Part shown: piece after piece, positions 1 to 64,000 of the stretch
Numbering within the stretch: position 1 is the first letter of the stretch
Layout: each line of letters opens with the position of its first letter
Source of the DNA: Candidatus Eiseniibacteriota bacterium
GTDB taxonomy: Bacteria; Eisenbacteria; RBG-16-71-46; SZUA-252
Reading direction: 5' to 3'
Assembly: GCA_005893165.1 (NCBI GenBank)
Contig: VBOR01000057.1
Span: forward strand, 15,408 to 79,407
Length of the DNA: 64,000 nucleotides
Translations under genes and position numbers: made by a program
Notes under the pieces: model-generated
Database searches by the model: none
Told to the model about the DNA's origin: nothing
The model's input: only the letters and a program-made list of their open reading frames with translations

Positions 1-98
1 CCCGAGATCTCCTTCCAGGCGGTGAATCCCGTTGATTCTCCCCCGGTAGGGCAGTAGGGTGCGATGTGGTCATGGACGAAGCGGGCGGGGGGAGTGAT

Positions 99-164
99 CG
101 GGGGAGCGGTGTTTCCCGTGGGAAATCTATCTTCACCATTTCCGAGGGAAACACCGCTCCCCCG
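99..164. repeat. Perfect 19-bp inverted repeat (99-117 / 146-164) with a nested 6-bp inverted repeat (GGAAAT..ATTTCC) in the 28-nt spacer, flanked by G-run and C-run; sits 15 nt upstream of the histidine kinase start
   Basis: Direct reading: CGGGGGAGCGGTGTTTCCC ... GGGAAACACCGCTCCCCCG are exact reverse complements. Confidence 0.8.
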
Positions 165-178
165 CCCATTCCCCCCGT

Positions 179-1648
179 TTGCGCTCTGTGGACACCTGGA
201 GCTCTGCTGACCGATCACCACCCGGGGGATTCCTCCTGAGTCGCGGCCTCATCCTCTACGTCGTTCTCATCATCGCCGCCGGCGCGGCGGTCCTCGCGTC
301 CGCGTTTCCGGAATTCCGCAACCTCGGCCTCATCCACGTCGTCGCCTGGATCCTCGTCAGCCTTCTCGCCGAAAGCCTCTGGCTCTCCACGATCACCGGC
401 AAGGCCATGGAGAGCATGGCCTCCACCGTGGACCTGAGCCTCCTCGTGCTCTTCGGCTATCGGCCGGCGGTCTGGATCGCGGCCATCGCCTTCTCGATCG
501 CCAACGTGATCTTTTCCAGGCGCACGTGGTACAAGGCGCTCTTCAACGCGGGACAGAACGTGCTCGCCCTCTCGGCCGCGGGTCTCGCGTACGCCGTGCT
601 GGGCGGTAAGCCGCTCTGGTTGCACAACCAATCGACCTCGGCCGCGTTCACGCTGTCGCTCATCCTGCCGTGGGTCGCCGCCTCGGTCGTGTACTTCTTC
701 GTGAACACGATGCTCGTGGCGGGCGCCGTGGCGCTGAGCACGCGCCGGAAGGTCCTCCAGACCTGGCGCGAGGAGTACATCTACTACAACTCCCTCATCT
801 CCTCGGTGGCGCTCTTCTTCCTCTCCCCCCTGGTCGTCGTCTCCTACATGGCGATCGGGTACTACGGGCTCATCTTTCTCTTCGTGCCCCTCCTCCTCAT
901 CAAGGAGGCCAACGCCAAGTACATCGCGCTGGAGCGCGCCAAGGACGAGCTGGTGAGCTCCGAGCGGCTCGCGGCAAAAGGGGAAATGGCCGCGGAGATC
1001 GCGCACGAGCTGAACAATTCGCTCGCGGCCATCTCGGCGCGCGCCCAGTTCTTCCTCATGGGGGTCGGCACGATGACCCCGGAGAAGACGCAGGAGAGCG
1101 CCAAGATCATCTTCGAGCAGGCGAGCGCCATGACGGTGCTCACGAAGGGCCTCATGGATTTCTCGCACAAGGAGCTGCGCAAGCAGCCGACGAAGCTGAA
1201 CGACGTGATCCGGAAGACGGTCGAGTTCATCACGCCGCAGAACAAGTACGAGCGGGTGGAATTCGCGCTGGATCTCTCGGAGGACCTGCCGGACATGAAT
1301 CTGGACCCGGGGCAGGTCCAGCAGGTCTTCATGAACCTCTTCAGCAACTCGGCCGACGCGCTGAAGAGCACGAAGACCGCGATGCCGCGGATCGTCATCC
1401 GCTCCCGCCTCAAGGCGGCCGTGGGGGAGGTGGAGCTGACGGTCGAGGACAACGGCCCGGGGATCCCCTCGGATGCCATGGAGAAGCTCTTCGAGCCTTC
1501 CTTCACGACCAAGCCCGAGGGACACGGCTTCGGGCTCTCCACCTGCTACCGGATCATCCAGAACCACGGAGGAAAAATCTCGGCGCAGAACGTGCCGGGG
1601 TCGGGCGCGCGGTTCACGATCACGCTCCCGGGAAGGGACGGGTTCTAG
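179..1648 (+). CDS. Membrane-anchored sensor histidine kinase (multi-TM N-terminus, HisKA + HATPase_c)
   Basis: About 6 hydrophobic helices in the first 240 aa; H-box EIAHELNNSLAAI; N-box NLFSNSADAL; G-boxes DNGPGIP and GHGFGLS. Confidence 0.8.
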   Translation: MRSVDTWSSADRSPPGGFLLSRGLILYVVLIIAAGAAVLASAFPEFRNLGLIHVVAWILVSLLAESLWLSTITGKAMESMASTVDLSLLVLFGYRPAVWIAAIAFSIANVIFSRRTWYKALFNAGQNVLALSAAGLAYAVLGGKPLWLHNQSTSAAFTLSLILPWVAASVVYFFVNTMLVAGAVALSTRRKVLQTWREEYIYYNSLISSVALFFLSPLVVVSYMAIGYYGLIFLFVPLLLIKEANAKYIALERAKDELVSSERLAAKGEMAAEIAHELNNSLAAISARAQFFLMGVGTMTPEKTQESAKIIFEQASAMTVLTKGLMDFSHKELRKQPTKLNDVIRKTVEFITPQNKYERVEFALDLSEDLPDMNLDPGQVQQVFMNLFSNSADALKSTKTAMPRIVIRSRLKAAVGEVELTVEDNGPGIPSDAMEKLFEPSFTTKPEGHGFGLSTCYRIIQNHGGKISAQNVPGSGARFTITLPGRDGF

Positions 1649-1658
1649 CCGGACCCGC

Positions 1659-2003
1659 TCAGCGGTCGAGCGCGCTCACGACCGCCACGCCGGCGAGGGC
1701 GCCCGCGAGATCGGCGGCCAAATCCTTCCAGCTCGCGCCCCGCTTCAGACGGCGCGGCTTGAGCGTCGCGTCGTAGATCTCCTTGACGATCCCGGCGCCG
1801 AACGCGGCCGCGACGGCCGTCCGCCGGCTTTGCCCTTCGATCCGCAGCGACGCCGCGACCGCGAGCGAGCCCGCGAAGTGGAGCTCCTTGTCGGCGGCGA
1901 GCCAGGAGCCCTGCTCCTGGGAAGAGAGAAAGAGCGGCTCCGCGGATGCGACCCCCGCGGTCGCCGTCACCGCGAGGCAGAGGAGCGCGAAGCGCGCGCC
2001 CAT
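1659..2003 (-). CDS. Small secreted or lipoprotein-like hypothetical protein (signal peptide MGARFALLCLAVTATAGVASA, Gly/Ala-rich)
   Basis: ORF-track ORF 1659..2129 on the minus strand; start set at the internal Met that opens a signal peptide. Convergent with the kinase gene and divergent from cca. Confidence 0.45.
   Translation of the reverse strand: MGARFALLCLAVTATAGVASAEPLFLSSQEQGSWLAADKELHFAGSLAVAASLRIEGQSRRTAVAAAFGAGIVKEIYDATLKPRRLKRGASWKDLAADLAGALAGVAVVSALDR
1662..1685. terminator. 7-bp GC stem hairpin (GCGGTCG..CGACCGC) between convergent genes; no U-tract
   Basis: Inverted repeat read directly; lies between the two convergent stop codons. Confidence 0.25.
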
Positions 2004-2067
2004 GCTCGGCAGCGCGGACGAGCGCCGCGACCGCTCCGCGCGAAGTCTCTCGGATCGCATCCGGCGG

Positions 2068-3480
2068 ATGATACCATCGCCCTCCATGACCCAGGCTCGA
2101 CTGTCTTCCACCCAGGTTCCGGGACCCATTCTGGACGTGCTTCGCCGCCTGCAAGAGGCGGGGCATCGCGCCTACGTGATCGGCGGCGCGACCCGGGAGC
2201 TCCTGAGCGGCGCGAGGCCCGCTCCTCAAGACTGGGACGTGGGGACCAGCGCGACGCCCGAGGAGGTGCTCCGGCTCTATCCGAAGGGCGTGGCCACGGG
2301 CGCGCGGTTCGGCACCATCACGGTCCCCACGGAAGCGGGTCCCTGCGAGGTCACGACCTTCCGCGTGGAATCCGAATACAAGGACGCGCGCCATCCCGAT
2401 CGGGTCACCTTCGTGCGCGAGCTGGAGGAGGACCTCCGCCGCCGCGACTTCACCGTGAACGCGATGGCGTGGGATCCGCTGGCGGACCGCCTCGTGGATC
2501 CCACGGGCGGCATCCCCGATCTCGAGGCGGGCGTTCTGCGCGCGGTGGGGGATCCGCTCACCCGCTTCCGCGAGGACGGCCTCCGTCCCATCCGCGCAGC
2601 GCGCTTCGCCGCGACGCTCGGGTTCGCGCTGGAGGAGAAGACCGAGCGTGCGCTCCCGGACGCGCGCACCGAGGTGGGCCGGGTCGCCGCGGAGCGCGTG
2701 CAGGAGGAATTGATGAAGATGCTGCGCGCTCCGGAGCCTTCGCGCGGCTTCGAGGTGCTCCGGCGCGCGGGTCTTCTCGGCGTCTGGCTGCCGGAGATCG
2801 AGAAGACGATCGCGGTCCCTCAGAACCGCTATCACGCCTACGACGTGTACTTCCACACCCTCTACACCTGCGACGCCGCCCCGGCGGAGAAGCCCGTGGT
2901 GCGCCTGGCCGCGCTCTTCCACGACGTGGGGAAGCCCGAGACGCGCCAGGAACGGGAGGACGGGGAGGCTACCTTCTACAACCACCAGTTCGTGGGAGAG
3001 CGGATGGCCCGCGAAGCGATGGAGCGGCTCCGCTTCAGCCGGGACCTGACCGATCGCGTCGCGCATCTCGTCCGCCAGCACATGTTCGATTACCGTCCGC
3101 AGTGGACCGACGCGGCGGTGCGCCGCTTCATCCGCAGCGTGGGCGTGGAAGCGATCGCCGATCTCTTCGATCTCAGGATCGCCGACAACGTGGGGAACGG
3201 ACTCAAGACCGGCTTCCCGCACTATCTCGAGGAGCTCCGCGGCCGCGTGGACGCGACCCTCGAAGCGGAGGAGGCGCTCTCGATCCGCGACCTCGAGGTG
3301 GACGGAAGCGACGTCATGGCGGCGCTCGATCTGCCTCCCGGACCGCGGGTCGGTAAGATCCTGGACCAGCTCCTCGAGGAGGTGCTCGAAAACCCCTCCT
3401 TGAATCGCCGGGAGCGCCTTCTGGAGCGCATCCGGCAGGGGTTTTCGATTGACACCCAGGGCTCCCGGGACCTAGGCTGA
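2068..3480 (+). CDS. cca: CCA-adding tRNA nucleotidyltransferase with C-terminal HD domain
   Basis: Pol-beta-type head (YVIGGATRELL, DWDVGT, RFGT) and HD motif (LFHDVGKPETR). Confidence 0.85.
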   Translation: MIPSPSMTQARLSSTQVPGPILDVLRRLQEAGHRAYVIGGATRELLSGARPAPQDWDVGTSATPEEVLRLYPKGVATGARFGTITVPTEAGPCEVTTFRVESEYKDARHPDRVTFVRELEEDLRRRDFTVNAMAWDPLADRLVDPTGGIPDLEAGVLRAVGDPLTRFREDGLRPIRAARFAATLGFALEEKTERALPDARTEVGRVAAERVQEELMKMLRAPEPSRGFEVLRRAGLLGVWLPEIEKTIAVPQNRYHAYDVYFHTLYTCDAAPAEKPVVRLAALFHDVGKPETRQEREDGEATFYNHQFVGERMAREAMERLRFSRDLTDRVAHLVRQHMFDYRPQWTDAAVRRFIRSVGVEAIADLFDLRIADNVGNGLKTGFPHYLEELRGRVDATLEAEEALSIRDLEVDGSDVMAALDLPPGPRVGKILDQLLEEVLENPSLNRRERLLERIRQGFSIDTQGSRDLG

Positions 3481-3518
3481 CCGCCGATTTCACATAGAAA
3501 CCCTGCGCTAGGAGCCCA

Positions 3519-4538
3519 TTGACCGCTCGCAGAGCAGCGCCTGAAGTGCTTCCGGCCGAACCTCCGACGCTGGAAACGATCCGGAGCCCGATCGCGGAGC
3601 CGTTCGAGCGGTTTCAAACCGAGCTCGACGACGCCTTCCTCTGCGACGTCGGGCTGGTGGGCACGGTCGGCGCCCACCTGCACCGCGCCTACGGAAAGCG
3701 GTTCCGTCCCACCCTCGTCCTTCTCGCCGCGAAAGGATTCGGGGCGGTCACCGACGAAGCGATCTTCGGCGCTGTGGTCGTGGAGCTGATCCACACCGCC
3801 ACGCTGATCCACGACGACTCGGTGGACAAGAGCCTCCTCCGGCGCGGCCTTCCGACCGTGAACAGCGCCTTCAACAACGACACCGCCATTCTCATGGGGG
3901 ACTACCTCTACTCGAAGGCGTTCTCCATCCTCGTCAACAAGCGCATGTACGAAGCCATGGATCTCCTCGCCGACGCGACCCACCGGATGAGCCAGGGGGA
4001 GCTGCGCCAGATCGAGCAGAAGAACCGCCTCGACCTGGCGGAGAAGGAATACATGCGCGTGATCGACGAGAAGACCGCCTGCCTCATGTCCGCGGGGTGC
4101 GAGCTGGGGGCGAACGCCGGAGGGGCCGACGGGAAACGCCGCGCGGCCTTGAACCGGTTCGGGCGCGCCCTGGGGCTCGCGTTCCAGATCACGGACGATC
4201 TCTTCGACTATCTCGGCGCCGAGAAGGTGACGGGGAAGACGGGAGGGAACGATCTCGACGGCGGAAAGATCACCCTGCCTCTGATCAACGCCCTCCGCGA
4301 GGCTCCCGAAGGGGAGCGGCGCGACATGGAGGACCTGATCCGGTCGCGCGATTTCCGGAACGGCCACTGGTCCGACGTCGTGCGATTCGTGACGGTCCAT
4401 GGCGGGGTCGCCTACAGCCAGAAGCGGAGCACGGAGCTGGCCGAGCGCGCCGAGGAGGAGCTCGCGTCCGTTCCGGATCCCGAGATCCGCGAATCGCTGC
4501 AAAACGCCGTCCGGTACGCGGTGACCCGCGAGCGTTGA
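3519..4538 (+). CDS. Polyprenyl diphosphate synthase (IspB/HepT-type trans-isoprenyl diphosphate synthase)
   Basis: First and second Asp-rich motifs: LIHDDSVDKSLLRRG and FQITDDLFDY. Confidence 0.85.
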   Translation: MTARRAAPEVLPAEPPTLETIRSPIAEPFERFQTELDDAFLCDVGLVGTVGAHLHRAYGKRFRPTLVLLAAKGFGAVTDEAIFGAVVVELIHTATLIHDDSVDKSLLRRGLPTVNSAFNNDTAILMGDYLYSKAFSILVNKRMYEAMDLLADATHRMSQGELRQIEQKNRLDLAEKEYMRVIDEKTACLMSAGCELGANAGGADGKRRAALNRFGRALGLAFQITDDLFDYLGAEKVTGKTGGNDLDGGKITLPLINALREAPEGERRDMEDLIRSRDFRNGHWSDVVRFVTVHGGVAYSQKRSTELAERAEEELASVPDPEIRESLQNAVRYAVTRER

Positions 4539-4903
4539 ACCTCGAACCCGCCCGGAACCTCCCCGCCCAGGACCTCGCGCGCGAAGCGGCGCGGCTCACC
4601 CTGACCAAGCGGGCCGAGGACGTCGTGATCCTCGACCTCCGCGAGCTGGACGGAGTCTGCGACTACTTCGTGCTCTCGACCGGTCAGTCGGAGGTCCAGA
4701 CGCGCGCGATCGCGGACGCCGTGGACGAGGGAATGCGCGCGCGCGGCGTCCGTCCCTGGCACGTGGAAGGGTACGAGGCGCGGCGCTGGATCCTTCTCGA
4801 CTACGTGGATTTCGTCGTGCACGTCTTCCACACGCGGGCCCGTGAGTATTATCTCTTGGACAAGCTCTGGGGCGATGCCCACCGAGAAACCGTGGCCGAT
4901 TGA
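4535..4903 (+). CDS. rsfS: Ribosomal silencing factor RsfS (Iojap family); TTG start overlapping the upstream stop (TTGA)
   Basis: C-terminal 120 aa of ORF 4097..4903 (EDVVILDLRELDGVCDYFVLSTGQSEVQTRAIAD...HVFHTRAREYY). Confidence 0.75.
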   Translation: MNLEPARNLPAQDLAREAARLTLTKRAEDVVILDLRELDGVCDYFVLSTGQSEVQTRAIADAVDEGMRARGVRPWHVEGYEARRWILLDYVDFVVHVFHTRAREYYLLDKLWGDAHRETVAD

Positions 4904-6403
4904 GGCCTACCTTGCGGAGCGCCTCGAGGCAGCGATTCCCAAAGCGGGGCTCATGCTTCCCGAGGGCGCGCGCATCGACGTCGAGGTTCCGCGCGAGCCC
5001 GAGCACGGAGACTGGGCCACCCCGGTCGCGCTGACGCTCGCGAAGACCGCGCGCCGGCCGCCGCGGCAGGTCGCGGAGACGCTGCGGGACGTGCTCGTGA
5101 AGGAGATCGAGCGGGACGTCGTGAGCTCGATCGAGATCGCGGGCGCCGGATTCATCAACTTCCGCCTCGCGCCCGCCTGGCTCACCGCCAATCTCACGCG
5201 GATCCTCGAGAACCCCGGCGTCTACGGCAGCTCTCCGGTGGGGCGCGGGGAGAAGATCCTCATCGAGTACGTGAGCGCCAATCCCACCGGTCCGCTCAAC
5301 GTCGTGAACGCGCGCGCCGCGAGCATCGGCGACGCGCTGATCCGGATCCTGAACGCGGCGGGGTACGAAGCGCGCGGGGAGTTCTACGCGAACGACTGGG
5401 GGCTTCAGGCGGAGCTCTTCGGCGCCTCCATCGAGACGCGCTTCCAGGAGCGTCTCGGACTTCCGGCTTCCCCTCTTCCCGAAGAGGGCTACGCCGGAGC
5501 GTACGTGGCGGAGGTCGCGCGCACGGTGCCGGAGCAGGACGGACGCTCGTGGCTCGGGCTCCCGGAGCGCGAGCGGCGGCTCCGCTTCGCGGGGTGGGGC
5601 ATCGACCGCATGCTGGAGCGGCAGAAGGTGGATCTCGACCGCTTCGGCGCGCGGATGGACCGCTGGTTCCGCGAGAGCGAGCTCCATCGAGGGGGCGCGG
5701 TCGAGAAGGCGCGCGCGCGCCTGGGCGAGCGGGGGATGACGGAGACGCGCGACGGCGCGCTCTGGTTCCGCTCGACCGAGTTCGGGTGATCGAGGCGCTG
5801 GGATGGCCTCGGGAGCGCTTCGAGGTGATCCTGATCCAGTGGGTTCGGCTGCTCCGGGGCGGGGAGCCGGTGAAGATGTCCAAGCGCGCGGGGGAATTCA
5901 TCACGCTCGAGGATCTCGTGCAGGAGGTGGGCGTGGACGCGGCGCGCTTCTTCTTCCTCATGCGCCGCGCGGAGAGCCCGCTCGACTTCGATCTCGAGCT
6001 GGCGGTCAAGCGGAGCGAGGACAATCCCGTGTACTACGTGCAGTACGCGCACGCGCGCATCGTCCATGTCCTGGAATACGCGACGAGCCAGGGCGTGCCG
6101 GAGCCGTCCCTCGCGGCGGCGCGGCCCGATCTCCTGCACGAGGCGGAGACCTTGACGCTGCTCCGCGGGCTCGCGGGATTTCCGTCCCTGGTCGCGGCCG
6201 CGGCGAGGCACCGGGAGCCCCACCGCATTCCCATGTACTTGAAAGACTTGGCGGCCCGTTTTCATTCGTTTTATCACGTGCACCGGGTGGTCGGTCCCGA
6301 TGCCGCCGTCACCGCGGCCAGGCTCCTCCTCACGCGCGCGACCGGCGTCGTCTTTCGCCGCGGGCTGGAGCTCCTCGGCGTGAGCGCTCCGGAGTCGATG
6401 TAG
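4875..6403 (+). pseudogene. argS: Arginyl-tRNA synthetase, disrupted: frame switch near 5785, loss of about 50 codons (the DIAY...GADHHGH core), and HIGH motif replaced by NVVN
   Basis: N-half in frame 0 (ORF 4842..5789) ends ALWFRSTEFG*; the C-half in a different frame (ORF 5549..6403) resumes RVRVIEALGWPRERFEVILIQ...KMSKRAG...DALR domain. Confidence 0.8.
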
Positions 6404-6405
6404 GC

Positions 6406-7335
6406 ATGGCGATCGCGGTCGTCGGCTCTCTGGGCCTGGACACCATCCAGACCCCGGCGGGGCGCGCGGTGGAAGTACTCGGAGGGTCCGCGGCCTATTT
6501 CGCGCTCGCGGCCCGGCACTTCATTCCGGTCTCGCTCGTGGCGGTGGTGGGGAGCGACTTTCCCGCGGAGGCGCGGGGCGCGCTCGAGCACCCGGATCTG
6601 GATCTCTCGGGGATCGAGGTGCGCGATGGAAAGACCTTCCGCTGGGAGGGGGTCTACAGCAAGGACATGAACACGCGCGAGACCCTCCGCACGGAGCTCA
6701 ACGTCTTCGAGGAGTTCCGTCCCAGGCTCCACGACCGCCTGCGCTCCTTCACCGACGTGTTCCTCGCGAACATCGATCCCGTGCTCCAGCGCGAGGTCCT
6801 GGATCAGCTGAAGCATCCGCGTCTGGTGCTCTGCGACACGATGAACTACTGGATCCACGGAAAGAGGAAGGAGCTCCTGGAGATCCTGAAGCGCGTGCGC
6901 ATCCTCCTCATCAACGAGGAGGAAGCGCGGGAGCTGACGGGCGAATCCCTCATGCACAAGGCCGCCCGCGCGATCCTGACGCTGGGACCGGAGATCGCCG
7001 TCATCAAGCAGGGGGAGCACGGCGCCTTCTTGCAGTCCCGCGATCTCTACTTCACGTGCCCGGCGGTTCCGATCGAGAGCGTGATCGACCCGACCGGAGC
7101 GGGGGACACCTTCGCCGGCGGATTCTTCGGGGCGCTGGCGCGCATGGAGCGGGTCACCGATCGCACGCTGCGGGCCGCCGTCGTCTACGGGTGCGTGATG
7201 GCCTCCTTCACCGTGGAGGACTTCGGCGTCCTGGGGCTCGCCCGCGTCCAGCGGCCGGAGATCCTGCGCCGTGCCGACCAGGTGATGGAGATGACGCGCT
7301 TCAGTCTGGACAACACGGCGCGACTTCTTCGTTGA
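6406..7335 (+). CDS. PfkB-family carbohydrate/ribokinase-like kinase
   Basis: MAIAVVGSLGLD N-terminus and C-terminal DPTGAGDTFAGGF anion-hole motif. Confidence 0.8.
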   Translation: MAIAVVGSLGLDTIQTPAGRAVEVLGGSAAYFALAARHFIPVSLVAVVGSDFPAEARGALEHPDLDLSGIEVRDGKTFRWEGVYSKDMNTRETLRTELNVFEEFRPRLHDRLRSFTDVFLANIDPVLQREVLDQLKHPRLVLCDTMNYWIHGKRKELLEILKRVRILLINEEEARELTGESLMHKAARAILTLGPEIAVIKQGEHGAFLQSRDLYFTCPAVPIESVIDPTGAGDTFAGGFFGALARMERVTDRTLRAAVVYGCVMASFTVEDFGVLGLARVQRPEILRRADQVMEMTRFSLDNTARLLR

Positions 7336-7422
7336 CGCCGTCGGTCCGCCGACGCACCCCGGACGCGGACGCCGCGCACGCGGGCGCGCGCGCAGGGCGC
7401 CGGTACGGGGAGTTGTCCTCTG

Positions 7423-7434
7423 GTGCCGCGGCAC
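7423..7434. promoter_or_regulatory. Perfect 12-bp palindrome GTGCCGCGGCAC immediately upstream of a sigma-54-like promoter
   Basis: Read directly. Confidence 0.3.
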
Positions 7435-7440
7435 GCTCCC

Positions 7441-7455
7441 TGGCACACTCCGTGC
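7441..7455 (+). promoter_or_regulatory. Putative sigma-54 (-24/-12) promoter TGGCAC-actccg-TGC upstream of the HD-GYP gene
   Basis: GG (7442-43) and GC (7454-55) are 12 nt apart as in the TGGCACG-N4-TTGCW consensus; -24 is perfect and -12 is GTGC. Confidence 0.4.
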
Positions 7456-7517
7456 GGTAGCGGGACCCGTTGACGAGGGGAGGGGGCTTGGGTCGGAGAC
7501 TGGAAGCCGAGCTTGTG

Positions 7518-8846
7518 ATGCCGCCCGAAAGAACGCCGGTGTCGCGCGCCAAGGCACCGGTCCGGACTCCGCTCGCCTGGGTGCTCCTTCCGTCCTTTCT
7601 CGCCGCGCTTCCGGTGCTCCTTGCGATCTTCGGCGGGCCCGAGGTGAAGCAGACGCGTTGGGACGCGTGGGGCGTCCTGGTCTGGTTCGCGCTCCTCGTC
7701 GCGGCGGAAGCGCTTCCGGTCGCGATGCTCCGCGGCGCCACGATGACGATCGCCTCCATCCTGGACGTCGGGGCGATCCTCCTCTTCGGTCCGTGGATCG
7801 CGGGGTTCCTGGATCTCTGCACGACGGGCGTGGCGCAGGTGCTGCTCCTCCGGAGGCCGGTGGGGGAGGCCGCACTGAACGCGGGTCTTTACGCCTCGAC
7901 GACCATCCTCGCGGGAGCGGCGTACCTCGCGGCGGGCGGCGGACTGGGCGCGCCCAGTTTCCCGCGCGATCTCCTGCCCGTCCTCCTCGCGGGTTCTCTC
8001 TACTTCATGCTCAACACCGGAGCCGTCAGCCTCGTCATGGGGACGAGCAGCGGCGAGGATCCCGGCCGGATCTGGCGCCACCAGTTCCGCGACGGCGTTC
8101 CCCAATACGCGCTCTCGATCGGGTTCGGGCTTCTCTTCGCCCAGGTGCGCATGGCGGCGGGGGTCCCGGGGGTGCTGCTCCTCGTGCTCCCGCTCTTCTT
8201 CGCCCGGTACGCGCTCCAGCTCTACGCGGACCTGAAGGGGGACCTCGTGAGCTTCGTGCGCGCGCTGAGCGTGGTGCTCGACTCGGTCGATCCCTACACG
8301 CACGAGCATTCGGTGCGCGTCGCGGACTATTCGGTGCGCGTGGCGCGCCACCTCGGCCTTCGCGAGGACGAAGTCGAGACGATTCACTACGCCGCGCTCT
8401 GCCACGACATCGGGAAGATCGCGCAGCGCCCGGAGGTGATCCGGAAGCCCATGGCGCTCGATCCGCACGAGCGCAAGCTCATGATGCGCCACCCCGAGGC
8501 CGGCGCGCGGATCGTGGGCCAGATCCGGGCCCTGCGCACCGCGGCCGCCATGGTGCGCACGCACCACTGGCGTCCCGACGGGCGCGGGTATCCTTCCGGC
8601 CTCGAGGATTCCGACGTGCCCCTGGGGGCGCGCATCATCCACGTGTGCGACGCCTTCGACGCCATGACTTCCGACCGCCCCTACCGCAAGGGGCTCCCGA
8701 TGGCCCGCGCGCTCGTCGAGCTGAACCGGCACGCCGGCTCGCAGTTCGACACGAGGGCCGTCGCGGCGCTTTCGGAGCTTCACGGACTGGGAAGGCTCGT
8801 TCCCGCCCGGCCGGACTCCGGCCTCGTGCTGGACCTTTTCCCATGA
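7518..8846 (+). CDS. Membrane-anchored HD-GYP domain phosphodiesterase (c-di-GMP signalling)
   Basis: N-terminal multi-TM region; HD (ALCHDIGK) and HHWRPDGRGYP HD-GYP signature; start codon uncertain (TTG 7470, GTG 7515 or ATG 7518). Confidence 0.8.
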   Translation: MPPERTPVSRAKAPVRTPLAWVLLPSFLAALPVLLAIFGGPEVKQTRWDAWGVLVWFALLVAAEALPVAMLRGATMTIASILDVGAILLFGPWIAGFLDLCTTGVAQVLLLRRPVGEAALNAGLYASTTILAGAAYLAAGGGLGAPSFPRDLLPVLLAGSLYFMLNTGAVSLVMGTSSGEDPGRIWRHQFRDGVPQYALSIGFGLLFAQVRMAAGVPGVLLLVLPLFFARYALQLYADLKGDLVSFVRALSVVLDSVDPYTHEHSVRVADYSVRVARHLGLREDEVETIHYAALCHDIGKIAQRPEVIRKPMALDPHERKLMMRHPEAGARIVGQIRALRTAAAMVRTHHWRPDGRGYPSGLEDSDVPLGARIIHVCDAFDAMTSDRPYRKGLPMARALVELNRHAGSQFDTRAVAALSELHGLGRLVPARPDSGLVLDLFP

Positions 8847-9862
8847 GCCGCTACCGCGAGGCGGGCGTGAACATCCGGAAGGGAGAGGAAGCGCTCGAGC
8901 GCATCCGCGAGCTGGTCCGCTCCACCTTCAATGCCAACGTGGCCGCGGACCTCGGCTCCTTCGCGGGAGCGTTTCGGGTTCCCGGCGCGCCGGGGAAGCT
9001 CTTCGCCGCGAGCATGGACGGAGTCGGCACCAAGCTCCGCGTCGCAATCCTCGCGGGGAAACACGACACGGTCGGGGAGGATCTCGTCTGCCACTCGGGG
9101 AACGACATCCTCGTGCACGGGGCGACGCCTCTCTTCTTTCTCGACTACATTGCCATGGGGACGCTCGACCCGAAGCGCGTGGAGGAGATCGTGCGCGGGC
9201 TCGCGCGCGGGTGCCGCGAGGTGGGCTGCGCTCTGATCGGCGGGGAGACGGCGGAGATGCCCGGGATCTATGCCGGCGAGGACTACGACCTCGCGGGTGC
9301 GATCGTCGGCCTCGCCGAAGAGTCGGCGTGGATCGACGGATCCGCGATCGCTCCGGGCGACGTTCTCCTGGGCCTTCCCTCGACGGGACTTCACACGAAC
9401 GGCTACTCCCTCGCTCGGAAGATCCTCTTCGAGACGCTCCATTTACGTGTCAAGGACCCCCTCCCGTGGGGGGCGCCGGTCGGCCAGGAGCTCCTGAAAC
9501 CGCATCGCTATTACGGCCCTGCCGTCGCCGTGGCGCGCGCCGCGGGGGAGGTGCGCGGCATGGCCCACATCACCGGCGGAGGGATTCCCGGGAATCTCGT
9601 CCGCGTGCTCCCCGCAGGCGTGAAGGCGGAGGTCGCGCGTTCCAGCTGGCCCGTGCCGGATCTGTTCCGGTTCCTCCGCGAGGCCGGGAAGGTGGGAGAA
9701 GCGGAAGCGTACGAGGTATGGAACATGGGCATCGGCATGATCCTCGTCGTGAAGCGCGAAGACGCCTCGAAGGTGGAGCGCGCGCTCGCCGAGGCCGGTC
9801 ACACGGTCCATCGCATCGGTTCGATCCAGCCGGGATCGCGCGAGGTGAAGCTCACGGCATAG
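8843..9862 (+). CDS. purM: Phosphoribosylformylglycinamidine cyclo-ligase (AIR synthetase)
   Basis: MSRYREAGVNI...DGVGTKL...HITGGG; ATGA overlap with the upstream stop. Confidence 0.9.
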   Translation: MSRYREAGVNIRKGEEALERIRELVRSTFNANVAADLGSFAGAFRVPGAPGKLFAASMDGVGTKLRVAILAGKHDTVGEDLVCHSGNDILVHGATPLFFLDYIAMGTLDPKRVEEIVRGLARGCREVGCALIGGETAEMPGIYAGEDYDLAGAIVGLAEESAWIDGSAIAPGDVLLGLPSTGLHTNGYSLARKILFETLHLRVKDPLPWGAPVGQELLKPHRYYGPAVAVARAAGEVRGMAHITGGGIPGNLVRVLPAGVKAEVARSSWPVPDLFRFLREAGKVGEAEAYEVWNMGIGMILVVKREDASKVERALAEAGHTVHRIGSIQPGSREVKLTA

Positions 9863-9881
9863 CGAAGGAGAGGGCGGGGAC

Positions 9882-10925
9882 GTGGGGTGGGAGATCGCAT
9901 CCGGTCCCGAGGCGGCCGAGCGCCACGCGCTCGAGGAGCTGGCCCGGGACGGCTTTGGTCCGTGCGCCGAGTCGATGGGGATCGTCGGATGGAGCGGCGG
10001 GATCCGTCGTCTGGGCGACCGCATTCGCGCGCTCGCCAGAAGCCATGCCACCGTTCTGATCCTGGGAGAGACCGGGACCGGCAAGGAGCTCGTCGCGCGC
10101 GCCCTGCACGCGCTCTCGCCCCGGGCCGCGCGTCCGTTCGTTCCGCACAATTTCGGAGCCATCGCGGACACCCTGGTCGAGAGCGAGCTCTTCGGTCACG
10201 CGCGCGGATCCTTCACCGGCGCGCATCAGGATCGTGTCGGCCTCTTCGAGGCCGCGCATCAGGGCACCCTGTTCCTGGACGAGATCGGGGACGCCAGCGC
10301 TTCGGTGCAGAGCCGCCTTCTTCGGGTGATCCAGGAAGGGGAGCTTCGGCGCGTCGGAGATTCCCGCTCGAGGCGGGTGGACGTCCGGATCCTCGCGGCG
10401 ACCCACCGGGATCTGGGCGGGGAAGTCGCGTCGGGCCGGTTCCGCGCGGACCTCTTCTACCGTCTCCACGTGCTGACGCTTCCGGTCCCTCCGCTCCGGG
10501 ACCGGCTCGAGGACATTCCCCCGCTTGCCGCTTCCTTCCTGATCCGGCTCTCCCGTCGGGACCGGATCGCGGTGCGCGGCGTCCGCGCGGACGCCTGGAC
10601 CGCCCTGGCGGGGCACTCCTGGCCGGGGAACGTCCGCGAGCTGATGGGCGTGCTCGAGCGCGCCTGTCATGCCCTGGATCGCGAGGGCTGGGTGTCGCGG
10701 TGCTCGCTCGGGGAGAGCTTCGGGATCGCCGGCACGTCGCTCGTTCGCGACCGCGCCGCGGATCTCAAGGGACGGACCCGCGCGTACGAGGCGGCGCTGA
10801 TCCGGAGCGCGCTCGAGTCGCACGGAGGCAACAAAGCGAACGCCGCGCGCTCACTCGGGCTGACGCGTCAAGGATTATGGAAGAAGATGAGGCGATTGAA
10901 ATGTTTCGGTCCTGATTCGCCTTGA
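9882..10925 (+). CDS. Sigma-54-dependent transcriptional activator (AAA+ sigma-54 interaction domain + Fis-type HTH) without a receiver or sensor N-domain
   Basis: Walker A GETGTGKE, GSFTGA (GAFTGA variant), Walker B LFLDEIGD, C-terminal HTH ...NKANAARSLGLTRQGLWKKMRRL. Confidence 0.8.
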   Translation: MGWEIASGPEAAERHALEELARDGFGPCAESMGIVGWSGGIRRLGDRIRALARSHATVLILGETGTGKELVARALHALSPRAARPFVPHNFGAIADTLVESELFGHARGSFTGAHQDRVGLFEAAHQGTLFLDEIGDASASVQSRLLRVIQEGELRRVGDSRSRRVDVRILAATHRDLGGEVASGRFRADLFYRLHVLTLPVPPLRDRLEDIPPLAASFLIRLSRRDRIAVRGVRADAWTALAGHSWPGNVRELMGVLERACHALDREGWVSRCSLGESFGIAGTSLVRDRAADLKGRTRAYEAALIRSALESHGGNKANAARSLGLTRQGLWKKMRRLKCFGPDSP

Positions 10926-10998
10926 TTTCGTCTCCTCAGTTTCTATACTCGCGCGACCGTTCCACACCATCCCTCACGTTTGACCGGGAGCGCCCACG

Positions 10999-12015
10999 TT
11001 GCCACAAGGTCTGACCCGCCTCGGACTCATCGGGGTCGGGGCCATCGCCCAAGTCAATCATCTTCCCGCCCTGGCGCGCATGAAGGACGTCGAGATCTTC
11101 GCGGTTTGCGACGACGATTCCGAGAAGGCGCGCGTCGTGGCGGAGCGCTTCCGCGTTCCGCACGCGGTCTCCGATTACGAGCGGCTGCTCCGCCTCGAGG
11201 AGCTGGACGCCGTGATCATCTCGACGCCGAACCATCTCCATTGCCCCATGACGCTCGCGGCGCTGGACTACGGCAAGCACGTCCTCTGCGAGAAGCCGCC
11301 GGCCCGGAACGCGGCGGAGGCACAGATGATGGCCGACGCGGCCAAGCGCTCGGGGAAGACGCTCATGTACGCCATGAACAACCGGTTCCGCGCCGAAGCT
11401 CAGGTGCTGCGGCGGTTCATCGAGCGCAAGGAGCTGGGGGACCTCTTCTACGCGAAGACCGGCTGGCTCCGGTATCGCACGGAGCGGGGCGGGCCCGAGT
11501 GGTACACGAACAAGCGGAGCGCCGGGGGAGGGGTGTTGATGGATCTCGGGGTCCAGATGCTCGACCTCTCCATGTGGCTGCTCGGCAGCCCTCAAGTATC
11601 CTCGGTCACCGCGACCAAGTACGTCCGGGATCCCCGGCAGGACGTGGAGGACACGCTGGCGGCGATGCTGCTCCTCGAGTCGGGCGCCTCGCTCACTCTG
11701 GAGGTGAGCTGGGCGCTGCTCCTCGAGAAGAACTTCTCCTATCTGAATCTCTACGGCACCGAGGGAGCGGCGCTCCTGCATCCCTTCCGGATCCACAAGG
11801 AGATGGGTGGACGCTTACGTGATATCACGCCCTCGCTGGACTCGGTGCGCAATCTCTACAAGCAGTCCTACGAGCTGGAGCTCGAGCATTTTCTCCGGTG
11901 TATCACGCAAGGGGAGAAGCCCCAGGCTTCCCCCGAGGAGGGGCTCCAGGTCATGAGGATCATCGACGCCATCTACCAATCCGCAGAGTCCCGCCGCGAG
12001 GTCCGTCTCCATTAA
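10999..12015 (+). CDS. Gfo/Idh/MocA-family NAD(P)-dependent oxidoreductase
   Basis: Rossmann N-terminus LGLIGVGAIAQ, EKP motif HVLCEKP. Confidence 0.8.
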   Translation: MPQGLTRLGLIGVGAIAQVNHLPALARMKDVEIFAVCDDDSEKARVVAERFRVPHAVSDYERLLRLEELDAVIISTPNHLHCPMTLAALDYGKHVLCEKPPARNAAEAQMMADAAKRSGKTLMYAMNNRFRAEAQVLRRFIERKELGDLFYAKTGWLRYRTERGGPEWYTNKRSAGGGVLMDLGVQMLDLSMWLLGSPQVSSVTATKYVRDPRQDVEDTLAAMLLLESGASLTLEVSWALLLEKNFSYLNLYGTEGAALLHPFRIHKEMGGRLRDITPSLDSVRNLYKQSYELELEHFLRCITQGEKPQASPEEGLQVMRIIDAIYQSAESRREVRLH

Positions 12016-12037
12016 CCGTTTCCGCGGGCCGCTGGCC

Positions 12038-13383
12038 GTGGCCGCTTCGGGCATTCTCCTCAGCCTTTCCTTCCCGAACGCGGGACTGATGCCGGTCGTG
12101 TTCGTCGCGCTCGTCCCGCTCCTCGTCTGGATGGAGCAGTCGAGCGCGGGTCCGCACCGGACCTCGGCGCTTGCTCCCGAGCCGCGCGGGATGTTCTGGA
12201 TTCCTTGGATCACGGGAATCGTATTCAACGCGCTCCTCTTCTGGTGGCTGGTCCGCCTTCCCGCGCGCGCGATGACGTTCCCCTGGATCATCGGTCCGGG
12301 ACTCCTGGCGCTCGCCGTCTATCTTGGATTCTTCGTGGCCCTCTTCGGATGGCTCGCGCGCTTCATCCGGCGCCGCGTCGGCTGGTCGCTCCTCGTCGTG
12401 GCGCCCGCCGTGTGGGGCGCCTGCGAGTGGCTCAAGTCCTCGGGTCCCCTGGGGTGCACGTGGGGAAACGTGAGCTACGCGCTCGCGGAGCATCCGGCGT
12501 GGATCCAGGGAGCGTCGATCGTCGGCGCTCCGGGGCTCAGCATCTGGATCGAAGTGGGATACCCTACACCAAGAAAGGAGCATCGGGACCCTGGCGCGCC
12601 TCACCTCGGAAGCGGTGTCCCGCGAGCCGAAGCCGGACCTGGTCGTCTGGCCCGAGACCGCGCTTCCCTTCTACGTGCGTCTCGAGGCCCAGAAGCTCGA
12701 CCGGATTCTGGAATTGGTGCGCGCGTGGAACGTGCCGCTCCTGGTGGGGTATCCCGACGCGACCTTCAGCCTGAGCGGCGGCGTGATCACCCACAACGCG
12801 GCCGGGCTCATGCTCCCCTCGAAGACGATCGCGGCCCAGTACGAAAAGATCCACCTCGTCCCATTCGGGGAGCGGATCCCATTCCAGGGGATCCTGCCGT
12901 TCCTGGGAAAGCTCGACCTGGGTCAGGCGGAGTGGACCCCCGGCACCAAGCCCGTGGTGTTTCCGTTCCGGGACGCGCCTTTCGGGGTCCTGATCTGCTT
13001 CGAGTCGATCTTTCCGGGACTCGCGCGCGACTACGCGGTCGACGGCGCGCGCTGGCTCGTCAACATCACCAACGACGAATGGTTTGGCCCGACCGCGGCC
13101 CCCCGCCAGCACGCCGACATGGCCATCTTGCGCTGCGTGGAAGAGGAGATGGGCATGGCGCGGTGCGCGAACACGGGGATCTCGATGCTCATCGATCCGC
13201 TCGGGCGCGAGTCGAAATCGAGCCCTCTGTTCCAGGAGGCGGTCGTGGTGGGGGATGTCGTCCTGGGGGGGAAGCCGACGCTGTTCCGGCTCTGGGGGGA
13301 CTGGCTCACCGGACTCTGCCTCGGGCTGGTTCTCGTCCTGACCCTCCTCGGCTGGTACCGCCCGCTCCGAAGAGATCGCTGAC
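12038..13383 (+). pseudogene. lnt: Apolipoprotein N-acyltransferase, disrupted by a frame change near 12550-12600 with apparent loss of about 60 codons (last TM helices and the start of the CN-hydrolase domain)
   Basis: Membrane N-domain in ORF 12038..13438 ends ...PGLSIWIEVGY then non-homologous; the CN-hydrolase domain in a different frame (ORF 12615..13382) starts at ...LARLTSEAVSREPKPDLVVWPETA. Catalytic E (WPE), K (KIHLVPFGE) and C (ICFESIF) are present. Confidence 0.75.
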
Positions 13384-13434
13384 GCACCGTCCAGGCACCC
13401 GCTGCGGAGCGTGGCCGCGTTGCGCTCCGGCGAT

Positions 13435-13463
13435 TTGACGCGGCGCGCGACTCCGTGTAGAGT
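13435..13463 (+). promoter_or_regulatory. Sigma-70-type promoter TTGACG-N17-TAGAGT
   Basis: Read directly in the lnt / downstream intergenic gap. Confidence 0.5.
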
Positions 13464-13526
13464 GACACTTCAGGCGGATCGGCGAAGGCCGGTCCCGCCT
13501 CCGAAGGCACGGAGGAATCGCACCCA

Positions 13527-14267
13527 GTGCCCGGCTCGCCGGAATCCGACGAAGTGAATCCAGCATCACCCAGAACGCGTGCGCTCCATCCGCTCGCGTG
13601 GCTCCTCTCGCTCGCGTTCGTCGGCGTGGGTCTTGCGCTCACGCGTTCCTGGATCGATCTCGCCGTCGCGGGAATCCTCCTCGCCATCCTGGCGCTCCGC
13701 GCGGAGCGGAAATCTCTGCGCGCGGAAGCTCCTCTGCTGGGACTCGCTCTCATCGTCTTCCTCGCGCACGTCGTGTTCGCCGGCAAGGGATTCCGGGCCG
13801 CGCTCGCGCCCGCCGCGGTGATTGCGTGGCGCCTCCTGGCGCTCCTGTATCTCCTGAGGTGGGCGGCCCGGTCGGCGCTGGGTCCCATCGCGCGCTGGCT
13901 CATGGGGCACCGCCCCCCGTCGCGGCCGCGTATCCTGCTCGTGCTCGTGGAGAGCGCGCGCCTCACGGCCGGGCTCCTGCCCCTGGCGCTCCGCGAGGCC
14001 GAGCAGCACGTGCAGGCGCTGCGCGGGCGCGGGATCCGTCCGGGCCGGGGCCTCCAGGGGATCGCACGATACCTCCTCGCCTGGTTCCTGCCGTTCCTGG
14101 GAACGATGCTCCGGATCGGAGGCGCCTATGCCGACGCGCTTACCGTCCGGGGCTACCGGCTGGCGTGCGCCCGGCGGGCCGGCCTCCCCCTCCACTGGGG
14201 AGTCCGGGAATGGGGGGCGGTCGTGGGGAGCGCCACCGGGGCGGCGTGGTTCCTGCGTGTCTTCTGA
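13527..14267 (+). CDS. Polytopic membrane protein, CbiQ/EcfT-like (ECF-transporter T-component-like), GTG start
   Basis: Five or six TM helices, C-terminal ADALTVRGY motif reminiscent of EcfT; weak call. Confidence 0.45.
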   Translation: MPGSPESDEVNPASPRTRALHPLAWLLSLAFVGVGLALTRSWIDLAVAGILLAILALRAERKSLRAEAPLLGLALIVFLAHVVFAGKGFRAALAPAAVIAWRLLALLYLLRWAARSALGPIARWLMGHRPPSRPRILLVLVESARLTAGLLPLALREAEQHVQALRGRGIRPGRGLQGIARYLLAWFLPFLGTMLRIGGAYADALTVRGYRLACARRAGLPLHWGVREWGAVVGSATGAAWFLRVF

Positions 14268-14283
14268 GGCGCGCACCCTCACG

Positions 14284-14891
14284 GTGCGTCTCGGGATCGA
14301 ATTCGACGGCAGCGACTTCCACGGCTGGCAGGTTCAGCCTCGTGACCGTACCGTTCAGGGGGAGATCGAGCGGGCGATGTGGGAGGTGACGGGGACGAAC
14401 GTGAGGATCGCGGGAGCAGGAAGAACCGATTCGGGGTGTCACGCATCAGGTCAGGTGGCGAGCGCGACGCTCCGGACCCGGCTCACGCCCGAGCGGCTTC
14501 GCATGGCGCTCAACGCGCACCTGCCACGGGACGTGCGGATCGTGGAGGCGGCGGAGACGGATCCGGACTTTCATGCGAGATTTCGCGCGATGCGGCGCGC
14601 CTACCGCTACCTGATCGTCTCGCGGCCCACGGCACTCCTGTCCCGGCGCGCATGGGCGCGTCCCATCCGCGCGGATCTGGAAGCGCTCCGCCGCGCCTCA
14701 CGGCCTCTCGAAGGGTCCCACGGCACGCCGCCGAAGAGGGCGGGGGAGGCAAGGCCGTCCGCGCGGCGCTTCACGCCCGCGATCGGAAGCGCGCCATGCC
14801 GCCCGCGCCCGCTCATGGCTTGTACCTCATGGGGGTCCGCTATCCCCGGCTGGGATGGCTTCCCAAGGAGCATCTGGATGTCTCTGGCTGA
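14284..14891 (+). pseudogene. truA: tRNA pseudouridine(38-40) synthase TruA, disrupted: frame change near 14720-14745 with about 70 codons missing
   Basis: Frame 1: RLGIEFDGSDFHGWQVQP...GAGRTDSGCHASGQVA...RYLIVSRP...EALRRASRPLEGSHG; frame 0 resumes GGGGKAVRAALHARDRKRAMPPAPAHGLYLMGVRYP (conserved C-terminus). Confidence 0.75.
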
Positions 14892-16149
14892 AGGTCCCGC
14901 TTCCACGTTGAAGCGGCGTGACGACGAACGGAGGAGCACCTGGATCTGGGGGCTCGTCTGCGGTCTCCTTCTTCTGGGCGCGATCGTCCTTGGTGCCTCC
15001 GCGATCCAGGTCGCCGGACGAAGTGGCGGGGACCGGGGAGCGCAGAGCGTCAACGCGGCGGCGACCCTGGCGGTGCCCGCGGCGGCCGGCGCGGACGAGG
15101 TCCCGACCCGCTCCGATCCGGGCGCCACGCGCCGGACCGCGATCGTGGAGGCGGCGCATCGCGTCGGGCCGGCCGTCGTCACGATCAGCGTCGTGCAGAC
15201 GCGCATGGTCCAGTCCACTCCGTTCGGAAGCGAGTTCTTCGAGCCCTTCTTCCGGGACATGATCCCGTCCTACCGGTATCGCGAGCAGATCCCGGGCATG
15301 GGCTCGGGCTTCATCATCTCGCCGAAGGGGTACGTGCTCACGAACGAGCACGTGGTGAGCGGGGCCGAGAAGATCACCGTCATCCTGGCCGACGGCCGGT
15401 CCTTCACGGGGAAGGTGCTGGGATCGCATCCGCAATACGACGTTGCCATCGTGAAGATCGAAGGGGAGAACCTCCCGGTCGCGCCGCTCGGCTCGTCGTC
15501 CGACCTCATGGTCGGGGAGTGGGCGATCGCGATCGGAAATCCCTTCGGGTTCCTGCTCAACGACACGCAGCCCACCGTCACCGCGGGCGTGATCAGCGCG
15601 ACCGCGCGCGATATCAAGGCGGGCTCCTCGAGCGGCGGGATCTACAAGAACATGATCCAGACCGACGCCGCGATCAATCCCGGGAACTCGGGAGGGCCGC
15701 TGGTGAACGCGCTGGGTCAGGTCATCGGCGTGAACACCTTCATCTTCACGAAGAGCGGCGGCTCGGAGGGGATCGGATTCGCGATCCCGATCGACGCGGC
15801 CAAGCGCGTGGTGGACGAGATCATCAAATATGGGAGAGTCCGCAACATCTGGATCGGCGTGGGCACCTGGGACATCACGCCCTACCTGGCGGAGCGGATC
15901 GGCACCAAGGACCGGAACGGGCTGTACATCTCCTCCGTGGAGAAGGGGAGCCCGGCGGACAAGGCGGCCGCCCGCGTCGGGGACATCATCCGCAAGGTGA
16001 ACGGCACCGCGATCGGCGACGTGAACGAGGCCTACCGCGCGATCTTCGGGGCGAACGTGGGGGATACGGTCACCCTCACGGTGGAACGGGATGGGAAGCT
16101 GGTGAACCTCCGCCTCATCCTGGAAGAGCTCCAAGAGGAGAAACCTTGA
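14878..16149 (+). CDS. htrA: HtrA/DegP-family periplasmic serine protease with one PDZ domain
   Basis: N-terminal TM/signal; catalytic triad TNEHVV / YDVAIVKI / GNSGGPL; C-terminal PDZ. Confidence 0.9.
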   Translation: MSLAEGPASTLKRRDDERRSTWIWGLVCGLLLLGAIVLGASAIQVAGRSGGDRGAQSVNAAATLAVPAAAGADEVPTRSDPGATRRTAIVEAAHRVGPAVVTISVVQTRMVQSTPFGSEFFEPFFRDMIPSYRYREQIPGMGSGFIISPKGYVLTNEHVVSGAEKITVILADGRSFTGKVLGSHPQYDVAIVKIEGENLPVAPLGSSSDLMVGEWAIAIGNPFGFLLNDTQPTVTAGVISATARDIKAGSSSGGIYKNMIQTDAAINPGNSGGPLVNALGQVIGVNTFIFTKSGGSEGIGFAIPIDAAKRVVDEIIKYGRVRNIWIGVGTWDITPYLAERIGTKDRNGLYISSVEKGSPADKAAARVGDIIRKVNGTAIGDVNEAYRAIFGANVGDTVTLTVERDGKLVNLRLILEELQEEKP

Positions 16150-17350
16150 TCCCGCGCTACAGCCGCCCCGAGATGGCGGCCCTCTTCGACGATGCCGCCC
16201 GCTACCGGACCTGGCTCGAGGTGGAGCTGGCCGTCTCGGCCGCGATGGAACGGACCGGCGAGGTGCCCGCGGGGGTGACCGCGCGCGCCCGCTCGCGCGC
16301 CAAGGTGGATCCCAAGCGGGTGGACGATCTGGAGGCGACCCTCCGTCACGACGTGATCGCGTTCCTGTCCGCGCTGGGAGAATCGGTCGGGGAGGACGCG
16401 CGCCACCTTCACAAGGGCATGACCTCCTCGGACCTCGTGGATACGGCGCTGGCCCTCACCTTGACGCGCGCCTGCGACCTGCTCCTCGCCGAGACGAAGC
16501 GCCTTCGCGACACGGCGCGTGCCCTCGCGGTCCGCCACAAGGAAACCAGCGGGCCGCGGTCGCGGTGGGAAAGCTTTCCGGCGCCGTGGGCACCCACGCG
16601 CACCTGAGCCCCGAGCTCGAGGAGGAGGTGCTGCGTTCGCTGGGCCTGGAACCGGAGCCCGTGGCGACCCAGGTCGTGCAGCGGGACCGACACGCCGAGC
16701 TGGTGCAGTCGATCGCGCTCCTCGGGGCCTCGCTCGAGAAGATCGCGACGCAGATCCGCCTCATGCAGCAGACCGAGATCCTCGAGGTGGAAGAGCCCTT
16801 CCGGGAAGGCCAGAAGGGTTCCTCGGCGATGCCCCACAAGCGGAATCCGGTGAACTGCGAGCGGATCTGCGGGCTCGCGCGGGTGCTGCGCGCGAACGCG
16901 CTCGTGTCGCTCGAGAACGTGGCGCTCTGGCACGAGCGCGACATCAGCCACTCGAGCGCGGAGCGGGTCATCCTTCCGGATTCCTTCCTCGCCTGCGACT
17001 TCATGGCCGTCCAGCTGCGCGAGGTGCTGGAAATGCTCCACGTCTACCCCGAGCGCATGCGCTCCAATCTCGAGATGACCCGCGGCCTGATCTACTCGCA
17101 GCGCGCCCTCCTGGCGCTCATCCAGGCCGGCATGTCCCGAGAGGACGCCTACGCGCTGGTGCAGCGGCACGCCATGGCGGCCTGGAAGGGCGAGCCCGGT
17201 CTCAGCGAGCGGCTCGCGTCCGATGCCGCCGTGACGCGGGCGCTGAGCCAGGAAAAGCTCGTCGCCTGCTTCGATCCCGCCCACTTCACACAGCACGTGA
17301 ACCGAATCTTCGAGCGTGTTCTGGGAGAGCCCGTTGCAGCAGCTCGATAA
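16146..17350 (+). pseudogene. purB: Adenylosuccinate lyase, disrupted: frame change near 16545-16565 with about 45 codons missing, including the GRTHGxHA catalytic loop
   Basis: TTG start LIPRYSRPEM (B. subtilis MIERYSRPEM); frame 0 to ...AVRHKET; a different frame resumes VGKLSGAVGT...GSSAMPHKRNP signature intact. Confidence 0.8.
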
Positions 17351-19697
17351 CGCGCACATTCTTCCACTCTCCGGTCAGGACGAGCAGGCCCTGGCGAAGC
17401 TGCTCCAGCGGGAGGGGCTGAGGCTCACGCCCGGTGAAGCGCGGCGCATGCTCGAGCTCCTGGGGCGGGATCCCACGCGCGTCGAGGCCACGATCTTCGA
17501 CACCATGTGGAGCGAGCACTGCTCGTACAAGAGCAGCCGCTGGGTGCTGAAGGCGCACCTCCCGGTGGAGAGCCCCCGCGTGATCCTGGGTCCCGGGGAG
17601 GATGCCGGTGTGGTCCGGCTCGGCGTGCATCAAGGGGTGGAGTACGCGCTGGTCATCGCGCACGAGAGCCACAATCATCCGTCGCAAGTCGTCCCCACGG
17701 AAGGCGCGGCGACCGGGATCGGCGGCATCGTCCGCGACGTGGCCTGCATGGGCGCCGAGGTGATCGGTGTCCTGGACGCGCTCCGGTTCGGAGATCCGGA
17801 CGGACCGCGCGCCGCTCCGGTGCGCGAGATCGTGCGCGGCGTGGTGGACGGGATCTGGCAGTACGGAGACGCGCTCGGCGTTCCCAATCTCGGCGGCGAC
17901 GTCTTCTTCTCGCCGCGTTTCGACGAGAACTGTCTCGTGAACGTGGTCTCGCTGGGGTTGGTGCGCGCGGACCGCGTGGTGCGAAGCCGCGTCCCGGAGG
18001 CGGCTTCCCGGGAACCGTATGTCCTGATCCTGGTCGGAAAGCCCACCGACGAAACCGGATTCGGCGGCGCCTCGTTCGCGTCCGCGGTGCTCGAGGAGAA
18101 CGCTGAAGGACAGCGCGGGCACGTCCAGGTGCCCGATCCCTTCCTGAAGCGCGTCCTCCTCGAGGCGAACCGCGCGGTGCTCGAGTGGCTGCACCACGAG
18201 AAGGTCGCGTTCGGGTTCAAGGACCTCGGCGCGGGGGGCATCGCCTGCGCCTCCTCGGAGCTCGCGGCCGCGGGCGGATTCGGCATGGACGTGGATCTCG
18301 ACCGGGTACCGGCTTCGCGCGAGGATCTCCCGCCCGAGGTGCTGGCCTGCTCCGAGACGCAGGAGCGCTTCGCGATGGTGGTGCCGGAGCGCGTCGCGGA
18401 GCGCGTGCTGGATTTCTACAACAAGACCTACGCGCTCCCCGAGGTGTACCACGGCGCGCGCGCGGCGATCGTCGGCCGCGTGCGTCCCGACAAGCACTAC
18501 CGGATCCTGAAATCGGGCCAGCCGGTCGGCGACGCGTTGGTGGAGGTGATCACGGCGGGAATCGAGCACCGGCGTGCGGAGCGTCCGCGCGCTACCGCTC
18601 CGCCCGCGGAGCCGCTCCCTCCGGTGGAGGACCACGAGGCGTTCTTCACGCGCATGGTGGGGCGCCCCAATCTGGCGTCGCGCGAGCCCATCTTCCGGTA
18701 CTACGACACGGAGGTGCAGGGAAGGATGCTGATCCGCGCCGGCGAGGCGGACGCTTCGGTGCTGGCACCGGTGCCGGGATCGAAGCTGGGCGCGGCGATC
18801 ACCGTGGATGGAAACCCCTGGTGGGTCGCGGCCGACCCTTACTGGGGAACCGCGCACATCGTGGCCGAGGCCCTGCGGAATCTCGTCGCGGTGGGATCGG
18901 AGCCCGTCGCGCTCACCGATTGCCTCAACTTCGGGAATCCCGAGGACCCGGAGGTCTTCGCGGATTTCGTCCGGAGCGTGCGCGGGCTGGGAGACGCGGC
19001 GCGCGCTCTCGGCCCCGAGGGCCCTTCCGGTCCGCCGGTCGCGATCGTCTCGGGGAACGTCTCCTTCTACAACGAGTCCCGCTCAGGCCGCTCCATCGAG
19101 CCCTCTCCCATCATCGCGGGTCTCGGGGTGTTCGACGACGTGAGCGTGGCCACGACGTTCGGGATCAAGCGCGCGGGCAGCGTCCTGGTCCTGAGCGGCC
19201 CGCGGCAGGATCGTCTCGGCGCGTCCCAGTTGCGCCACGCGCTCACCGGGAAGACCGACGGCCCGCTGCCGGAGCTCGATTTCGACCGGGAGCGTAGACG
19301 CATCCACGCCACCCTCGACGCGGTGCGGAGCGGCTGCGTGCTCGCCGCGCACGATCTGGCCGAGGGGGGGCTCGCGATCGCGGCGCTCGAGATGGCGCTG
19401 GGCGGCTACGAGGCCCAGGGAATCGGAATGCAGATCCCGATCTCCGGGCTCGGGAGCACCCGCCCGGAATCACGCCTCTACTCGGAGGCGCCGGGGTTCC
19501 TCTACGAAGTGGCGAAGGAGCATTTACAGCAATTTCTCGGCCTCTTCGAGCGGTGGGGCGTGGACGTGACGATGACGGGGCGGACGCTGGCCGAGCCCCG
19601 GTTCCGGATTCTCGACGGAGGACACACGCTGGTGGACCTGGACCTCGAGAGCGTGCAGCGGATCCACGCGGACGCGCTCAAGCCGCTCGCGGAGTGA
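17316..19697 (+). CDS. purL: Phosphoribosylformylglycinamidine synthase subunit PurL (small-PurL type); start codon uncertain
   Basis: MWSEHCSYKSS, HESHNHPS, collinear with B. subtilis PurL end to end. Confidence 0.9.
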   Translation: MFWESPLQQLDNAHILPLSGQDEQALAKLLQREGLRLTPGEARRMLELLGRDPTRVEATIFDTMWSEHCSYKSSRWVLKAHLPVESPRVILGPGEDAGVVRLGVHQGVEYALVIAHESHNHPSQVVPTEGAATGIGGIVRDVACMGAEVIGVLDALRFGDPDGPRAAPVREIVRGVVDGIWQYGDALGVPNLGGDVFFSPRFDENCLVNVVSLGLVRADRVVRSRVPEAASREPYVLILVGKPTDETGFGGASFASAVLEENAEGQRGHVQVPDPFLKRVLLEANRAVLEWLHHEKVAFGFKDLGAGGIACASSELAAAGGFGMDVDLDRVPASREDLPPEVLACSETQERFAMVVPERVAERVLDFYNKTYALPEVYHGARAAIVGRVRPDKHYRILKSGQPVGDALVEVITAGIEHRRAERPRATAPPAEPLPPVEDHEAFFTRMVGRPNLASREPIFRYYDTEVQGRMLIRAGEADASVLAPVPGSKLGAAITVDGNPWWVAADPYWGTAHIVAEALRNLVAVGSEPVALTDCLNFGNPEDPEVFADFVRSVRGLGDAARALGPEGPSGPPVAIVSGNVSFYNESRSGRSIEPSPIIAGLGVFDDVSVATTFGIKRAGSVLVLSGPRQDRLGASQLRHALTGKTDGPLPELDFDRERRRIHATLDAVRSGCVLAAHDLAEGGLAIAALEMALGGYEAQGIGMQIPISGLGSTRPESRLYSEAPGFLYEVAKEHLQQFLGLFERWGVDVTMTGRTLAEPRFRILDGGHTLVDLDLESVQRIHADALKPLAE

Positions 19698-19699
19698 CG

Positions 19700-20560
19700 A
19701 TGGCGCGCGTCGCGGTGGTGCAGATTCCCGGGGTCAATTGCGAGTACGAGACCGCGCGCGCCCTCGAGGTCGTCGGCCTCACGGCCAGGATCGTGCGCTG
19801 GAACGAGCCCGCGTCGGTCTGGAGCGAGTTCGACGCGTACGTGATTCCGGGAGGGTTCGCGTTTCAAGACAGGATCCGCGCCGGCGCCGTCGCGGCCAAG
19901 CTGCCCGCCGTGGACCGCATCGCGGCGGAGGCGGAGCGCGGAAAGCCGGTGCTGGGGATCTGCAACGGCGCCCAGGTGCTGGTCGAGGCGGGGCTCGTGC
20001 CGGGACTCCATCCGGGCAGGGTGGAGATGGCGCTCGCGCCGAACCGGGCGCCGAGGCGCGAGGGATATCTCTGCCGCTGGTCCTGGCTCGGCGTGACGCC
20101 GGGCCCGGGAAGCTCCTGGTACGCCCGGAACGTGCGTCCCGGACAGGTGATTCCGATGCCCATCGCGCACGGGGAGGGGCGCTTCCTTACGGCGGACCCC
20201 GAAGTGCAGGAGCGCATCGAAATAGAGAACCTGGTGCTCTATCGCTTCGTCGCCCCCTCGGGGGGACGGGCGGTCCGCTATCCCTTCGATCCGAACGGAG
20301 CCACGCTGCAGGCTGCGGGAATCACGAACCGGGCGGGGAATATCCTGGCCTTCATGCCGCATCCGGAGCGCGCGACGTGGCTCCGGCAGGTCCCGCTCGA
20401 GCTGAAGAACGCCTGGGGGGAATCGCGCCGGGCCGCGGTGGGGAACTGGGAAGCGCTCGAGGGACCGGGCCCGGGGAGAATCCTCTTCCAGTCCCTCGCG
20501 TCGAACCTTCTTTCCCCCTCGGCCGAGGGAGCACGTCCCGGGCGCGAGGCGCGATCGTGA
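19700..20560 (+). CDS. purQ: Phosphoribosylformylglycinamidine synthase glutaminase subunit PurQ, with a C-terminal extension of roughly 30 to 55 aa (by comparison with the ~227-aa typical length; not aligned)
   Basis: GICNGAQ nucleophile, HPER; ATG 4 nt after the purL stop. Confidence 0.9.
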   Translation: MARVAVVQIPGVNCEYETARALEVVGLTARIVRWNEPASVWSEFDAYVIPGGFAFQDRIRAGAVAAKLPAVDRIAAEAERGKPVLGICNGAQVLVEAGLVPGLHPGRVEMALAPNRAPRREGYLCRWSWLGVTPGPGSSWYARNVRPGQVIPMPIAHGEGRFLTADPEVQERIEIENLVLYRFVAPSGGRAVRYPFDPNGATLQAAGITNRAGNILAFMPHPERATWLRQVPLELKNAWGESRRAAVGNWEALEGPGPGRILFQSLASNLLSPSAEGARPGREARS

Positions 20561-21156
20561 GCGCGGTGCTCCTGGTCGGGCTCAAGATCACGGACCTGAG
20601 CGCCTGGACCGCGCTCGAGACGGGCCGGAGACTCCTCGAGCCGGGGCATACGCTGAGCCGGATCGCGCGGGAGCAGCTGCTCCTCTTCGAGCCCGAGCCC
20701 GGCGGCAAGGCGGAAACGTTCGAGCGCACGCTGGGAGAAGCGGTGCGTCAATCCAATTTCTTCGTGAACCCGAACAAGGAGCGCTACCGGTTTCTCACGT
20801 CGTCCGAGCGAGGGGAGTCCTGGTCGCCGCCCGACAGCGCCTGGGGGATCCTGAGCCGGGTGCGCGAGGACACGCGGGACGACGGGCTCAAAGCGCGGCT
20901 CCTGCGCGAGCATCCGATGCCGGGGCTGGGCGCGATCCGTAGAGCGAAGGTCTGGTGGCTCTGGTCGCGCGGACCGGACGGAACGCCGGCGGCGCCCTAT
21001 TTCCGCGAGACGCTCGGGGAGCTTCGGGACCAGCGGCACGGGCTCCTCGTGAACCCGCACGCCGAGACCGCAATGCTGCTGCACGGCGCGACTCCCTGGA
21101 GCCGCGTCGACCGATTCCTGATCCAGCCTGCGCCCGCGCTCCGGGCAGCGGCGTGA
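20557..21156 (+). CDS. purS: PurS-like protein with two tandem PurS-fold halves (fused pseudo-dimer)
   Basis: GTG overlapping the purQ stop; first half VLLVGLK...SRIAREQLLLFEPE...FFVNPNKERYRFL, second half ...GLLVNPHAETAMLL, both resembling PurS V.V.LK...LLANPVIEDY. Confidence 0.55.
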   Translation: MSAVLLVGLKITDLSAWTALETGRRLLEPGHTLSRIAREQLLLFEPEPGGKAETFERTLGEAVRQSNFFVNPNKERYRFLTSSERGESWSPPDSAWGILSRVREDTRDDGLKARLLREHPMPGLGAIRRAKVWWLWSRGPDGTPAAPYFRETLGELRDQRHGLLVNPHAETAMLLHGATPWSRVDRFLIQPAPALRAAA

Positions 21157-21166
21157 GGGAGATCCC

Positions 21167-22624
21167 ATGAACGAGAGCCGTGAACGAACGGATGCCCGCA
21201 TCGAGCGGAACGGGGACCGTCTTCGCGAGGAGTGCGGCGTGTTCGGGATCTGGGGCGCGGAGAACGCGGCCCGGCTCACGTACGCGGGTCTCTACGCGCT
21301 TCAGCACCGGGGTCAGGAGAGCGCGGGCATCGTGGCCACGGACGGCATCGAGTTCCACCATCACAAGGGCGTCGGGCTGGTCCCGGACGTCTTCTCGGGC
21401 AACGTGCTCGACACGCTGCCGGGGTCGATCGCGATCGGGCACAACCGCTACTCCACTCAGGGGAGCTCCCTCTTGCGCAACGCGCAGCCCCTCGTCGTGG
21501 ATTTCCGAGAGGGCATGCTGGCGCTCGGCCACAACGGAAACCTCGTGAACGCGCTCGCGCTCCGGAACGAGCTGGAGTCGCAGGGCTCGATCTTCCAGAC
21601 CACGAGCGACACCGAGGTCATCCTGCACCTCATCGCCCGCTCCAAATCCACGGAGATCGAGCGGATGATCCCGGAGGCGCTGGCGCGCTGCCAGGGAGCC
21701 TTCACCCTCGTGATTCTCGCCGACGGCAAGCTGATCGGCGTTCGCGACCCCCGCGGATTCCGGCCGCTCTGTCTCGGGAGGCGCGGCGAAGCGCACGTGC
21801 TCGCGAGCGAGACCTGTGCCCTGGACATGGTGGGCGCGGAATTCGTGCGAGAGATCCGTCCAGGAGAGCTGGTGATGATCGACGGCTCGGGAGTCAAATC
21901 CTACTCCGCGCTCACGCCCAAGCCCTCGCGGGCCTGTGTCTTCGAGCTGATCTACTTCTCGCGCCCCGACAGCGAGGTCTTCGGCGAGAGCGTCGATCAG
22001 ATCCGCAGGCGCCTGGGACGGACCCTCGCCAAGGAGCACCCCGCCCCCGCGGACATCGTCATCTCGGTCCCCGACTCGAGCAACTCCGCGGCCCTGGGCT
22101 ACTCGGAGGAATCGCGCATTCCCTTCGAGCTGGGCCTGATCCGGAACCATTACGTGGGGCGCACGTTCATCGCGCCGCAGCAGATGAAGCGGGATTTCGG
22201 CGTGAATCTGAAGTTCAACCCGGTGCGGCGGATCCTGGAAGGGAAGCGCGTGGTGGTCGTGGACGATTCGATCGTCCGCGGCACCACGAGCCGGAGCCTG
22301 GTCGCGATGCTCCGGAGCGCCGGCGCGCGCGAGATCCACATGCGCGTCTCCAGCCCGCCCATCGGCTGGTCCTGCTACTACGGGATCGACACGCCGAATC
22401 GCAAGGAGCTGATCGCCTCCTCCCACACGGTCGAGGAGATCCGGAAGTACCTGCACGTGGATTCGCTGGGATACCTCTCCATGGAAGGGCTCCGCTCCTG
22501 CGTCTCGCGCCCCGACGATCACTGCTACGCGTGCTTCGACGGCAAGTACTCGGAGTGGTACGGAGAGCCTCTCGGCAAGCTGGCCATGGAACGGCCGCAA
22601 ACCCGTATCGAAGGACGCCGTTAG
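21167..22624 (+). CDS. purF: Amidophosphoribosyltransferase with an N-terminal propeptide before Cys1 (B. subtilis type, Fe-S cluster cysteines at the C-terminus)
   Basis: ...REECGVFGIWG; PRPP loop VVVVDDSIVRGTT; C-terminal CYACFDGKY. Confidence 0.95.
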   Translation: MNESRERTDARIERNGDRLREECGVFGIWGAENAARLTYAGLYALQHRGQESAGIVATDGIEFHHHKGVGLVPDVFSGNVLDTLPGSIAIGHNRYSTQGSSLLRNAQPLVVDFREGMLALGHNGNLVNALALRNELESQGSIFQTTSDTEVILHLIARSKSTEIERMIPEALARCQGAFTLVILADGKLIGVRDPRGFRPLCLGRRGEAHVLASETCALDMVGAEFVREIRPGELVMIDGSGVKSYSALTPKPSRACVFELIYFSRPDSEVFGESVDQIRRRLGRTLAKEHPAPADIVISVPDSSNSAALGYSEESRIPFELGLIRNHYVGRTFIAPQQMKRDFGVNLKFNPVRRILEGKRVVVVDDSIVRGTTSRSLVAMLRSAGAREIHMRVSSPPIGWSCYYGIDTPNRKELIASSHTVEEIRKYLHVDSLGYLSMEGLRSCVSRPDDHCYACFDGKYSEWYGEPLGKLAMERPQTRIEGRR

Positions 22625-22705
22625 CCCCGTTTCGCCCTTCTCAAGTTCGGTTCCACCGATGCCGATGAATGCCTCGATCCGCCCACAGGCACGAGGGACC
22701 GATCG

Positions 22706-24802
22706 GTGTCCGAATCCACCAACGTCGCACGCAAGAAGCTGGGGGAATACCTGCTCGAGGCCGGTATCATCACGGACCGGCAGCTCAAGGAGGCTCTGAG
22801 GCGGCAACGCCAGACCAAGGAGCCGCTCGGGCACATCCTCGCCCGCCAGGGCATGGTGAGCGAGGCGGACATCTGCCGCGTCCTGCACCAGCAGCTGGGC
22901 CTTCCCATCGTCGAGCTGGAGAGCATCGCCATCGACGAGCAGGTGATCGCGCTCGTTCGCGAGGACCTGGCCAAGAAATACACCGCGATCCCGATCGAGC
23001 TCGAGAATCGCAGCACGATCCGCGTGGCCCTGGCGGATCCCTTGAACGCGCAGGCGCTCGAGGACATCAAGTTCCAGAGCGGCTACTTCGTGCGTCCGGT
23101 CCTGGCGCCCCCCTCCGAGATCGTGGAAGCGATCGCGAAGTACTACCATATCGACGCCTCCGTCGTGGAGATCCTCGAGAACATCATCAAGAACGATCCG
23201 ATCCAGGAGATCCGGGAGATCGTTCCGAGCGAGGGGGAGGAGAACCTCGACGAGCTGATGAAGGTCAGCTCGGGCCCTCCGATCGTGCGACTCGCGAACT
23301 GGGTGATCACGCGCGCGGTCGAGATGAGGGCGAGCGACATCCACGTCGAGCCCCAGGACAAGTGGGTCGGCGTCCGGTGCCGCGTGGACGGCCTGCTGCA
23401 AGACCTGGAGCGGCTTCCCAAGTGGACCCAGGGGGCGCTGGTCTCGCGCATCAAGATCCTGGCCACCCTGGACATCGCCGAGAAGAGGCTTCCACAAGAT
23501 GGCAGCTTCCGGGTGGAGATCGACAACCGACGCATCGACCTCCGCGTCTCGACCCTCCCCACGGCGCACGGCGAGAAAATCGTGATCCGCATCGTGGACC
23601 AGGAGCGCTCGGCGCTCCATCTGGACTCGCTCGGGCTCTCCGAACAGGCGCTGAACCGGATCCGCGCCTACGGCCAGCGTCCGCAGGGGATCGTGGCCGT
23701 CACCGGACCGACGGGAAGCGGCAAGAGCACGCTCCTCTACTCGCTCCTCCAGCACATCCACAGCGTGACCAAGAACATCCTCACCGTGGAGGACCCGATC
23801 GAGTACCAGATCTCCGGGATCAACCAGGTCCAGGTGGACGAGAAGAGCAAGAAGACCTTCGCCGCGATCCTCCGCGCCATGCTGCGCCAGGATCCCGACG
23901 TCATGATGATCGGAGAGGTCCGGGATCTCGAGACGGCGCAGATCGCCTTCCGCGCCTCGATCACCGGGCACCTCGTGCTGTCCACGGTGCACACCAACGA
24001 CGCCGCCTCCGCGGTCACGCGTCTCGTGGACCTGGGGCTCCAGCCCTACATGGTGGCCTCGAGCCTGATCAGCGTCATCTCGATGCGGCTGGTGCGGCTT
24101 CTCTGCCCCAAGTGCAAGGACCAGTACGCGCCGGTGGGGGACGAGCTCCGAATTCTGGGATTGACGTCGCGTGAGGCGCAGGGGGTCGGTCTCTTCCGCC
24201 CCGTCGGCTGCGAGAACTGCAACCAGACCGGATACCGGGGCCGGACCGGGATCTTCGAAATCCTGGAACTGGACGACCCGCTTCGCCGGCTCATCGCGGC
24301 GGGCGGCGCGGAGTCGATGATCCGTGCCGCGGCCGTGGAGAGCGGCATGACGCCGATCGGAGAGGACGGCCTCATGAAGGTGATGGCGGGCGAGACCTCC
24401 CTCGAAGAGCTGCGGCGCGTCGTCTTCTACGAGGAGGAGGCCGCGCGCCTCTGTCCTTCCTGCCGCCAGACCGCCGCGGCCGAATACCACTTCTGTCCGC
24501 ATTGCGGGCACACGATCACGGCCGCCTGCTTGAAGTGCGACCGCCGGGTGGACGCGACCTGGGAATTCTGTCCCGGCTGCGGGACTCATCGCGTGCCCAG
24601 CGTGATCGCCGGGACCGACGAGAGCCTGATTCCCGCGCCCGAGCCCGCGCGCGCCGCGCCGGCGCGCGTGCCGGTTCCCCCGCGTCCTCCGGGCTCGCCG
24701 CGCACTCCTTCGCCGCAGCGAACCGACGTGCGCCGGGACCTTCCAGCGTCCGGAGAATCGTGTCCGTCCAAGATTCGCGCCGCGAGAAACTCGACTCTCT
24801 GA
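22706..24802 (+). CDS. GspE/PilB-superfamily secretion ATPase of MshE type (N-terminal MshEN-like c-di-GMP-binding repeats) with a C-terminal double zinc-ribbon extension
   Basis: N-terminus KLGEYLLEAGIITDRQLKEAL...PLGHILARQGMVSEADICRVLHQQLGLP; Walker A GPTGSGKST; GEVRD; His box GHLVLSTVHTND; tetracysteine CPKC...CENC; tail CPSCRQ...CPHCGH...CLKC...CPGCG. Confidence 0.85.
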   Translation: MSESTNVARKKLGEYLLEAGIITDRQLKEALRRQRQTKEPLGHILARQGMVSEADICRVLHQQLGLPIVELESIAIDEQVIALVREDLAKKYTAIPIELENRSTIRVALADPLNAQALEDIKFQSGYFVRPVLAPPSEIVEAIAKYYHIDASVVEILENIIKNDPIQEIREIVPSEGEENLDELMKVSSGPPIVRLANWVITRAVEMRASDIHVEPQDKWVGVRCRVDGLLQDLERLPKWTQGALVSRIKILATLDIAEKRLPQDGSFRVEIDNRRIDLRVSTLPTAHGEKIVIRIVDQERSALHLDSLGLSEQALNRIRAYGQRPQGIVAVTGPTGSGKSTLLYSLLQHIHSVTKNILTVEDPIEYQISGINQVQVDEKSKKTFAAILRAMLRQDPDVMMIGEVRDLETAQIAFRASITGHLVLSTVHTNDAASAVTRLVDLGLQPYMVASSLISVISMRLVRLLCPKCKDQYAPVGDELRILGLTSREAQGVGLFRPVGCENCNQTGYRGRTGIFEILELDDPLRRLIAAGGAESMIRAAAVESGMTPIGEDGLMKVMAGETSLEELRRVVFYEEEAARLCPSCRQTAAAEYHFCPHCGHTITAACLKCDRRVDATWEFCPGCGTHRVPSVIAGTDESLIPAPEPARAAPARVPVPPRPPGSPRTPSPQRTDVRRDLPASGESCPSKIRAARNSTL

Positions 24803-26223
24803 TCCAGCGCGGAATCCAGCCCTACGCGTACCGCTTCGACACCACCCACGGCTTCTGCGACATCCAGGAGCGTCACAAGGAGCTGGAGCAATCGGGGGAG
24901 CGCGTTCGCTACGCGGGGCGCCTCATGACCAAGCGCGGACACGGCAAGGCCGCCTTCGCGCACGTCAAGGACCGCCTGGGAGCGCAGCAGGTGTACTTCC
25001 GCGAGGACGCGCTCGGAGCGGAGGCCTTCGCCCGCGCCATGGATCTGGACCTGGGGGATTGGATCGGCGTGGAGGGAACCGTGTTCGTGACGAAGACGGG
25101 GGAGATCACGATCCGCGCCGAGCGCGTCGAGCTCCTGGCGAAATCGCTCCGGCCGCTCCCCGAGAAATGGCACGGCCTGACGGACGTGGAGATCCGCTAC
25201 CGGCAGCGCTACACCGACTTGATCGTGAACGACGAGGTGCGCCTCGTGTTCCGGCAGCGGGCGGCGATCATCCGCGCGCTGCGCGCGTTCCTCGACGCGC
25301 GCCAATTCCTCGAGGTCGAGACGCCTGTGCTGCAGCCGCTCTACGGCGGAGCGTCCGCCCGCCCCTTCGTGACCCGGCACAACACCCTCGACATGGACCT
25401 CTATCTTCGCATCGCGGACGAGCTGTATCTGAAACGGCTCATCGTAGGCGGGCTGGAGCGCGTCTACGAGATCTCCAAGGATTTCCGGAACGAGGGCATG
25501 GACCGGACCCATAATCCCGAGTTCACCATGCTCGAGTTCTACCAGGCGTTCGCGGACTACGAGGAGATGCTCGAGACCACGCAGGCGATGATCCTCGAGA
25601 CGGTGATGGCGGTGCGCGGCACGACCACGGTCTCCTTCGGTAGTGCGGAGATCGATTTCACGCCTCCCTGGCGCCGGCTCACGATCCGCGAGGCCGCGGC
25701 GACGGGGCTGGGCGTCCGGGAGCTTCCGCGGGACGAACGCACGCTCCGCGATGCGGCCGCGCGCGCGGGTGTGAAGCTGGATCCGGCGTTCGGCTACGGC
25801 CGGATCCTGGACGAGATCGTCTCGGAGAAGGTGCAGCCGCAGCTTCAGAACCCCACCTTCCTCGTGGACCATCCCCGCGAGATCTCGCCGCTCGCGAAAG
25901 TGAAGCGCGGGAATCCCGACGTGGTGGAGCGCTTCGAGCTGATCATCGCGGGCATGGAGGTGGCGAACGCCTTCTCCGAGCAGAACGATCCCCTGGAGCA
26001 GCGGCGCGCCTTCGAGCAGCAAGCAACGCTGCGCGAGCGGGGGGACGAGGAGGCGCAGACCCTCGACCTGGACTTCCTGCGGGCCCTCGAGATGGGGATG
26101 CCTCCCACGGGCGGAGTCGGGGTGGGCATCGACCGCCTGGTCATGCTCCTCACGGGCTCTCCCTCCATCCGGGACGTGATTCTCTTCCCGCAGATGCGTC
26201 CCGAGGACGGGCATGACGAGTAG
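24760..26223 (+). CDS. lysS: Lysyl-tRNA synthetase, class II (GTG start overlapping the upstream gene by about 40 nt)
   Basis: Collinear with B. subtilis LysS; motifs EVETPVL, FRNEGMDRTHNPEFTMLE, GGVGVGIDRL. Confidence 0.9.
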   Translation: MSVQDSRREKLDSLIQRGIQPYAYRFDTTHGFCDIQERHKELEQSGERVRYAGRLMTKRGHGKAAFAHVKDRLGAQQVYFREDALGAEAFARAMDLDLGDWIGVEGTVFVTKTGEITIRAERVELLAKSLRPLPEKWHGLTDVEIRYRQRYTDLIVNDEVRLVFRQRAAIIRALRAFLDARQFLEVETPVLQPLYGGASARPFVTRHNTLDMDLYLRIADELYLKRLIVGGLERVYEISKDFRNEGMDRTHNPEFTMLEFYQAFADYEEMLETTQAMILETVMAVRGTTTVSFGSAEIDFTPPWRRLTIREAAATGLGVRELPRDERTLRDAAARAGVKLDPAFGYGRILDEIVSEKVQPQLQNPTFLVDHPREISPLAKVKRGNPDVVERFELIIAGMEVANAFSEQNDPLEQRRAFEQQATLRERGDEEAQTLDLDFLRALEMGMPPTGGVGVGIDRLVMLLTGSPSIRDVILFPQMRPEDGHDE

Positions 26224-26260
26224 CGGGCTCCCGCGCGGCTGAGGCCGCCGCGGATCTCCC

Positions 26261-27484
26261 ATGGGGCTCGTCTGGATCGTCGCCTCCCGCTACCTGCGCT
26301 CCAAGCGCCGGCTCAGCTTCATCACGCTCGTCAGCCTGCTTGCCTCGGGCGGCGTCTTCGTGGGCGTCGCGGCGCTCACCATCGTGCTCTCCGTCATGAA
26401 CGGTTTCGAGGACCAGGTGCAGCGGCGGATCGCGGGGACGAACGCGCACGTCGCGGTCCTGTCCGCGGACGACCGGCCCGTCCTTCCCTCCGACACCCTC
26501 CTCGCCAAGGTCCAGGCCGCGGCCCCCGGGTCCGCGGTGGCGCCTTTCGTGTACGGCAAGGTCATGGTGGCCTCGCGAAGCAGCGTGGACGGGATGGTCC
26601 TGAAGGGCGTGGACCCGGCAGGGGAGGCGCGCGTCACCGACATCATGGAGCACCTCACGCCCTCGGGGCACCCGCTCGATGGGGGCGACCTTCCGGGCAT
26701 CGGGCTCGGGGAGGAGCTGGCGGTCCGGCTGCGCGTCGCGGTCGGAGACGTCATCATCATCAGCCTCCCCACGGAGGAGCCGGGCGGCATCTTCGGGGGC
26801 GTTCCGCGCGTGAAGCGCCTCCGCGTGGGCTCGATCTTCCGCTCCGGGCTCTACGAGTACGACTCCTCGTTCGGGATCGTGCGGATCGAGACGGCGCAGT
26901 CCTTCTTCGCGCTGGATCGCGCCGTGACCGGGTTCGAGCTGCGCATCCGCGACATGTTCCAGGCCCGCGAGACGGCGCACGCGATCGAAACGAAGCTGGG
27001 CCCGGACTACCGGGTGACGAACTGGATCGACCTCAACCGGAATCTCTTCGCCTGGATGAAAATCGAGAAGACCGTGATGTTCACGATCCTGATCCTGATC
27101 GTGCTGGTCGCCACGGTGAACATCGTGTCAAGTCTCGTGATGCTCGTGCTGGAGAAGCGCCGGGACATTGGGGTTTTACGGACGATGGGAGTCACCCCCC
27201 ACGGGATCATGAGGATCTTTCTTCTGCAAGGAACGCTCGTCGGGCTGGCGGGCACGGGGCTGGGGCTTCTCGTGGGCTGGGGCGTCTCCTTCGTCCTGGG
27301 GCGTTACAAGCTCCTCCACCTGCCGGGCGAGATCTACTTCATCGACACGCTGCCGGTGAAGATCGAGTGGACCGACTTCGCGCTGGTCGCCGCCGCGGCC
27401 ACGGCGCTCTGCTTCGTGGCCAGCCTCTATCCCGCCTGGCGGGCCGCGAGGCTTGCCCCGGTGGAGTCCATCCGGTATGAATGA
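26261..27484 (+). CDS. lolC: Lipoprotein-releasing ABC permease LolC/E (FtsX-like)
   Basis: MGLVWIVASRYLRSKRR..., MacB-like periplasmic domain, 4 TM. Confidence 0.85.
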   Translation: MGLVWIVASRYLRSKRRLSFITLVSLLASGGVFVGVAALTIVLSVMNGFEDQVQRRIAGTNAHVAVLSADDRPVLPSDTLLAKVQAAAPGSAVAPFVYGKVMVASRSSVDGMVLKGVDPAGEARVTDIMEHLTPSGHPLDGGDLPGIGLGEELAVRLRVAVGDVIIISLPTEEPGGIFGGVPRVKRLRVGSIFRSGLYEYDSSFGIVRIETAQSFFALDRAVTGFELRIRDMFQARETAHAIETKLGPDYRVTNWIDLNRNLFAWMKIEKTVMFTILILIVLVATVNIVSSLVMLVLEKRRDIGVLRTMGVTPHGIMRIFLLQGTLVGLAGTGLGLLVGWGVSFVLGRYKLLHLPGEIYFIDTLPVKIEWTDFALVAAAATALCFVASLYPAWRAARLAPVESIRYE

Positions 27485-28199
27485 GGCGCCCGCGAGGCAT
27501 CCGGCGCCCGCGATCGTGGCGAGGGGACTTGCCAAGACCTATCACGACTCCGCGGCGCCCATCGAGGTGCTCCGGGACGTGAGTCTTTCCGTGGAGCCGG
27601 GGGAGGTGGTGGCGGTGGTGGGGGCTTCGGGCTCGGGAAAATCCACGCTGCTCCACCTGCTCGGCGGACTCGACCGCCCCACCAAGGGCTCGGTGAGGGT
27701 CGGCGGGGCGGAGCTCTCGTCCCTCGACGAGGCCGGCCGCTCGCGGCTGCGGTCCCGCACGGTTGGGTTCGTCTTCCAGTTTCACCAGCTGTTGCCGGAA
27801 TTCACCGCCCTCGAGAACGTGATGATGCCCGGCTGGGTGGCGGGGGCTTCGCGTGCCGCGACCCGCGAGCGGGCGGAGAGCCTCCTCCGGGACCTGGGTT
27901 TAGGGGACCGGGCGGAGCACAAGCCGGGGGAGCTTTCGGGCGGAGAGCAGCAGCGCGTCGCGGTGGCTCGCGCCTTGCATATGAAGCCAGCGGTTCTTCT
28001 GGCGGACGAGCCGACGGGAAATCTGGACCGGCGGGCCTCGGCGATGCTGCTGGAAATCTTCGAGCGGTACCGGTCTCGTGAGCAGCAAGCCATTGTGATT
28101 GCAACACATAATCCCGATGTCGCACAATCGGCCGGCCGGGTGGTTACCCTTGAGGATGGCTATCTCAGGCCGATTAGAATTGAGTCAGGTCGCATCTAA
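27477..28199 (+). CDS. lolD: Lipoprotein-releasing ABC ATPase LolD
   Basis: Walker A GASGSGKST, LSGGEQQR, Walker B LLADEPTGNLD. Confidence 0.85.
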   Translation: MNEAPARHPAPAIVARGLAKTYHDSAAPIEVLRDVSLSVEPGEVVAVVGASGSGKSTLLHLLGGLDRPTKGSVRVGGAELSSLDEAGRSRLRSRTVGFVFQFHQLLPEFTALENVMMPGWVAGASRAATRERAESLLRDLGLGDRAEHKPGELSGGEQQRVAVARALHMKPAVLLADEPTGNLDRRASAMLLEIFERYRSREQQAIVIATHNPDVAQSAGRVVTLEDGYLRPIRIESGRI

Positions 28200-28236
28200 T
28201 TAGTCGGGAGCGTCCGGCCAACCGGAAGGAACGCAC

Positions 28237-28761
28237 ATGCAGTGTCAAATTTGCGCCAAACGGCCGGCGGTCGTCCACTTCACCGAGATCGTCAACAACA
28301 AGAAATCCGAATACCACGTCTGCGAGAAGTGCGCGGAGGAGAAGGGCTACCACGTGCCGCTCGTGAAGACGAAGTTCTCCGTGGGGGATCTGTTGGCGGG
28401 AATGGTGGAACAGCCGGGCTCCGCGGAAGAAGCCCGCGTGGGCCGCGTCCAGTGCCCCAAGTGCGGGCTGGTCTATTCGAATTTCAAGGAGACCGGCCGG
28501 CTGGGCTGCTCGGAGTGCTATCCCACCTTCCGGTCGCAGCTGCGGCCGCTTCTGCGCCGGGTGCACGGCAGCACCAAGCACGTGGGGAAAGCCCCCGTGC
28601 GCGACGCGGCGCGCGTGGCCTTGAGGCGGGAAGTCCAGAGATTGCACGAAGAGCTCCAGAAGGCGGTCGAGCTCGAGGATTTCGAGTCCGCCGCGGGTCT
28701 TCGGGACCGGATCAAGAAGCTCGAGCTGAACGACGTCCGGGCGATCGGAGGCGGGAATTGA
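28237..28761 (+). CDS. mcsA: McsA (zinc-finger/UVR-motif activator of McsB)
   Basis: CxxC x4 N-terminus (CQICAKR..CEKCAEE..CPKCG..CSECY) and C-terminal UVR-like motif. Confidence 0.85.
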   Translation: MQCQICAKRPAVVHFTEIVNNKKSEYHVCEKCAEEKGYHVPLVKTKFSVGDLLAGMVEQPGSAEEARVGRVQCPKCGLVYSNFKETGRLGCSECYPTFRSQLRPLLRRVHGSTKHVGKAPVRDAARVALRREVQRLHEELQKAVELEDFESAAGLRDRIKKLELNDVRAIGGGN

Positions 28762-29837
28762 AGCTGACGGGACTCTCCACCTCGCTCGGCCGCTGGCTCG
28801 ACGGATCGGGTCCGGCCTCGGACGTGGTTCTGAGCACGCGGGTCCGCCTCGCGAGAAATCTCTCGGGGGTCCCGTTCACCCATCGCGCGCGCGAAGAGCA
28901 GCTCGTCATGGTGTATTCGAGCGTGCTCTCGGCGGTCCGGAAGACCCCGGCGCTCACGCAATCGCTCGCGCTCGAAATGCGCGAGCTGACTCCGCTCGAT
29001 CGCCAGTTCCTGGTCGAGCGTCATCTCATCAGCAACGACCTCGCGGACAACGGCAAGCTTCGCGGCCTTCTCGTCCTCCCCGACGAGAGCATCTCGGCGA
29101 TGGTGAACGAAGAGGATCATCTGAGGCTTCAGGCGCTCGCTTCCGGATTCCAGCTTCGCGCCGCGTGGGAATCGGTGAACGCCATCGATGATGAATTGGC
29201 GCAGGACCTGGACTATGCTTTCAGCGACGAGCTGGGATACCTGACCGCGTGCCCGACCAACGTCGGCACCGGAATGAGAGCGTCGGTGCTCATCCACCTT
29301 CCCTCTCTGGTGCTCACGAAGCAGATCGGACGCGTGCTCCAGGGAATCACCCAGGTGGGCCTCGCGGTGCGCGGGTTCTACGGCGAAGGATCCCAGATCA
29401 TGGGAAACTTCTTCCAGATCTCGAACCAGACGACGCTGGGCCAGAACGAGCGGGAAACGATCGACAGTCTGGAACGGGTCACCAAGCAGATCATCGATTC
29501 CGAGCAGCGCGCGCGCGACGAGCTCCTGAAAGACGCGAGGGTCCAGATCGAGGACAAGATCTGGCGCGCCTACGGGACCCTGCGCCACAGCCGCGTCATC
29601 TCGTCGCAGGAAGTCGTCAATCTCTCCTCGGCCGTGCGCTTCGGCGTGGCGCTCCGGATCGAGGGTCTGGCCAGCGTACAGACGCTGAACGAGCTTCTGG
29701 TCCGGTCGCAGCCGGCGCACTTGCAAGTCAGGGCGGGCCGCGAGCTCGAGCAGCGCGAACGGAATATCCTGAGAGCGGAATACATTCGAGGTCTCCTCGG
29801 CGAGGGGGGCTCGGTTCCGGTTTCGAGAAGCAACTAG
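28758..29837 (+). CDS. mcsB: McsB protein-arginine kinase (ATP:guanido phosphotransferase)
   Basis: VLSTRVRLARNLSGVPF, CPTNVGTGMRASV phosphagen-kinase active site; TTG start overlapping the mcsA stop. Confidence 0.9.
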   Translation: MKLTGLSTSLGRWLDGSGPASDVVLSTRVRLARNLSGVPFTHRAREEQLVMVYSSVLSAVRKTPALTQSLALEMRELTPLDRQFLVERHLISNDLADNGKLRGLLVLPDESISAMVNEEDHLRLQALASGFQLRAAWESVNAIDDELAQDLDYAFSDELGYLTACPTNVGTGMRASVLIHLPSLVLTKQIGRVLQGITQVGLAVRGFYGEGSQIMGNFFQISNQTTLGQNERETIDSLERVTKQIIDSEQRARDELLKDARVQIEDKIWRAYGTLRHSRVISSQEVVNLSSAVRFGVALRIEGLASVQTLNELLVRSQPAHLQVRAGRELEQRERNILRAEYIRGLLGEGGSVPVSRSN

Positions 29838-29864
29838 CCGAAATGGTGGGGGAGGTCGAGATCC

Positions 29865-32153
29865 ATGCATGACAAGTTCACGGAACGCGTGCGGAAGGTG
29901 ATGTATCTCGCGCGGGAAGAGGCCGCGCGGCTTCAGCACGATTACATCGGCACCGAGCACCTGCTCCTCGGGGTCATCCGCGAGGGAGAAGGCATCGCGG
30001 CCACGGTGCTGAACAACCTGGGGCTCGATCTGGACGCGATCCGCCAGGCGGTCGAGAGCATGGTCTCCTCGACCGGCGGCACGCTCACGATCGGGGAGAT
30101 CCCCTTCACGCCGCGCGCGAAGCGCGTGCTCGAATTGAGCGTCGACGAGGCGCGCCAGCTGGGGCACAACTACGTCGGCACGGAGCATCTCCTCCTGGGG
30201 CTCATCCGGGAAGGGGAAGGGGTCGCCGCGCGCGTCTTGCTGGAGCTGGGGGTGGATCGGAAGAAGGTCCGCGAGGAGACCCTGAAGCTCCTGGGCGGGA
30301 CCGACCGAGTCATCCAGGTCCTCTCCCGCCGCAAGAAAAACAATCCGATCCTGATCGGAGAGCCGGGCGTGGGCAAGACCGCCATCGCCGAAGGGCTCGC
30401 GGAGCGGATCGTCGAGAACAAGGTCCCCGAGACCCTCAAGGACAAGCGGATCGTCACCCTGGACCTCGCCGCCGTCGTGGCGGGCACCAAGTACCGCGGT
30501 CAGTTCGAGGAGCGCCTCAAGGCGGTCATGAACGAGATCCGCGAGTCCAAGGACACGATCATCTTCATCGACGAGCTCCACACGATCGTCGGCGCGGGGG
30601 GCGCGGAGGGGGCGATCGACGCCTCCAACATGCTGAAGCCGGCCCTGGCGCGCGGCGAGCTCCAGTGCATCGGCGCGACCACCCTGGACGAGTTCCGCAA
30701 GTACATCGAGAAGGACGGGGCCCTGGAGCGGCGGTTCCAGCCGATCATGGTGGACCCGCCCTCCGTGGATCAGACGATCCAGATCATCCGCGGGCTGCGC
30801 GACAAGTACGAAGCGCACCATGGCGCCAAGTATTCCGACGATTCCATCGTGCAGGCGGTCAAGCTGGCCGACCGCTACATCAACGACCGCTTCTTACCCG
30901 ATAAGGCAATCGACGTGATCGACGAGGCGGGTGCGAGCGCGAGGCTCAGCATCTCGGCCATTCCGACCGAGGTGCGCGAGCTGGAGAAGCAGGTGGAAGA
31001 GGTCGCCAAGGAGAAGGAGGCCGCCATCCAGCAGCAGGAATTCGAGAAGGCGGCGCGCTTCCGCGACAAGGAGAAGGATCTTCGCTCGAAGCTCCGCGAG
31101 CACAAGAAGACCTGGACCGAGATCAAGCACGAGAAGGAAGCGCTCGTCGACGTGGACCTGATCGCCAAGGTCATCTCGCGCATGACGAGCATCCCGATCG
31201 CCCGCCTCGAGGAGAAGGAATCGGAGAAGCTGCTCCGCATGGAAGAGGAGCTCCGGAAATCGATCGTGGGCCAGGAGGAAGCGGTGGCCGCCGTCTCCCG
31301 CGCCATCCGGCGCAATCGCGCCGGCCTTCGCGACCCGCGCCGTCCGATCGGATCCTTCATCTTCCTGGGCCCGACCGGGGTCGGCAAGACCGAGCTGGCG
31401 CGCGTTCTGGCGCGCTTCCTCTTCGACGATCCCGATGCCCTGATCCGGATCGATATGTCCGAATACATGGAAAAATTCTCGGTTTCCCGGCTCATCGGGG
31501 CGCCTCCGGGGTACGTAGGACATGAGGAGGGCGGGCAGCTCACGGAGAAGGTGCGTCGCAAGCCCTACTCGGTGGTCCTCCTCGACGAGATCGAGAAGGC
31601 GCACCCGGACGTGTTCAACATCCTTCTCCAAGTGCTGGACGACGGGCAGCTGACCGACAGCCTGCGCCGGAAGGTGGATTTCAAGAACACCGTGCTCATC
31701 ATGACGTCGAACCTGGGAGCACGGCAGATCAAGGGAGGCCGGGGTCTGGGCTTCACCGACCGGGAAGGCGGGTCGAATTACGTGATCATGAAGAACACGA
31801 TCATGGATGAAGTGAAACGGGTCTTCAATCCCGAGTTCCTGAACCGCATCGACGAGATGATCGTGTTCCATCCGCTCGATCGCCCGCAGATGGGATCCAT
31901 CACGAAGATCCTGCTCGGGCAGGTCGCGGACCGGATGAAGGGGAGCGGGATCACGCTGAACTTCGAGGACGAGGTCGTGGATCTGCTCATCCAGAAGGGC
32001 TTCGACGAGGCGCTGGGAGCGCGTCCGCTCAAGCGGAGCATCCAGAAACTGATCGAAGATCCGCTTTCGGAGCACGTTCTGCGCGGCCAGCTGAAGGAGG
32101 GAAGCGACGTTTTGGTTTCCCGCCGGGGTGACGAGCTGATTTTCGCCTCTTGA
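29865..32153 (+). CDS. clpC: ClpC-type AAA+ chaperone (N-repeats, D1, UVR linker, D2); carries an in-frame deletion removing the universally conserved ...LDPVIGR... segment
   Basis: Duplicated N-domain, Walker [14 protein letters not shown] and [30 protein letters not shown]; the sequence goes LKLLGG directly to [16 protein letters not shown]. Confidence 0.85.
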
Positions 32154-34573
32154 GGCATTCCAAGAACATTCGAGAGCCGCAAGGACGCGGCGCGCGGCCG
32201 CTACGGCTTCGCGCGTCCGTCCTGGCTTGGGTCCCGCTCCTGTTGAGCCTCGGCACGACCGCGCCCGCTCTGGCGCAGGCGCCCGCCCCGCCCGTGACGC
32301 CGTCCCCCGGCGCGCTCCTGGCGGACTCTCTTGCGGTGCCGGCGGACACCTCCGCCGCTCCCGCGCAGACGATCCGGAGCGTCTCCGCCGCGGGATACGT
32401 CAACGTCGATTCCCTGGTGGTCATCCGCACCTTCGGGATGCCCGCCGGCCAGCCCTACGACCCCCGCGAGGTGCGCGTGGCCGTCCGGAGGCTCTTCGCG
32501 ACGGGACTCTTCACGGACGTGACGGTGAGCGACGCCCCGGTTTCGGGCGGCGTTGCGCTCACGATCCACGTCCAGGAGCGCCCTCGCGTGAAGGAGATCG
32601 TGTTCCACGGCGCGAAGAAGATCGAGGAGAAGACCCTCAAGGAGAAGCTCACGCTCGCCGAGGGACAGCTTCTCGACACGGGAACCCTGGAGCTGGATGC
32701 GCGCAAGATCGAATCGGCCTACGCCGCCGATGGCTACGCCCACACGAGGGTCACGGCGCGCACCGAGCCGGCCGGGGCGGGAGCGATCCGGGTGGTGTTC
32801 GACGTTCAGGAGGGAGCGAAGGTCAAGGTCCGGGCCGTGGTCTTCCATGGAAACCAGACCTTGAAGAGCGAGGCGCTCGCCAAGGCCATGGAAAGCAAGA
32901 AGCCCGGGTTCCTCCGGAGCGGGGTGTTCAAGCCGGAGCATCTCGACAAGGACGAGACGAAGCTTCGCCTCTACATGCGCACGCGCGGATACAAGGACGC
33001 GGACGTGGACTCCATCGTGCCGGCGGACGTGCCGGACGGAAAGGGAGTCATCCTCCACGTCTTCCTGCGCGAAGGCCCGCGCTACCGGTTCGGGCAGCTC
33101 ACCTGGACGGGCAACACGGCGGTCCCGACGTCCGCGCTGGTCCTGGCCACGGTGCCGAAGCCGGGCACCATCTACAACGAGGCCCAGGTCCAGAAGACGC
33201 TCGAGAACGCGTACACGCTCTACCAAGAGCAGGGATATCTCTTCCTCTCGATCGATCCCAAGATGGCCGACCGCGACTCCATCGTGGACGTGGATTTCCA
33301 GGTGCAGGAGGGAACACGCTCGAAGATCGCGAACCTCGAGATCACCGGGAACACGCGAACGAGGGAGAACGTGATTCGCCGTGAGGCCAGCGTCTATCCG
33401 GGGGACATCTTCCGCCGCTCGACGCTCATGCGCACCCAGCGGGACATCTTCGGGCTCGGCTACTTCCAGGACGTGAACGTGGACTACGAGCCGACCGGAG
33501 ACAGCGCGGACATCAACCTCACCCTCAAAGTGCAGGAGAAACAGACCGGCACCGCCAGCGCGGGCGCGGGGTACTCGAGTCAGACCGGACTTACCGGATT
33601 CGTCGAGCTGGGGCACAACAATCTCTTCGGCAAGGGACAGAGCGTCAATATCCGGGTCGAGCGCGGCAGCAAGCGAAACGACCTCGAGCTCTCCTACACG
33701 GAGCCCTGGTTCCGGGACACGCCGCTCAGCGTCGGCTTCGACATCTTCAACACGCGCCGGGACCTGGACTTCTACCGGCGGAAAGACGTCGGTGGAGGCG
33801 TCCGTCTCGGGCGTCCGCTGCGCTGGCCCGACTACACGCGCGGGATCATCTCCTACGATCTTCGCGACGTGACCCTCAGCGATTTCGTCCTGCCGCGGGC
33901 CGGGGAGCCTTCGAATCTCCAGGAGCTGCGCAACACCAAGTGGCCGCGCCGCGTGAGCAGCGTGACCTTGACCTTCAATCGGAACAGCACCGACAACCCC
34001 TTCTACCCGTCCAAGGGGTCGAAAATCATCTCGATGAACGAGGTCGCGGGGGGTCTTCTGGGGGGCGTCGAGTCCTTCTACAAGGAGACCTTCGAGAACA
34101 AGTCCTACACGCGCCTGGGCGGGCCGTTCGTGCTCATGGTCCGCGGGAAGACGGGGTTCCTGGGAGGGGGCCAGGTCCCCGACTACGAGCGTTTCCGGCT
34201 CGGAGGAACCACGGTGGACTACCTGCGCGGTTACCCCGACTACTACGTGGTACCCCGCGCCAACATCACGCGGGATTCCCTAACCGGCGCAATTCTGGAC
34301 CGTTACCCCGGCGGCAAGACCATGCTCATCCTTACGAGCGAGCTCCAGTTCCCGATCGCGGACCCGCTCCATGGACTTCTCTTCTTCGAGGCGGGGAATA
34401 CCTGGAACTCGACCCGCGATCTGGACCTTGGTGATCTAAGGAAGAGCATTGGGTTTGGCGTGCGTTTGGAGGTGCCCGCGCTCGGCCGAATCGGGTTCGA
34501 TCTGGGGTATGGTCTGGACCGGGAGGAAGGATCTCGCTGGGAGCCCCATTTCCAGCTGGGCAACACATTCTAG
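32150..34573 (+). CDS. bamA: Outer membrane protein assembly factor BamA (POTRA repeats + Omp85 barrel), TTG start
   Basis: Signal peptide, five POTRA-like units, C-terminal barrel ending ...HFQLGNTF. Confidence 0.9.
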   Translation: MRHSKNIREPQGRGARPLRLRASVLAWVPLLLSLGTTAPALAQAPAPPVTPSPGALLADSLAVPADTSAAPAQTIRSVSAAGYVNVDSLVVIRTFGMPAGQPYDPREVRVAVRRLFATGLFTDVTVSDAPVSGGVALTIHVQERPRVKEIVFHGAKKIEEKTLKEKLTLAEGQLLDTGTLELDARKIESAYAADGYAHTRVTARTEPAGAGAIRVVFDVQEGAKVKVRAVVFHGNQTLKSEALAKAMESKKPGFLRSGVFKPEHLDKDETKLRLYMRTRGYKDADVDSIVPADVPDGKGVILHVFLREGPRYRFGQLTWTGNTAVPTSALVLATVPKPGTIYNEAQVQKTLENAYTLYQEQGYLFLSIDPKMADRDSIVDVDFQVQEGTRSKIANLEITGNTRTRENVIRREASVYPGDIFRRSTLMRTQRDIFGLGYFQDVNVDYEPTGDSADINLTLKVQEKQTGTASAGAGYSSQTGLTGFVELGHNNLFGKGQSVNIRVERGSKRNDLELSYTEPWFRDTPLSVGFDIFNTRRDLDFYRRKDVGGGVRLGRPLRWPDYTRGIISYDLRDVTLSDFVLPRAGEPSNLQELRNTKWPRRVSSVTLTFNRNSTDNPFYPSKGSKIISMNEVAGGLLGGVESFYKETFENKSYTRLGGPFVLMVRGKTGFLGGGQVPDYERFRLGGTTVDYLRGYPDYYVVPRANITRDSLTGAILDRYPGGKTMLILTSELQFPIADPLHGLLFFEAGNTWNSTRDLDLGDLRKSIGFGVRLEVPALGRIGFDLGYGLDREEGSRWEPHFQLGNTF

Positions 34574-34589
34574 CAGAAGGGATTAGCTT

Positions 34590-35012
34590 ATGACTCGACA
34601 GCGACCACTGCGTGCGGTAGTCTGGGCGATCGCATTTTGTTGCCTTGGGCTGCCGGCCTTTGTGAGCGCGGCCGATCTCAAGATCGGCTTCATTGACTCC
34701 GAGCGGATCTTTGCCGAGTATCCCGGCACGCAGGAGGCGCAGAGGTCCTTCAACCGGGAAGTCCAGGACCTCACGAAGACGGCCAAGGAAAAGAAGGCCG
34801 AGATCGACGATCTCCAGCGCAAGCTGGACGCTCAGGGACCCATGTTGAGCGAGGCGAAGCGGGACGAGCAGAACCAGGCGCTGCAGAAGAAAATCGCCGA
34901 CTACGAAACGTTCGTTCAGAAGAACTGGGGACCGCAAGGCGAGGTCTCGAAGATGAACGAGCGGTTCCTGAAGCCGATCGTGGATCGCGTGCACAAGATC
35001 GTCAGGCCGTAG
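34590..35012 (+). CDS. skp: Skp/OmpH periplasmic chaperone, apparently lacking the C-terminal ~35 aa (EGYDLVLD...DIT region)
   Basis: Signal peptide + coiled-coil KIGFIDSERIF...; ends ...PIVDRVHKIVRP* only 43 nt before lpxD. Confidence 0.7.
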   Translation: MTRQRPLRAVVWAIAFCCLGLPAFVSAADLKIGFIDSERIFAEYPGTQEAQRSFNREVQDLTKTAKEKKAEIDDLQRKLDAQGPMLSEAKRDEQNQALQKKIADYETFVQKNWGPQGEVSKMNERFLKPIVDRVHKIVRP

Positions 35013-35055
35013 ATTCCCGGAGCGGGTAGCGCAACCGATTCAAAGGGAGTCCACC

Positions 35056-36093
35056 ATGAAGGTCACGCTGGAGGCGGTCGCGAGGGCGATCGACGGTACG
35101 GTCGTCGGCGATGGTTCCGTCGAGATCACCGGCGTGGCCGGCATTCGCGAGGCGCGGGAAGGGGACCTCACCTTTCTCGCCAATCCCCGCTACGAGCCCT
35201 ATCTCGAGCTGACCCAGGCTTCCGCGGTCATCGTTTCCGAGAACCACCGGAACATCGGCAAGCCGCTCATCCAGAATCCCAACCCCTACCTCGCCTTTCT
35301 CAAGGCGGTCCGGTTCTTCGCGGGAGACGCGGAGCGGCCGTGCTCAGGGATCCATCCCACCGCCGTCATCGCCCCGGACGCCGTCGTCGCGGAGGACGCC
35401 TCGATCGGTCCGCACGCGGTGATCGAGCCCGGGGCCAAGATCGGCTCGCGCTCGATCGTCCAGGCGGGCTGCTACGTGGGCGCGCGGGCGCGGCTGGGGG
35501 ACGAGGTGCTGCTCTATCCCAACGTGACCATCCGCGAAGCGTGCGTGCTGGGGGATCGCGTCATCGTGCACTCCGGAACGGTCGTCGGGAGCGACGGGTT
35601 CGGCTTCGTCCGCGACGGCGACGTGTACCGGAAGCTTCCCCAGGTGGGAATCGTGGAGATCGGGGACGACGTGGAGATCGGCGCGAACGTCACGATCGAC
35701 CGCGCCACCACCGGGACGACGCGAATCGGCGCCGGGAGCAAGATCGACAACCTGGTCCAGATCGCGCACAACGTCCAGATCGGGAAGAGCTGCATCATCG
35801 TCGCCCAGGTGGGCATCTCGGGCAGCACCGTGCTCGGGGACCACGTGGTCCTCGCGGGGCAGGTGGGCGTCGTGGGGCACATCGAGATCGGCGACGGCGC
35901 CAGCGTGGGCGCCCAATCGGGAGTCTCCAAGTCCGTGAAGCCCGGAGAGCGCATGTTCGGCTATCCGGCCATGCCGCTCCGGCAGGCGAAGCGCATCGAG
36001 GCGAGCATTCGGAACCTGCCCGAGCTCATCCAGACGGTGCGCCGACTGAAGCGCCGCTTGGACGAACTCGAGGGCTCCAAAGAGCCGCGGTGA
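35056..36093 (+). CDS. lpxD: UDP-3-O-(3-hydroxyacyl)glucosamine N-acyltransferase
   Basis: Left-handed beta-helix hexapeptide repeats; lies between skp and lpxC. Confidence 0.9.
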   Translation: MKVTLEAVARAIDGTVVGDGSVEITGVAGIREAREGDLTFLANPRYEPYLELTQASAVIVSENHRNIGKPLIQNPNPYLAFLKAVRFFAGDAERPCSGIHPTAVIAPDAVVAEDASIGPHAVIEPGAKIGSRSIVQAGCYVGARARLGDEVLLYPNVTIREACVLGDRVIVHSGTVVGSDGFGFVRDGDVYRKLPQVGIVEIGDDVEIGANVTIDRATTGTTRIGAGSKIDNLVQIAHNVQIGKSCIIVAQVGISGSTVLGDHVVLAGQVGVVGHIEIGDGASVGAQSGVSKSVKPGERMFGYPAMPLRQAKRIEASIRNLPELIQTVRRLKRRLDELEGSKEPR

Positions 36094-37430
36094 GCGCCAC
36101 CACCCAGCGCACCATCCAGAAGCCCACTTCCTTCGAGGGCGTGGGACTCCACACGGGAGTGCCCTGCCGCGTGGAATTCCGTCCCGCCCCGCCCGACTCG
36201 GGGATCCGCTTCGTCCGCCTCGATCTTCCGGGCTCCCCGGAGATTCCCGTGTCTCCCCGCTACGCGCGCGCCGATACCGCCGAGATGCGCCGCACGATCT
36301 TGAAGGCGGGGGACGCGGAAGTGCACACCGTGGAGCACATCCTCGCGGCGGCCGCGGGGCTCGAGATCGACAATCTCGTGATCGCCCTGACCGCCAAGGA
36401 GCCCGCCGAGCCGCGCGACGGGAGCGCCGCGCCTTACGTGCGGATGTTCCAGGAAGCGGGAATCGTGGATCAGGGAGTGCCCCGGCATTATTTCCGCGTG
36501 AGCGAGCCGGTGCGCTACGAGGAGGACGGGGTGGTCCTGGTGGCGTTGCCGCACGACGGTCTGCGGATCGACTTCACGATCGAATACGACAACGCCTACC
36601 TCGGCACCCAGCATGCGACCTACGACATCGACAAGGACGTCTTCGTGAAGGAGATCGCGCCCGCCAGAACCTTCGTGCTCCAGCGCGACGTGGACGCGCT
36701 TCGCGCGCGGGGGATGATCCTGGGGGGCACCCTCCAGAACGCCGTCGTGGTCCAGCCGAAGGGAATCCTGAACCAGGAGCCCTTGCGCTTCGAGAACGAG
36801 TTCGTGCGGCACAAGATCCTCGATTTCCTGGGGGATCTCTACCTGCTCGGCCGCCCCGCCCTGGGGCATTTCGTCTCGATCAAGTCGGGACACGCGACCA
36901 ACGTGCGCTTCGTCCAGCGCCTCGCCGCGACGGAGCGTCTCGAGAGCGCCGTGCGCTCCGGGATGGGGAACGGGAACCCCGGACCCCTCCAGCTCGACAT
37001 CACGGCGATCATGAAGATCATGCCGCACCGGTATCCGTTCCTCCTCATCGACCGCATCCTGAGCCTGGAGGAGAACCGGGTCGTCGGGATCAAGAACGTC
37101 ACGATCAACGAGCCCTTTTTCGTCGGACACTTCCCCGGCCACCCCATCATGCCCGCGGTGCTCATCATCGAGGCGATGGCCCAATGTGGCGGGGTCCTGC
37201 TCATGAACAGCAACGCGGTGGATAACCCGAAGGAGAAGCTGGTGTACTTCATCGGAATCGACCGGGCCAAGTTCCGGAAACCGGTCCGGCCGGGAGACCA
37301 GCTTCGATTCGAGCTCACGCTCCTTCGCCTGAAATCACGGATCTGCAAAATGGAGGGGAAGGCCTACGTCGATGGAGACCTCGTCGCGGAAGCAGAGCTT
37401 CTCTCAAGCATTGTCGATCGCGATTCCTGA
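36090..37430 (+). CDS. lpxC: Bifunctional UDP-3-O-acyl-GlcNAc deacetylase / 3-hydroxyacyl-ACP dehydratase (LpxC-FabZ fusion)
   Basis: LpxC domain (about 300 aa, HTVEHIL, HKILDFLGDL) fused to a FabZ hot-dog domain (FFVGHFPGHPIMP...). Confidence 0.9.
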   Translation: MSATTQRTIQKPTSFEGVGLHTGVPCRVEFRPAPPDSGIRFVRLDLPGSPEIPVSPRYARADTAEMRRTILKAGDAEVHTVEHILAAAAGLEIDNLVIALTAKEPAEPRDGSAAPYVRMFQEAGIVDQGVPRHYFRVSEPVRYEEDGVVLVALPHDGLRIDFTIEYDNAYLGTQHATYDIDKDVFVKEIAPARTFVLQRDVDALRARGMILGGTLQNAVVVQPKGILNQEPLRFENEFVRHKILDFLGDLYLLGRPALGHFVSIKSGHATNVRFVQRLAATERLESAVRSGMGNGNPGPLQLDITAIMKIMPHRYPFLLIDRILSLEENRVVGIKNVTINEPFFVGHFPGHPIMPAVLIIEAMAQCGGVLLMNSNAVDNPKEKLVYFIGIDRAKFRKPVRPGDQLRFELTLLRLKSRICKMEGKAYVDGDLVAEAELLSSIVDRDS

Positions 37431-37461
37431 GGCGGACGGACTCACCGGCACCTGGGCACGG

Positions 37462-38277
37462 GTGCCGGGGACGGTGGTCCCGTTCCCCGAGCTCCTCGAT
37501 ACCCGGCCCGCGGTCCATCCGACCGCGATCGTCGCGAAGGGAGCGGAGCTGGGACCGGGGGTGGTCATCGGACCCTTCGCCTACGTCGGACCGAGGGTGA
37601 GGCTGGGCGAGGGCACGCAGGTCGGGCTCCACGCCATCCTCGAGGGAAGGACGACGCTCGGCCCGCGCTGCCAGGTGCATCACGGGGCCGTGATCGGAAA
37701 CATTCCGCAAGACTTGAAATATCGCGGCGCCCCGAGCGAGGTGGTCATCGGGCACGATACGGTCATCCGCGAGTACGCCACCGTCCACGCCGCCACCGAG
37801 GAGCACGAATCCACGATCGTCGGCGATCACGTCCTTCTCATGGCCTACGCGCACATCGCGCACAATTGTCGCATCGGAAACCACGTGATCCTCGCGAACG
37901 CGGTCAACCTCGCGGGACACGTCCGCGTGGACGATTACGCCATCATCGGCGGCATGACGCCGGTGCACCAGTTCGTGACCATCGGTTGCCACGCCTTCGT
38001 GGGAGGCGGGTCACGGGTGCCTCAGGACGTGCCTCCGTACGTGAAGGCGGCCGGCAATCCGCTCCGCGCGTGCGGCCTCAACTCGATCGGAATGGACCGC
38101 CGCGGCATTCCCGCGGAGGTCCGGCTGGAGCTGAAGCGCGCCTACCGCGTTCTCTACCGCTCGCAGCTCAACGTGGCCCAGGCGCTCTCGAAGATCGCGC
38201 GAGACCTGAAACCGTACCCCGAGATCCATGAGCTCGTCGAGTTCGTGCGCAGCTCGGAGCGAGGCATCGTGCGGTGA
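37462..38277 (+). CDS. lpxA: UDP-N-acetylglucosamine O-acyltransferase
   Basis: VHPTAIV...hexapeptide repeats...C-terminal helical domain; GTG start. Confidence 0.9.
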   Translation: MPGTVVPFPELLDTRPAVHPTAIVAKGAELGPGVVIGPFAYVGPRVRLGEGTQVGLHAILEGRTTLGPRCQVHHGAVIGNIPQDLKYRGAPSEVVIGHDTVIREYATVHAATEEHESTIVGDHVLLMAYAHIAHNCRIGNHVILANAVNLAGHVRVDDYAIIGGMTPVHQFVTIGCHAFVGGGSRVPQDVPPYVKAAGNPLRACGLNSIGMDRRGIPAEVRLELKRAYRVLYRSQLNVAQALSKIARDLKPYPEIHELVEFVRSSERGIVR

Positions 38278-39242
38278 TCCGCCTTCGCGCGGGGGTGGTC
38301 GGGGTCGGACACCTCGGCAGCCACCACGCGCGCGCGTGGTCCAAAACCAAGGATGCCGTGCTCTCCGGAGGGTTCGATCCCGATCCCTCAGCGAGGGCGC
38401 GCGCCGCCCGCGAGCTCAAGCTCCCGATGTTCGATACGCTCGAGGAGCTGCTCGACCGCGTGGACGTCGTCTCGATCGCGGCGCCCACGCCCCAGCATCA
38501 CGAGCTCACCCTGACCTGCCTGGGCCGCGGCCTTCACGTGCTCGTGGAAAAGCCGATGGCGGCCACCGTGACGGAGGGAAGTTCCATGCTGGCGGCGGCC
38601 CGTGCGGGCTGACGCGCGCTCTTCGTGGGCCAGGTCGAACGCTTCAACCCCGCTGTCCAGGCGTCCCGCCCCCATCTCAAAGCGCCGCGATTCATCGAGG
38701 CGCACCGGCTCGCCCCGATCGTGCCCCGCGGCATCGACGTGGACGTGATCCTGGATCTCATGATCCACGACCTGGATCTGGCGCTCTGGCTCACGAGGTC
38801 GCGGGTAATCGAGGTGCACGCCGTGGGGGTCCCGGTGCTGACGCCGCGCATCGACATCGCGAACGCGCGACTCACGTTCGCGAGCGGCTGCGTGGCGAAC
38901 CTGACCGCGAGCCGCGTCTCCCGCGAGAAAATACGCAAGATTCGCTTCTTCGAGACGAACGAGTACCTCTCGATCGATTGCCTGAACCGGAGCGTCGAGG
39001 CGTACACGCTCGCGCCCTCCGGCTCCGAGGCTCCCACGGACCTTCTCAAGCGGATCCGGCCGCTCCGGATCCAGGTCGAGACACGAGACCCCCTCGAGTC
39101 GGAGCTCACCCATTTCCTGGCGCTCTCGCGCGAGCCGGAGGCCTCCTGGGAGGAGGCCGAAGTCGCGCTGGAGGCGCTTCGGGTCGCGGAGGAAGTGCGG
39201 GCGCAGGCGCTGCGAAATCTCCCGCTGGACCTGCCGGTCTGA
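38274..39242 (+). pseudogene. Gfo/Idh/MocA oxidoreductase (GnnA-like position between lpxA and lpxB) interrupted by an in-frame TGA at 38610-38612
   Basis: ORF 38274..38612 and ORF 38625..39242 share one frame: ...MLAAARAG*RALFVGQVERFNPA; Rossmann GVVGVGHLGSHHA; EKP. Confidence 0.7.
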
Positions 39243-40414
39243 AATTTCCCTTTCTCATCGTTTCGGCGGGCGAGCCCTCCGGGGACCGCCTCGGAGCCGA
39301 GCTCCTCGAGGGGCTCCGGGCCCGTGGGATCTCCTTCGAGGCCGCCGGCATCGGCGGACCCAAGCTTCGCGCGGCCGGGCTCACCACGGTCGTTCCCATG
39401 GAATCGGTCGCGGTGATGGGATTCGCCTCCATCCTGGGTCGCCTTCCCGAGATCCGGCGGGCGCGCGGCGAGATCGTCCGTCTCCTCGAGGCACATCCCG
39501 AGGCGATCTTCCTTCCCATCGACTCGCCGGGGCTTCATCTGGGGCTGGCGCGCACGGCCCGGAGCCTGGGCCGCCGCGTGGTCTACTATGTGTGCCCGCA
39601 GATCTGGGCGTGGGGAGGAGGCCGCATCCGGCGCCTGAAACAGGACGTGGATCTCACGCTGCTTCTCTTTCGCTTCGAGTCGGAGCTCCTCGCGAAGGAG
39701 GGAGTACCGGCCCGCTGGGTGGGTCACCCCGCCGGAGCGCTCCGCCCCGACCCGTCCCGCCGCGCAGAGCTCCGGAAGGCGCTGGGGATCGGTCCGGGCG
39801 AGCGGCTGGTGTCGCTCCTCCCGGGGAGCCGGCTCGAGGAGGTGCGCCGTCATCTCGTGCCGATGCTGGACGGCGCGGCCCGCGTCGCCGCCCATTCCGG
39901 GGCGCGCGTGCGCGTGGCGGTGAGCGACGCCGGACCGGTGGATGAGGCGATCCGGGACCCGGTCGTGCGCCGTGCATGGAGCGCCCTTCTTCCCATCCAC
40001 TGGCGCGAGGACGCGAAGGACCTCTTGCGGGCGGCGGATGCCGCCGTGGTTGCTTCGGGGACGGCGACCCTCGAGACCGCGGCGCTCCAGGTGCCTCAGG
40101 TGATCGTGTACCGGACAGGCTGGCTCAATTACGAGATCGCGCGCCGACTCGTGCGCGTGCCTTCGATCGGGCTCGCGAATCTCGTCGCGGGGGGGAAGAT
40201 CGCTCCCGAGCTGATCCAGGGGCAGGCGGTGGGGTCGCGCATCGGGGCGGAGCTCGCGAAGCTCCTGGCGGACGACGCCGCGCGCGGGGCCCAGCTCCGC
40301 GGATTCGCCTCGATCCCGGAGCGCCTCGGCGGGGAGGGATCGGCCGGGCGCGCCGCGGAGGCGCTCATCGAATTCGCGGGGCGGGTGCCCGCCGGCCGGA
40401 AGCGCTGCGCGTGA
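39239..40414 (+). CDS. lpxB: Lipid-A-disaccharide synthase; no ATG/GTG/TTG upstream of the GE.SGD motif (only CTG)
   Basis: LKFPFLIVSAGEPSGD (E. coli LTIALVAGETSGD), collinear to the C-terminus. Confidence 0.8.
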   Translation: MKFPFLIVSAGEPSGDRLGAELLEGLRARGISFEAAGIGGPKLRAAGLTTVVPMESVAVMGFASILGRLPEIRRARGEIVRLLEAHPEAIFLPIDSPGLHLGLARTARSLGRRVVYYVCPQIWAWGGGRIRRLKQDVDLTLLLFRFESELLAKEGVPARWVGHPAGALRPDPSRRAELRKALGIGPGERLVSLLPGSRLEEVRRHLVPMLDGAARVAAHSGARVRVAVSDAGPVDEAIRDPVVRRAWSALLPIHWREDAKDLLRAADAAVVASGTATLETAALQVPQVIVYRTGWLNYEIARRLVRVPSIGLANLVAGGKIAPELIQGQAVGSRIGAELAKLLADDAARGAQLRGFASIPERLGGEGSAGRAAEALIEFAGRVPAGRKRCA

Positions 40415-41688
40415 TGCCGATGGGTCTCCTGGCGTACCGGGGCGCCGCGGCGCTCACCGGATGGTGCGCTCCGCTCCTCCGCGGCTTCGGCGCTCGCGGG
40501 AGCGCCTGGCGCTCCGCCTGGAGCGGCGCCACGTCCGATCTCGCCGCGGCGTCCGGAAGCGTCTGGGTCCACGCCGCCTCGATGGGAGAAGTGGTGGCGG
40601 CCCGCACCTGGATCCAGGCGCTTCTCGACTCCGGACACCGCGCGCCGATCCTCCTCACGACCCGCACCTCGCGCGGCCTCGCGCGCGCCCGGCGCGAGCT
40701 CACGGACCGCGTGGTCGGGCGGATCGCGCCCCTCGATCTTCCGCAGCTCCTGCGCTCCTTTCTCGAGGGCGCGGCGCCCTGGCGTCTGGACGTGGTGGAG
40801 ACCGAGCTCTGGCCGCACCTCATTCTGGAATCCCGGAGGCGAAACGTGGCCGTGGTCTTCCTGAGCGCGACCGTCTCCGAGCGGACGCGCGCACGGCTCC
40901 TCCGCTGGGGCCTCGCGGGCCCGGGCGTCTTCGGAGAGGGCGTGTGGGTGCTCGCGCAATCGGAGCGGAACGCGGAACGGTTCCGATCGCTCGGCGTGCC
41001 CTCCTCGCGCATCGCGGTGACGGGGGACCTCAAGGCGGAGCCGCCGGTCAAGACCGCTTCGCGGGACCCGGCCGCGCGCCCCGGAGTCGTGTTCGGAAGC
41101 CTGCGGCCGGGAGAGGAGGATCTGGCGCTCGCGCTCGCGCGTCGCGTGGGGTTCGACGGCGGACGCGCGCTCGTCGTGGCGCCGCGCCACGAAGAGGGTC
41201 TGGCGCGCGTGCTCGGGGCGCTCGAGCGCGCCGGGATTCCGCGTGTGGTGCGGCGCGAGACCGACCGCGGGACCGAAGCCCTGGGGGACTGGATCGCCGG
41301 GCTGGCCGCAGGGACCCCGCGCGTCGGGATCCTTGCGACCCAGGGGGAGCTTCCCCTGGCCTACGAATCGGCTGCCGTGGCGATCGTGGGCGGGACGTTC
41401 GCCCCGTACGGGGGGCACAACGCGCTGGAGCCCGCCGCGCGCGGGGCGGCCATCGTGGTCGGTCCGCACGCGGAGGGAATCCAGGAGAGCGTCGATTCGC
41501 TCGCCCGCGAGGGTGCGCTTCTCTCGGCGCCGGGGGTGGAGGCTGCGGCCGAGTCGGTCGGATCGCTCCTCCGGGACCCCGAGGCCCTCCGGCGCATGGG
41601 GCAGGGGGCGGTTCGCGCCGCCTCGGCCGCATCGGAGTCGGCGCGGCGCTCGCTCGAGGCGATCGAGCGGTTCGGGCTGAATCCGTGA
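40414..41688 (+). CDS. waaA: 3-deoxy-D-manno-octulosonic acid transferase
   Basis: Glycos_transf_N-type N-domain with WVHAASMGEV; TGATG overlap with the lpxB stop. Confidence 0.85.
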   Translation: MPMGLLAYRGAAALTGWCAPLLRGFGARGSAWRSAWSGATSDLAAASGSVWVHAASMGEVVAARTWIQALLDSGHRAPILLTTRTSRGLARARRELTDRVVGRIAPLDLPQLLRSFLEGAAPWRLDVVETELWPHLILESRRRNVAVVFLSATVSERTRARLLRWGLAGPGVFGEGVWVLAQSERNAERFRSLGVPSSRIAVTGDLKAEPPVKTASRDPAARPGVVFGSLRPGEEDLALALARRVGFDGGRALVVAPRHEEGLARVLGALERAGIPRVVRRETDRGTEALGDWIAGLAAGTPRVGILATQGELPLAYESAAVAIVGGTFAPYGGHNALEPAARGAAIVVGPHAEGIQESVDSLAREGALLSAPGVEAAAESVGSLLRDPEALRRMGQGAVRAASAASESARRSLEAIERFGLNP

Positions 41689-42676
41689 GAGGGATCGCGG
41701 GAGTGTTCGAGCGCTCCTGGTCCGGGGAGCCGGGCACCCTCGCGTGGACCCGGCTCCTGATTCCGGCGGCGTCGGTGTACGCGATCGCCTCAGGGGCCGC
41801 GCGCCGCCGCGCTTCCGCGAGGAGGCGCGACCTTCCCGGCGCGTACGTCATCGCGGTGGGGAACCTGACCGTGGGGGGCGCCGGGAAGAGCACGATCGCG
41901 CGATGGCTCGCGCTCGAGCGCACCGGATCGCGCTCCCCCGGGAGATCGCGGTCGCCGCGGATCCAGACCGCCGGCGCGCCGCCCAGGCCGCGAAGGATGG
42001 ATACGGGGCGGCGGTCCTCGTGCTCGACGACGGGTGGGAGCAATCGAGGCTCCGCTGGAACGAGCTCTGGGTCGCGCTCGATCCCCGGCGGCCGGCGGGG
42101 AATGGATTCCTTCTCCCGGCCGGGCCCCTCCGGCGCCCGGTGGCGACGCTTCGAGAGGCGAGCCGTATCGTATTCCTCCTCGAGGAAGAGGGCGAGGAGG
42201 TGCCGTCCGGGACGCTGAGCTGGGCGGATCGCACCGCGCCCGGAGTGCCGCGCCTCCGTGTTCTGCGCACGCTCCTGGGAACGGGGCCGCTCGGCGCGCG
42301 CCGGGGCGCCGCGGGCGCGCCGCGCGCGGTGGATGCGATTCGCAGAGGCGACAAGGTCGGGCTTCTTTCCGGGATCGGATCGCCGCAGCGGCTGACGCGC
42401 TTCGTCGCGGGCGCGGGCGTGGACGTGAGATTTCACGCCGCGTTCCCCGACCACGCCCGGTGGCGCGGACCGGAGCTTCTCGCCGCGGTTCGGCGCGCGA
42501 GGTCCGCCGGGGCCGAGTCCGTATGGATCACGGAAAAGGACGAGCCGCGCTGGCCGCGCGATCTTCGCCTGGACCTGCCGGTGCGCGTCATCCGCACCGG
42601 GCTCAGGCCGCTGGATCCGGTCGAGGACGCCCTTCGCCCGCTCCGGGCGGCCGTGGCCGTGGGGCCACCGAGATGA
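41685..42676 (+). pseudogene. lpxK: Tetraacyldisaccharide 4'-kinase, disrupted: frame change near 41915-41935, about 40 codons missing (RGYGG... region)
   Basis: Frame 0 VFERSWSGEPG...VGNLTVGGAGKSTIARWLALERTG; frame 2 resumes REIAVAADPDRRRAAQ...VLVLDDGWEQ...GNGFLLPAGPLR. Confidence 0.75.
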
Positions 42677-44304
42677 AGCGCACGGTGAAGAAAGAAACGG
42701 ACGTTCTGGTCATCGGGAGCGGCGTCGCGGGGCTTTCGGCCGCGCTCCACGCGGCCCGGTTCGCGCGCGTGCTGGTCGTGACGAAGCGCGAGGGACACGA
42801 GTCCAACACGAACTACGCGCAGGGCGGAATCGCGGCGCCGCTGGGCGAGGACGACCGGCCCGAGATCCACGAGCGCGACACCCTGGTCTGCGGCGCCGGT
42901 CTCTGCGACCCCGAATCCGTGCGCGTGCTCGTGGAGGAGGGCTCGGGAGAGATCGCGCACCTGGTCTCGCTCGGGGTGCGCTTCGACCGAGACCCCAAGA
43001 CCCCGGGAGCCCTCGCGCTCGGGCAGGAAGGGGGACATTCGCGCCGGCGCATCGTCCACGCGAAGGACCGCACCGGCCGGGCCGTGGAGTCGACGCTCCT
43101 GGATCAGGTGCGGAAGCACCCCAAGATCTCCATCCTCGAGAACCACATCATGGTGGATCTCATCCTGGAATCGAAGCATCTCGCGGGACGAAAGCGGGCA
43201 CCGCAGCGCGACCGCGTCTGGGGAGCCTACGTGCTCGACCGGGGCCGCGGCTCGATCCGCCCGCTCGCGGCGCGCGCCACCGTGCTCGCCACCGGCGGTG
43301 CGGGAAAGGCGTACCTCTACACGACGAATCCCGACATCGCGACCGGGGACGGGCTGGCGGCCGCGTTCCGCGCGGGCGCGCCCGTCGCGAACCTCGAGTT
43401 CATCCAGTTCCATCCCACGTGCCTCTTCCACCCGGACGCCAAGTCCTTCCTCATCTCGGAAGCGGTGCGCGGTGAAGGCGCAAAGCTCCTGACCGCGGAC
43501 GGGAAGCCCTTCATGCACCGCTACCACCGCCTGAACGAGCTGGCCCCGCGGGACGTGGTCGCCCGCGCCATCGACGCCGAGATGAAGCGGCGCGGCGACA
43601 AGTTCGTGCTCCTGGATCTCGCGCGTCTGGGGAAGCGCCTCCTGCTCCGGCGATTTCCCCACATCACGAGCCGCATTCTCGAGTTCGGGTACGACGTGTT
43701 CCACGATCCGATTCCCGTGGTGCCCGCGGCGCACTACATCTGCGGCGGCGTCGTCACCGATCTGGACGGGCGCACTGCGATTCCGGGGCTCTACGCGTGC
43801 GGCGAGGTGGCCTGCACGGGAGTCCATGGCGCGAACCGCCTCGCCTCGAACTCCCTCCTCGAGGCGCTCGTGTTCGCGCGGCGCACGGGGCGCGCGGTGC
43901 TGCATCAGCTCCTCGTGGAAGGACGCGCCCGGACGCCCCGGCTCCCGGCCTGGAGAACCAATGGAGCGGTCACGCCGAAGGAGCAGGTGATCTTCGACCA
44001 CAATTGGGATGCGCTGCGAAGGGTCCTATGGGACTATATGGGCATCGTCCGCAGCGACGAGCGGCTGAAACGGGCGGCCACCACGGTCGGATTGCTGCGC
44101 GATCAGATCGAGCGCGACTACTGGAGCTACCGGCTCGACAGCGACCTGGTCGAGCTTCGCAACATCGGTCTCGTGGCCGATCTCATGGTGGCATGCGCGC
44201 TGAGGCGGAAGGAAAGTCGCGGGCTGCACTACAACGTGGATCATCCTCGGACCCTCGATTCGTTTCGGAACGACACCACGCTCACCCGTCGGGATGTACG
44301 CTGA
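42673..44304 (+). CDS. nadB: L-aspartate oxidase
   Basis: FAD-binding DVLVIGSGVAGL, YAQGGIAA, RHSRR-type active site, collinear with NadB. Confidence 0.9.
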   Translation: MKRTVKKETDVLVIGSGVAGLSAALHAARFARVLVVTKREGHESNTNYAQGGIAAPLGEDDRPEIHERDTLVCGAGLCDPESVRVLVEEGSGEIAHLVSLGVRFDRDPKTPGALALGQEGGHSRRRIVHAKDRTGRAVESTLLDQVRKHPKISILENHIMVDLILESKHLAGRKRAPQRDRVWGAYVLDRGRGSIRPLAARATVLATGGAGKAYLYTTNPDIATGDGLAAAFRAGAPVANLEFIQFHPTCLFHPDAKSFLISEAVRGEGAKLLTADGKPFMHRYHRLNELAPRDVVARAIDAEMKRRGDKFVLLDLARLGKRLLLRRFPHITSRILEFGYDVFHDPIPVVPAAHYICGGVVTDLDGRTAIPGLYACGEVACTGVHGANRLASNSLLEALVFARRTGRAVLHQLLVEGRARTPRLPAWRTNGAVTPKEQVIFDHNWDALRRVLWDYMGIVRSDERLKRAATTVGLLRDQIERDYWSYRLDSDLVELRNIGLVADLMVACALRRKESRGLHYNVDHPRTLDSFRNDTTLTRRDVR

Positions 44305-44305
44305 T

Positions 44306-44701
44306 ATGGCGGCTGATCTGGAAACGGCGCTGCTGGACGTGGCGCAGAAGTACGGGCGGTACAAGCCCAACGCGTACCGGTTCACGCTCGACGCGGTTCA
44401 CTTCACCGTCAAGGGGGTCGGGCACAGCGGTCACGTGAGCGGCGTGGAGCTCCTGGAGGGCATCCGGCGGCTCGCCCTGGAGCGTTTCGGTCCCATGGCC
44501 AAGACGGTCTTCGAGCAGTGGGGGATCGCGATCACCGAGGATTTCGGCCACATCGTGTTCCAGCTCGTGGACGAGGGGCTTCTCGGCAAGACCGAGCAGG
44601 ACAAACTGAGCGATTTCGCGCGCGGGTACGACTTCAACGAGGCGTTCGTGCAGAATTTCGACTGGCTCGGCCGCATCACCGATTCGAGTGACGCCACCTA
44701 G
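44306..44701 (+). CDS. Conserved hypothetical cytoplasmic protein (about 130 aa)
   Basis: ORF with ATG 1 nt after the nadB stop; no recognisable catalytic motif. Confidence 0.45.
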   Translation: MAADLETALLDVAQKYGRYKPNAYRFTLDAVHFTVKGVGHSGHVSGVELLEGIRRLALERFGPMAKTVFEQWGIAITEDFGHIVFQLVDEGLLGKTEQDKLSDFARGYDFNEAFVQNFDWLGRITDSSDAT

Positions 44702-44728
44702 CATGGCCCCCCGGATGACCTCCCTGCC

Positions 44729-46756
44729 GTGAGGCGCGAGAGCACTTCGTTCCGTCTCCTCCGCTATCTCCGACCGTATCGCGGGCGCCTCATCGTGACC
44801 GCGCTCCTCATGGTGGGGTTCGCGCTCTCGAGCGGGATCACGATCGGGATGATCTCCCCCTTCGTGAAGGTCCTCTTCACGCCCCGGCCCGCCGTGTCGG
44901 GCGGCGAGCATCCCGGCTCCGTCATCGCCGCAGGGCCGGGCGCGGGTCCTGCCGAGAAGGTCGTCCCCGGCGTGGCGGCGCTGGACGCGGCGCTCGGACC
45001 GGCGCCACGGGCCGCGGGCGGCACCTACGTTCCTGGAAGCGGGCTCGCCGGCCGCGTGAACGCGTGGAAGCAGGACCTCCGCACCTGGTTCGAGCACTTT
45101 TTCCTGACGGGGAATCCGCTCCGCTCGCTGACGCGAATCTGCCTCGCGCTCCTCGTGGTGTTTCTCTTGAAGAACCTCTTCGACTTTCTCCAGAACGTGC
45201 TCACCGTCTGGGTGGAGCAGGCCGTGGTGCGTGATCTCAGAAACGAGCTCTACGCGCACCTCCACGACCTCTCGCTTTCCTTTTTCCATTCGCGGCGGAC
45301 CGGGGCGCTCCTCTCGCGCCTCACCAACGACATTTCCCTGGTGCGCGGGGCGTTGGCAGCCGGATTCAGCAACGTCGTGAAGAGCGTACTCCTCCTCGCC
45401 GTGTGCCTCTTCTGGATCTTCTGGACCTCCTGGCGTCTCGCGCTCCTCTCGCTGATCGTGATCCCGCCCTCCCTGATGCTCATCGTGTGGCTCGGGAAGA
45501 AGCTCCGCCGGCGCAGCACGATCACGCAGGAGCGCATGGCGGACCTGAACGCGATCCTCTCCGAGACGCTCGGCGGGATCCGCGTGGTGAAGGCGTTCTC
45601 GATGGAGGAATTCGAGAAGCGCCGGTTCGCGGCCTCGGCGAACGATTATTTCCGGGCGTTCGTGAAGCAGCGGAGGCTCGGCGCGATGGCGGGACCGGTG
45701 TCGGAGTACCTGGGCGTCGTGGCGGCGACCGCAGTCCTCTGGTACGGCGGCCACGAGATCCTGCTCCAGCGCGCGCTCGAGCCGCAGCAGTTCTTCATCT
45801 TCCTCTTCGCGATGCTCCAGCTCATGAGCCCGCTCAAGTCCCTGAGCAACGTGAACGCGACGCTCCAGGAAGGGCTGGCCGGTGCGGTCCGGATTTTCAG
45901 GATCCTGGACACGGAGCCCGCGATCGTGAGCCGGCCGGGCTCCCGCCCTGCGTCGGGAATCCGCACCGGAATGGAATTCGATCGAGTGAGCTTCCACTAC
46001 GGGAGCGGGCCCGACGTGCTCCGGGACGTGTCCTTCTCGGTGCGGGCGGGGGAGGTGGTCGCGCTCGTGGGGCCGAGCGGAGCGGGAAAGTCCACGCTGG
46101 TGGATCTGGTCGCCCGCTTCTACGATCCCACGGAGGGGAAGATCCTCCTCGACGGGACCGACCTCCGGGACTACGAGGTGGGATCGCTCCGCCGGATGAT
46201 GGGGATCGTCACGCAGGACCCGCTCCTCTTCAACGACACCATCACGCGGAACATCGCCTACGGCGTGGCCGACGCGGATCCGGAGGCGGTTCGCCGGTCG
46301 GCCCAGGCCGCGAACGCGGACGGCTTCATCCGGGAGATGCCTGAGGGATACGAGACCAAGGTGGGGGACCGCGGCACGCGTCTCTCCGGAGGGGAGCGGC
46401 AGCGGATCGCGATCGCGCGGGCGATCTTCAAGGATCCGGCGCTCCTTCTTCTCGACGAGGCGACCTCCAACCTCGATTCCGAATCGGAGCTCCTGGTCCA
46501 GCAGGCTCTCGAGGTGCTCTTCCGGGGCCGGACCGTGTTCGTCATCGCGCATCGTCTCTCGACGATCCAGCGCGCGGACCGGATCCTGGTCATCGATCAG
46601 GGAAGGATCGTGGAAACCGGAACACACGCCGAGCTGGTGAATCGGCCGGGGCTCTATCAGAAGCTTCACCGGCTCCAGTTCCGCCTGGCCGAGAGCTCAT
46701 CCATCGGCGCGCTCTCCGGGCTTCCAGGGGCGTTCGCCGAGGGTCAGGCGGGCTAG
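44729..46756 (+). CDS. msbA: MsbA-like ABC exporter (TMD-NBD half transporter) with an insertion of about 85 aa in the first extracytoplasmic loop
   Basis: Six TM + NBD: Walker A GPSGAGKST, LSGGERQR, Walker B LLLDEATS; Pro/Gly/Ala-rich insert after TM1. Confidence 0.8.
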   Translation: MRRESTSFRLLRYLRPYRGRLIVTALLMVGFALSSGITIGMISPFVKVLFTPRPAVSGGEHPGSVIAAGPGAGPAEKVVPGVAALDAALGPAPRAAGGTYVPGSGLAGRVNAWKQDLRTWFEHFFLTGNPLRSLTRICLALLVVFLLKNLFDFLQNVLTVWVEQAVVRDLRNELYAHLHDLSLSFFHSRRTGALLSRLTNDISLVRGALAAGFSNVVKSVLLLAVCLFWIFWTSWRLALLSLIVIPPSLMLIVWLGKKLRRRSTITQERMADLNAILSETLGGIRVVKAFSMEEFEKRRFAASANDYFRAFVKQRRLGAMAGPVSEYLGVVAATAVLWYGGHEILLQRALEPQQFFIFLFAMLQLMSPLKSLSNVNATLQEGLAGAVRIFRILDTEPAIVSRPGSRPASGIRTGMEFDRVSFHYGSGPDVLRDVSFSVRAGEVVALVGPSGAGKSTLVDLVARFYDPTEGKILLDGTDLRDYEVGSLRRMMGIVTQDPLLFNDTITRNIAYGVADADPEAVRRSAQAANADGFIREMPEGYETKVGDRGTRLSGGERQRIAIARAIFKDPALLLLDEATSNLDSESELLVQQALEVLFRGRTVFVIAHRLSTIQRADRILVIDQGRIVETGTHAELVNRPGLYQKLHRLQFRLAESSSIGALSGLPGAFAEGQAG

Positions 46757-46759
46757 CCG

Positions 46760-47740
46760 GTGGCCCACCGCCGCGCGGCGGCGGTCCTCCGCTTCTCCTC
46801 CCTGGGGGACGTTCTCCTCGCCGCTCACGTTCCCGCATTTCTCAAGCAGGTGGATCGCGATCGCCGCGTGCTCTTCGTGACGAAGGAACGATTCGCGGGT
46901 CTTCTGCGAGGGCATCCGGACGTCGATCGCGTGTACGCCCTCGAGGAGCGCGGAAGCGATCCCGCGGCGCCCTCGACGGGTGTGGTGGGGAAGCTCGGGG
47001 TGCTGATCGCGGCACTGCGAGGGGACGGAGTCGAGGAGATCTTCGACCTGCACCAGAACTGGCGGTCCTCGCGAATCGTCACCGCGTTTCCCCAGGCGAA
47101 GCACGTCCTGCCTCCCAAGTACGGTCTGAGGCGCAGGCTTCGGGTGTACGCGCGATGGTTTCGCCCCGAGCCCGTGCCGCCGCTCCTCCGCACGTACCGG
47201 AGCGCCGCCGGGCTCGATCCCGACGCCCCGCTTTCCCCCTGGCTACGGAACGCGCTCTCCGAGGCGGAGCTTGCATGCGGCTCGGAGCAGGCGCCTGGGG
47301 GCTCGAGCGGCCGTGGGTTCGTCCTCCTCGGCGCGGGAGCGCGCTGGGAGACGAAGCGCTGGCCCGCGGCTCATTTCGCCACGCTGGCCCGGCGGATCGA
47401 GCGAGAGCTGGGTCTGGGGGTCCGCTACGCCGTGACCGGCGGGGAGCGGGCCGCGCAGGAGCTCGTCCCGCACCTCCAACGCAACGAGACACCGCTCTTC
47501 CTTCCGTTCCGGGAGCTCGCGGCCGTGGCGGCGCACGCGCGCGCCATCGTCTCCAACGATTCGGCCGTGCTCCACCTCGGCCCCGCTCTGGGAGTCCCGG
47601 CGGTGGGCATCTTCGGCGGGACCGTTCCCGAGTTCGGGTTCGCGAGGCAGGGTCCGCGGGACGAGGTGGCGGAGATCCGTCCCTGGTGCCGGCCCTGCGG
47701 GGCTCATCACGAGCTCCGATCCGGAGGGGCTCGCGCGCGC
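46760..47740 (+). pseudogene. GT9-family LPS heptosyltransferase; reading frame breaks within the last ~25 codons (near 47690-47705) and the conserved C-terminus continues in the frame of the downstream gene
   Basis: LRFSSLGDVLLA..., VLHLGPALGVPAVGIFGGT, ...WCRPCGAHHEL then garbage; a different frame reads GLITSSDPEGLARAVEQTIG. Confidence 0.6.
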
Positions 47741-47741
47741 C

Positions 47742-48617
47742 GTGGAGCAAACGATCGGGGAGCCGCTCCACTGGGCGCGTCTCGACGCGCCCGGCTTCGA
47801 GCAGGCAACGATCTGGTTCTGCGCGGGCGCTCCCCCCGAAACTCCGCTCCGGCTTCCGAAGCTTCGCTGGATCCAGAGCGGGTGGGCCGGGATCGAGAAC
47901 TGGTTCACGCGGCCGGAATGGACCGAAGAGGTCCTCCTGACGCGCACGATCGGCGATTTCCCCCAGCGGATCGCGCAGCACGTGCTCGGCTACATCCTCG
48001 CGCGGACGCTCCGGGTCGACGAGGCGCTGCGCGGGATGGCGGAGCGGAGCTGGAAGCGGTGGACCCCGGAATCGATCGCGGGGAAGAACCTCCTGGTCGT
48101 CGGCATGGGCGCCATTGGAGTCGAGGTCGCCGCGGTCGCGCGCGCCTTCGAGATGCACGTGGCCGGCGTGAGACGAGGGGACGACGGGCCGGTCCGGCGT
48201 CCGCTGGATTCCTCCGGCAGCCGGGAACTCCCGGCGCTCCTCAAGTGGGCGGATTTCGCGGTGAGCCTGCTTCCGCTCACGGAGGAGACGGAATCCTTCT
48301 GGAATGCGGAGCGCTTCGGCGCCATGAAGGCGGGCGCCGTCTTCATCAACGTCTCGCGCGGAGGGACCGTGGACGAGGCGGCACTCGTGCGCGGGCTCGC
48401 GCGAGGCCGCCCCGCGGCGGCGATCCTGGACGTGTTTCGCGAGGAGCCCCTTCCGGCCGAGCATCCGCTTCGCGGGAAGGACAACGTCTGGATCACGCCG
48501 CACGTCGCGGGCATCGGCACTCCCGAGGCGCTCGCCCGGGACTTCGCGGAGAACTACCGGCGGTTCCGTGCCGACGAGCCGCTGCAGAATCTCGTGGATC
48601 GCGTGCGAGGCTACTGA
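47742..48617 (+). CDS. D-isomer-specific 2-hydroxyacid dehydrogenase family protein lacking its N-terminal ~55 aa (5' end lost at the junction with the upstream GT9 gene)
   Basis: NAD site LLVVGMGAIGVEVA, catalytic ITPHVAG; homology starts at the KLRWIQSGWAGIENW region. Confidence 0.65.
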   Translation: MEQTIGEPLHWARLDAPGFEQATIWFCAGAPPETPLRLPKLRWIQSGWAGIENWFTRPEWTEEVLLTRTIGDFPQRIAQHVLGYILARTLRVDEALRGMAERSWKRWTPESIAGKNLLVVGMGAIGVEVAAVARAFEMHVAGVRRGDDGPVRRPLDSSGSRELPALLKWADFAVSLLPLTEETESFWNAERFGAMKAGAVFINVSRGGTVDEAALVRGLARGRPAAAILDVFREEPLPAEHPLRGKDNVWITPHVAGIGTPEALARDFAENYRRFRADEPLQNLVDRVRGY

Positions 48618-48675
48618 TCCTCTTGGAACCACGCTCCGCGAAGCCGATCCTCACCCGAGCTCGACCGGAAAGAGC

Positions 48676-48703
48676 TTGATTCCACGCGCGCGGCTTCCAT
48701 AAT
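48676..48703 (+). promoter_or_regulatory. Sigma-70-type promoter TTGATT-N16-CATAAT upstream of tdh-kbl
   Basis: Read directly in the 126-bp gap. Confidence 0.45.
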
Positions 48704-48788
48704 CCGATCTTGGGCCGTACGTTAGCTCACCGGGAGGAACCCTGTGACCCTCGAGACCACCACCCGCACGAACGTGAAGATCGACCGC

Positions 48789-49826
48789 ATGTGGGCCATC
48801 GAAAAATCGAAGCCCGAGGCGGGCCTGTGGAAGATCCAGGCCCCGATTCCGTCGGGCGGACCCAAGGACGTGCGCATCCGCGTGACCGCGTTCGCGATCT
48901 GCGGCACCGATCTGCACATCGTGGACTGGGACCGCTGGGCCGCGTCGCGCGTGAAGACGCCGCTCGTCTTCGGTCACGAGTTCACCGGGATCGTGGACTC
49001 GGTCGGGGCGGAGGTGAAAGCGGTGCGTCCGGGGGACCGCGTCACCGGGGAGACCCACGTGTACTGCGGTCTCTGTTACGCGTGCCGGCGCGGGCTCCAG
49101 CACCTCTGCTACAACGTGGAGATCCTGGGCGTCGACCGGCAGGGCGCCTTCGCCGACTACGTCCTCCTTCCGGAGCAGAACGTGTGGAAGCTCCACCCCG
49201 ACATTCCCGAGGAGATCGCGGCGGTGCACGATCCCCTGGGGAACGCGGTGCACACGGCGCTCGCCGGGCCGGTGGCCGGACTCAAGTTCGCGGTCTTCGG
49301 GTGCGGTCCCATCGGGTGCTTCGCGGTGGGCGTGCTCAAGGCATCGGGCGCCGCCTGGGTGGCCGCGGTGGACAAGAATCCCCTCCGCCTCGAGATCGCG
49401 GAGCGCATGGGGGCCGACCTCACCCTGAACGTCCAGCGCGATCCCATCGTGAAGACCATTCTGGCCTCGACGGACGGCCGCGGCGTGGACGGGATGCTCG
49501 AGATGTCGGGACACCCGAATTCCTTCCGCGAGGGATTCGAGGCGCTCGCGAACGGAGGCCGCGTCTCCCTGCTGGGCATCCCCAGCAAGCCGCTCGAGAT
49601 CGACGTGGCGAAGGAGATCATCTTCCGGGGAGCCGTCGTGCAGGGAATCAACGGCAGGCTCATCTTCGACACCTGGTACCGGATGGAGGCGTTGCTCCTG
49701 AGCGGCAAGCTCGACGTCAAGCCGGTGCTCACGCACGTGATGGGATGGTCCGACTTCGAGGAAGCGGTGGAGCTCCAGCGGTCGGGCAAGGCGGGGAAGA
49801 TCGTGCTGAAGCGGGACCATCCGTGA
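48789..49826 (+). CDS. tdh: L-threonine 3-dehydrogenase (zinc MDR family)
   Basis: Aligns to E. coli Tdh from the N-terminus; GHEFTG, catalytic Cys ICGTDLH, GCGPIG NAD motif. Confidence 0.85.
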   Translation: MWAIEKSKPEAGLWKIQAPIPSGGPKDVRIRVTAFAICGTDLHIVDWDRWAASRVKTPLVFGHEFTGIVDSVGAEVKAVRPGDRVTGETHVYCGLCYACRRGLQHLCYNVEILGVDRQGAFADYVLLPEQNVWKLHPDIPEEIAAVHDPLGNAVHTALAGPVAGLKFAVFGCGPIGCFAVGVLKASGAAWVAAVDKNPLRLEIAERMGADLTLNVQRDPIVKTILASTDGRGVDGMLEMSGHPNSFREGFEALANGGRVSLLGIPSKPLEIDVAKEIIFRGAVVQGINGRLIFDTWYRMEALLLSGKLDVKPVLTHVMGWSDFEEAVELQRSGKAGKIVLKRDHP

Positions 49827-50895
49827 GCGCGGGACCCGTGACCGAGCATCCGCTCCACTACCTCGACGAGGCGCTCCGGGAGCTGAGGCGGGACGGGCTC
49901 TACCGCACCCTCCGCGAGCTGGAAGGAGAGCAGCTTCCGCGTGCCCGCTTCGACGGACGGGAGGTCATCAATCTCTCCTCGAACAATTACCTCGGGCTCA
50001 CGACGCATCCCAAGCTCAAGGAGGCGGCCATCCAGGCGGTCCGGACGCTCGGCGCAGGCTCGGGCTCGGTCCGTACCATCGCCGGGACGATGAAGCTCCA
50101 CATGGAGCTGGAGCGGCGCATCGCGGCCTTCAAGAAAACCGAGGCCTCGGTGGTCTTCCAGAGCGGGTTCGCCGCGAACGCGGGCACGGTGAGCTCCCTC
50201 CTCGGCAAGGAAGACCTCATCATCTCCGACGAGCTGAATCACGCGAGCATCATCGACGGGGCCCGGCTCAGCCGCGCCCAGATCCGCGTCTTTCCGCACC
50301 GGGACGTGGAGGCGCTGGAGCGGCTCCTCGAGGAGACGCGCGACGTGAAGCGCCGGCTCGTGATCACGGACGGCGTCTTCAGCATGGACGGCGACGTAGC
50401 ACCTCTCCCCAAGATTGCCGCGCTCGCCCGGGCGCACGGCGCGATCATGATGATCGACGACGCGCATTCGAGCGGAGTCCTGGGGAAGGCCGGCCGCGGC
50501 ACGGTGGATCATTTCGACCTGCACGGCCAGGTCGACGTCCAGGTTGGCACGCTCTCCAAGGCGATCGGCGTCCTGGGAGGATACGTCTGCGGCTCGAAGA
50601 GCCTGATCGAGTACCGCGCCGCTTCAAGGCGGGACTGGCCCGGCTGGGATTCAACACGGGATCGAGCGAGACGCCCATCACCCCGATTCTCGTGGGGGAG
50701 GCGGATCTCGCGATGCGCTTCTCCGACCGGCTCTTCGAGCGAGGGGTGTTCGCCCAGGGAATCGGCTATCCCACCGTCGCGAAGGGGAAGGCGCGGCTCC
50801 GCACCATCGTCACGGCGACGCATACCGACGAGGACCTGGACCGCGCCCTCTCGATCCTGGGCGAAGTGGGACGGACGCTGGGCGTCGTTCCCTAG
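49823..50895 (+). pseudogene. kbl: 2-amino-3-ketobutyrate CoA ligase (glycine C-acetyltransferase), disrupted: frame change near 50610-50625 with about 45 codons missing
   Basis: Frame 2 ...NNYLGL...GTLSKAIGVLGGYVCGSKSLIEY; frame 1 resumes RFKAGLARLGFNTGSSETPITPILVGEADLAMRFSD... Confidence 0.8.
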
Positions 50896-50901
50896 AGGCG
50901 C

Positions 50902-51927
50902 GTGGCCTTGGGCCGTCCGCTCCTCGTCCGTCTCCCCAACTGGCTCGGCGATCTCGTTCAGGCCTGGCCCGTGGTCCAGGCCGCGGGCCTGGATCGCTCC
51001 CGTCCGGCCCTATTCCTGGGCCCCGCGTCCTTCGCGGCGCTGGTCGGGCCCCGATTCGCCTCCTCCGAATACATCTCCTGGTCGCGCGCGCGTCGCTTCG
51101 CCTCGGCGGGGGAGATCCGGCGCCGGCGGCCCGGAACGGCGCTCCTGCTCACCGACTCGCTCTCCTCGGCGATCCTTACGGCGCTCGCGGGCATCCCGGA
51201 ACGGATCGGGTACGCCGCCGAGTTTCGCGACCTCCTCCTGACACGCCGGGTCTCGCGAGGAATCCCTTCGCGCGCGGCGCCGCGCGTTCAGGAATACCTC
51301 CACCTCGCTCGCGCGGCCGGGCTCGAGGTCGAGGAGACGCTGCCGTCGATCGAGGCGCTCCAGGAAGACCGGGACGCCGCGGCCTCCCTCCGGCGACAGG
51401 CCGGCATCGAGGGGGAGCCGTTCGCGGTCCTGGCTCCGGGAGCAACCTTCGGCGCCGCCAAGCGATGGGAGCCCGCGAAATTCGCGGCGCTGGCCGCGGC
51501 GCTGCACGCCCGCGAAGGCGCGCGCTCGGTATTGGTGGGCGCGAAGGAGGATTCGGAGCCGGCCAGGGAGGTGGCCAGGATCGCGGGCGCCTGCACGGTG
51601 GATCTCGTCGGAGCGACCGATCTTCCGGCGCTCGTGGGGCTCCTGGACGCTTCCATCCTGGTGGCTTCGAACGACTCGGGGGTCATGCATCTCGCCGCCG
51701 CGCTTCGGAAGCCGACGGTCGGGGTCTTCGGCTCCACGAGTCCGGTGTGGAGCGCCGCCCTGGCACCCTGGGTCCGGTCGCTCTACGCGGCCTATCCCTG
51801 CTCTCCCTGTTTTCGGCGCACCTGCCCGATCGGATATGGATGCCTGCGCTCGATCGACGCCACGCAGGCCATCGGCGCCGCGGTCGAGCTCCTGGGTACC
51901 GCGCGCCTCCCGACTTCGGCTTCCTAG
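50902..51927 (+). CDS. GT9-family LPS heptosyltransferase (WaaF/WaaC-like), intact
   Basis: LVRLPNWLGDLV..., ...YPCSPCFRRTCPIGYGCLRSIDATQAIGAAVELL. Confidence 0.8.
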   Translation: MALGRPLLVRLPNWLGDLVQAWPVVQAAGLDRSRPALFLGPASFAALVGPRFASSEYISWSRARRFASAGEIRRRRPGTALLLTDSLSSAILTALAGIPERIGYAAEFRDLLLTRRVSRGIPSRAAPRVQEYLHLARAAGLEVEETLPSIEALQEDRDAAASLRRQAGIEGEPFAVLAPGATFGAAKRWEPAKFAALAAALHAREGARSVLVGAKEDSEPAREVARIAGACTVDLVGATDLPALVGLLDASILVASNDSGVMHLAAALRKPTVGVFGSTSPVWSAALAPWVRSLYAAYPCSPCFRRTCPIGYGCLRSIDATQAIGAAVELLGTARLPTSAS

Positions 51928-53000
51928 CGGGCGAACTTCCGGTAGGTGACGCCGTCGCTCTCGTACCCGTAGCGGCGGGCGAAGGCGGCGACCGTGGAGC
52001 GGGGCAGGAATCCCTCGCGTGCGAGCAGCTTGAGCTCCATGGGGTAGGAGCCGCGGACCGACCGGTAGACCTCGAGTGCGAGCGACAGGCGCTGCGATTC
52101 ATCGAGCGTGAGCACGTGTTCCGGCGCGCGCCGCACCGCGCGCTCCGCCTCGGAATAGAGCACCGGCGTCACGTACCTGCCGACCCCGTACGAGAGCGCC
52201 AGGATGACGATCGCCGCCGGGATCGCGAAGCTCCGCTTCGGACGCACGACGATCTTCTCTTCCACGATCGGCGTGACTTTCGGGGGCGCGGCGCCGAGAG
52301 AGATCTCGATGACGCCCAGCTCGAGCAGGTGATGCAGCGCCTCGTAGGCTTCGAACTCCACCAGCTTGGATTGCGCCACGATGTCGCGCAGCGGCCGGAG
52401 ACCGTCCACGAGCGGGAGCACCCGCTGCTCTGGTCCCGTCATCTCCTTCGGAGGCACCGCGAGCGCCTTGGGGCGGAGCACCATGGCCGGCGAGGAGAGC
52501 ACCTGCTTGTACCGGACGATCTCGTCCAGGCGGCGCATGGACTCCATGAGGAGCCCCTCGGTGTTCAGACGGACGTTGGCCGCGAACTTGGGGACCGTCC
52601 GGGAATCTCCGGAGAAGTGATAGGCGCCCTGCTTCCAGGTGAGGAGCTGGTGCATCGTGTCCTGGATCTGGTCCTGAATGGCCTGCCCAAGCTGCTCGCT
52701 CGTGACGTAGTTGCCGCTCAGGAGCACATCCGTGAGCTCGCGCCGGCTCTCGGCCTCGATGGTCTCGATCTGCTTGAGCTGGGCCTCGGTGATGTGGCCG
52801 GTCTGGACGAGGAACGCCTTGAGGGGATCGCGGGCGTTCCGGCGGCGGTCGCGCGTGGAGACGACGCGCCCGCCGTCGAAGAAGATGACGGCGACGTCGG
52901 ATCCCGCGCTCAGCTTGAGCACCCCGGACTTCTGCTGGACCGCGATCAATTGCAAGATTTCGGGGAGGCTGAAGTCGTCGAGGTTCCCCTGGAGCGCCAT
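51924..53000 (-). CDS. DUF4388 (PATAN-like) domain protein with a C-terminal transmembrane segment
   Basis: N-terminus MALQGNLDDFSLPEILQLIAVQQKSGVLKL...; one TM near the C-terminus; minus strand. Confidence 0.7.
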   Translation of the reverse strand: MALQGNLDDFSLPEILQLIAVQQKSGVLKLSAGSDVAVIFFDGGRVVSTRDRRRNARDPLKAFLVQTGHITEAQLKQIETIEAESRRELTDVLLSGNYVTSEQLGQAIQDQIQDTMHQLLTWKQGAYHFSGDSRTVPKFAANVRLNTEGLLMESMRRLDEIVRYKQVLSSPAMVLRPKALAVPPKEMTGPEQRVLPLVDGLRPLRDIVAQSKLVEFEAYEALHHLLELGVIEISLGAAPPKVTPIVEEKIVVRPKRSFAIPAAIVILALSYGVGRYVTPVLYSEAERAVRRAPEHVLTLDESQRLSLALEVYRSVRGSYPMELKLLAREGFLPRSTVAAFARRYGYESDGVTYRKFAR

Positions 53001-53001
53001 C

Positions 53002-54936
53002 CTACCGTCCTCCCGCCTCGACCTTGACCCCCGGGGGCCGTCCCGCCGCGCGGCCCACCGAGTGGGTCATGCCCGGGATCTTGTCGGTCGTCTTCGCGTA
53101 GTACCGCGCCACCGTGATCCAGTAGGTCAGCATGAAGAGGAGCGCGAGCGGGATCCGCTTCGCCAATCCCGAGCCGGGCACCGGCAGCACGTCCGAGGAG
53201 GGAACCAGGGCGCCGTTCGCGATCACGAGCAGAGCCGCCGACACCATGACCAGGATGGCGAAGAATCCGCTCAGGGAGGCGCCGCGCAGCATCTGGCCCG
53301 CGCCGGGAAGAAGGAACGTGGTGGCCGTTTCGCGGAAGGTTCTGCGCTTCGCGGCACGGCTGCCCCGTCCCGTGAGGAGGAGCCGCGTGAACTCGATGGA
53401 TTTGAGGTCCTTCACCGCGCCGAAGCACTCCTCGCAGAACGCGCGCTGCTGCTGCCGGAACACGCAGCGGCGGCAGACCACCTTCTGGCAATTCGAGCAC
53501 TGCAGCGTGGCGAGCGCGCGCCCCATCATCTGCCCGAGCCCCGCGAAGCAAAGGAAGAGGGCCACCAGGAAGAAGAGCGAGAAGGGAGGCGGGGGAGCGA
53601 GCCGCGTCAGGAACGAGAGCCAGCGATTGCTCTGGACCGCCGAGAGGCCGCGCTCGGGAGCGGTCCGCCGCGCCAGATCCCAGAGGGCCTCGATCTCGGG
53701 CATCGCCTCCATCACCGTCCGGTTCAGCTGAGGCGTGCTGATCCGGCTCATGTCGCGGACGCGGTCGAACGCGAGCGACATGGCGAGCGACTGCTCGCGG
53801 TTCGCCTCGGAGAAGAGGAGCTGCTTCGTGTAGGTCTGCCCGAGATTGAAGTGAGGCTCGGCGGCGCGGGGCCGGGCCTTGGCCGCCGCTTCGTACGCCG
53901 CGCGCGCGCGATCGTAGTCTTCGCGCGCGAAGTAGACGTTCCCGAGATTCACCAGCGTCCAGACGGTGTTGGGCCGCAGCGCGTCCGCGCGCAGGAGCTC
54001 GCGCTCCGCCGTATCGAGGTCCCCCTGGCGCCGGGCGAGGGTTCCCAGCGTGAAGGGGTAGAGCGGCTCCTTGGGATCCCGCATCCGGAGCGCCGTCAGG
54101 GCGCCCGAGGCTTCCGCGTCCGCGCCGGCGCGGAGCGAGCGATCCACGAGAAGGCTGGCCTCCTCGAGACTCGGCGGCCCCGCCCAGGGCGCCACCGTGT
54201 TCAGGAACGAGGAGACGCCCAGCACCGAGACCAGGAACAGCACGATCAGGAATCCTTCACGCCGGCCGACGCGGAACGACACCAGTCCCGCGTAGACCGT
54301 GGCGGTGGGAATGGGGCCGAGCCCCCACAGGAGCGGGGCGAGCACGATCAAGGTCGCGCCGGTCCGCGCGAGAAGGCTCTTCCCGCGGCCCACCAGCTCG
54401 AGAACGATGTGGATGAGGTGCGGCAGATGCCGAAGCGTGATCCCGACGATTGCGAAGAGGAGGCTGATCGTCCACACGACGAGGAACCCGGTCAGCACGT
54501 TGGCGAGCAGGTGCCGCTGCCAGGAGTAATGGCGCCCGACGATCCGGAGCGCTTCGCACAGCTCTCCGAACGCGCGCTCCGGATTCCGGAAGGTGAGAAC
54601 GCGGGCGAGCGTGAAATGAGGATCGGGGTACGCCGGATCGAAGTCCGCCGCGGCCCCGAGAAGGCGGGTCGCCTCGGGAGTGTTGCCGGCCTGGAGGGCG
54701 GCCAGCGCCTCGCGGTATCGCGCCTGGGCCGGAGCGAGCGCGCGGATCTGGCCCGCGTTCCGCATCTGCTCCAGCTCCTCCTGCACGGCATCGGAGCCGG
54801 CATAGGCGGAGACGGAGGGGGCGAACGCGGAACCGATCGGAGCGAGCGACGCGAGCGCGATTCCCGCCGTCACCGCCGCCCGAACGAGCGGTCCCACCCA
54901 CGCGCGCCCTGGTTTCAAGGGCTCGATTCGCGCCAC
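53002..54936 (-). CDS. Large polytopic membrane protein with TPR repeats and a Cys-rich zinc-ribbon-like segment
   Basis: Several TM clusters, TPR-like AYEAAAKARPRAAEPHFNLGQTY, CSNCQKVVCRRC...CEEC; forms an operon with the DUF4388 gene (1-nt gap). Confidence 0.65.
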   Translation of the reverse strand: MARIEPLKPGRAWVGPLVRAAVTAGIALASLAPIGSAFAPSVSAYAGSDAVQEELEQMRNAGQIRALAPAQARYREALAALQAGNTPEATRLLGAAADFDPAYPDPHFTLARVLTFRNPERAFGELCEALRIVGRHYSWQRHLLANVLTGFLVVWTISLLFAIVGITLRHLPHLIHIVLELVGRGKSLLARTGATLIVLAPLLWGLGPIPTATVYAGLVSFRVGRREGFLIVLFLVSVLGVSSFLNTVAPWAGPPSLEEASLLVDRSLRAGADAEASGALTALRMRDPKEPLYPFTLGTLARRQGDLDTAERELLRADALRPNTVWTLVNLGNVYFAREDYDRARAAYEAAAKARPRAAEPHFNLGQTYTKQLLFSEANREQSLAMSLAFDRVRDMSRISTPQLNRTVMEAMPEIEALWDLARRTAPERGLSAVQSNRWLSFLTRLAPPPPFSLFFLVALFLCFAGLGQMMGRALATLQCSNCQKVVCRRCVFRQQQRAFCEECFGAVKDLKSIEFTRLLLTGRGSRAAKRRTFRETATTFLLPGAGQMLRGASLSGFFAILVMVSAALLVIANGALVPSSDVLPVPGSGLAKRIPLALLFMLTYWITVARYYAKTTDKIPGMTHSVGRAAGRPPGVKVEAGGR

Positions 54937-55051
54937 TGCCGCAACTTAGGTTCGAGGGCCGGGGGAGTCAAGGGAAATGTCCCCCGCGGCATGCTATCCT
55001 CCCTCGCTTCAAGGGGCCGCGGGCCCTTTCCATTCGAGTGGAGGTCGAAGC

Positions 55052-56353
55052 ATGGGCGACACCGCGACCCGCATCGGGGCGCTTCGGGGAAAAATCGGCG
55101 AAGAAGTCCGGATCCAGGGATGGCTCTACAACCGCCGCTCGAGCGGGAAGCTGGAGTTTCTCCTCGTGCGCGACGGAAGCGGAACGGTGCAGTGCGTCGC
55201 GGTGAACGCGGAGCTTCCCGAAGCGGTCTTCGCGAAGTGCGCCGCGGTGACGCAGGAATCCTCGGTGCGGGTCACCGGGATCGTGCGCGAGGACAAGCGT
55301 GCCCCGAGCGGCGTGGAGCTCTCCCTTCGCGATCTCGAAGTGGTGGGTCCGAGCGTGGATTTTCCGATCACGCCGAAGGAACACGGACCTTCCTTCCTCC
55401 TGGACCAGCGCCACCTCTGGATCCGCTCGCCGCGCCAGGCCGCGATCCTCAAGGTGCGACACTCCCTCGTCCAGGCGTGCCGTGACTGGCTCAACCGGGA
55501 CGGATTCATCCTCGCCGACGCGCCGATCTTCACTCCCTCGGCGTGCGAGGGCACGACCACCCTCTTCGAGACCCAGTACTTCGGCGAGAAGGCGTATCTG
55601 ACCCAGAGCGGGCAGCTCTACAACGAGGCCACCGCGATGGCGTTCGGGAAGACCTACTGCTTCGGCCCCACGTTCCGGGCGGAGAAATCCAAGACGCGCC
55701 GGCATCTGATCGAGTTCTGGATGGTGGAGCCGGAGATCGCGTTCGCCACGCTCGAGGACGTGATGGCGCTGATCGAGCGGTTCGTCGAGGGGATCGTGGG
55801 GCGCGTTCTGGAGGAGCGCCGCGAGGAGCTGAAGGTCCTCGAGCGCGATCCGGCCCCGCTCGAGGGCGTCAAGGCGCCCTTCCCGAGAGTCTCCTACGAC
55901 GAGGCGGTCCGGATCCTGAAAGAGAAGAAGGGGCTGCCCTTCGAGTGGGGGTCGGATTTCGGCGCGGCGGACGAGACCGCGCTCACCGAGGACTACGACC
56001 GGCCGTTCTTCGTCCATGGCTTTCCCGCGGCGGTGAAAGCCTTCTACATGAAGCGCGACCCCAAGGACGACCGGCTCTCGCTCTCCTGCGACCTGCTCGC
56101 CCCGGAGGGCTACGGGGAGATCGTGGGAGGGGGCGAGCGCGAGGATTCGCTGGATCGGCTGGTCGGCCGCATCCGCGAGCACGAGCTTCCGCTCGAAGCC
56201 TTCGAGTGGTACCTCGATCTCCGCCGTTACGGATCCGTTCCCCACAGCGGGTTCGGAATGGGGATCGAGCGGACGCTGACCTGGATCTGCGGCATCGAGC
56301 ACCTCCGGGAGACGATCCCGTTCCCTCGCATGCTGAACCGCCTCCGTCCGTAA
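55052..56353 (+). CDS. asnS: Asparaginyl-tRNA synthetase (class IIb)
   Basis: Motif 1 [10 protein letters not shown], motif 2 [19 protein letters not shown], motif 3 GFGMGIERT; start at the internal Met of ORF 54977..56353. Confidence 0.85.
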
Positions 56354-56387
56354 CCTCTTCGTAACCTTGCGTGAGGCGCCCGGGCGG

Positions 56388-56407
56388 GGACGCTCCCGGA
56401 AGCGTCC
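56388..56407 (+). terminator. Hairpin GGACGCT-cccgga-AGCGTCC downstream of asnS (weak, no clear U-tract)
   Basis: Read directly. Confidence 0.25.
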
Positions 56408-56423
56408 CGGACCAGAATTTGCG

Positions 56424-56453
56424 TTGACAGAATCTCCCGCGCCGCACTAAGTT
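56424..56453 (+). promoter_or_regulatory. Sigma-70-type promoter TTGACA-N18-TAAGTT
   Basis: Read directly in the asnS / PstS-like gap. Confidence 0.45.
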
Positions 56454-56653
56454 CCAGCCTCTTTTCGGCTGCGCGATCGCGTTCGCTTGCCACCCCAGAC
56501 CGGGTGGCGTTTTTGCGAGCAGCGCGCGCGCCCTTCAGCCGGGATGCCGGGGAATAAATCGGCGCAGATCGGGGTATTCAGGGCAGGATCTGGGCTCGCC
56601 ACGCAGGTTTGGGGCGAGTTGACACGGCTTCATGGGGTGGGTACTCTGGCATC

Positions 56654-57568
56654 GTGAGAGTCACGGGCCGGGTGCGAGGCACCTGGCTGCATCGGGTGGC
56701 GTTCGCGCTCCTGGCGTTTGGCCTTGGCTCGTGCTCGTCGCCCTCCCCCCCGCGCGAGATCCCTCCCGCACCGATCGTCCTTGCCGGCGCCGAGCACCTG
56801 GTCCCAATGCTACGAGGAGAGATTCAGGCGTTCCGGGACCGCGACTCGGCGGCAGCCGAGATCCGGGCGATCCCGAACGGTTCGGCGGAGGGTATGGAGC
56901 AGCTCGTCAACGGTGAAGTCACCATGTCGGTCCTCATGCGCGAGTTGACCGATCCGGAGGTCAAGGCCGCGATGGCGCGGCAGGGGCTGAATGCGTTCCC
57001 GTTCGCGTGGGACGCGGTCGCGGTGATCGTGAATCCGCGCTCCCCCATCCGACAGCTTTCGAGGACCGAGCTGGCCCAGATCTACCGCGGCGAGATCACC
57101 GACTGGGCGGATCTGGGCTGGAGGCAGGGGGGCGAGATCATTCCCCTCACCACCGGTCCGAAGCTGGGTCTCTACGAGTTTCTCCAGCAGTCGCTCCTGG
57201 GCGGCGACCCGTACGGGGCGCGCATCTACGCCCAGAAGGGCGAGCCGGAGATCCGGGACCTCGTCGCGTCCCGTCAGGACGCGATCGGATGCGTTTCCAG
57301 GCAGTTCGTGGACGAGCGCGTGCGCGCGCTCGCCGTCTCCACGGCCAAGGGACTTCCGTACGTGCCCCTGACCCGGGAGACGACGATGCTTCGCCGGTAC
57401 CCGCTCATGCGAGGGCTTTCGCTCTGCACGCAGTCGCGGCCGCCGGCCACCGCGACCGATTTCATCAATTTCGTCACCAGCGTGGACGGCCAGCAGATCG
57501 TCTCACGTCACGGCTACACGCCGGTGATTCCCGTGCGCGTCGTGCGCACCGCAGAGGAGGCACAGTGA
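56654..57568 (+). CDS. PstS-family periplasmic phosphate/anion-binding lipoprotein
   Basis: Lipobox LAFGLGSC; PBP-like fold; start codon uncertain (GTG at 56654, 56672 or 56696). Confidence 0.65.
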   Translation: MRVTGRVRGTWLHRVAFALLAFGLGSCSSPSPPREIPPAPIVLAGAEHLVPMLRGEIQAFRDRDSAAAEIRAIPNGSAEGMEQLVNGEVTMSVLMRELTDPEVKAAMARQGLNAFPFAWDAVAVIVNPRSPIRQLSRTELAQIYRGEITDWADLGWRQGGEIIPLTTGPKLGLYEFLQQSLLGGDPYGARIYAQKGEPEIRDLVASRQDAIGCVSRQFVDERVRALAVSTAKGLPYVPLTRETTMLRRYPLMRGLSLCTQSRPPATATDFINFVTSVDGQQIVSRHGYTPVIPVRVVRTAEEAQ

Positions 57569-59490
57569 ACCCCGTATTTCGCCGCGTCCTTTCCCTGACC
57601 GTGGGAGGGATGCTTCTCGCCGCCGCGGCGGCGTATGCCCTGCAGTCCGGGGACATCATCAAGCAGGGCGTCGAGGCCTACCGGGCGGGGCAATACAAAC
57701 GCGCGCTCGAGCTCTTCACGCAGGCCCAGCGGCTGGATCCGGGCGGGGCCAAGCCGCACTACTTCATCGGGAGCGCCCTCGAGAAGGTGGAGGAGCCGGA
57801 CAGCGCCCGCGTCGAGTACGAGACCGCGATCCGGATCGATCCCAAGTACGTCGAGGCCCTGACCGGGCTTGGGAAGCTGCTCCGCAAGCAGGGAAAGGAA
57901 GAAGGGATCCAGAAGCTCGAGGAGGCCGTGAAGTACGGCCCCAAGGATGCGGGCGCCCTCTACGCGCTGGGTCTGGCCTACCTTCAAGACAAGCGCTGGG
58001 ACGACGCCTACAAGGTGTTCACCAAGGGCACCCTCTTGAAGCAGGGACGCGGAGCGTTCCTCGCGGGCCAGGCGCTCGCGCTCGAGGGTAAGGGAGAGAC
58101 GAAGAAGGCGGAGGAGATCTTCATCCGGGCGCGCGAGACCGATCCCAACAATCTTCGCATCCGGTTGGACATGGGCGGATTCTACGAGCGGCGGAAGATC
58201 CCCGTCCTCGCCGCGCCCGAATACGTGAAGGCTACCGAGCTCGATCCAAAGAACCCGGAGACCCACTACCTCGCCGGCCGCGCGCTGGTCGGGATGAACG
58301 AGTTCAACGCCGGGCTGAAGGAATACATGGCGGCCATCGCGGCGGATTCGTCCTACGCACCCGCCTATCTGGAGGCCGGGCGCCTGTATTACCGCGCCGG
58401 ACCGATCCACATGGCCGAGGCCGCCGAAAAGCTTCGCACCTACACGAGCCTCAAGCCGGACGACCCCCAGGGATACATGGAATTGGGCCGCGCGCTCGCG
58501 AAGAGCCAGAATCCCGACGATCGGCAGGCGGCGATTCCCATTCTCGAGAAGGCGTACGAGCAGAACCCCCAATCCTGCGAGGTGGCGGGAGCCCTGGGCA
58601 AGCTCTACTTCGAGCGCAATCCGCCCGACACGGAGAATGCCCTGAAGTACTACGACAAGTACGCGCAGTGCGCGGACACGCTCATGACCGCGGAGGAGCA
58701 TCTGCGCCTCGGCACGATGTACGTGGCCGCAAAGGACTCCTCGAAAGCCGTGCCGCAGCTCATGAAGGCCGTCCAGATGGACTCGACGAAGACCAAGGAC
58801 GCGGACTTCCAGCTCGGGTTCCTGTATTTCGCGCGAAGGGACTACGCCGGAGCGATTCCTTACTTCGAGGCGGCGCTTCGCGCGGACTCCGCATTCGTCC
58901 CCGCGCTCATGAACATCGGTCTTGCCGAGCTGGCGGTGAAGCAGCCGAACGTCGGAATCGCCTACCTTCGCCGTGCGCTCGATGTGAATCCCAAGGACAA
59001 TCGCCCGCGGATCTGGATCGGGCAGACCCTGACCTCGCTCGATTCGCTTCCGGAAGCGCTCGAGATGTACCAGCAGGCGATGGCCGCGGAGCCGGAGAAC
59101 GCGGAGGCCCAGCGCGGGGCGGGCGTGGTGCTCCTGCTCCAGAAGAACTGGGCCGACGCGATTCCCTCTCTCGAGAAGGCGGTGCAGCTCGAGCCGGAAA
59201 ACATCCAGGGTCACATCTGGCTCGCTCAGGCCTACTCCAACAGCGGCGACATTCCGAAGGCGAAGGCGGAATTCAACAAGGTCTTCGACCTGGATCCGAA
59301 CAACAAGGAAGCGGCGAAGGGTCTGGACTACATCCGGAAATACGAGGCGGCGAAAGCCGCGAAGCAGAGCGGGGCGACGAAGCCCGCCGAAGCCGCGAAG
59401 CAGAGCGGGACGGCGAAGCCCGCCGCGGACCCGAAGCAGGATAAGACCGCGATCAAGAGCGGGGCGGCCAAGAAGAGCGGCACGCCCTGA
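57565..59490 (+). CDS. Secreted TPR-repeat protein with a Lys/Ala-rich repetitive C-terminal tail
   Basis: Signal peptide, more than 10 TPR units, tail AAKQSGATKPAEAAKQSGTAKPAADPKQDK. Confidence 0.75.
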   Translation: MNPVFRRVLSLTVGGMLLAAAAAYALQSGDIIKQGVEAYRAGQYKRALELFTQAQRLDPGGAKPHYFIGSALEKVEEPDSARVEYETAIRIDPKYVEALTGLGKLLRKQGKEEGIQKLEEAVKYGPKDAGALYALGLAYLQDKRWDDAYKVFTKGTLLKQGRGAFLAGQALALEGKGETKKAEEIFIRARETDPNNLRIRLDMGGFYERRKIPVLAAPEYVKATELDPKNPETHYLAGRALVGMNEFNAGLKEYMAAIAADSSYAPAYLEAGRLYYRAGPIHMAEAAEKLRTYTSLKPDDPQGYMELGRALAKSQNPDDRQAAIPILEKAYEQNPQSCEVAGALGKLYFERNPPDTENALKYYDKYAQCADTLMTAEEHLRLGTMYVAAKDSSKAVPQLMKAVQMDSTKTKDADFQLGFLYFARRDYAGAIPYFEAALRADSAFVPALMNIGLAELAVKQPNVGIAYLRRALDVNPKDNRPRIWIGQTLTSLDSLPEALEMYQQAMAAEPENAEAQRGAGVVLLLQKNWADAIPSLEKAVQLEPENIQGHIWLAQAYSNSGDIPKAKAEFNKVFDLDPNNKEAAKGLDYIRKYEAAKAAKQSGATKPAEAAKQSGTAKPAADPKQDKTAIKSGAAKKSGTP

Positions 59491-59523
59491 CGGCGGCGAG
59501 GAGCCGCGGAGAGGGAGGAATCG

Positions 59524-59862
59524 ATGAGTCTGGATGTCCGAACGGTGGGGGACGTCACGATGCTCACCCCCAAGGGGATGCTCCTCGGGGGCAAGGAGAC
59601 GGACGAGCTCCAGTCCAAGATTCGCGAGCTGTCGGAGGCGGGAAACAAGAAGCTCCTCATCAATCTCGGGAACACCACCTTCATGAACAGCGTCTCGCTG
59701 GGCGTGCTGATCGGCGGCCACACGAGCTACGCCAAGCGGGGGGCGAAGATGAAGCTCGCCGCGGTGGACAAGAAGATCCAGAACATCTTCGTGGTGACCA
59801 AGCTCTCGCTGGTCTTCGACGTGTACGACACCGAGAAGGAGGCCCTGAAGAGTTTCGAGTAG
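59524..59862 (+). CDS. STAS-domain protein (anti-sigma-factor antagonist SpoIIAA-like)
   Basis: 112 aa, ...LLINLGNTTFMNSVSLGVLIG... Confidence 0.75.
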   Translation: MSLDVRTVGDVTMLTPKGMLLGGKETDELQSKIRELSEAGNKKLLINLGNTTFMNSVSLGVLIGGHTSYAKRGAKMKLAAVDKKIQNIFVVTKLSLVFDVYDTEKEALKSFE

Positions 59863-59886
59863 GATGGTGCCTGGAACAGGCATCCC

Positions 59887-59916
59887 TTGCCGGGCCGGGG
59901 AGCCTTGTAGCATACT
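59887..59916 (+). promoter_or_regulatory. Possible sigma-70 promoter TTGCCG-N18-CATACT upstream of exbB
   Basis: Read directly; weak. Confidence 0.25.
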
Positions 59917-60032
59917 GAGAGTCTGGCCCAATGCGGGGCCAGCGTGGAGCTTATGCGGTGCCCCTCGAGTCGTGTCGAGTCGGTACCGAACGAGTGACCG
60001 GCTCGCATCAACAATGATTGAAGGAGGTTTCG

Positions 60033-60755
60033 GTGAAACAGGGTTTGTTCATGACGATGGTGGCGGTCGTCGCGCTCGCAATCGCGATCGTGGTCTACAT
60101 GTTCCTGCCGGATTACATCCGGAAGGGCGGACCGCTCGTCGCGCTCCTCATCATGCTCTCCATCATGTCCGTGACGCTCACGTTCGAGCGGCTCTTCACG
60201 CTCAACCGCGCGCGCGGGAAGATGCCGGTCCCGGCGTTCATGCGCGAGATCCGGAAGAGGCTGGACTCCGGTGACATCGAGGGCGCGGCCGAGCTGTGCG
60301 CCAAGCAGCGGGGATCGCTGGCGAACGTGCTCCGGGCCGGGCTGGACCGCTACCTGGTCGTGCGCAACGTGAATCTCGATCTGAAGACGCGGATGGAAGA
60401 AGTGCAGAAGGCGATGGAAGAGGCGAACATGCTCGAAGTGCCGCTCCTCGAGCGCAATCTGATCGCGCTCGCGACGATCGCCTCGATCGCGACCATGGTG
60501 GGACTCCTCGGCACGGTCATCGGGATGATCCGCTCCTTCGCCGCGCTCGGCCAGACGGGCTCGGTCGACGCCGTCAAGCTGGCGCTCGGGATCTCCGAGG
60601 CGCTCATCAATACCGCCGGCGGTCTCTTCGTCGCGATCTTCTCGATCGTGCTCTACAACGTGTTCGTCACGATGATCGACAACTTCAACTACATGATGGA
60701 CGAGGCGACCGTGGAGGTCGTCGAGGTCCTCTCGATGAAAGAGGCGACGAAGTAA
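60033..60755 (+). CDS. exbB: MotA/TolQ/ExbB proton-channel protein
   Basis: RBS AAGGAGG 5 nt upstream of GTG; 3 TM; conserved LGTVIGMI / ALINTAGGL. Confidence 0.85.
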   Translation: MKQGLFMTMVAVVALAIAIVVYMFLPDYIRKGGPLVALLIMLSIMSVTLTFERLFTLNRARGKMPVPAFMREIRKRLDSGDIEGAAELCAKQRGSLANVLRAGLDRYLVVRNVNLDLKTRMEEVQKAMEEANMLEVPLLERNLIALATIASIATMVGLLGTVIGMIRSFAALGQTGSVDAVKLALGISEALINTAGGLFVAIFSIVLYNVFVTMIDNFNYMMDEATVEVVEVLSMKEATK

Positions 60756-61199
60756 ATGGCCGCGAAGAAGATGCGCCGTATCGGAATCAAGATCGACATG
60801 ACGCCCATGGTGGACGTGGCGTTCCTGCTCCTGATCTTCTTCATGTCGACCTCGCAGTTCGATCCGCCGCAGAAGGTTCCGATCACGATCCCGGACAGCC
60901 ATTCGAACCTGAAAGTGCCGGAGTCCGACGTCATGACGATCGGCATCTCCAAGGAAAATCAGATCCTGTACCAGATCGGGAAGCAGCCGCAGGAGTACAC
61001 GGATATCGCGAACCTGGAGACGGTGGTGACCGGCGCGCGCCGCAGAAATCCCAGGCTACGCGTGGCCATCAAGGCGGACAAGGTCTCGGACTACGGGACC
61101 ATGGAAGACGTCATGGCGGTAATGCAGAAAACGAACACGATCACCTTCAGCCTGGTCACCGAGCTCATCGCGAGCAAGAAGAGTGCGATGAGCCACTAG
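60756..61199 (+). CDS. exbD: ExbD/TolR biopolymer transport protein
   Basis: IDMTPMVDVAFLLLIFFM single-TM motif. Confidence 0.85.
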   Translation: MAAKKMRRIGIKIDMTPMVDVAFLLLIFFMSTSQFDPPQKVPITIPDSHSNLKVPESDVMTIGISKENQILYQIGKQPQEYTDIANLETVVTGARRRNPRLRVAIKADKVSDYGTMEDVMAVMQKTNTITFSLVTELIASKKSAMSH

Positions 61200-61236
61200 G
61201 CTCAACGAAGGATCGACTGGAAGGAGCGTTGTTCCC

Positions 61237-61749
61237 ATGGGTGCGGTAGACACCCCTGAATCAGGCGTAAAACACAAAAAGGGCCGGAGACGGAAGCCCA
61301 AGCGCATCGGGATCAAGATCGACATGACCCCGATGGTCGACGTGGCCTTCCTGCTCCTGATTTTCTTCATGTGCACCACGGTGTTCCGCAAGCCGCAGGC
61401 GCTCGAGATCAACCTTCCCCCCGACCCGAACGCCAAGGTGGAGATCGCGGAATCGAATGTGATGACGCTCCGGGTCGTGGCGGGTCCAGATAGCACGCGC
61501 GGTGACGTGCGCGCGTTCTGGAGGATCGCCAAGGATCCGTTCCAGGAAGTGAACGTGGAGAAGCTGCAGCCCATCTTCGAGACCGAGGTGAAGAAGAACT
61601 CGAAGCTGGTCGTGCTCGTGAAAATCGACCGCAAGGCGAAGTACCGGTACATGGTCGACATCATCGACCAGCTCCAGTTCGCCGAGCTGAACCGCTTCTC
61701 GCTGGCGCCGCTCTTGCCTGAGGAGAAGAAGGAGGTCGAGGCGCTGTGA
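61237..61749 (+). CDS. exbD: ExbD/TolR paralogue (tandem)
   Basis: Same IDMTPMVDVAFLLLIFFM core; DNA about 85% identical to the upstream copy over roughly 65 bp. Confidence 0.85.
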   Translation: MGAVDTPESGVKHKKGRRRKPKRIGIKIDMTPMVDVAFLLLIFFMCTTVFRKPQALEINLPPDPNAKVEIAESNVMTLRVVAGPDSTRGDVRAFWRIAKDPFQEVNVEKLQPIFETEVKKNSKLVVLVKIDRKAKYRYMVDIIDQLQFAELNRFSLAPLLPEEKKEVEAL

Positions 61750-62477
61750 CGGCGACCCGAGCAGTGACCACGCCGGACTTCACGGACACGAGCGAGCGCA
61801 TCCCGATCGGCGCCGCCGATCTGAAGGCGAACGCGCAGCGTCTGCTCCGCAAGGCGCTCATCATCTCCGCGGCGATCCACCTGGGGCTGATCGGGATCTA
61901 CGTGGCCACGACGATCTGGAAGCCCAGGGACGAGGTCGAGTACACGGGTCGCGTGATCCGCATGCAGACCCTGCCGCCTCCTCCGCCGCTCTCGAACGCG
62001 CCCCCGCCGCCCGTGATCCCGAACCAGCCCATCGTGAAGCCCACGATCGGAACGCCCGTGCCCGTGGCGGACGCGCTGGCTCCCGAGCAGACGATCATGA
62101 CGCAGCAGGAGATCTCCGCGCTCAACTCGCCGGTCGGCGTGAGCGGCTCGGGGAAGGACAGCCTCGTGATCGCGTCTTCCGACGACATGCCCTCGGAAGG
62201 GGAGTTCGTCTACTACGAGGACGAGCCCGTGCCGGTGACGCGGGTGGAGCCCGCGTATCCAGAATTCGCGCGGGAGGCGCAGATCCAGGGCAAGGTGGTC
62301 CTCCACGTCCTCGTGGGGAAAGACGGCAGGGTCAAGAACGTGAAGGTGATCAAGGGCGTGACCGGGCTCAACGAGGAGGCCGTGAAAGCCATCCAGAAGT
62401 GGGTCTTCAAGCCGGCGCTCAGCAACAACAAGCCGGTCGCGGTCTGGGTCGAAGTCCCCATGGATTTCCACTTCTGA
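61746..62477 (+). CDS. tonB: TonB-family energy transducer (N-terminal TM, Pro-rich linker, TonB C-terminal domain)
   Basis: PPPPPLSNAPPPP linker; C-terminus EPAYPEFAREAQIQGKVVLHVLV... Confidence 0.8.
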   Translation: MTATRAVTTPDFTDTSERIPIGAADLKANAQRLLRKALIISAAIHLGLIGIYVATTIWKPRDEVEYTGRVIRMQTLPPPPPLSNAPPPPVIPNQPIVKPTIGTPVPVADALAPEQTIMTQQEISALNSPVGVSGSGKDSLVIASSDDMPSEGEFVYYEDEPVPVTRVEPAYPEFAREAQIQGKVVLHVLVGKDGRVKNVKVIKGVTGLNEEAVKAIQKWVFKPALSNNKPVAVWVEVPMDFHF

Positions 62478-62484
62478 CGTTCGT

Positions 62485-62516
62485 GCGCGGCGTGAGGCCG
62501 CGCTTCGTTTCCTTTT
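62485..62516 (+). terminator. Rho-independent terminator: GCGCGGC-gtgag-GCCGCGC followed by a T-rich tract
   Basis: Read directly downstream of the tonB stop. Confidence 0.6.
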
Positions 62517-62543
62517 GACACCCCGAGGGCTCGGAGCTAGTCT
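62515..62543 (+). promoter_or_regulatory. Sigma-70 promoter TTGACA-N17-TAGTCT only 8 nt before the ATG (leaderless or near-leaderless transcript)
   Basis: Read directly. Confidence 0.5.
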
Positions 62544-62551
62544 CCCGGGAC

Positions 62552-63346
62552 ATGGCCGCACGCCTCAAGCTACGATTCCCCAAGCGGTTCCGGACTGCGC
62601 TCGTGGCCTTCGCCGTGCTCCTCATCGCGGCCGCAGCCTGGGCCAAGACCGGTGTCGAGGGCCCGATCCCGAACGAGAGCGGTCTGGTCGAGCTCTACGT
62701 CACGGGCGGCGTCTTCATGCACCCCATCCTCCTCTGCTCGGTCCTCGGGCTCGCGATCATTCTGGAGCGGCTCTACTACTTCGCGAAGGCGCGCACCGAT
62801 ACCCGCAGGCTCATGGGGGAGCTGCTCCACGTGCTGCAGGATCAAGGATTCGAGCCGGCACAGCGGATGCTCCACTCCAAGCGCGGACCGATCGCCGCGG
62901 TCCTCCACTCGGGGCTGCTTCGCGCCAAGAAGGGTCCCGAGGCGGTGGAGAAGGCCATCGAGACCGCCGCGTCCATCCAGACGGCCGGGCTGGAGCGCGG
63001 CCTCATCTGGCTGGCCACCGTCGCGAACATCGCCCCCCTCCTGGGATTCCTGGGCACGGTCTCGGGAATGATCCACGCCTTCGAGGCGATCGCGGCGGCG
63101 GAGGAGGTTTCCGCCAAGCTGGTGGCCACCGGGATCTACGAGGCGCTGATCACCACCGCGGCGGGACTGATCGTGGCGATCCCGGTGCAGACGGCGCACA
63201 ACTACTTCGTCTCCCGCATCGACAAGTTCGTGATCGACATGGAAGAATCGGGGGCGGAGCTCATCGACGCCCTCGCCACCTATTCGCGCCAGTGGGAGAC
63301 GTTCCTGTCGACGCTGAAGCCGCCCAGCGCCCCGATTCCGCGATGA
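62552..63346 (+). CDS. MotA/TolQ/ExbB-family protein with an N-terminal signal-like segment
   Basis: LGFLGTVSGMI / ALITTAAGLIVAIP core motifs. Confidence 0.8.
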   Translation: MAARLKLRFPKRFRTALVAFAVLLIAAAAWAKTGVEGPIPNESGLVELYVTGGVFMHPILLCSVLGLAIILERLYYFAKARTDTRRLMGELLHVLQDQGFEPAQRMLHSKRGPIAAVLHSGLLRAKKGPEAVEKAIETAASIQTAGLERGLIWLATVANIAPLLGFLGTVSGMIHAFEAIAAAEEVSAKLVATGIYEALITTAAGLIVAIPVQTAHNYFVSRIDKFVIDMEESGAELIDALATYSRQWETFLSTLKPPSAPIPR

Positions 63347-63750
63347 AGATCCTCAAACGGCGGCACCCTCACCCCGAGATTCCGCTCGTCTCCACGGCGG
63401 ACGTGTCGTTCCTGCTCCTGATCTTCTTCCTGTCCACGACCATCTTCGCGACGCAGCGGGGCATATCCCTCGAGCTGCCGGGTCCGGGGGGGCGCGCGCT
63501 CCTGGTTTCGGCCACGAAGACGGCGCACGCGTTCGTGGCCGCCGATGAATCGGTGACGCTCGACGGCGTGGCCGTGCCGCTCGCCTCGCTGGCGGGCGCG
63601 ATCCGCCTGAAGCTCCGGGAGACGCCCGATCTTCTCCTCTCGCTCCGGGTCGATCCCGCGGCCCCGTACGCCGCGCTGGTGAGCGCGCTCGATCAGGTCA
63701 AGCTCGCGGGCGTGCGCCAGGTCTCGATCGAGACGGGGGACGGATCGTGA
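63343..63750 (+). CDS. ExbD/TolR-family protein
   Basis: VSFLLLIFFLSTTIF TM motif; ATGA overlap with the upstream gene. Confidence 0.8.
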   Translation: MKILKRRHPHPEIPLVSTADVSFLLLIFFLSTTIFATQRGISLELPGPGGRALLVSATKTAHAFVAADESVTLDGVAVPLASLAGAIRLKLRETPDLLLSLRVDPAAPYAALVSALDQVKLAGVRQVSIETGDGS

Positions 63751-64000
63751 AGATCCGGCGTCGCGCGCGTCACCACAACGCGATCCCGACCGCATCGATG
63801 GCGGACATCGCGATGCTCCTGCTCATCTTTTTCCTGAGCACCACGATCTTCAAGGCGCGCGAGGCGCTCTCGGTGCATTTGCCCGGAGCCACCACGGGGG
63901 AGCATTTCCGCAGGGAAGAGGCCATCCGCGTGTGGGTGGGACCGCGCGGGGAAGTGGCCTTCAACGACGCCTCCGTTCCCATGGAGCTCGTCGGGACCGT
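63747..64000 (+). CDS. ExbD/TolR-family protein (3' end beyond the window)
   Basis: GTG start overlapping the upstream stop; IAMLLLIFFLSTTIF. Confidence 0.7.
   Translation, partial: MKIRRRARHHNAIPTASMADIAMLLLIFFLSTTIFKAREALSVHLPGATTGEHFRREEAIRVWVGPRGEVAFNDASVPMELVGT

Follow-up and report, generated by a model that had tools for sequence, protein, structure and literature searches.

Ten block losses in a public Eisenbacteria soil MAG as very probable collapsed contig joins rather than gene decay

Interrupted genes in decaying and in mis-assembled genomes

In decaying genomes, such as those of Mycobacterium leprae and Sodalis, many conserved genes are interrupted while the motifs flanking the interruptions are intact. 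Decay gives a wide range of lesions, including 1-bp frameshifts, stops, IS insertions and large deletions, and these are common to all copies of the strain. The DNA analysed here, a window of 64,000 nt taken from a GenBank contig of 87,778 bp in a Candidatus Eisenbacteria soil MAG, resembles these genomes in that its conserved genes are interrupted with their flanking motifs intact. It differs from them in having a single lesion type of narrow size range, which falls where contigs meet and which other assemblies of the strain lack.

Errors of assembly provide a closer parallel. The source project, BioProject PRJNA449266, in which the MAG has the locus-tag prefix E6K71, states of its scaffolding errors that they were 'corrected as previously described' (PMC6784897), so the MAG's own study applied a correction of the kind represented by ra2.py and fix_assembly_errors (PMC5079060, PMC5220378). 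That correction finds zero-coverage regions at scaffolded contig pairs and reassembles the flanking reads with Velvet, regions which cannot be corrected being turned into Ns (PMC5079060; ra2.py, PMC5220378). At the sites described below, junk or N runs occur in the project's raw scaffolds. The published outcomes of such repair are corrected sequence or Ns, however, whereas the window has zero-length joins deleting 109–188 nt. For collapsed or mis-sized gaps and mis-joins of the type addressed by REAPR (PMC3798757) and similar evaluators, a reference-free signature is expected, with clipped reads on either side of the join and no read pairs of proper spacing across it, whereas detection in the window rests on sister assemblies.

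Ten blocks missing from the window

At each of ten sites the window lacks one block that is present in contigs of 99.3–100 % identity, which come from over 15 further public assemblies (Table 1). The comparison contigs, numbered here with the prefix L, were drawn from ENA MEGAHIT assemblies, the ENA 'CRIT18-1_SAMN089028xx' scaffolds and JGI metagenomes, and all ten blocks are found there. Loss sizes were measured against near-identical intact contigs, and the skips were seen again in Pfam profile coordinates. The blocks are 109–188 nt long (mean 150, sd 25, n = 10) and their GC content, 0.64–0.77, equals that of the flanks. The joins are blunt, with microhomology of 0–1 nt (n = 10), and follow one another at intervals of 1.8–8.2 kb; two of the ten are in frame (clpC and skp), eight shift the frame and one is intergenic. 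Relative to the other contigs the window has zero further indels and 9 private SNPs in 51 kb, and it contains no N. The number of intact contigs spanning a site ranges from one at argS, where part of the block occurs in four others, through 10 at kbl to 20 at lpxK.

Nine block losses had been claimed in the original prediction, and all are confirmed at 0–20 nt from the positions given, with 36–63 codons lost per site. The accompanying claim that the lesions form two clusters does not hold, because a tenth, intergenic loss at 24723|24724, absent from that prediction, makes the spread even.

Table 1. Joins, the point substitution and matching contig segments, in window coordinates
Feature	Position	Strand	Change	Residues lost
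Join 1, argS (4875-6403)	5785..5786	+	157 nt lost; frame shift	ArgS aa 304-356
Join 2, lnt (12089-13382)	12551..12552	+	188 nt lost; frame shift	Lnt aa 155-217
Join 3, truA (ends 14891)	14722..14723	+	157 nt lost; shifts into htrA frame	
Join 4, purB (16146-17350)	16548..16549	+	109 nt lost; frame shift	PurB aa 135-171
Join 5, intergenic, T2SSE-like ATPase gene / lysS	24723..24724	+	149 nt lost	
Join 6, clpC (29865-32153)	30301..30302	+	129 nt lost; in frame	43 codons
Join 7, skp/ompH 3' end (34590-35012)	35004..35005	+	180 nt lost; in frame	
Join 8, lpxK (41703-42676)	41918..41919	+	136 nt lost; frame shift	LpxK aa 73-118
Join 9, GT9 / 2-hydroxyacid dehydrogenase	47702..47703	+	172 nt lost	
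Join 10, kbl (49838-50895)	50615..50616	+	127 nt lost; frame shift	Kbl aa 260-302
In-frame TGA, Gfo/Idh/MocA oxidoreductase gene (38274-39242), lipid A cluster	38610..38612	+	point substitution	
ERZ27315204 contig L099	5786-12551			
ERZ27315204 contig L135	14723-16548			
ERZ27315204 contig L003	24724-30301			
ERZ27315204 contig L124	35005-41918			

Conserved core motifs of essential single-copy-type genes fall inside the lost blocks. The argS block holds the conserved motifs GPDHHGH and RTNGEPTYF; contig L097 is 100 % identical to window positions 1–5785 and then resumes 157 nt later, and intact ArgS is a protein of 561 aa with all three Pfam ArgRS domains. In lnt, the profile match runs through LNT_N to 153/159 and then continues in CN_hydrolase from 13/256 in a different frame. 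Similar skips interrupt PurB (Lyase_1 7–152, then 191–308), LpxK (2–58, then 108–295, versus 2–295 intact) and Kbl (Aminotran_1_2 2–239, then 284–360, versus 2–359 intact). At Join 9 the GT9 gene loses its 3' end and the 2-hydroxyacid dehydrogenase gene its first 5 codons.

The two in-frame losses shorten their products. ClpC, which has lost its linker and the start of its first ATPase domain, is 762 aa long in the window versus 805 aa in contigs L001 and L002 and in about 90 cluster members. Skp is reduced from 200 to 140 aa, the last 60 codons but one having gone, and OmpH profile coverage falls from 1–141 to 1–104; the contig collection has the intact 200-aa form in 55 of its indexed blocks. 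Both shortened proteins are in the public record. The window ClpC is identical to TMQ49406.1 and the window Skp, ending in KIVRP, is identical to TMQ49408.1, each translated across its join, and the zero-length joins are therefore present in the deposited record, a proof which covers joins 6 and 7. Protein and contig look-ups place the shortened ClpC and Skp in one GenBank MAG and in no other assembly; the 762-aa ClpC is absent from the contig index searched, and two junction-spanning 34–35-mers have no match in 241 million JGI metagenome records, where the intact loci are present.

Contig ends, gaps and the origin of the joins

The joins coincide with places at which other assemblies stop. 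Seven right ends of contigs or sub-contigs lie within 0–1 nt of the left base at six of the ten joins, and the chance probability of six exact matches among 23 ends is ~2e-18. Contigs L098 and L099 both end exactly at base 12551 (lnt), L135 and a sub-contig of L105 at 16548 (purB), L109 at 24723 (Join 5), L003 at 30301 (clpC) and L002 at 35004 (skp), and L124 ends at 41917, at most 1 nt from the lpxK join base 41918. Four contigs of ERZ27315204, a MEGAHIT assembly, each correspond to a single window segment and share its right end (Table 1), and each runs 115–149 nt further left, into the lost block. Among them is L135, which carries an HtrA variant otherwise private to the window and begins 15 nt inside the truA block. 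Other contigs likewise start within the missing sequence: L099, L100 and L101 begin 13–21 nt inside the argS block, L105 and L106 begin 24 and 45 nt inside that of lnt, L109 and a sub-contig of L105 both begin 62 nt inside that of purB, and L122 and L124 both begin 65 nt inside that of skp. At Join 5, L002 and L003 begin 10 and 7 nt before base 24723, while the end of L122 and the start of L016 lie 40–46 nt before Join 9.

Raw scaffolds bear N runs or junk at six joins. Those of the closest sample, SAMN08902847, are at least 99.9 % identical to the window and show 41 Ns after base 16548, 10 Ns at truA and at the intergenic join, junk at argS and GT9 and an 8-nt indel at lpxK. By scaffold, L098 has 26 nt of junk from the argS join onward; L105 has junk and 10 Ns at truA, a 41-N run that begins directly after 16548 and a 10-N run at Join 5 that ends at the start of L003; L014 has an 8-nt deletion at lpxK and junk at Join 9; and L015 has junk and 10 Ns at Join 9. 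The junk tails have no match on either strand of the 65-kb region and so represent foreign sequence.

The ten losses are very probably an artefact of assembly or curation of this public soil MAG, consisting of collapsed contig joins, and not gene decay, since other assemblies of the same strain contain the lost bases. The window would be made up of about eleven short-read contigs of a MAG scaffold joined end to end, with the sequence between contigs, or at a contig start, dropped at each join and no N run left, resulting in ten blunt 'deletions' of 109–188 nt spaced 1.8–8.2 kb apart. The collapse may have arisen through automatic repair of local scaffolding errors at contig joins, or else through a later removal of gaps before submission, two steps which sequence alone does not separate. 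If the joins are collapsed, the broken argS, lnt, truA, purB, lpxK, GT9 and kbl are not properties of the organism, and neither are the shortened ClpC and Skp. The original prediction had named zero-length scaffold gaps together with high-GC dropouts: the former agree with the position of the joins at contig ends and N runs and with the presence of the blocks in same-strain assemblies, whereas the latter are unsupported because block and flank GC are equal. The cited pipeline leaves Ns at uncorrectable regions and the record has none at the joins, an observation which counts against the artefact reading.

Genuine deletions of 109–188 bp at ten loci, in a decaying or redundant genome with argS, lnt, truA, purB, lpxK and kbl as pseudogenes, are very unlikely. 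The lesions do stand in the deposited sequence, and the strain has one true nonsense polymorphism, the TGA at 38610, which is reproduced in three other assemblies. Same-strain contigs (L122, L124, L135, L097, L002 and L016) are, however, intact or carry the block: L122 and L124 have the TGA variant, L122 with lpxK intact, and L135, the carrier of the private HtrA variant, holds most of the block. Furthermore, the junctions fall on contig ends and N runs elsewhere, and ten blunt losses of narrow size, unaccompanied by small indels or further stops over the 51 kb compared, do not match the spectrum of decay. Invariant motifs of essential enzymes would have been lost, such as ArgS GPDHHGH, which is kept in 116 of 120 homologues, and the shortened products occur in no other assembly. 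The original prediction had entertained a decaying or redundant copy, a suggestion left unsupported now that its argument from the ArgS HIGH motif has proved wrong, ArgS homologues sharing N-[VI]-V-[NS]. It had also considered that close relatives might naturally lack the segments; every relative has them, which points to an artefact.

It is just as unlikely that a real minority sub-population with the deletions exists beside the intact strain, so that assembly graphs branch at the left junctions and the MAG took the deleted alleles. Contigs do end exactly at the left junction base in several samples and in the output of two types of assembler, as expected if a deletion breakpoint forms a branch point independent of k. 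The same model, however, predicts contig starts exactly at the right junction, and none were found; contig starts instead lie between 10 nt upstream and 66 nt downstream of the left junction, and the contigs continue through the right one. The two junction probes are absent from JGI contigs, the shortened proteins are confined to one GenBank MAG, and ten such lethal alleles would need to be linked in a single genome. The least probable of these explanations is that the blocks were N runs in the public record, stripped when the 64-kb window was prepared. The window is without N and the project's raw scaffolds have N runs at these sites, yet the exact translation of TMQ49406.1 and TMQ49408.1 across joins 6 and 7 refutes stripping for those two. 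There is, finally, a slim chance that the base-exact, sample-independent breakpoints mark something real in the population DNA, either a co-occurring lineage with structural variants or a systematic failure of sequencing, for instance at modified or damaged DNA; the MAG deletions would then be alleles of a defective sub-lineage.

Several causes of the breakpoints themselves were tried and rejected. Contig ends recur base-exact across assemblies that are ~0.1 % apart in sequence, so random coverage gaps are insufficient alone. High-GC dropout fails on the equal GC noted above. Secondary structure, including hairpins, does not mark the joins consistently: in an 80-nt MFE scan five of the ten left edges are unremarkable. 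Nor are the blocks hypervariable, their polymorphism not rising above background once junk in single raw scaffolds is set aside. Graph branching through long exact repeats shared with sister species finds no exact run of at least 40 nt at the blocks; GTDB relatives are 70–87 % identical at the DNA level, and a scan of GTDB species representatives revealed relatives at no more than 93 % identity. A strain-SNP model, in which a contig ends at the last SNP plus k-1, finds no SNPs at the predicted offsets. The base-exact recurrence of contig ends is accounted for by none of the models tested, which counts against the artefact reading.

The collapsed joins bring no biological novelty, and their practical value lies in data hygiene. 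In this public MAG contig, silent 150-nt deletions occur at a rate of about one every 5–6 kb. GenBank and UniRef list the shortened proteins as real (ClpC, UniRef100_A0A538SDH4; Skp, UniRef100_A0A538SDF4), and annotation would turn at least seven further genes into pseudogenes or fused ORFs. Conclusions about auxotrophy, gene loss or 'decay' in Eisenbacteria would be misleading if drawn from this MAG, and other bins given the same correction step may be affected likewise. A cheap check that requires no reads is to set a doubtful MAG contig against sister assemblies of its population and ask whether its lesions fall on their contig ends.

A stop codon and an ArgS motif outside the block-loss class

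Two further features had been grouped with the block losses. The in-frame TGA at 38610 is present as claimed, but it is not the same type of lesion. The codon is GGA (Gly) in nine contigs and TGA in the window and in L120/L123, L122 and L124, and the window agrees in length with contig k141_1028197 over 37176–39051. The TGA is a single G>T strain polymorphism, unrelated to the block losses.

The supposed loss of the ArgS HIGH motif had been taken as an argument for real decay. The position reads NVVN at 5298–5309, about 480 nt upstream of Join 1, and does so equally in intact copies of argS. Following SANPTGPL, NVVN aligns with the HIGH/HMGH of the ArgRS structures 3fnr and 2zue in the PDB, the canonical HIGH being absent. 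Of the 120 best ArgS homologues, with identities as low as 67 %, 119 have N-[VI]-V-[NS] at this position, and nearly all are full length (550–561 aa). NVVN is therefore a clade-wide substitution, a trait of the lineage and not a lesion.

Blocks missing from conserved genes

The window has a G+C content of 68 % and contains no N, and its + strand carries nearly all of the genes. The original prediction held that conserved genes are broken internally by the loss of blocks, and Pfam scans together with a plot of GC3 by frame agree, showing mid-domain changes of frame at the places named. In ArgS, one frame holds the N-terminal domain along with the beginning of the catalytic domain, and another holds the DALR domain. 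LNT_N stops at profile position 153 of 159 in Lnt, and CN_hydrolase picks up at 13 of 256 in a different frame. In PurB, Lyase_1 is covered from 7 to 152 and then, after six bases and in another frame, from 191 to 308. TruA is split. Profile coverage is 2–58 and 108–295 for LpxK, 2–239 and 284–360 for Aminotran_1_2 in Kbl, and 1–104 of 141 for Skp/OmpH, and in ClpC 43 residues are absent from the stretch separating Clp_N and the first ATPase domain.

Near-identical contigs were found by exact-protein look-up with intact window genes in more than 15 other assemblies (ENA MEGAHIT k141, ENA 'CRIT18-1_SAMN089028xx_METAG' scaffolds, JGI soil metagenomes and one Logan contig). Comparison with these contigs, which are 99.3–100 % identical to the window, reveals ten sites, each with exactly one block missing from the window (Table), which confirms the predicted losses. 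The intergenic loss at join 5 had not been listed; with it counted, the lesions do not form two clusters, as had been claimed, but are spaced 1.8–8.2 kb apart. Losses average 150 nt (sd 25), and only those in clpC and skp are in frame. The joins are termed blunt because they show just 0–1 nt of microhomology. The blocks encode conserved core segments such as '...RTNGEPTYFLADAAYHHDKF...GPDHHGH' of ArgS, the GPDHHGH motif being present in 116 of 120 homologues. No further window-specific indels were seen relative to the other contigs, and within the 51 kb covered more than once only nine SNPs are private to the window.

Table. Joins in the window, with retrieved contigs that end there and contigs of assembly ERZ27315204 that match the preceding window segment
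Join	Site	Junction	Missing (nt)	Intact product (aa)	Contig right ends	ERZ27315204 contig (window segment)
1	argS	5785|5786	157	561		
2	lnt	12551|12552	188	493	L098, L099 (12551)	L099 (5786-12551)
3	truA	14722|14723	157			
4	purB	16548|16549	109	437	L135, L105 sub-contig (16548)	L135 (14723-16548)
5	intergenic, T2SSE-like ATPase gene / lysS	24723|24724	149		L109 (24723)	
6	clpC	30301|30302	129	805	L003 (30301)	L003 (24724-30301)
7	skp	35004|35005	180	200	L002 (35004)	
8	lpxK	41918|41919	136	369	L124 (41917)	L124 (35005-41918)
9	GT9 / 2-hydroxyacid dehydrogenase	47702|47703	172	367 (GT9)		
10	kbl	50615|50616	127	394		

Joins, contig boundaries and the deposited record

Every retrieved contig was mapped onto a rebuilt 'intact' reference of 65,503 bp. 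At six joins the right ends of contigs, or of sub-contigs beside N runs, coincide with the left base of the window's junction or lie one base from it, the chance probability being ~2e-18 for six exact matches among 23 right ends. Contig starts fall between 10 nt upstream and 66 nt downstream of the left junctions (at GT9, 46 nt upstream), and these contigs continue straight through the right junctions. In assembly ERZ27315204, four contigs correspond one-to-one with window segments, sharing their right ends and starting 115–149 nt further out on the left, within the block absent from the window. One of them, L135, encodes an HtrA variant otherwise private to the window; L124 and a further contig, L122, carry the strain's TGA variant, and lpxK is intact across L122. 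The 'deleted' DNA is therefore present in the same population, and very probably in the same sample.

Contigs from different samples break at the same bases, with overlaps of 7–10 nt or gaps of 13–65 nt, and their consensus sequences differ by ~0.1 %. The GC of the blocks equals local GC, no consistent secondary-structure signal was found at the joins, and the contigs show no hypervariability within the blocks; GC, hairpins and hypervariability were thus rejected as causes, and sister-species repeats and a strain-SNP model also failed to account for the shared breakpoints. Contigs L116, L117 and L118, from different sources, end at another reproducible breakpoint, base 45711 of the intact reference (window ~44507), inside a 135-aa ORF (44294–44701) where the window has no join.

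The closest sample is SAMN08902847, whose scaffolds are at least 99.9 % identical to the window and aberrant at join sites. Immediately after 16548 there is a run of 41 N, and runs of 10 N occur at the truA site and the intergenic site; argS and GT9 carry 26–30 nt of junk, and 8 nt are deleted at lpxK. Junk beside N runs (up to ~210 nt) is called foreign because it has no match within the region. Raw 'CRIT18-1_SAMN...' scaffolds carry 26–210 nt of foreign sequence beside N runs at contig joins, including sites intact in the window (~4504–4725 in L014 and L120; 2289–2444 and 14496–14665 in L105; 1309–1514 in L116; several in L015), and nadB, lpxK, bamA and lolC are among the genes so broken.

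The 762-aa ClpC, the 140-aa Skp and a 112-aa N-terminal fragment of a Gfo/Idh/MocA gene match GenBank TMQ49406.1, TMQ49408.1 and TMQ49412.1 (locus tag E6K71_04930) exactly, all on one 87,778-bp contig of 'MAG: Candidatus Eisenbacteria bacterium'. Phylogenetic placement agrees with this label, as NadB is 87–93 % identical to that of GTDB Eisenbacteria-type MAGs. The GenBank ClpC and Skp are translations across joins 6 and 7, Skp ending '...HKIVRP*' with its Arg codon straddling 35004|35005; therefore the zero-length joins belong to the public record and do not stem from cutting of the window. For these two joins this also refutes the idea that N runs were stripped after GenBank deposition.

Several findings contradict real genome decay: contigs of the same strain are intact, the joins coincide with contig boundaries, the lesions are of a single type and narrow size range, and the truncated products are unique to this one MAG. 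The proposal of a decaying or redundant genome copy was wrong, then, the ArgS evidence offered for it being a clade trait. A minority sub-population carrying the deletions would explain the contig ends at left junctions; however, it also predicts contig starts at right junctions, of which none was seen, and two junction probes had no match in JGI contigs. The lesions are an assembly or curation artefact in a public MAG, of no biological interest yet worth flagging as a data-quality problem. The predicted collapse of scaffold gaps is upheld by the contig boundaries and N runs, but attribution to high-GC dropout is not, given the GC of the blocks. The names of the samples and the BioSample numbers attached to the nearest scaffolds lead us to infer that the MAG originated in the Angelo meadow study (PRJNA449266), which used per-sample assembly with IDBA-UD (PMC6784897). 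In the scaffold-correction procedure cited there (PMC5079060; script ra2.py, PMC5220378), regions of zero coverage at scaffolded contig joins are identified, flanking reads are reassembled with Velvet and unfixable regions are replaced by Ns. This step, or later gap removal, may have produced the zero-length joins.

Sequence variants unrelated to the joins

The HIGH position of ArgS reads NVVN (residues 142–145, window 5298–5309), ~480 nt upstream of join 1, both histidines being replaced, and aligns with HIGH/HMGH of solved ArgRS structures. Loss of this motif had been taken to argue for decay. However, among the best 120 homologues, which come from Eisenbacteria and their relatives and reach down to 67 % identity, 119 have N-[VI]-V-[NS]; almost all are 550–561 aa long, and the rest of the enzyme is well conserved. 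NVVN is thus a trait of the clade and offers no evidence for decay. An ArgRS clade that lacks the HIGH histidines is not known to have been described.

The in-frame TGA at 38610–38612 is present as predicted, but is not the same type of lesion: it consists of a G>T substitution in a GGA codon, with no block loss. The gene affected, which encodes a Gfo/Idh/MocA oxidoreductase of 322 aa and sits in the lipid A cluster between lpxA and lpxB, is divided by it into ORFs of 112 and 205 aa. The variant's occurrence in the window and three other assemblies (L120/L123, L122 and L124), and absence from nine, mark it as a real strain polymorphism, which could be a strain-level knockout or possibly be read through.

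Neighbouring genes and labels of relatives

A single 446-aa ORF (36090–37430) encodes a fusion of LpxC with a FabZ/FabA-type dehydratase and lies in an otherwise classical lipid A cluster, bamA-skp-lpxD-lpxC/fabZ-lpxA-(oxidoreductase)-lpxB-kdtA-lpxK. In this diderm candidate phylum, an mcsA/mcsB/clpC (protein arginine kinase) module (28237–32153) adjoins the genes for biogenesis of the outer membrane and LPS. For truA (14128–14891), gene callers give only 181–198 aa even in intact contigs, the call starting late; because the same frame encodes a PseudoU_synth_1 N-terminal domain further upstream (~14299–14583), the true start is probably near 14128–14300. Third-party MAG catalogues label some close relatives (L017, DASQAV010000101.1; HYR52479.1; HXL15637.1) as Dormibacterota, Methylomirabilota or Binatia, which suggests mis-binning or mis-classification in those catalogues.
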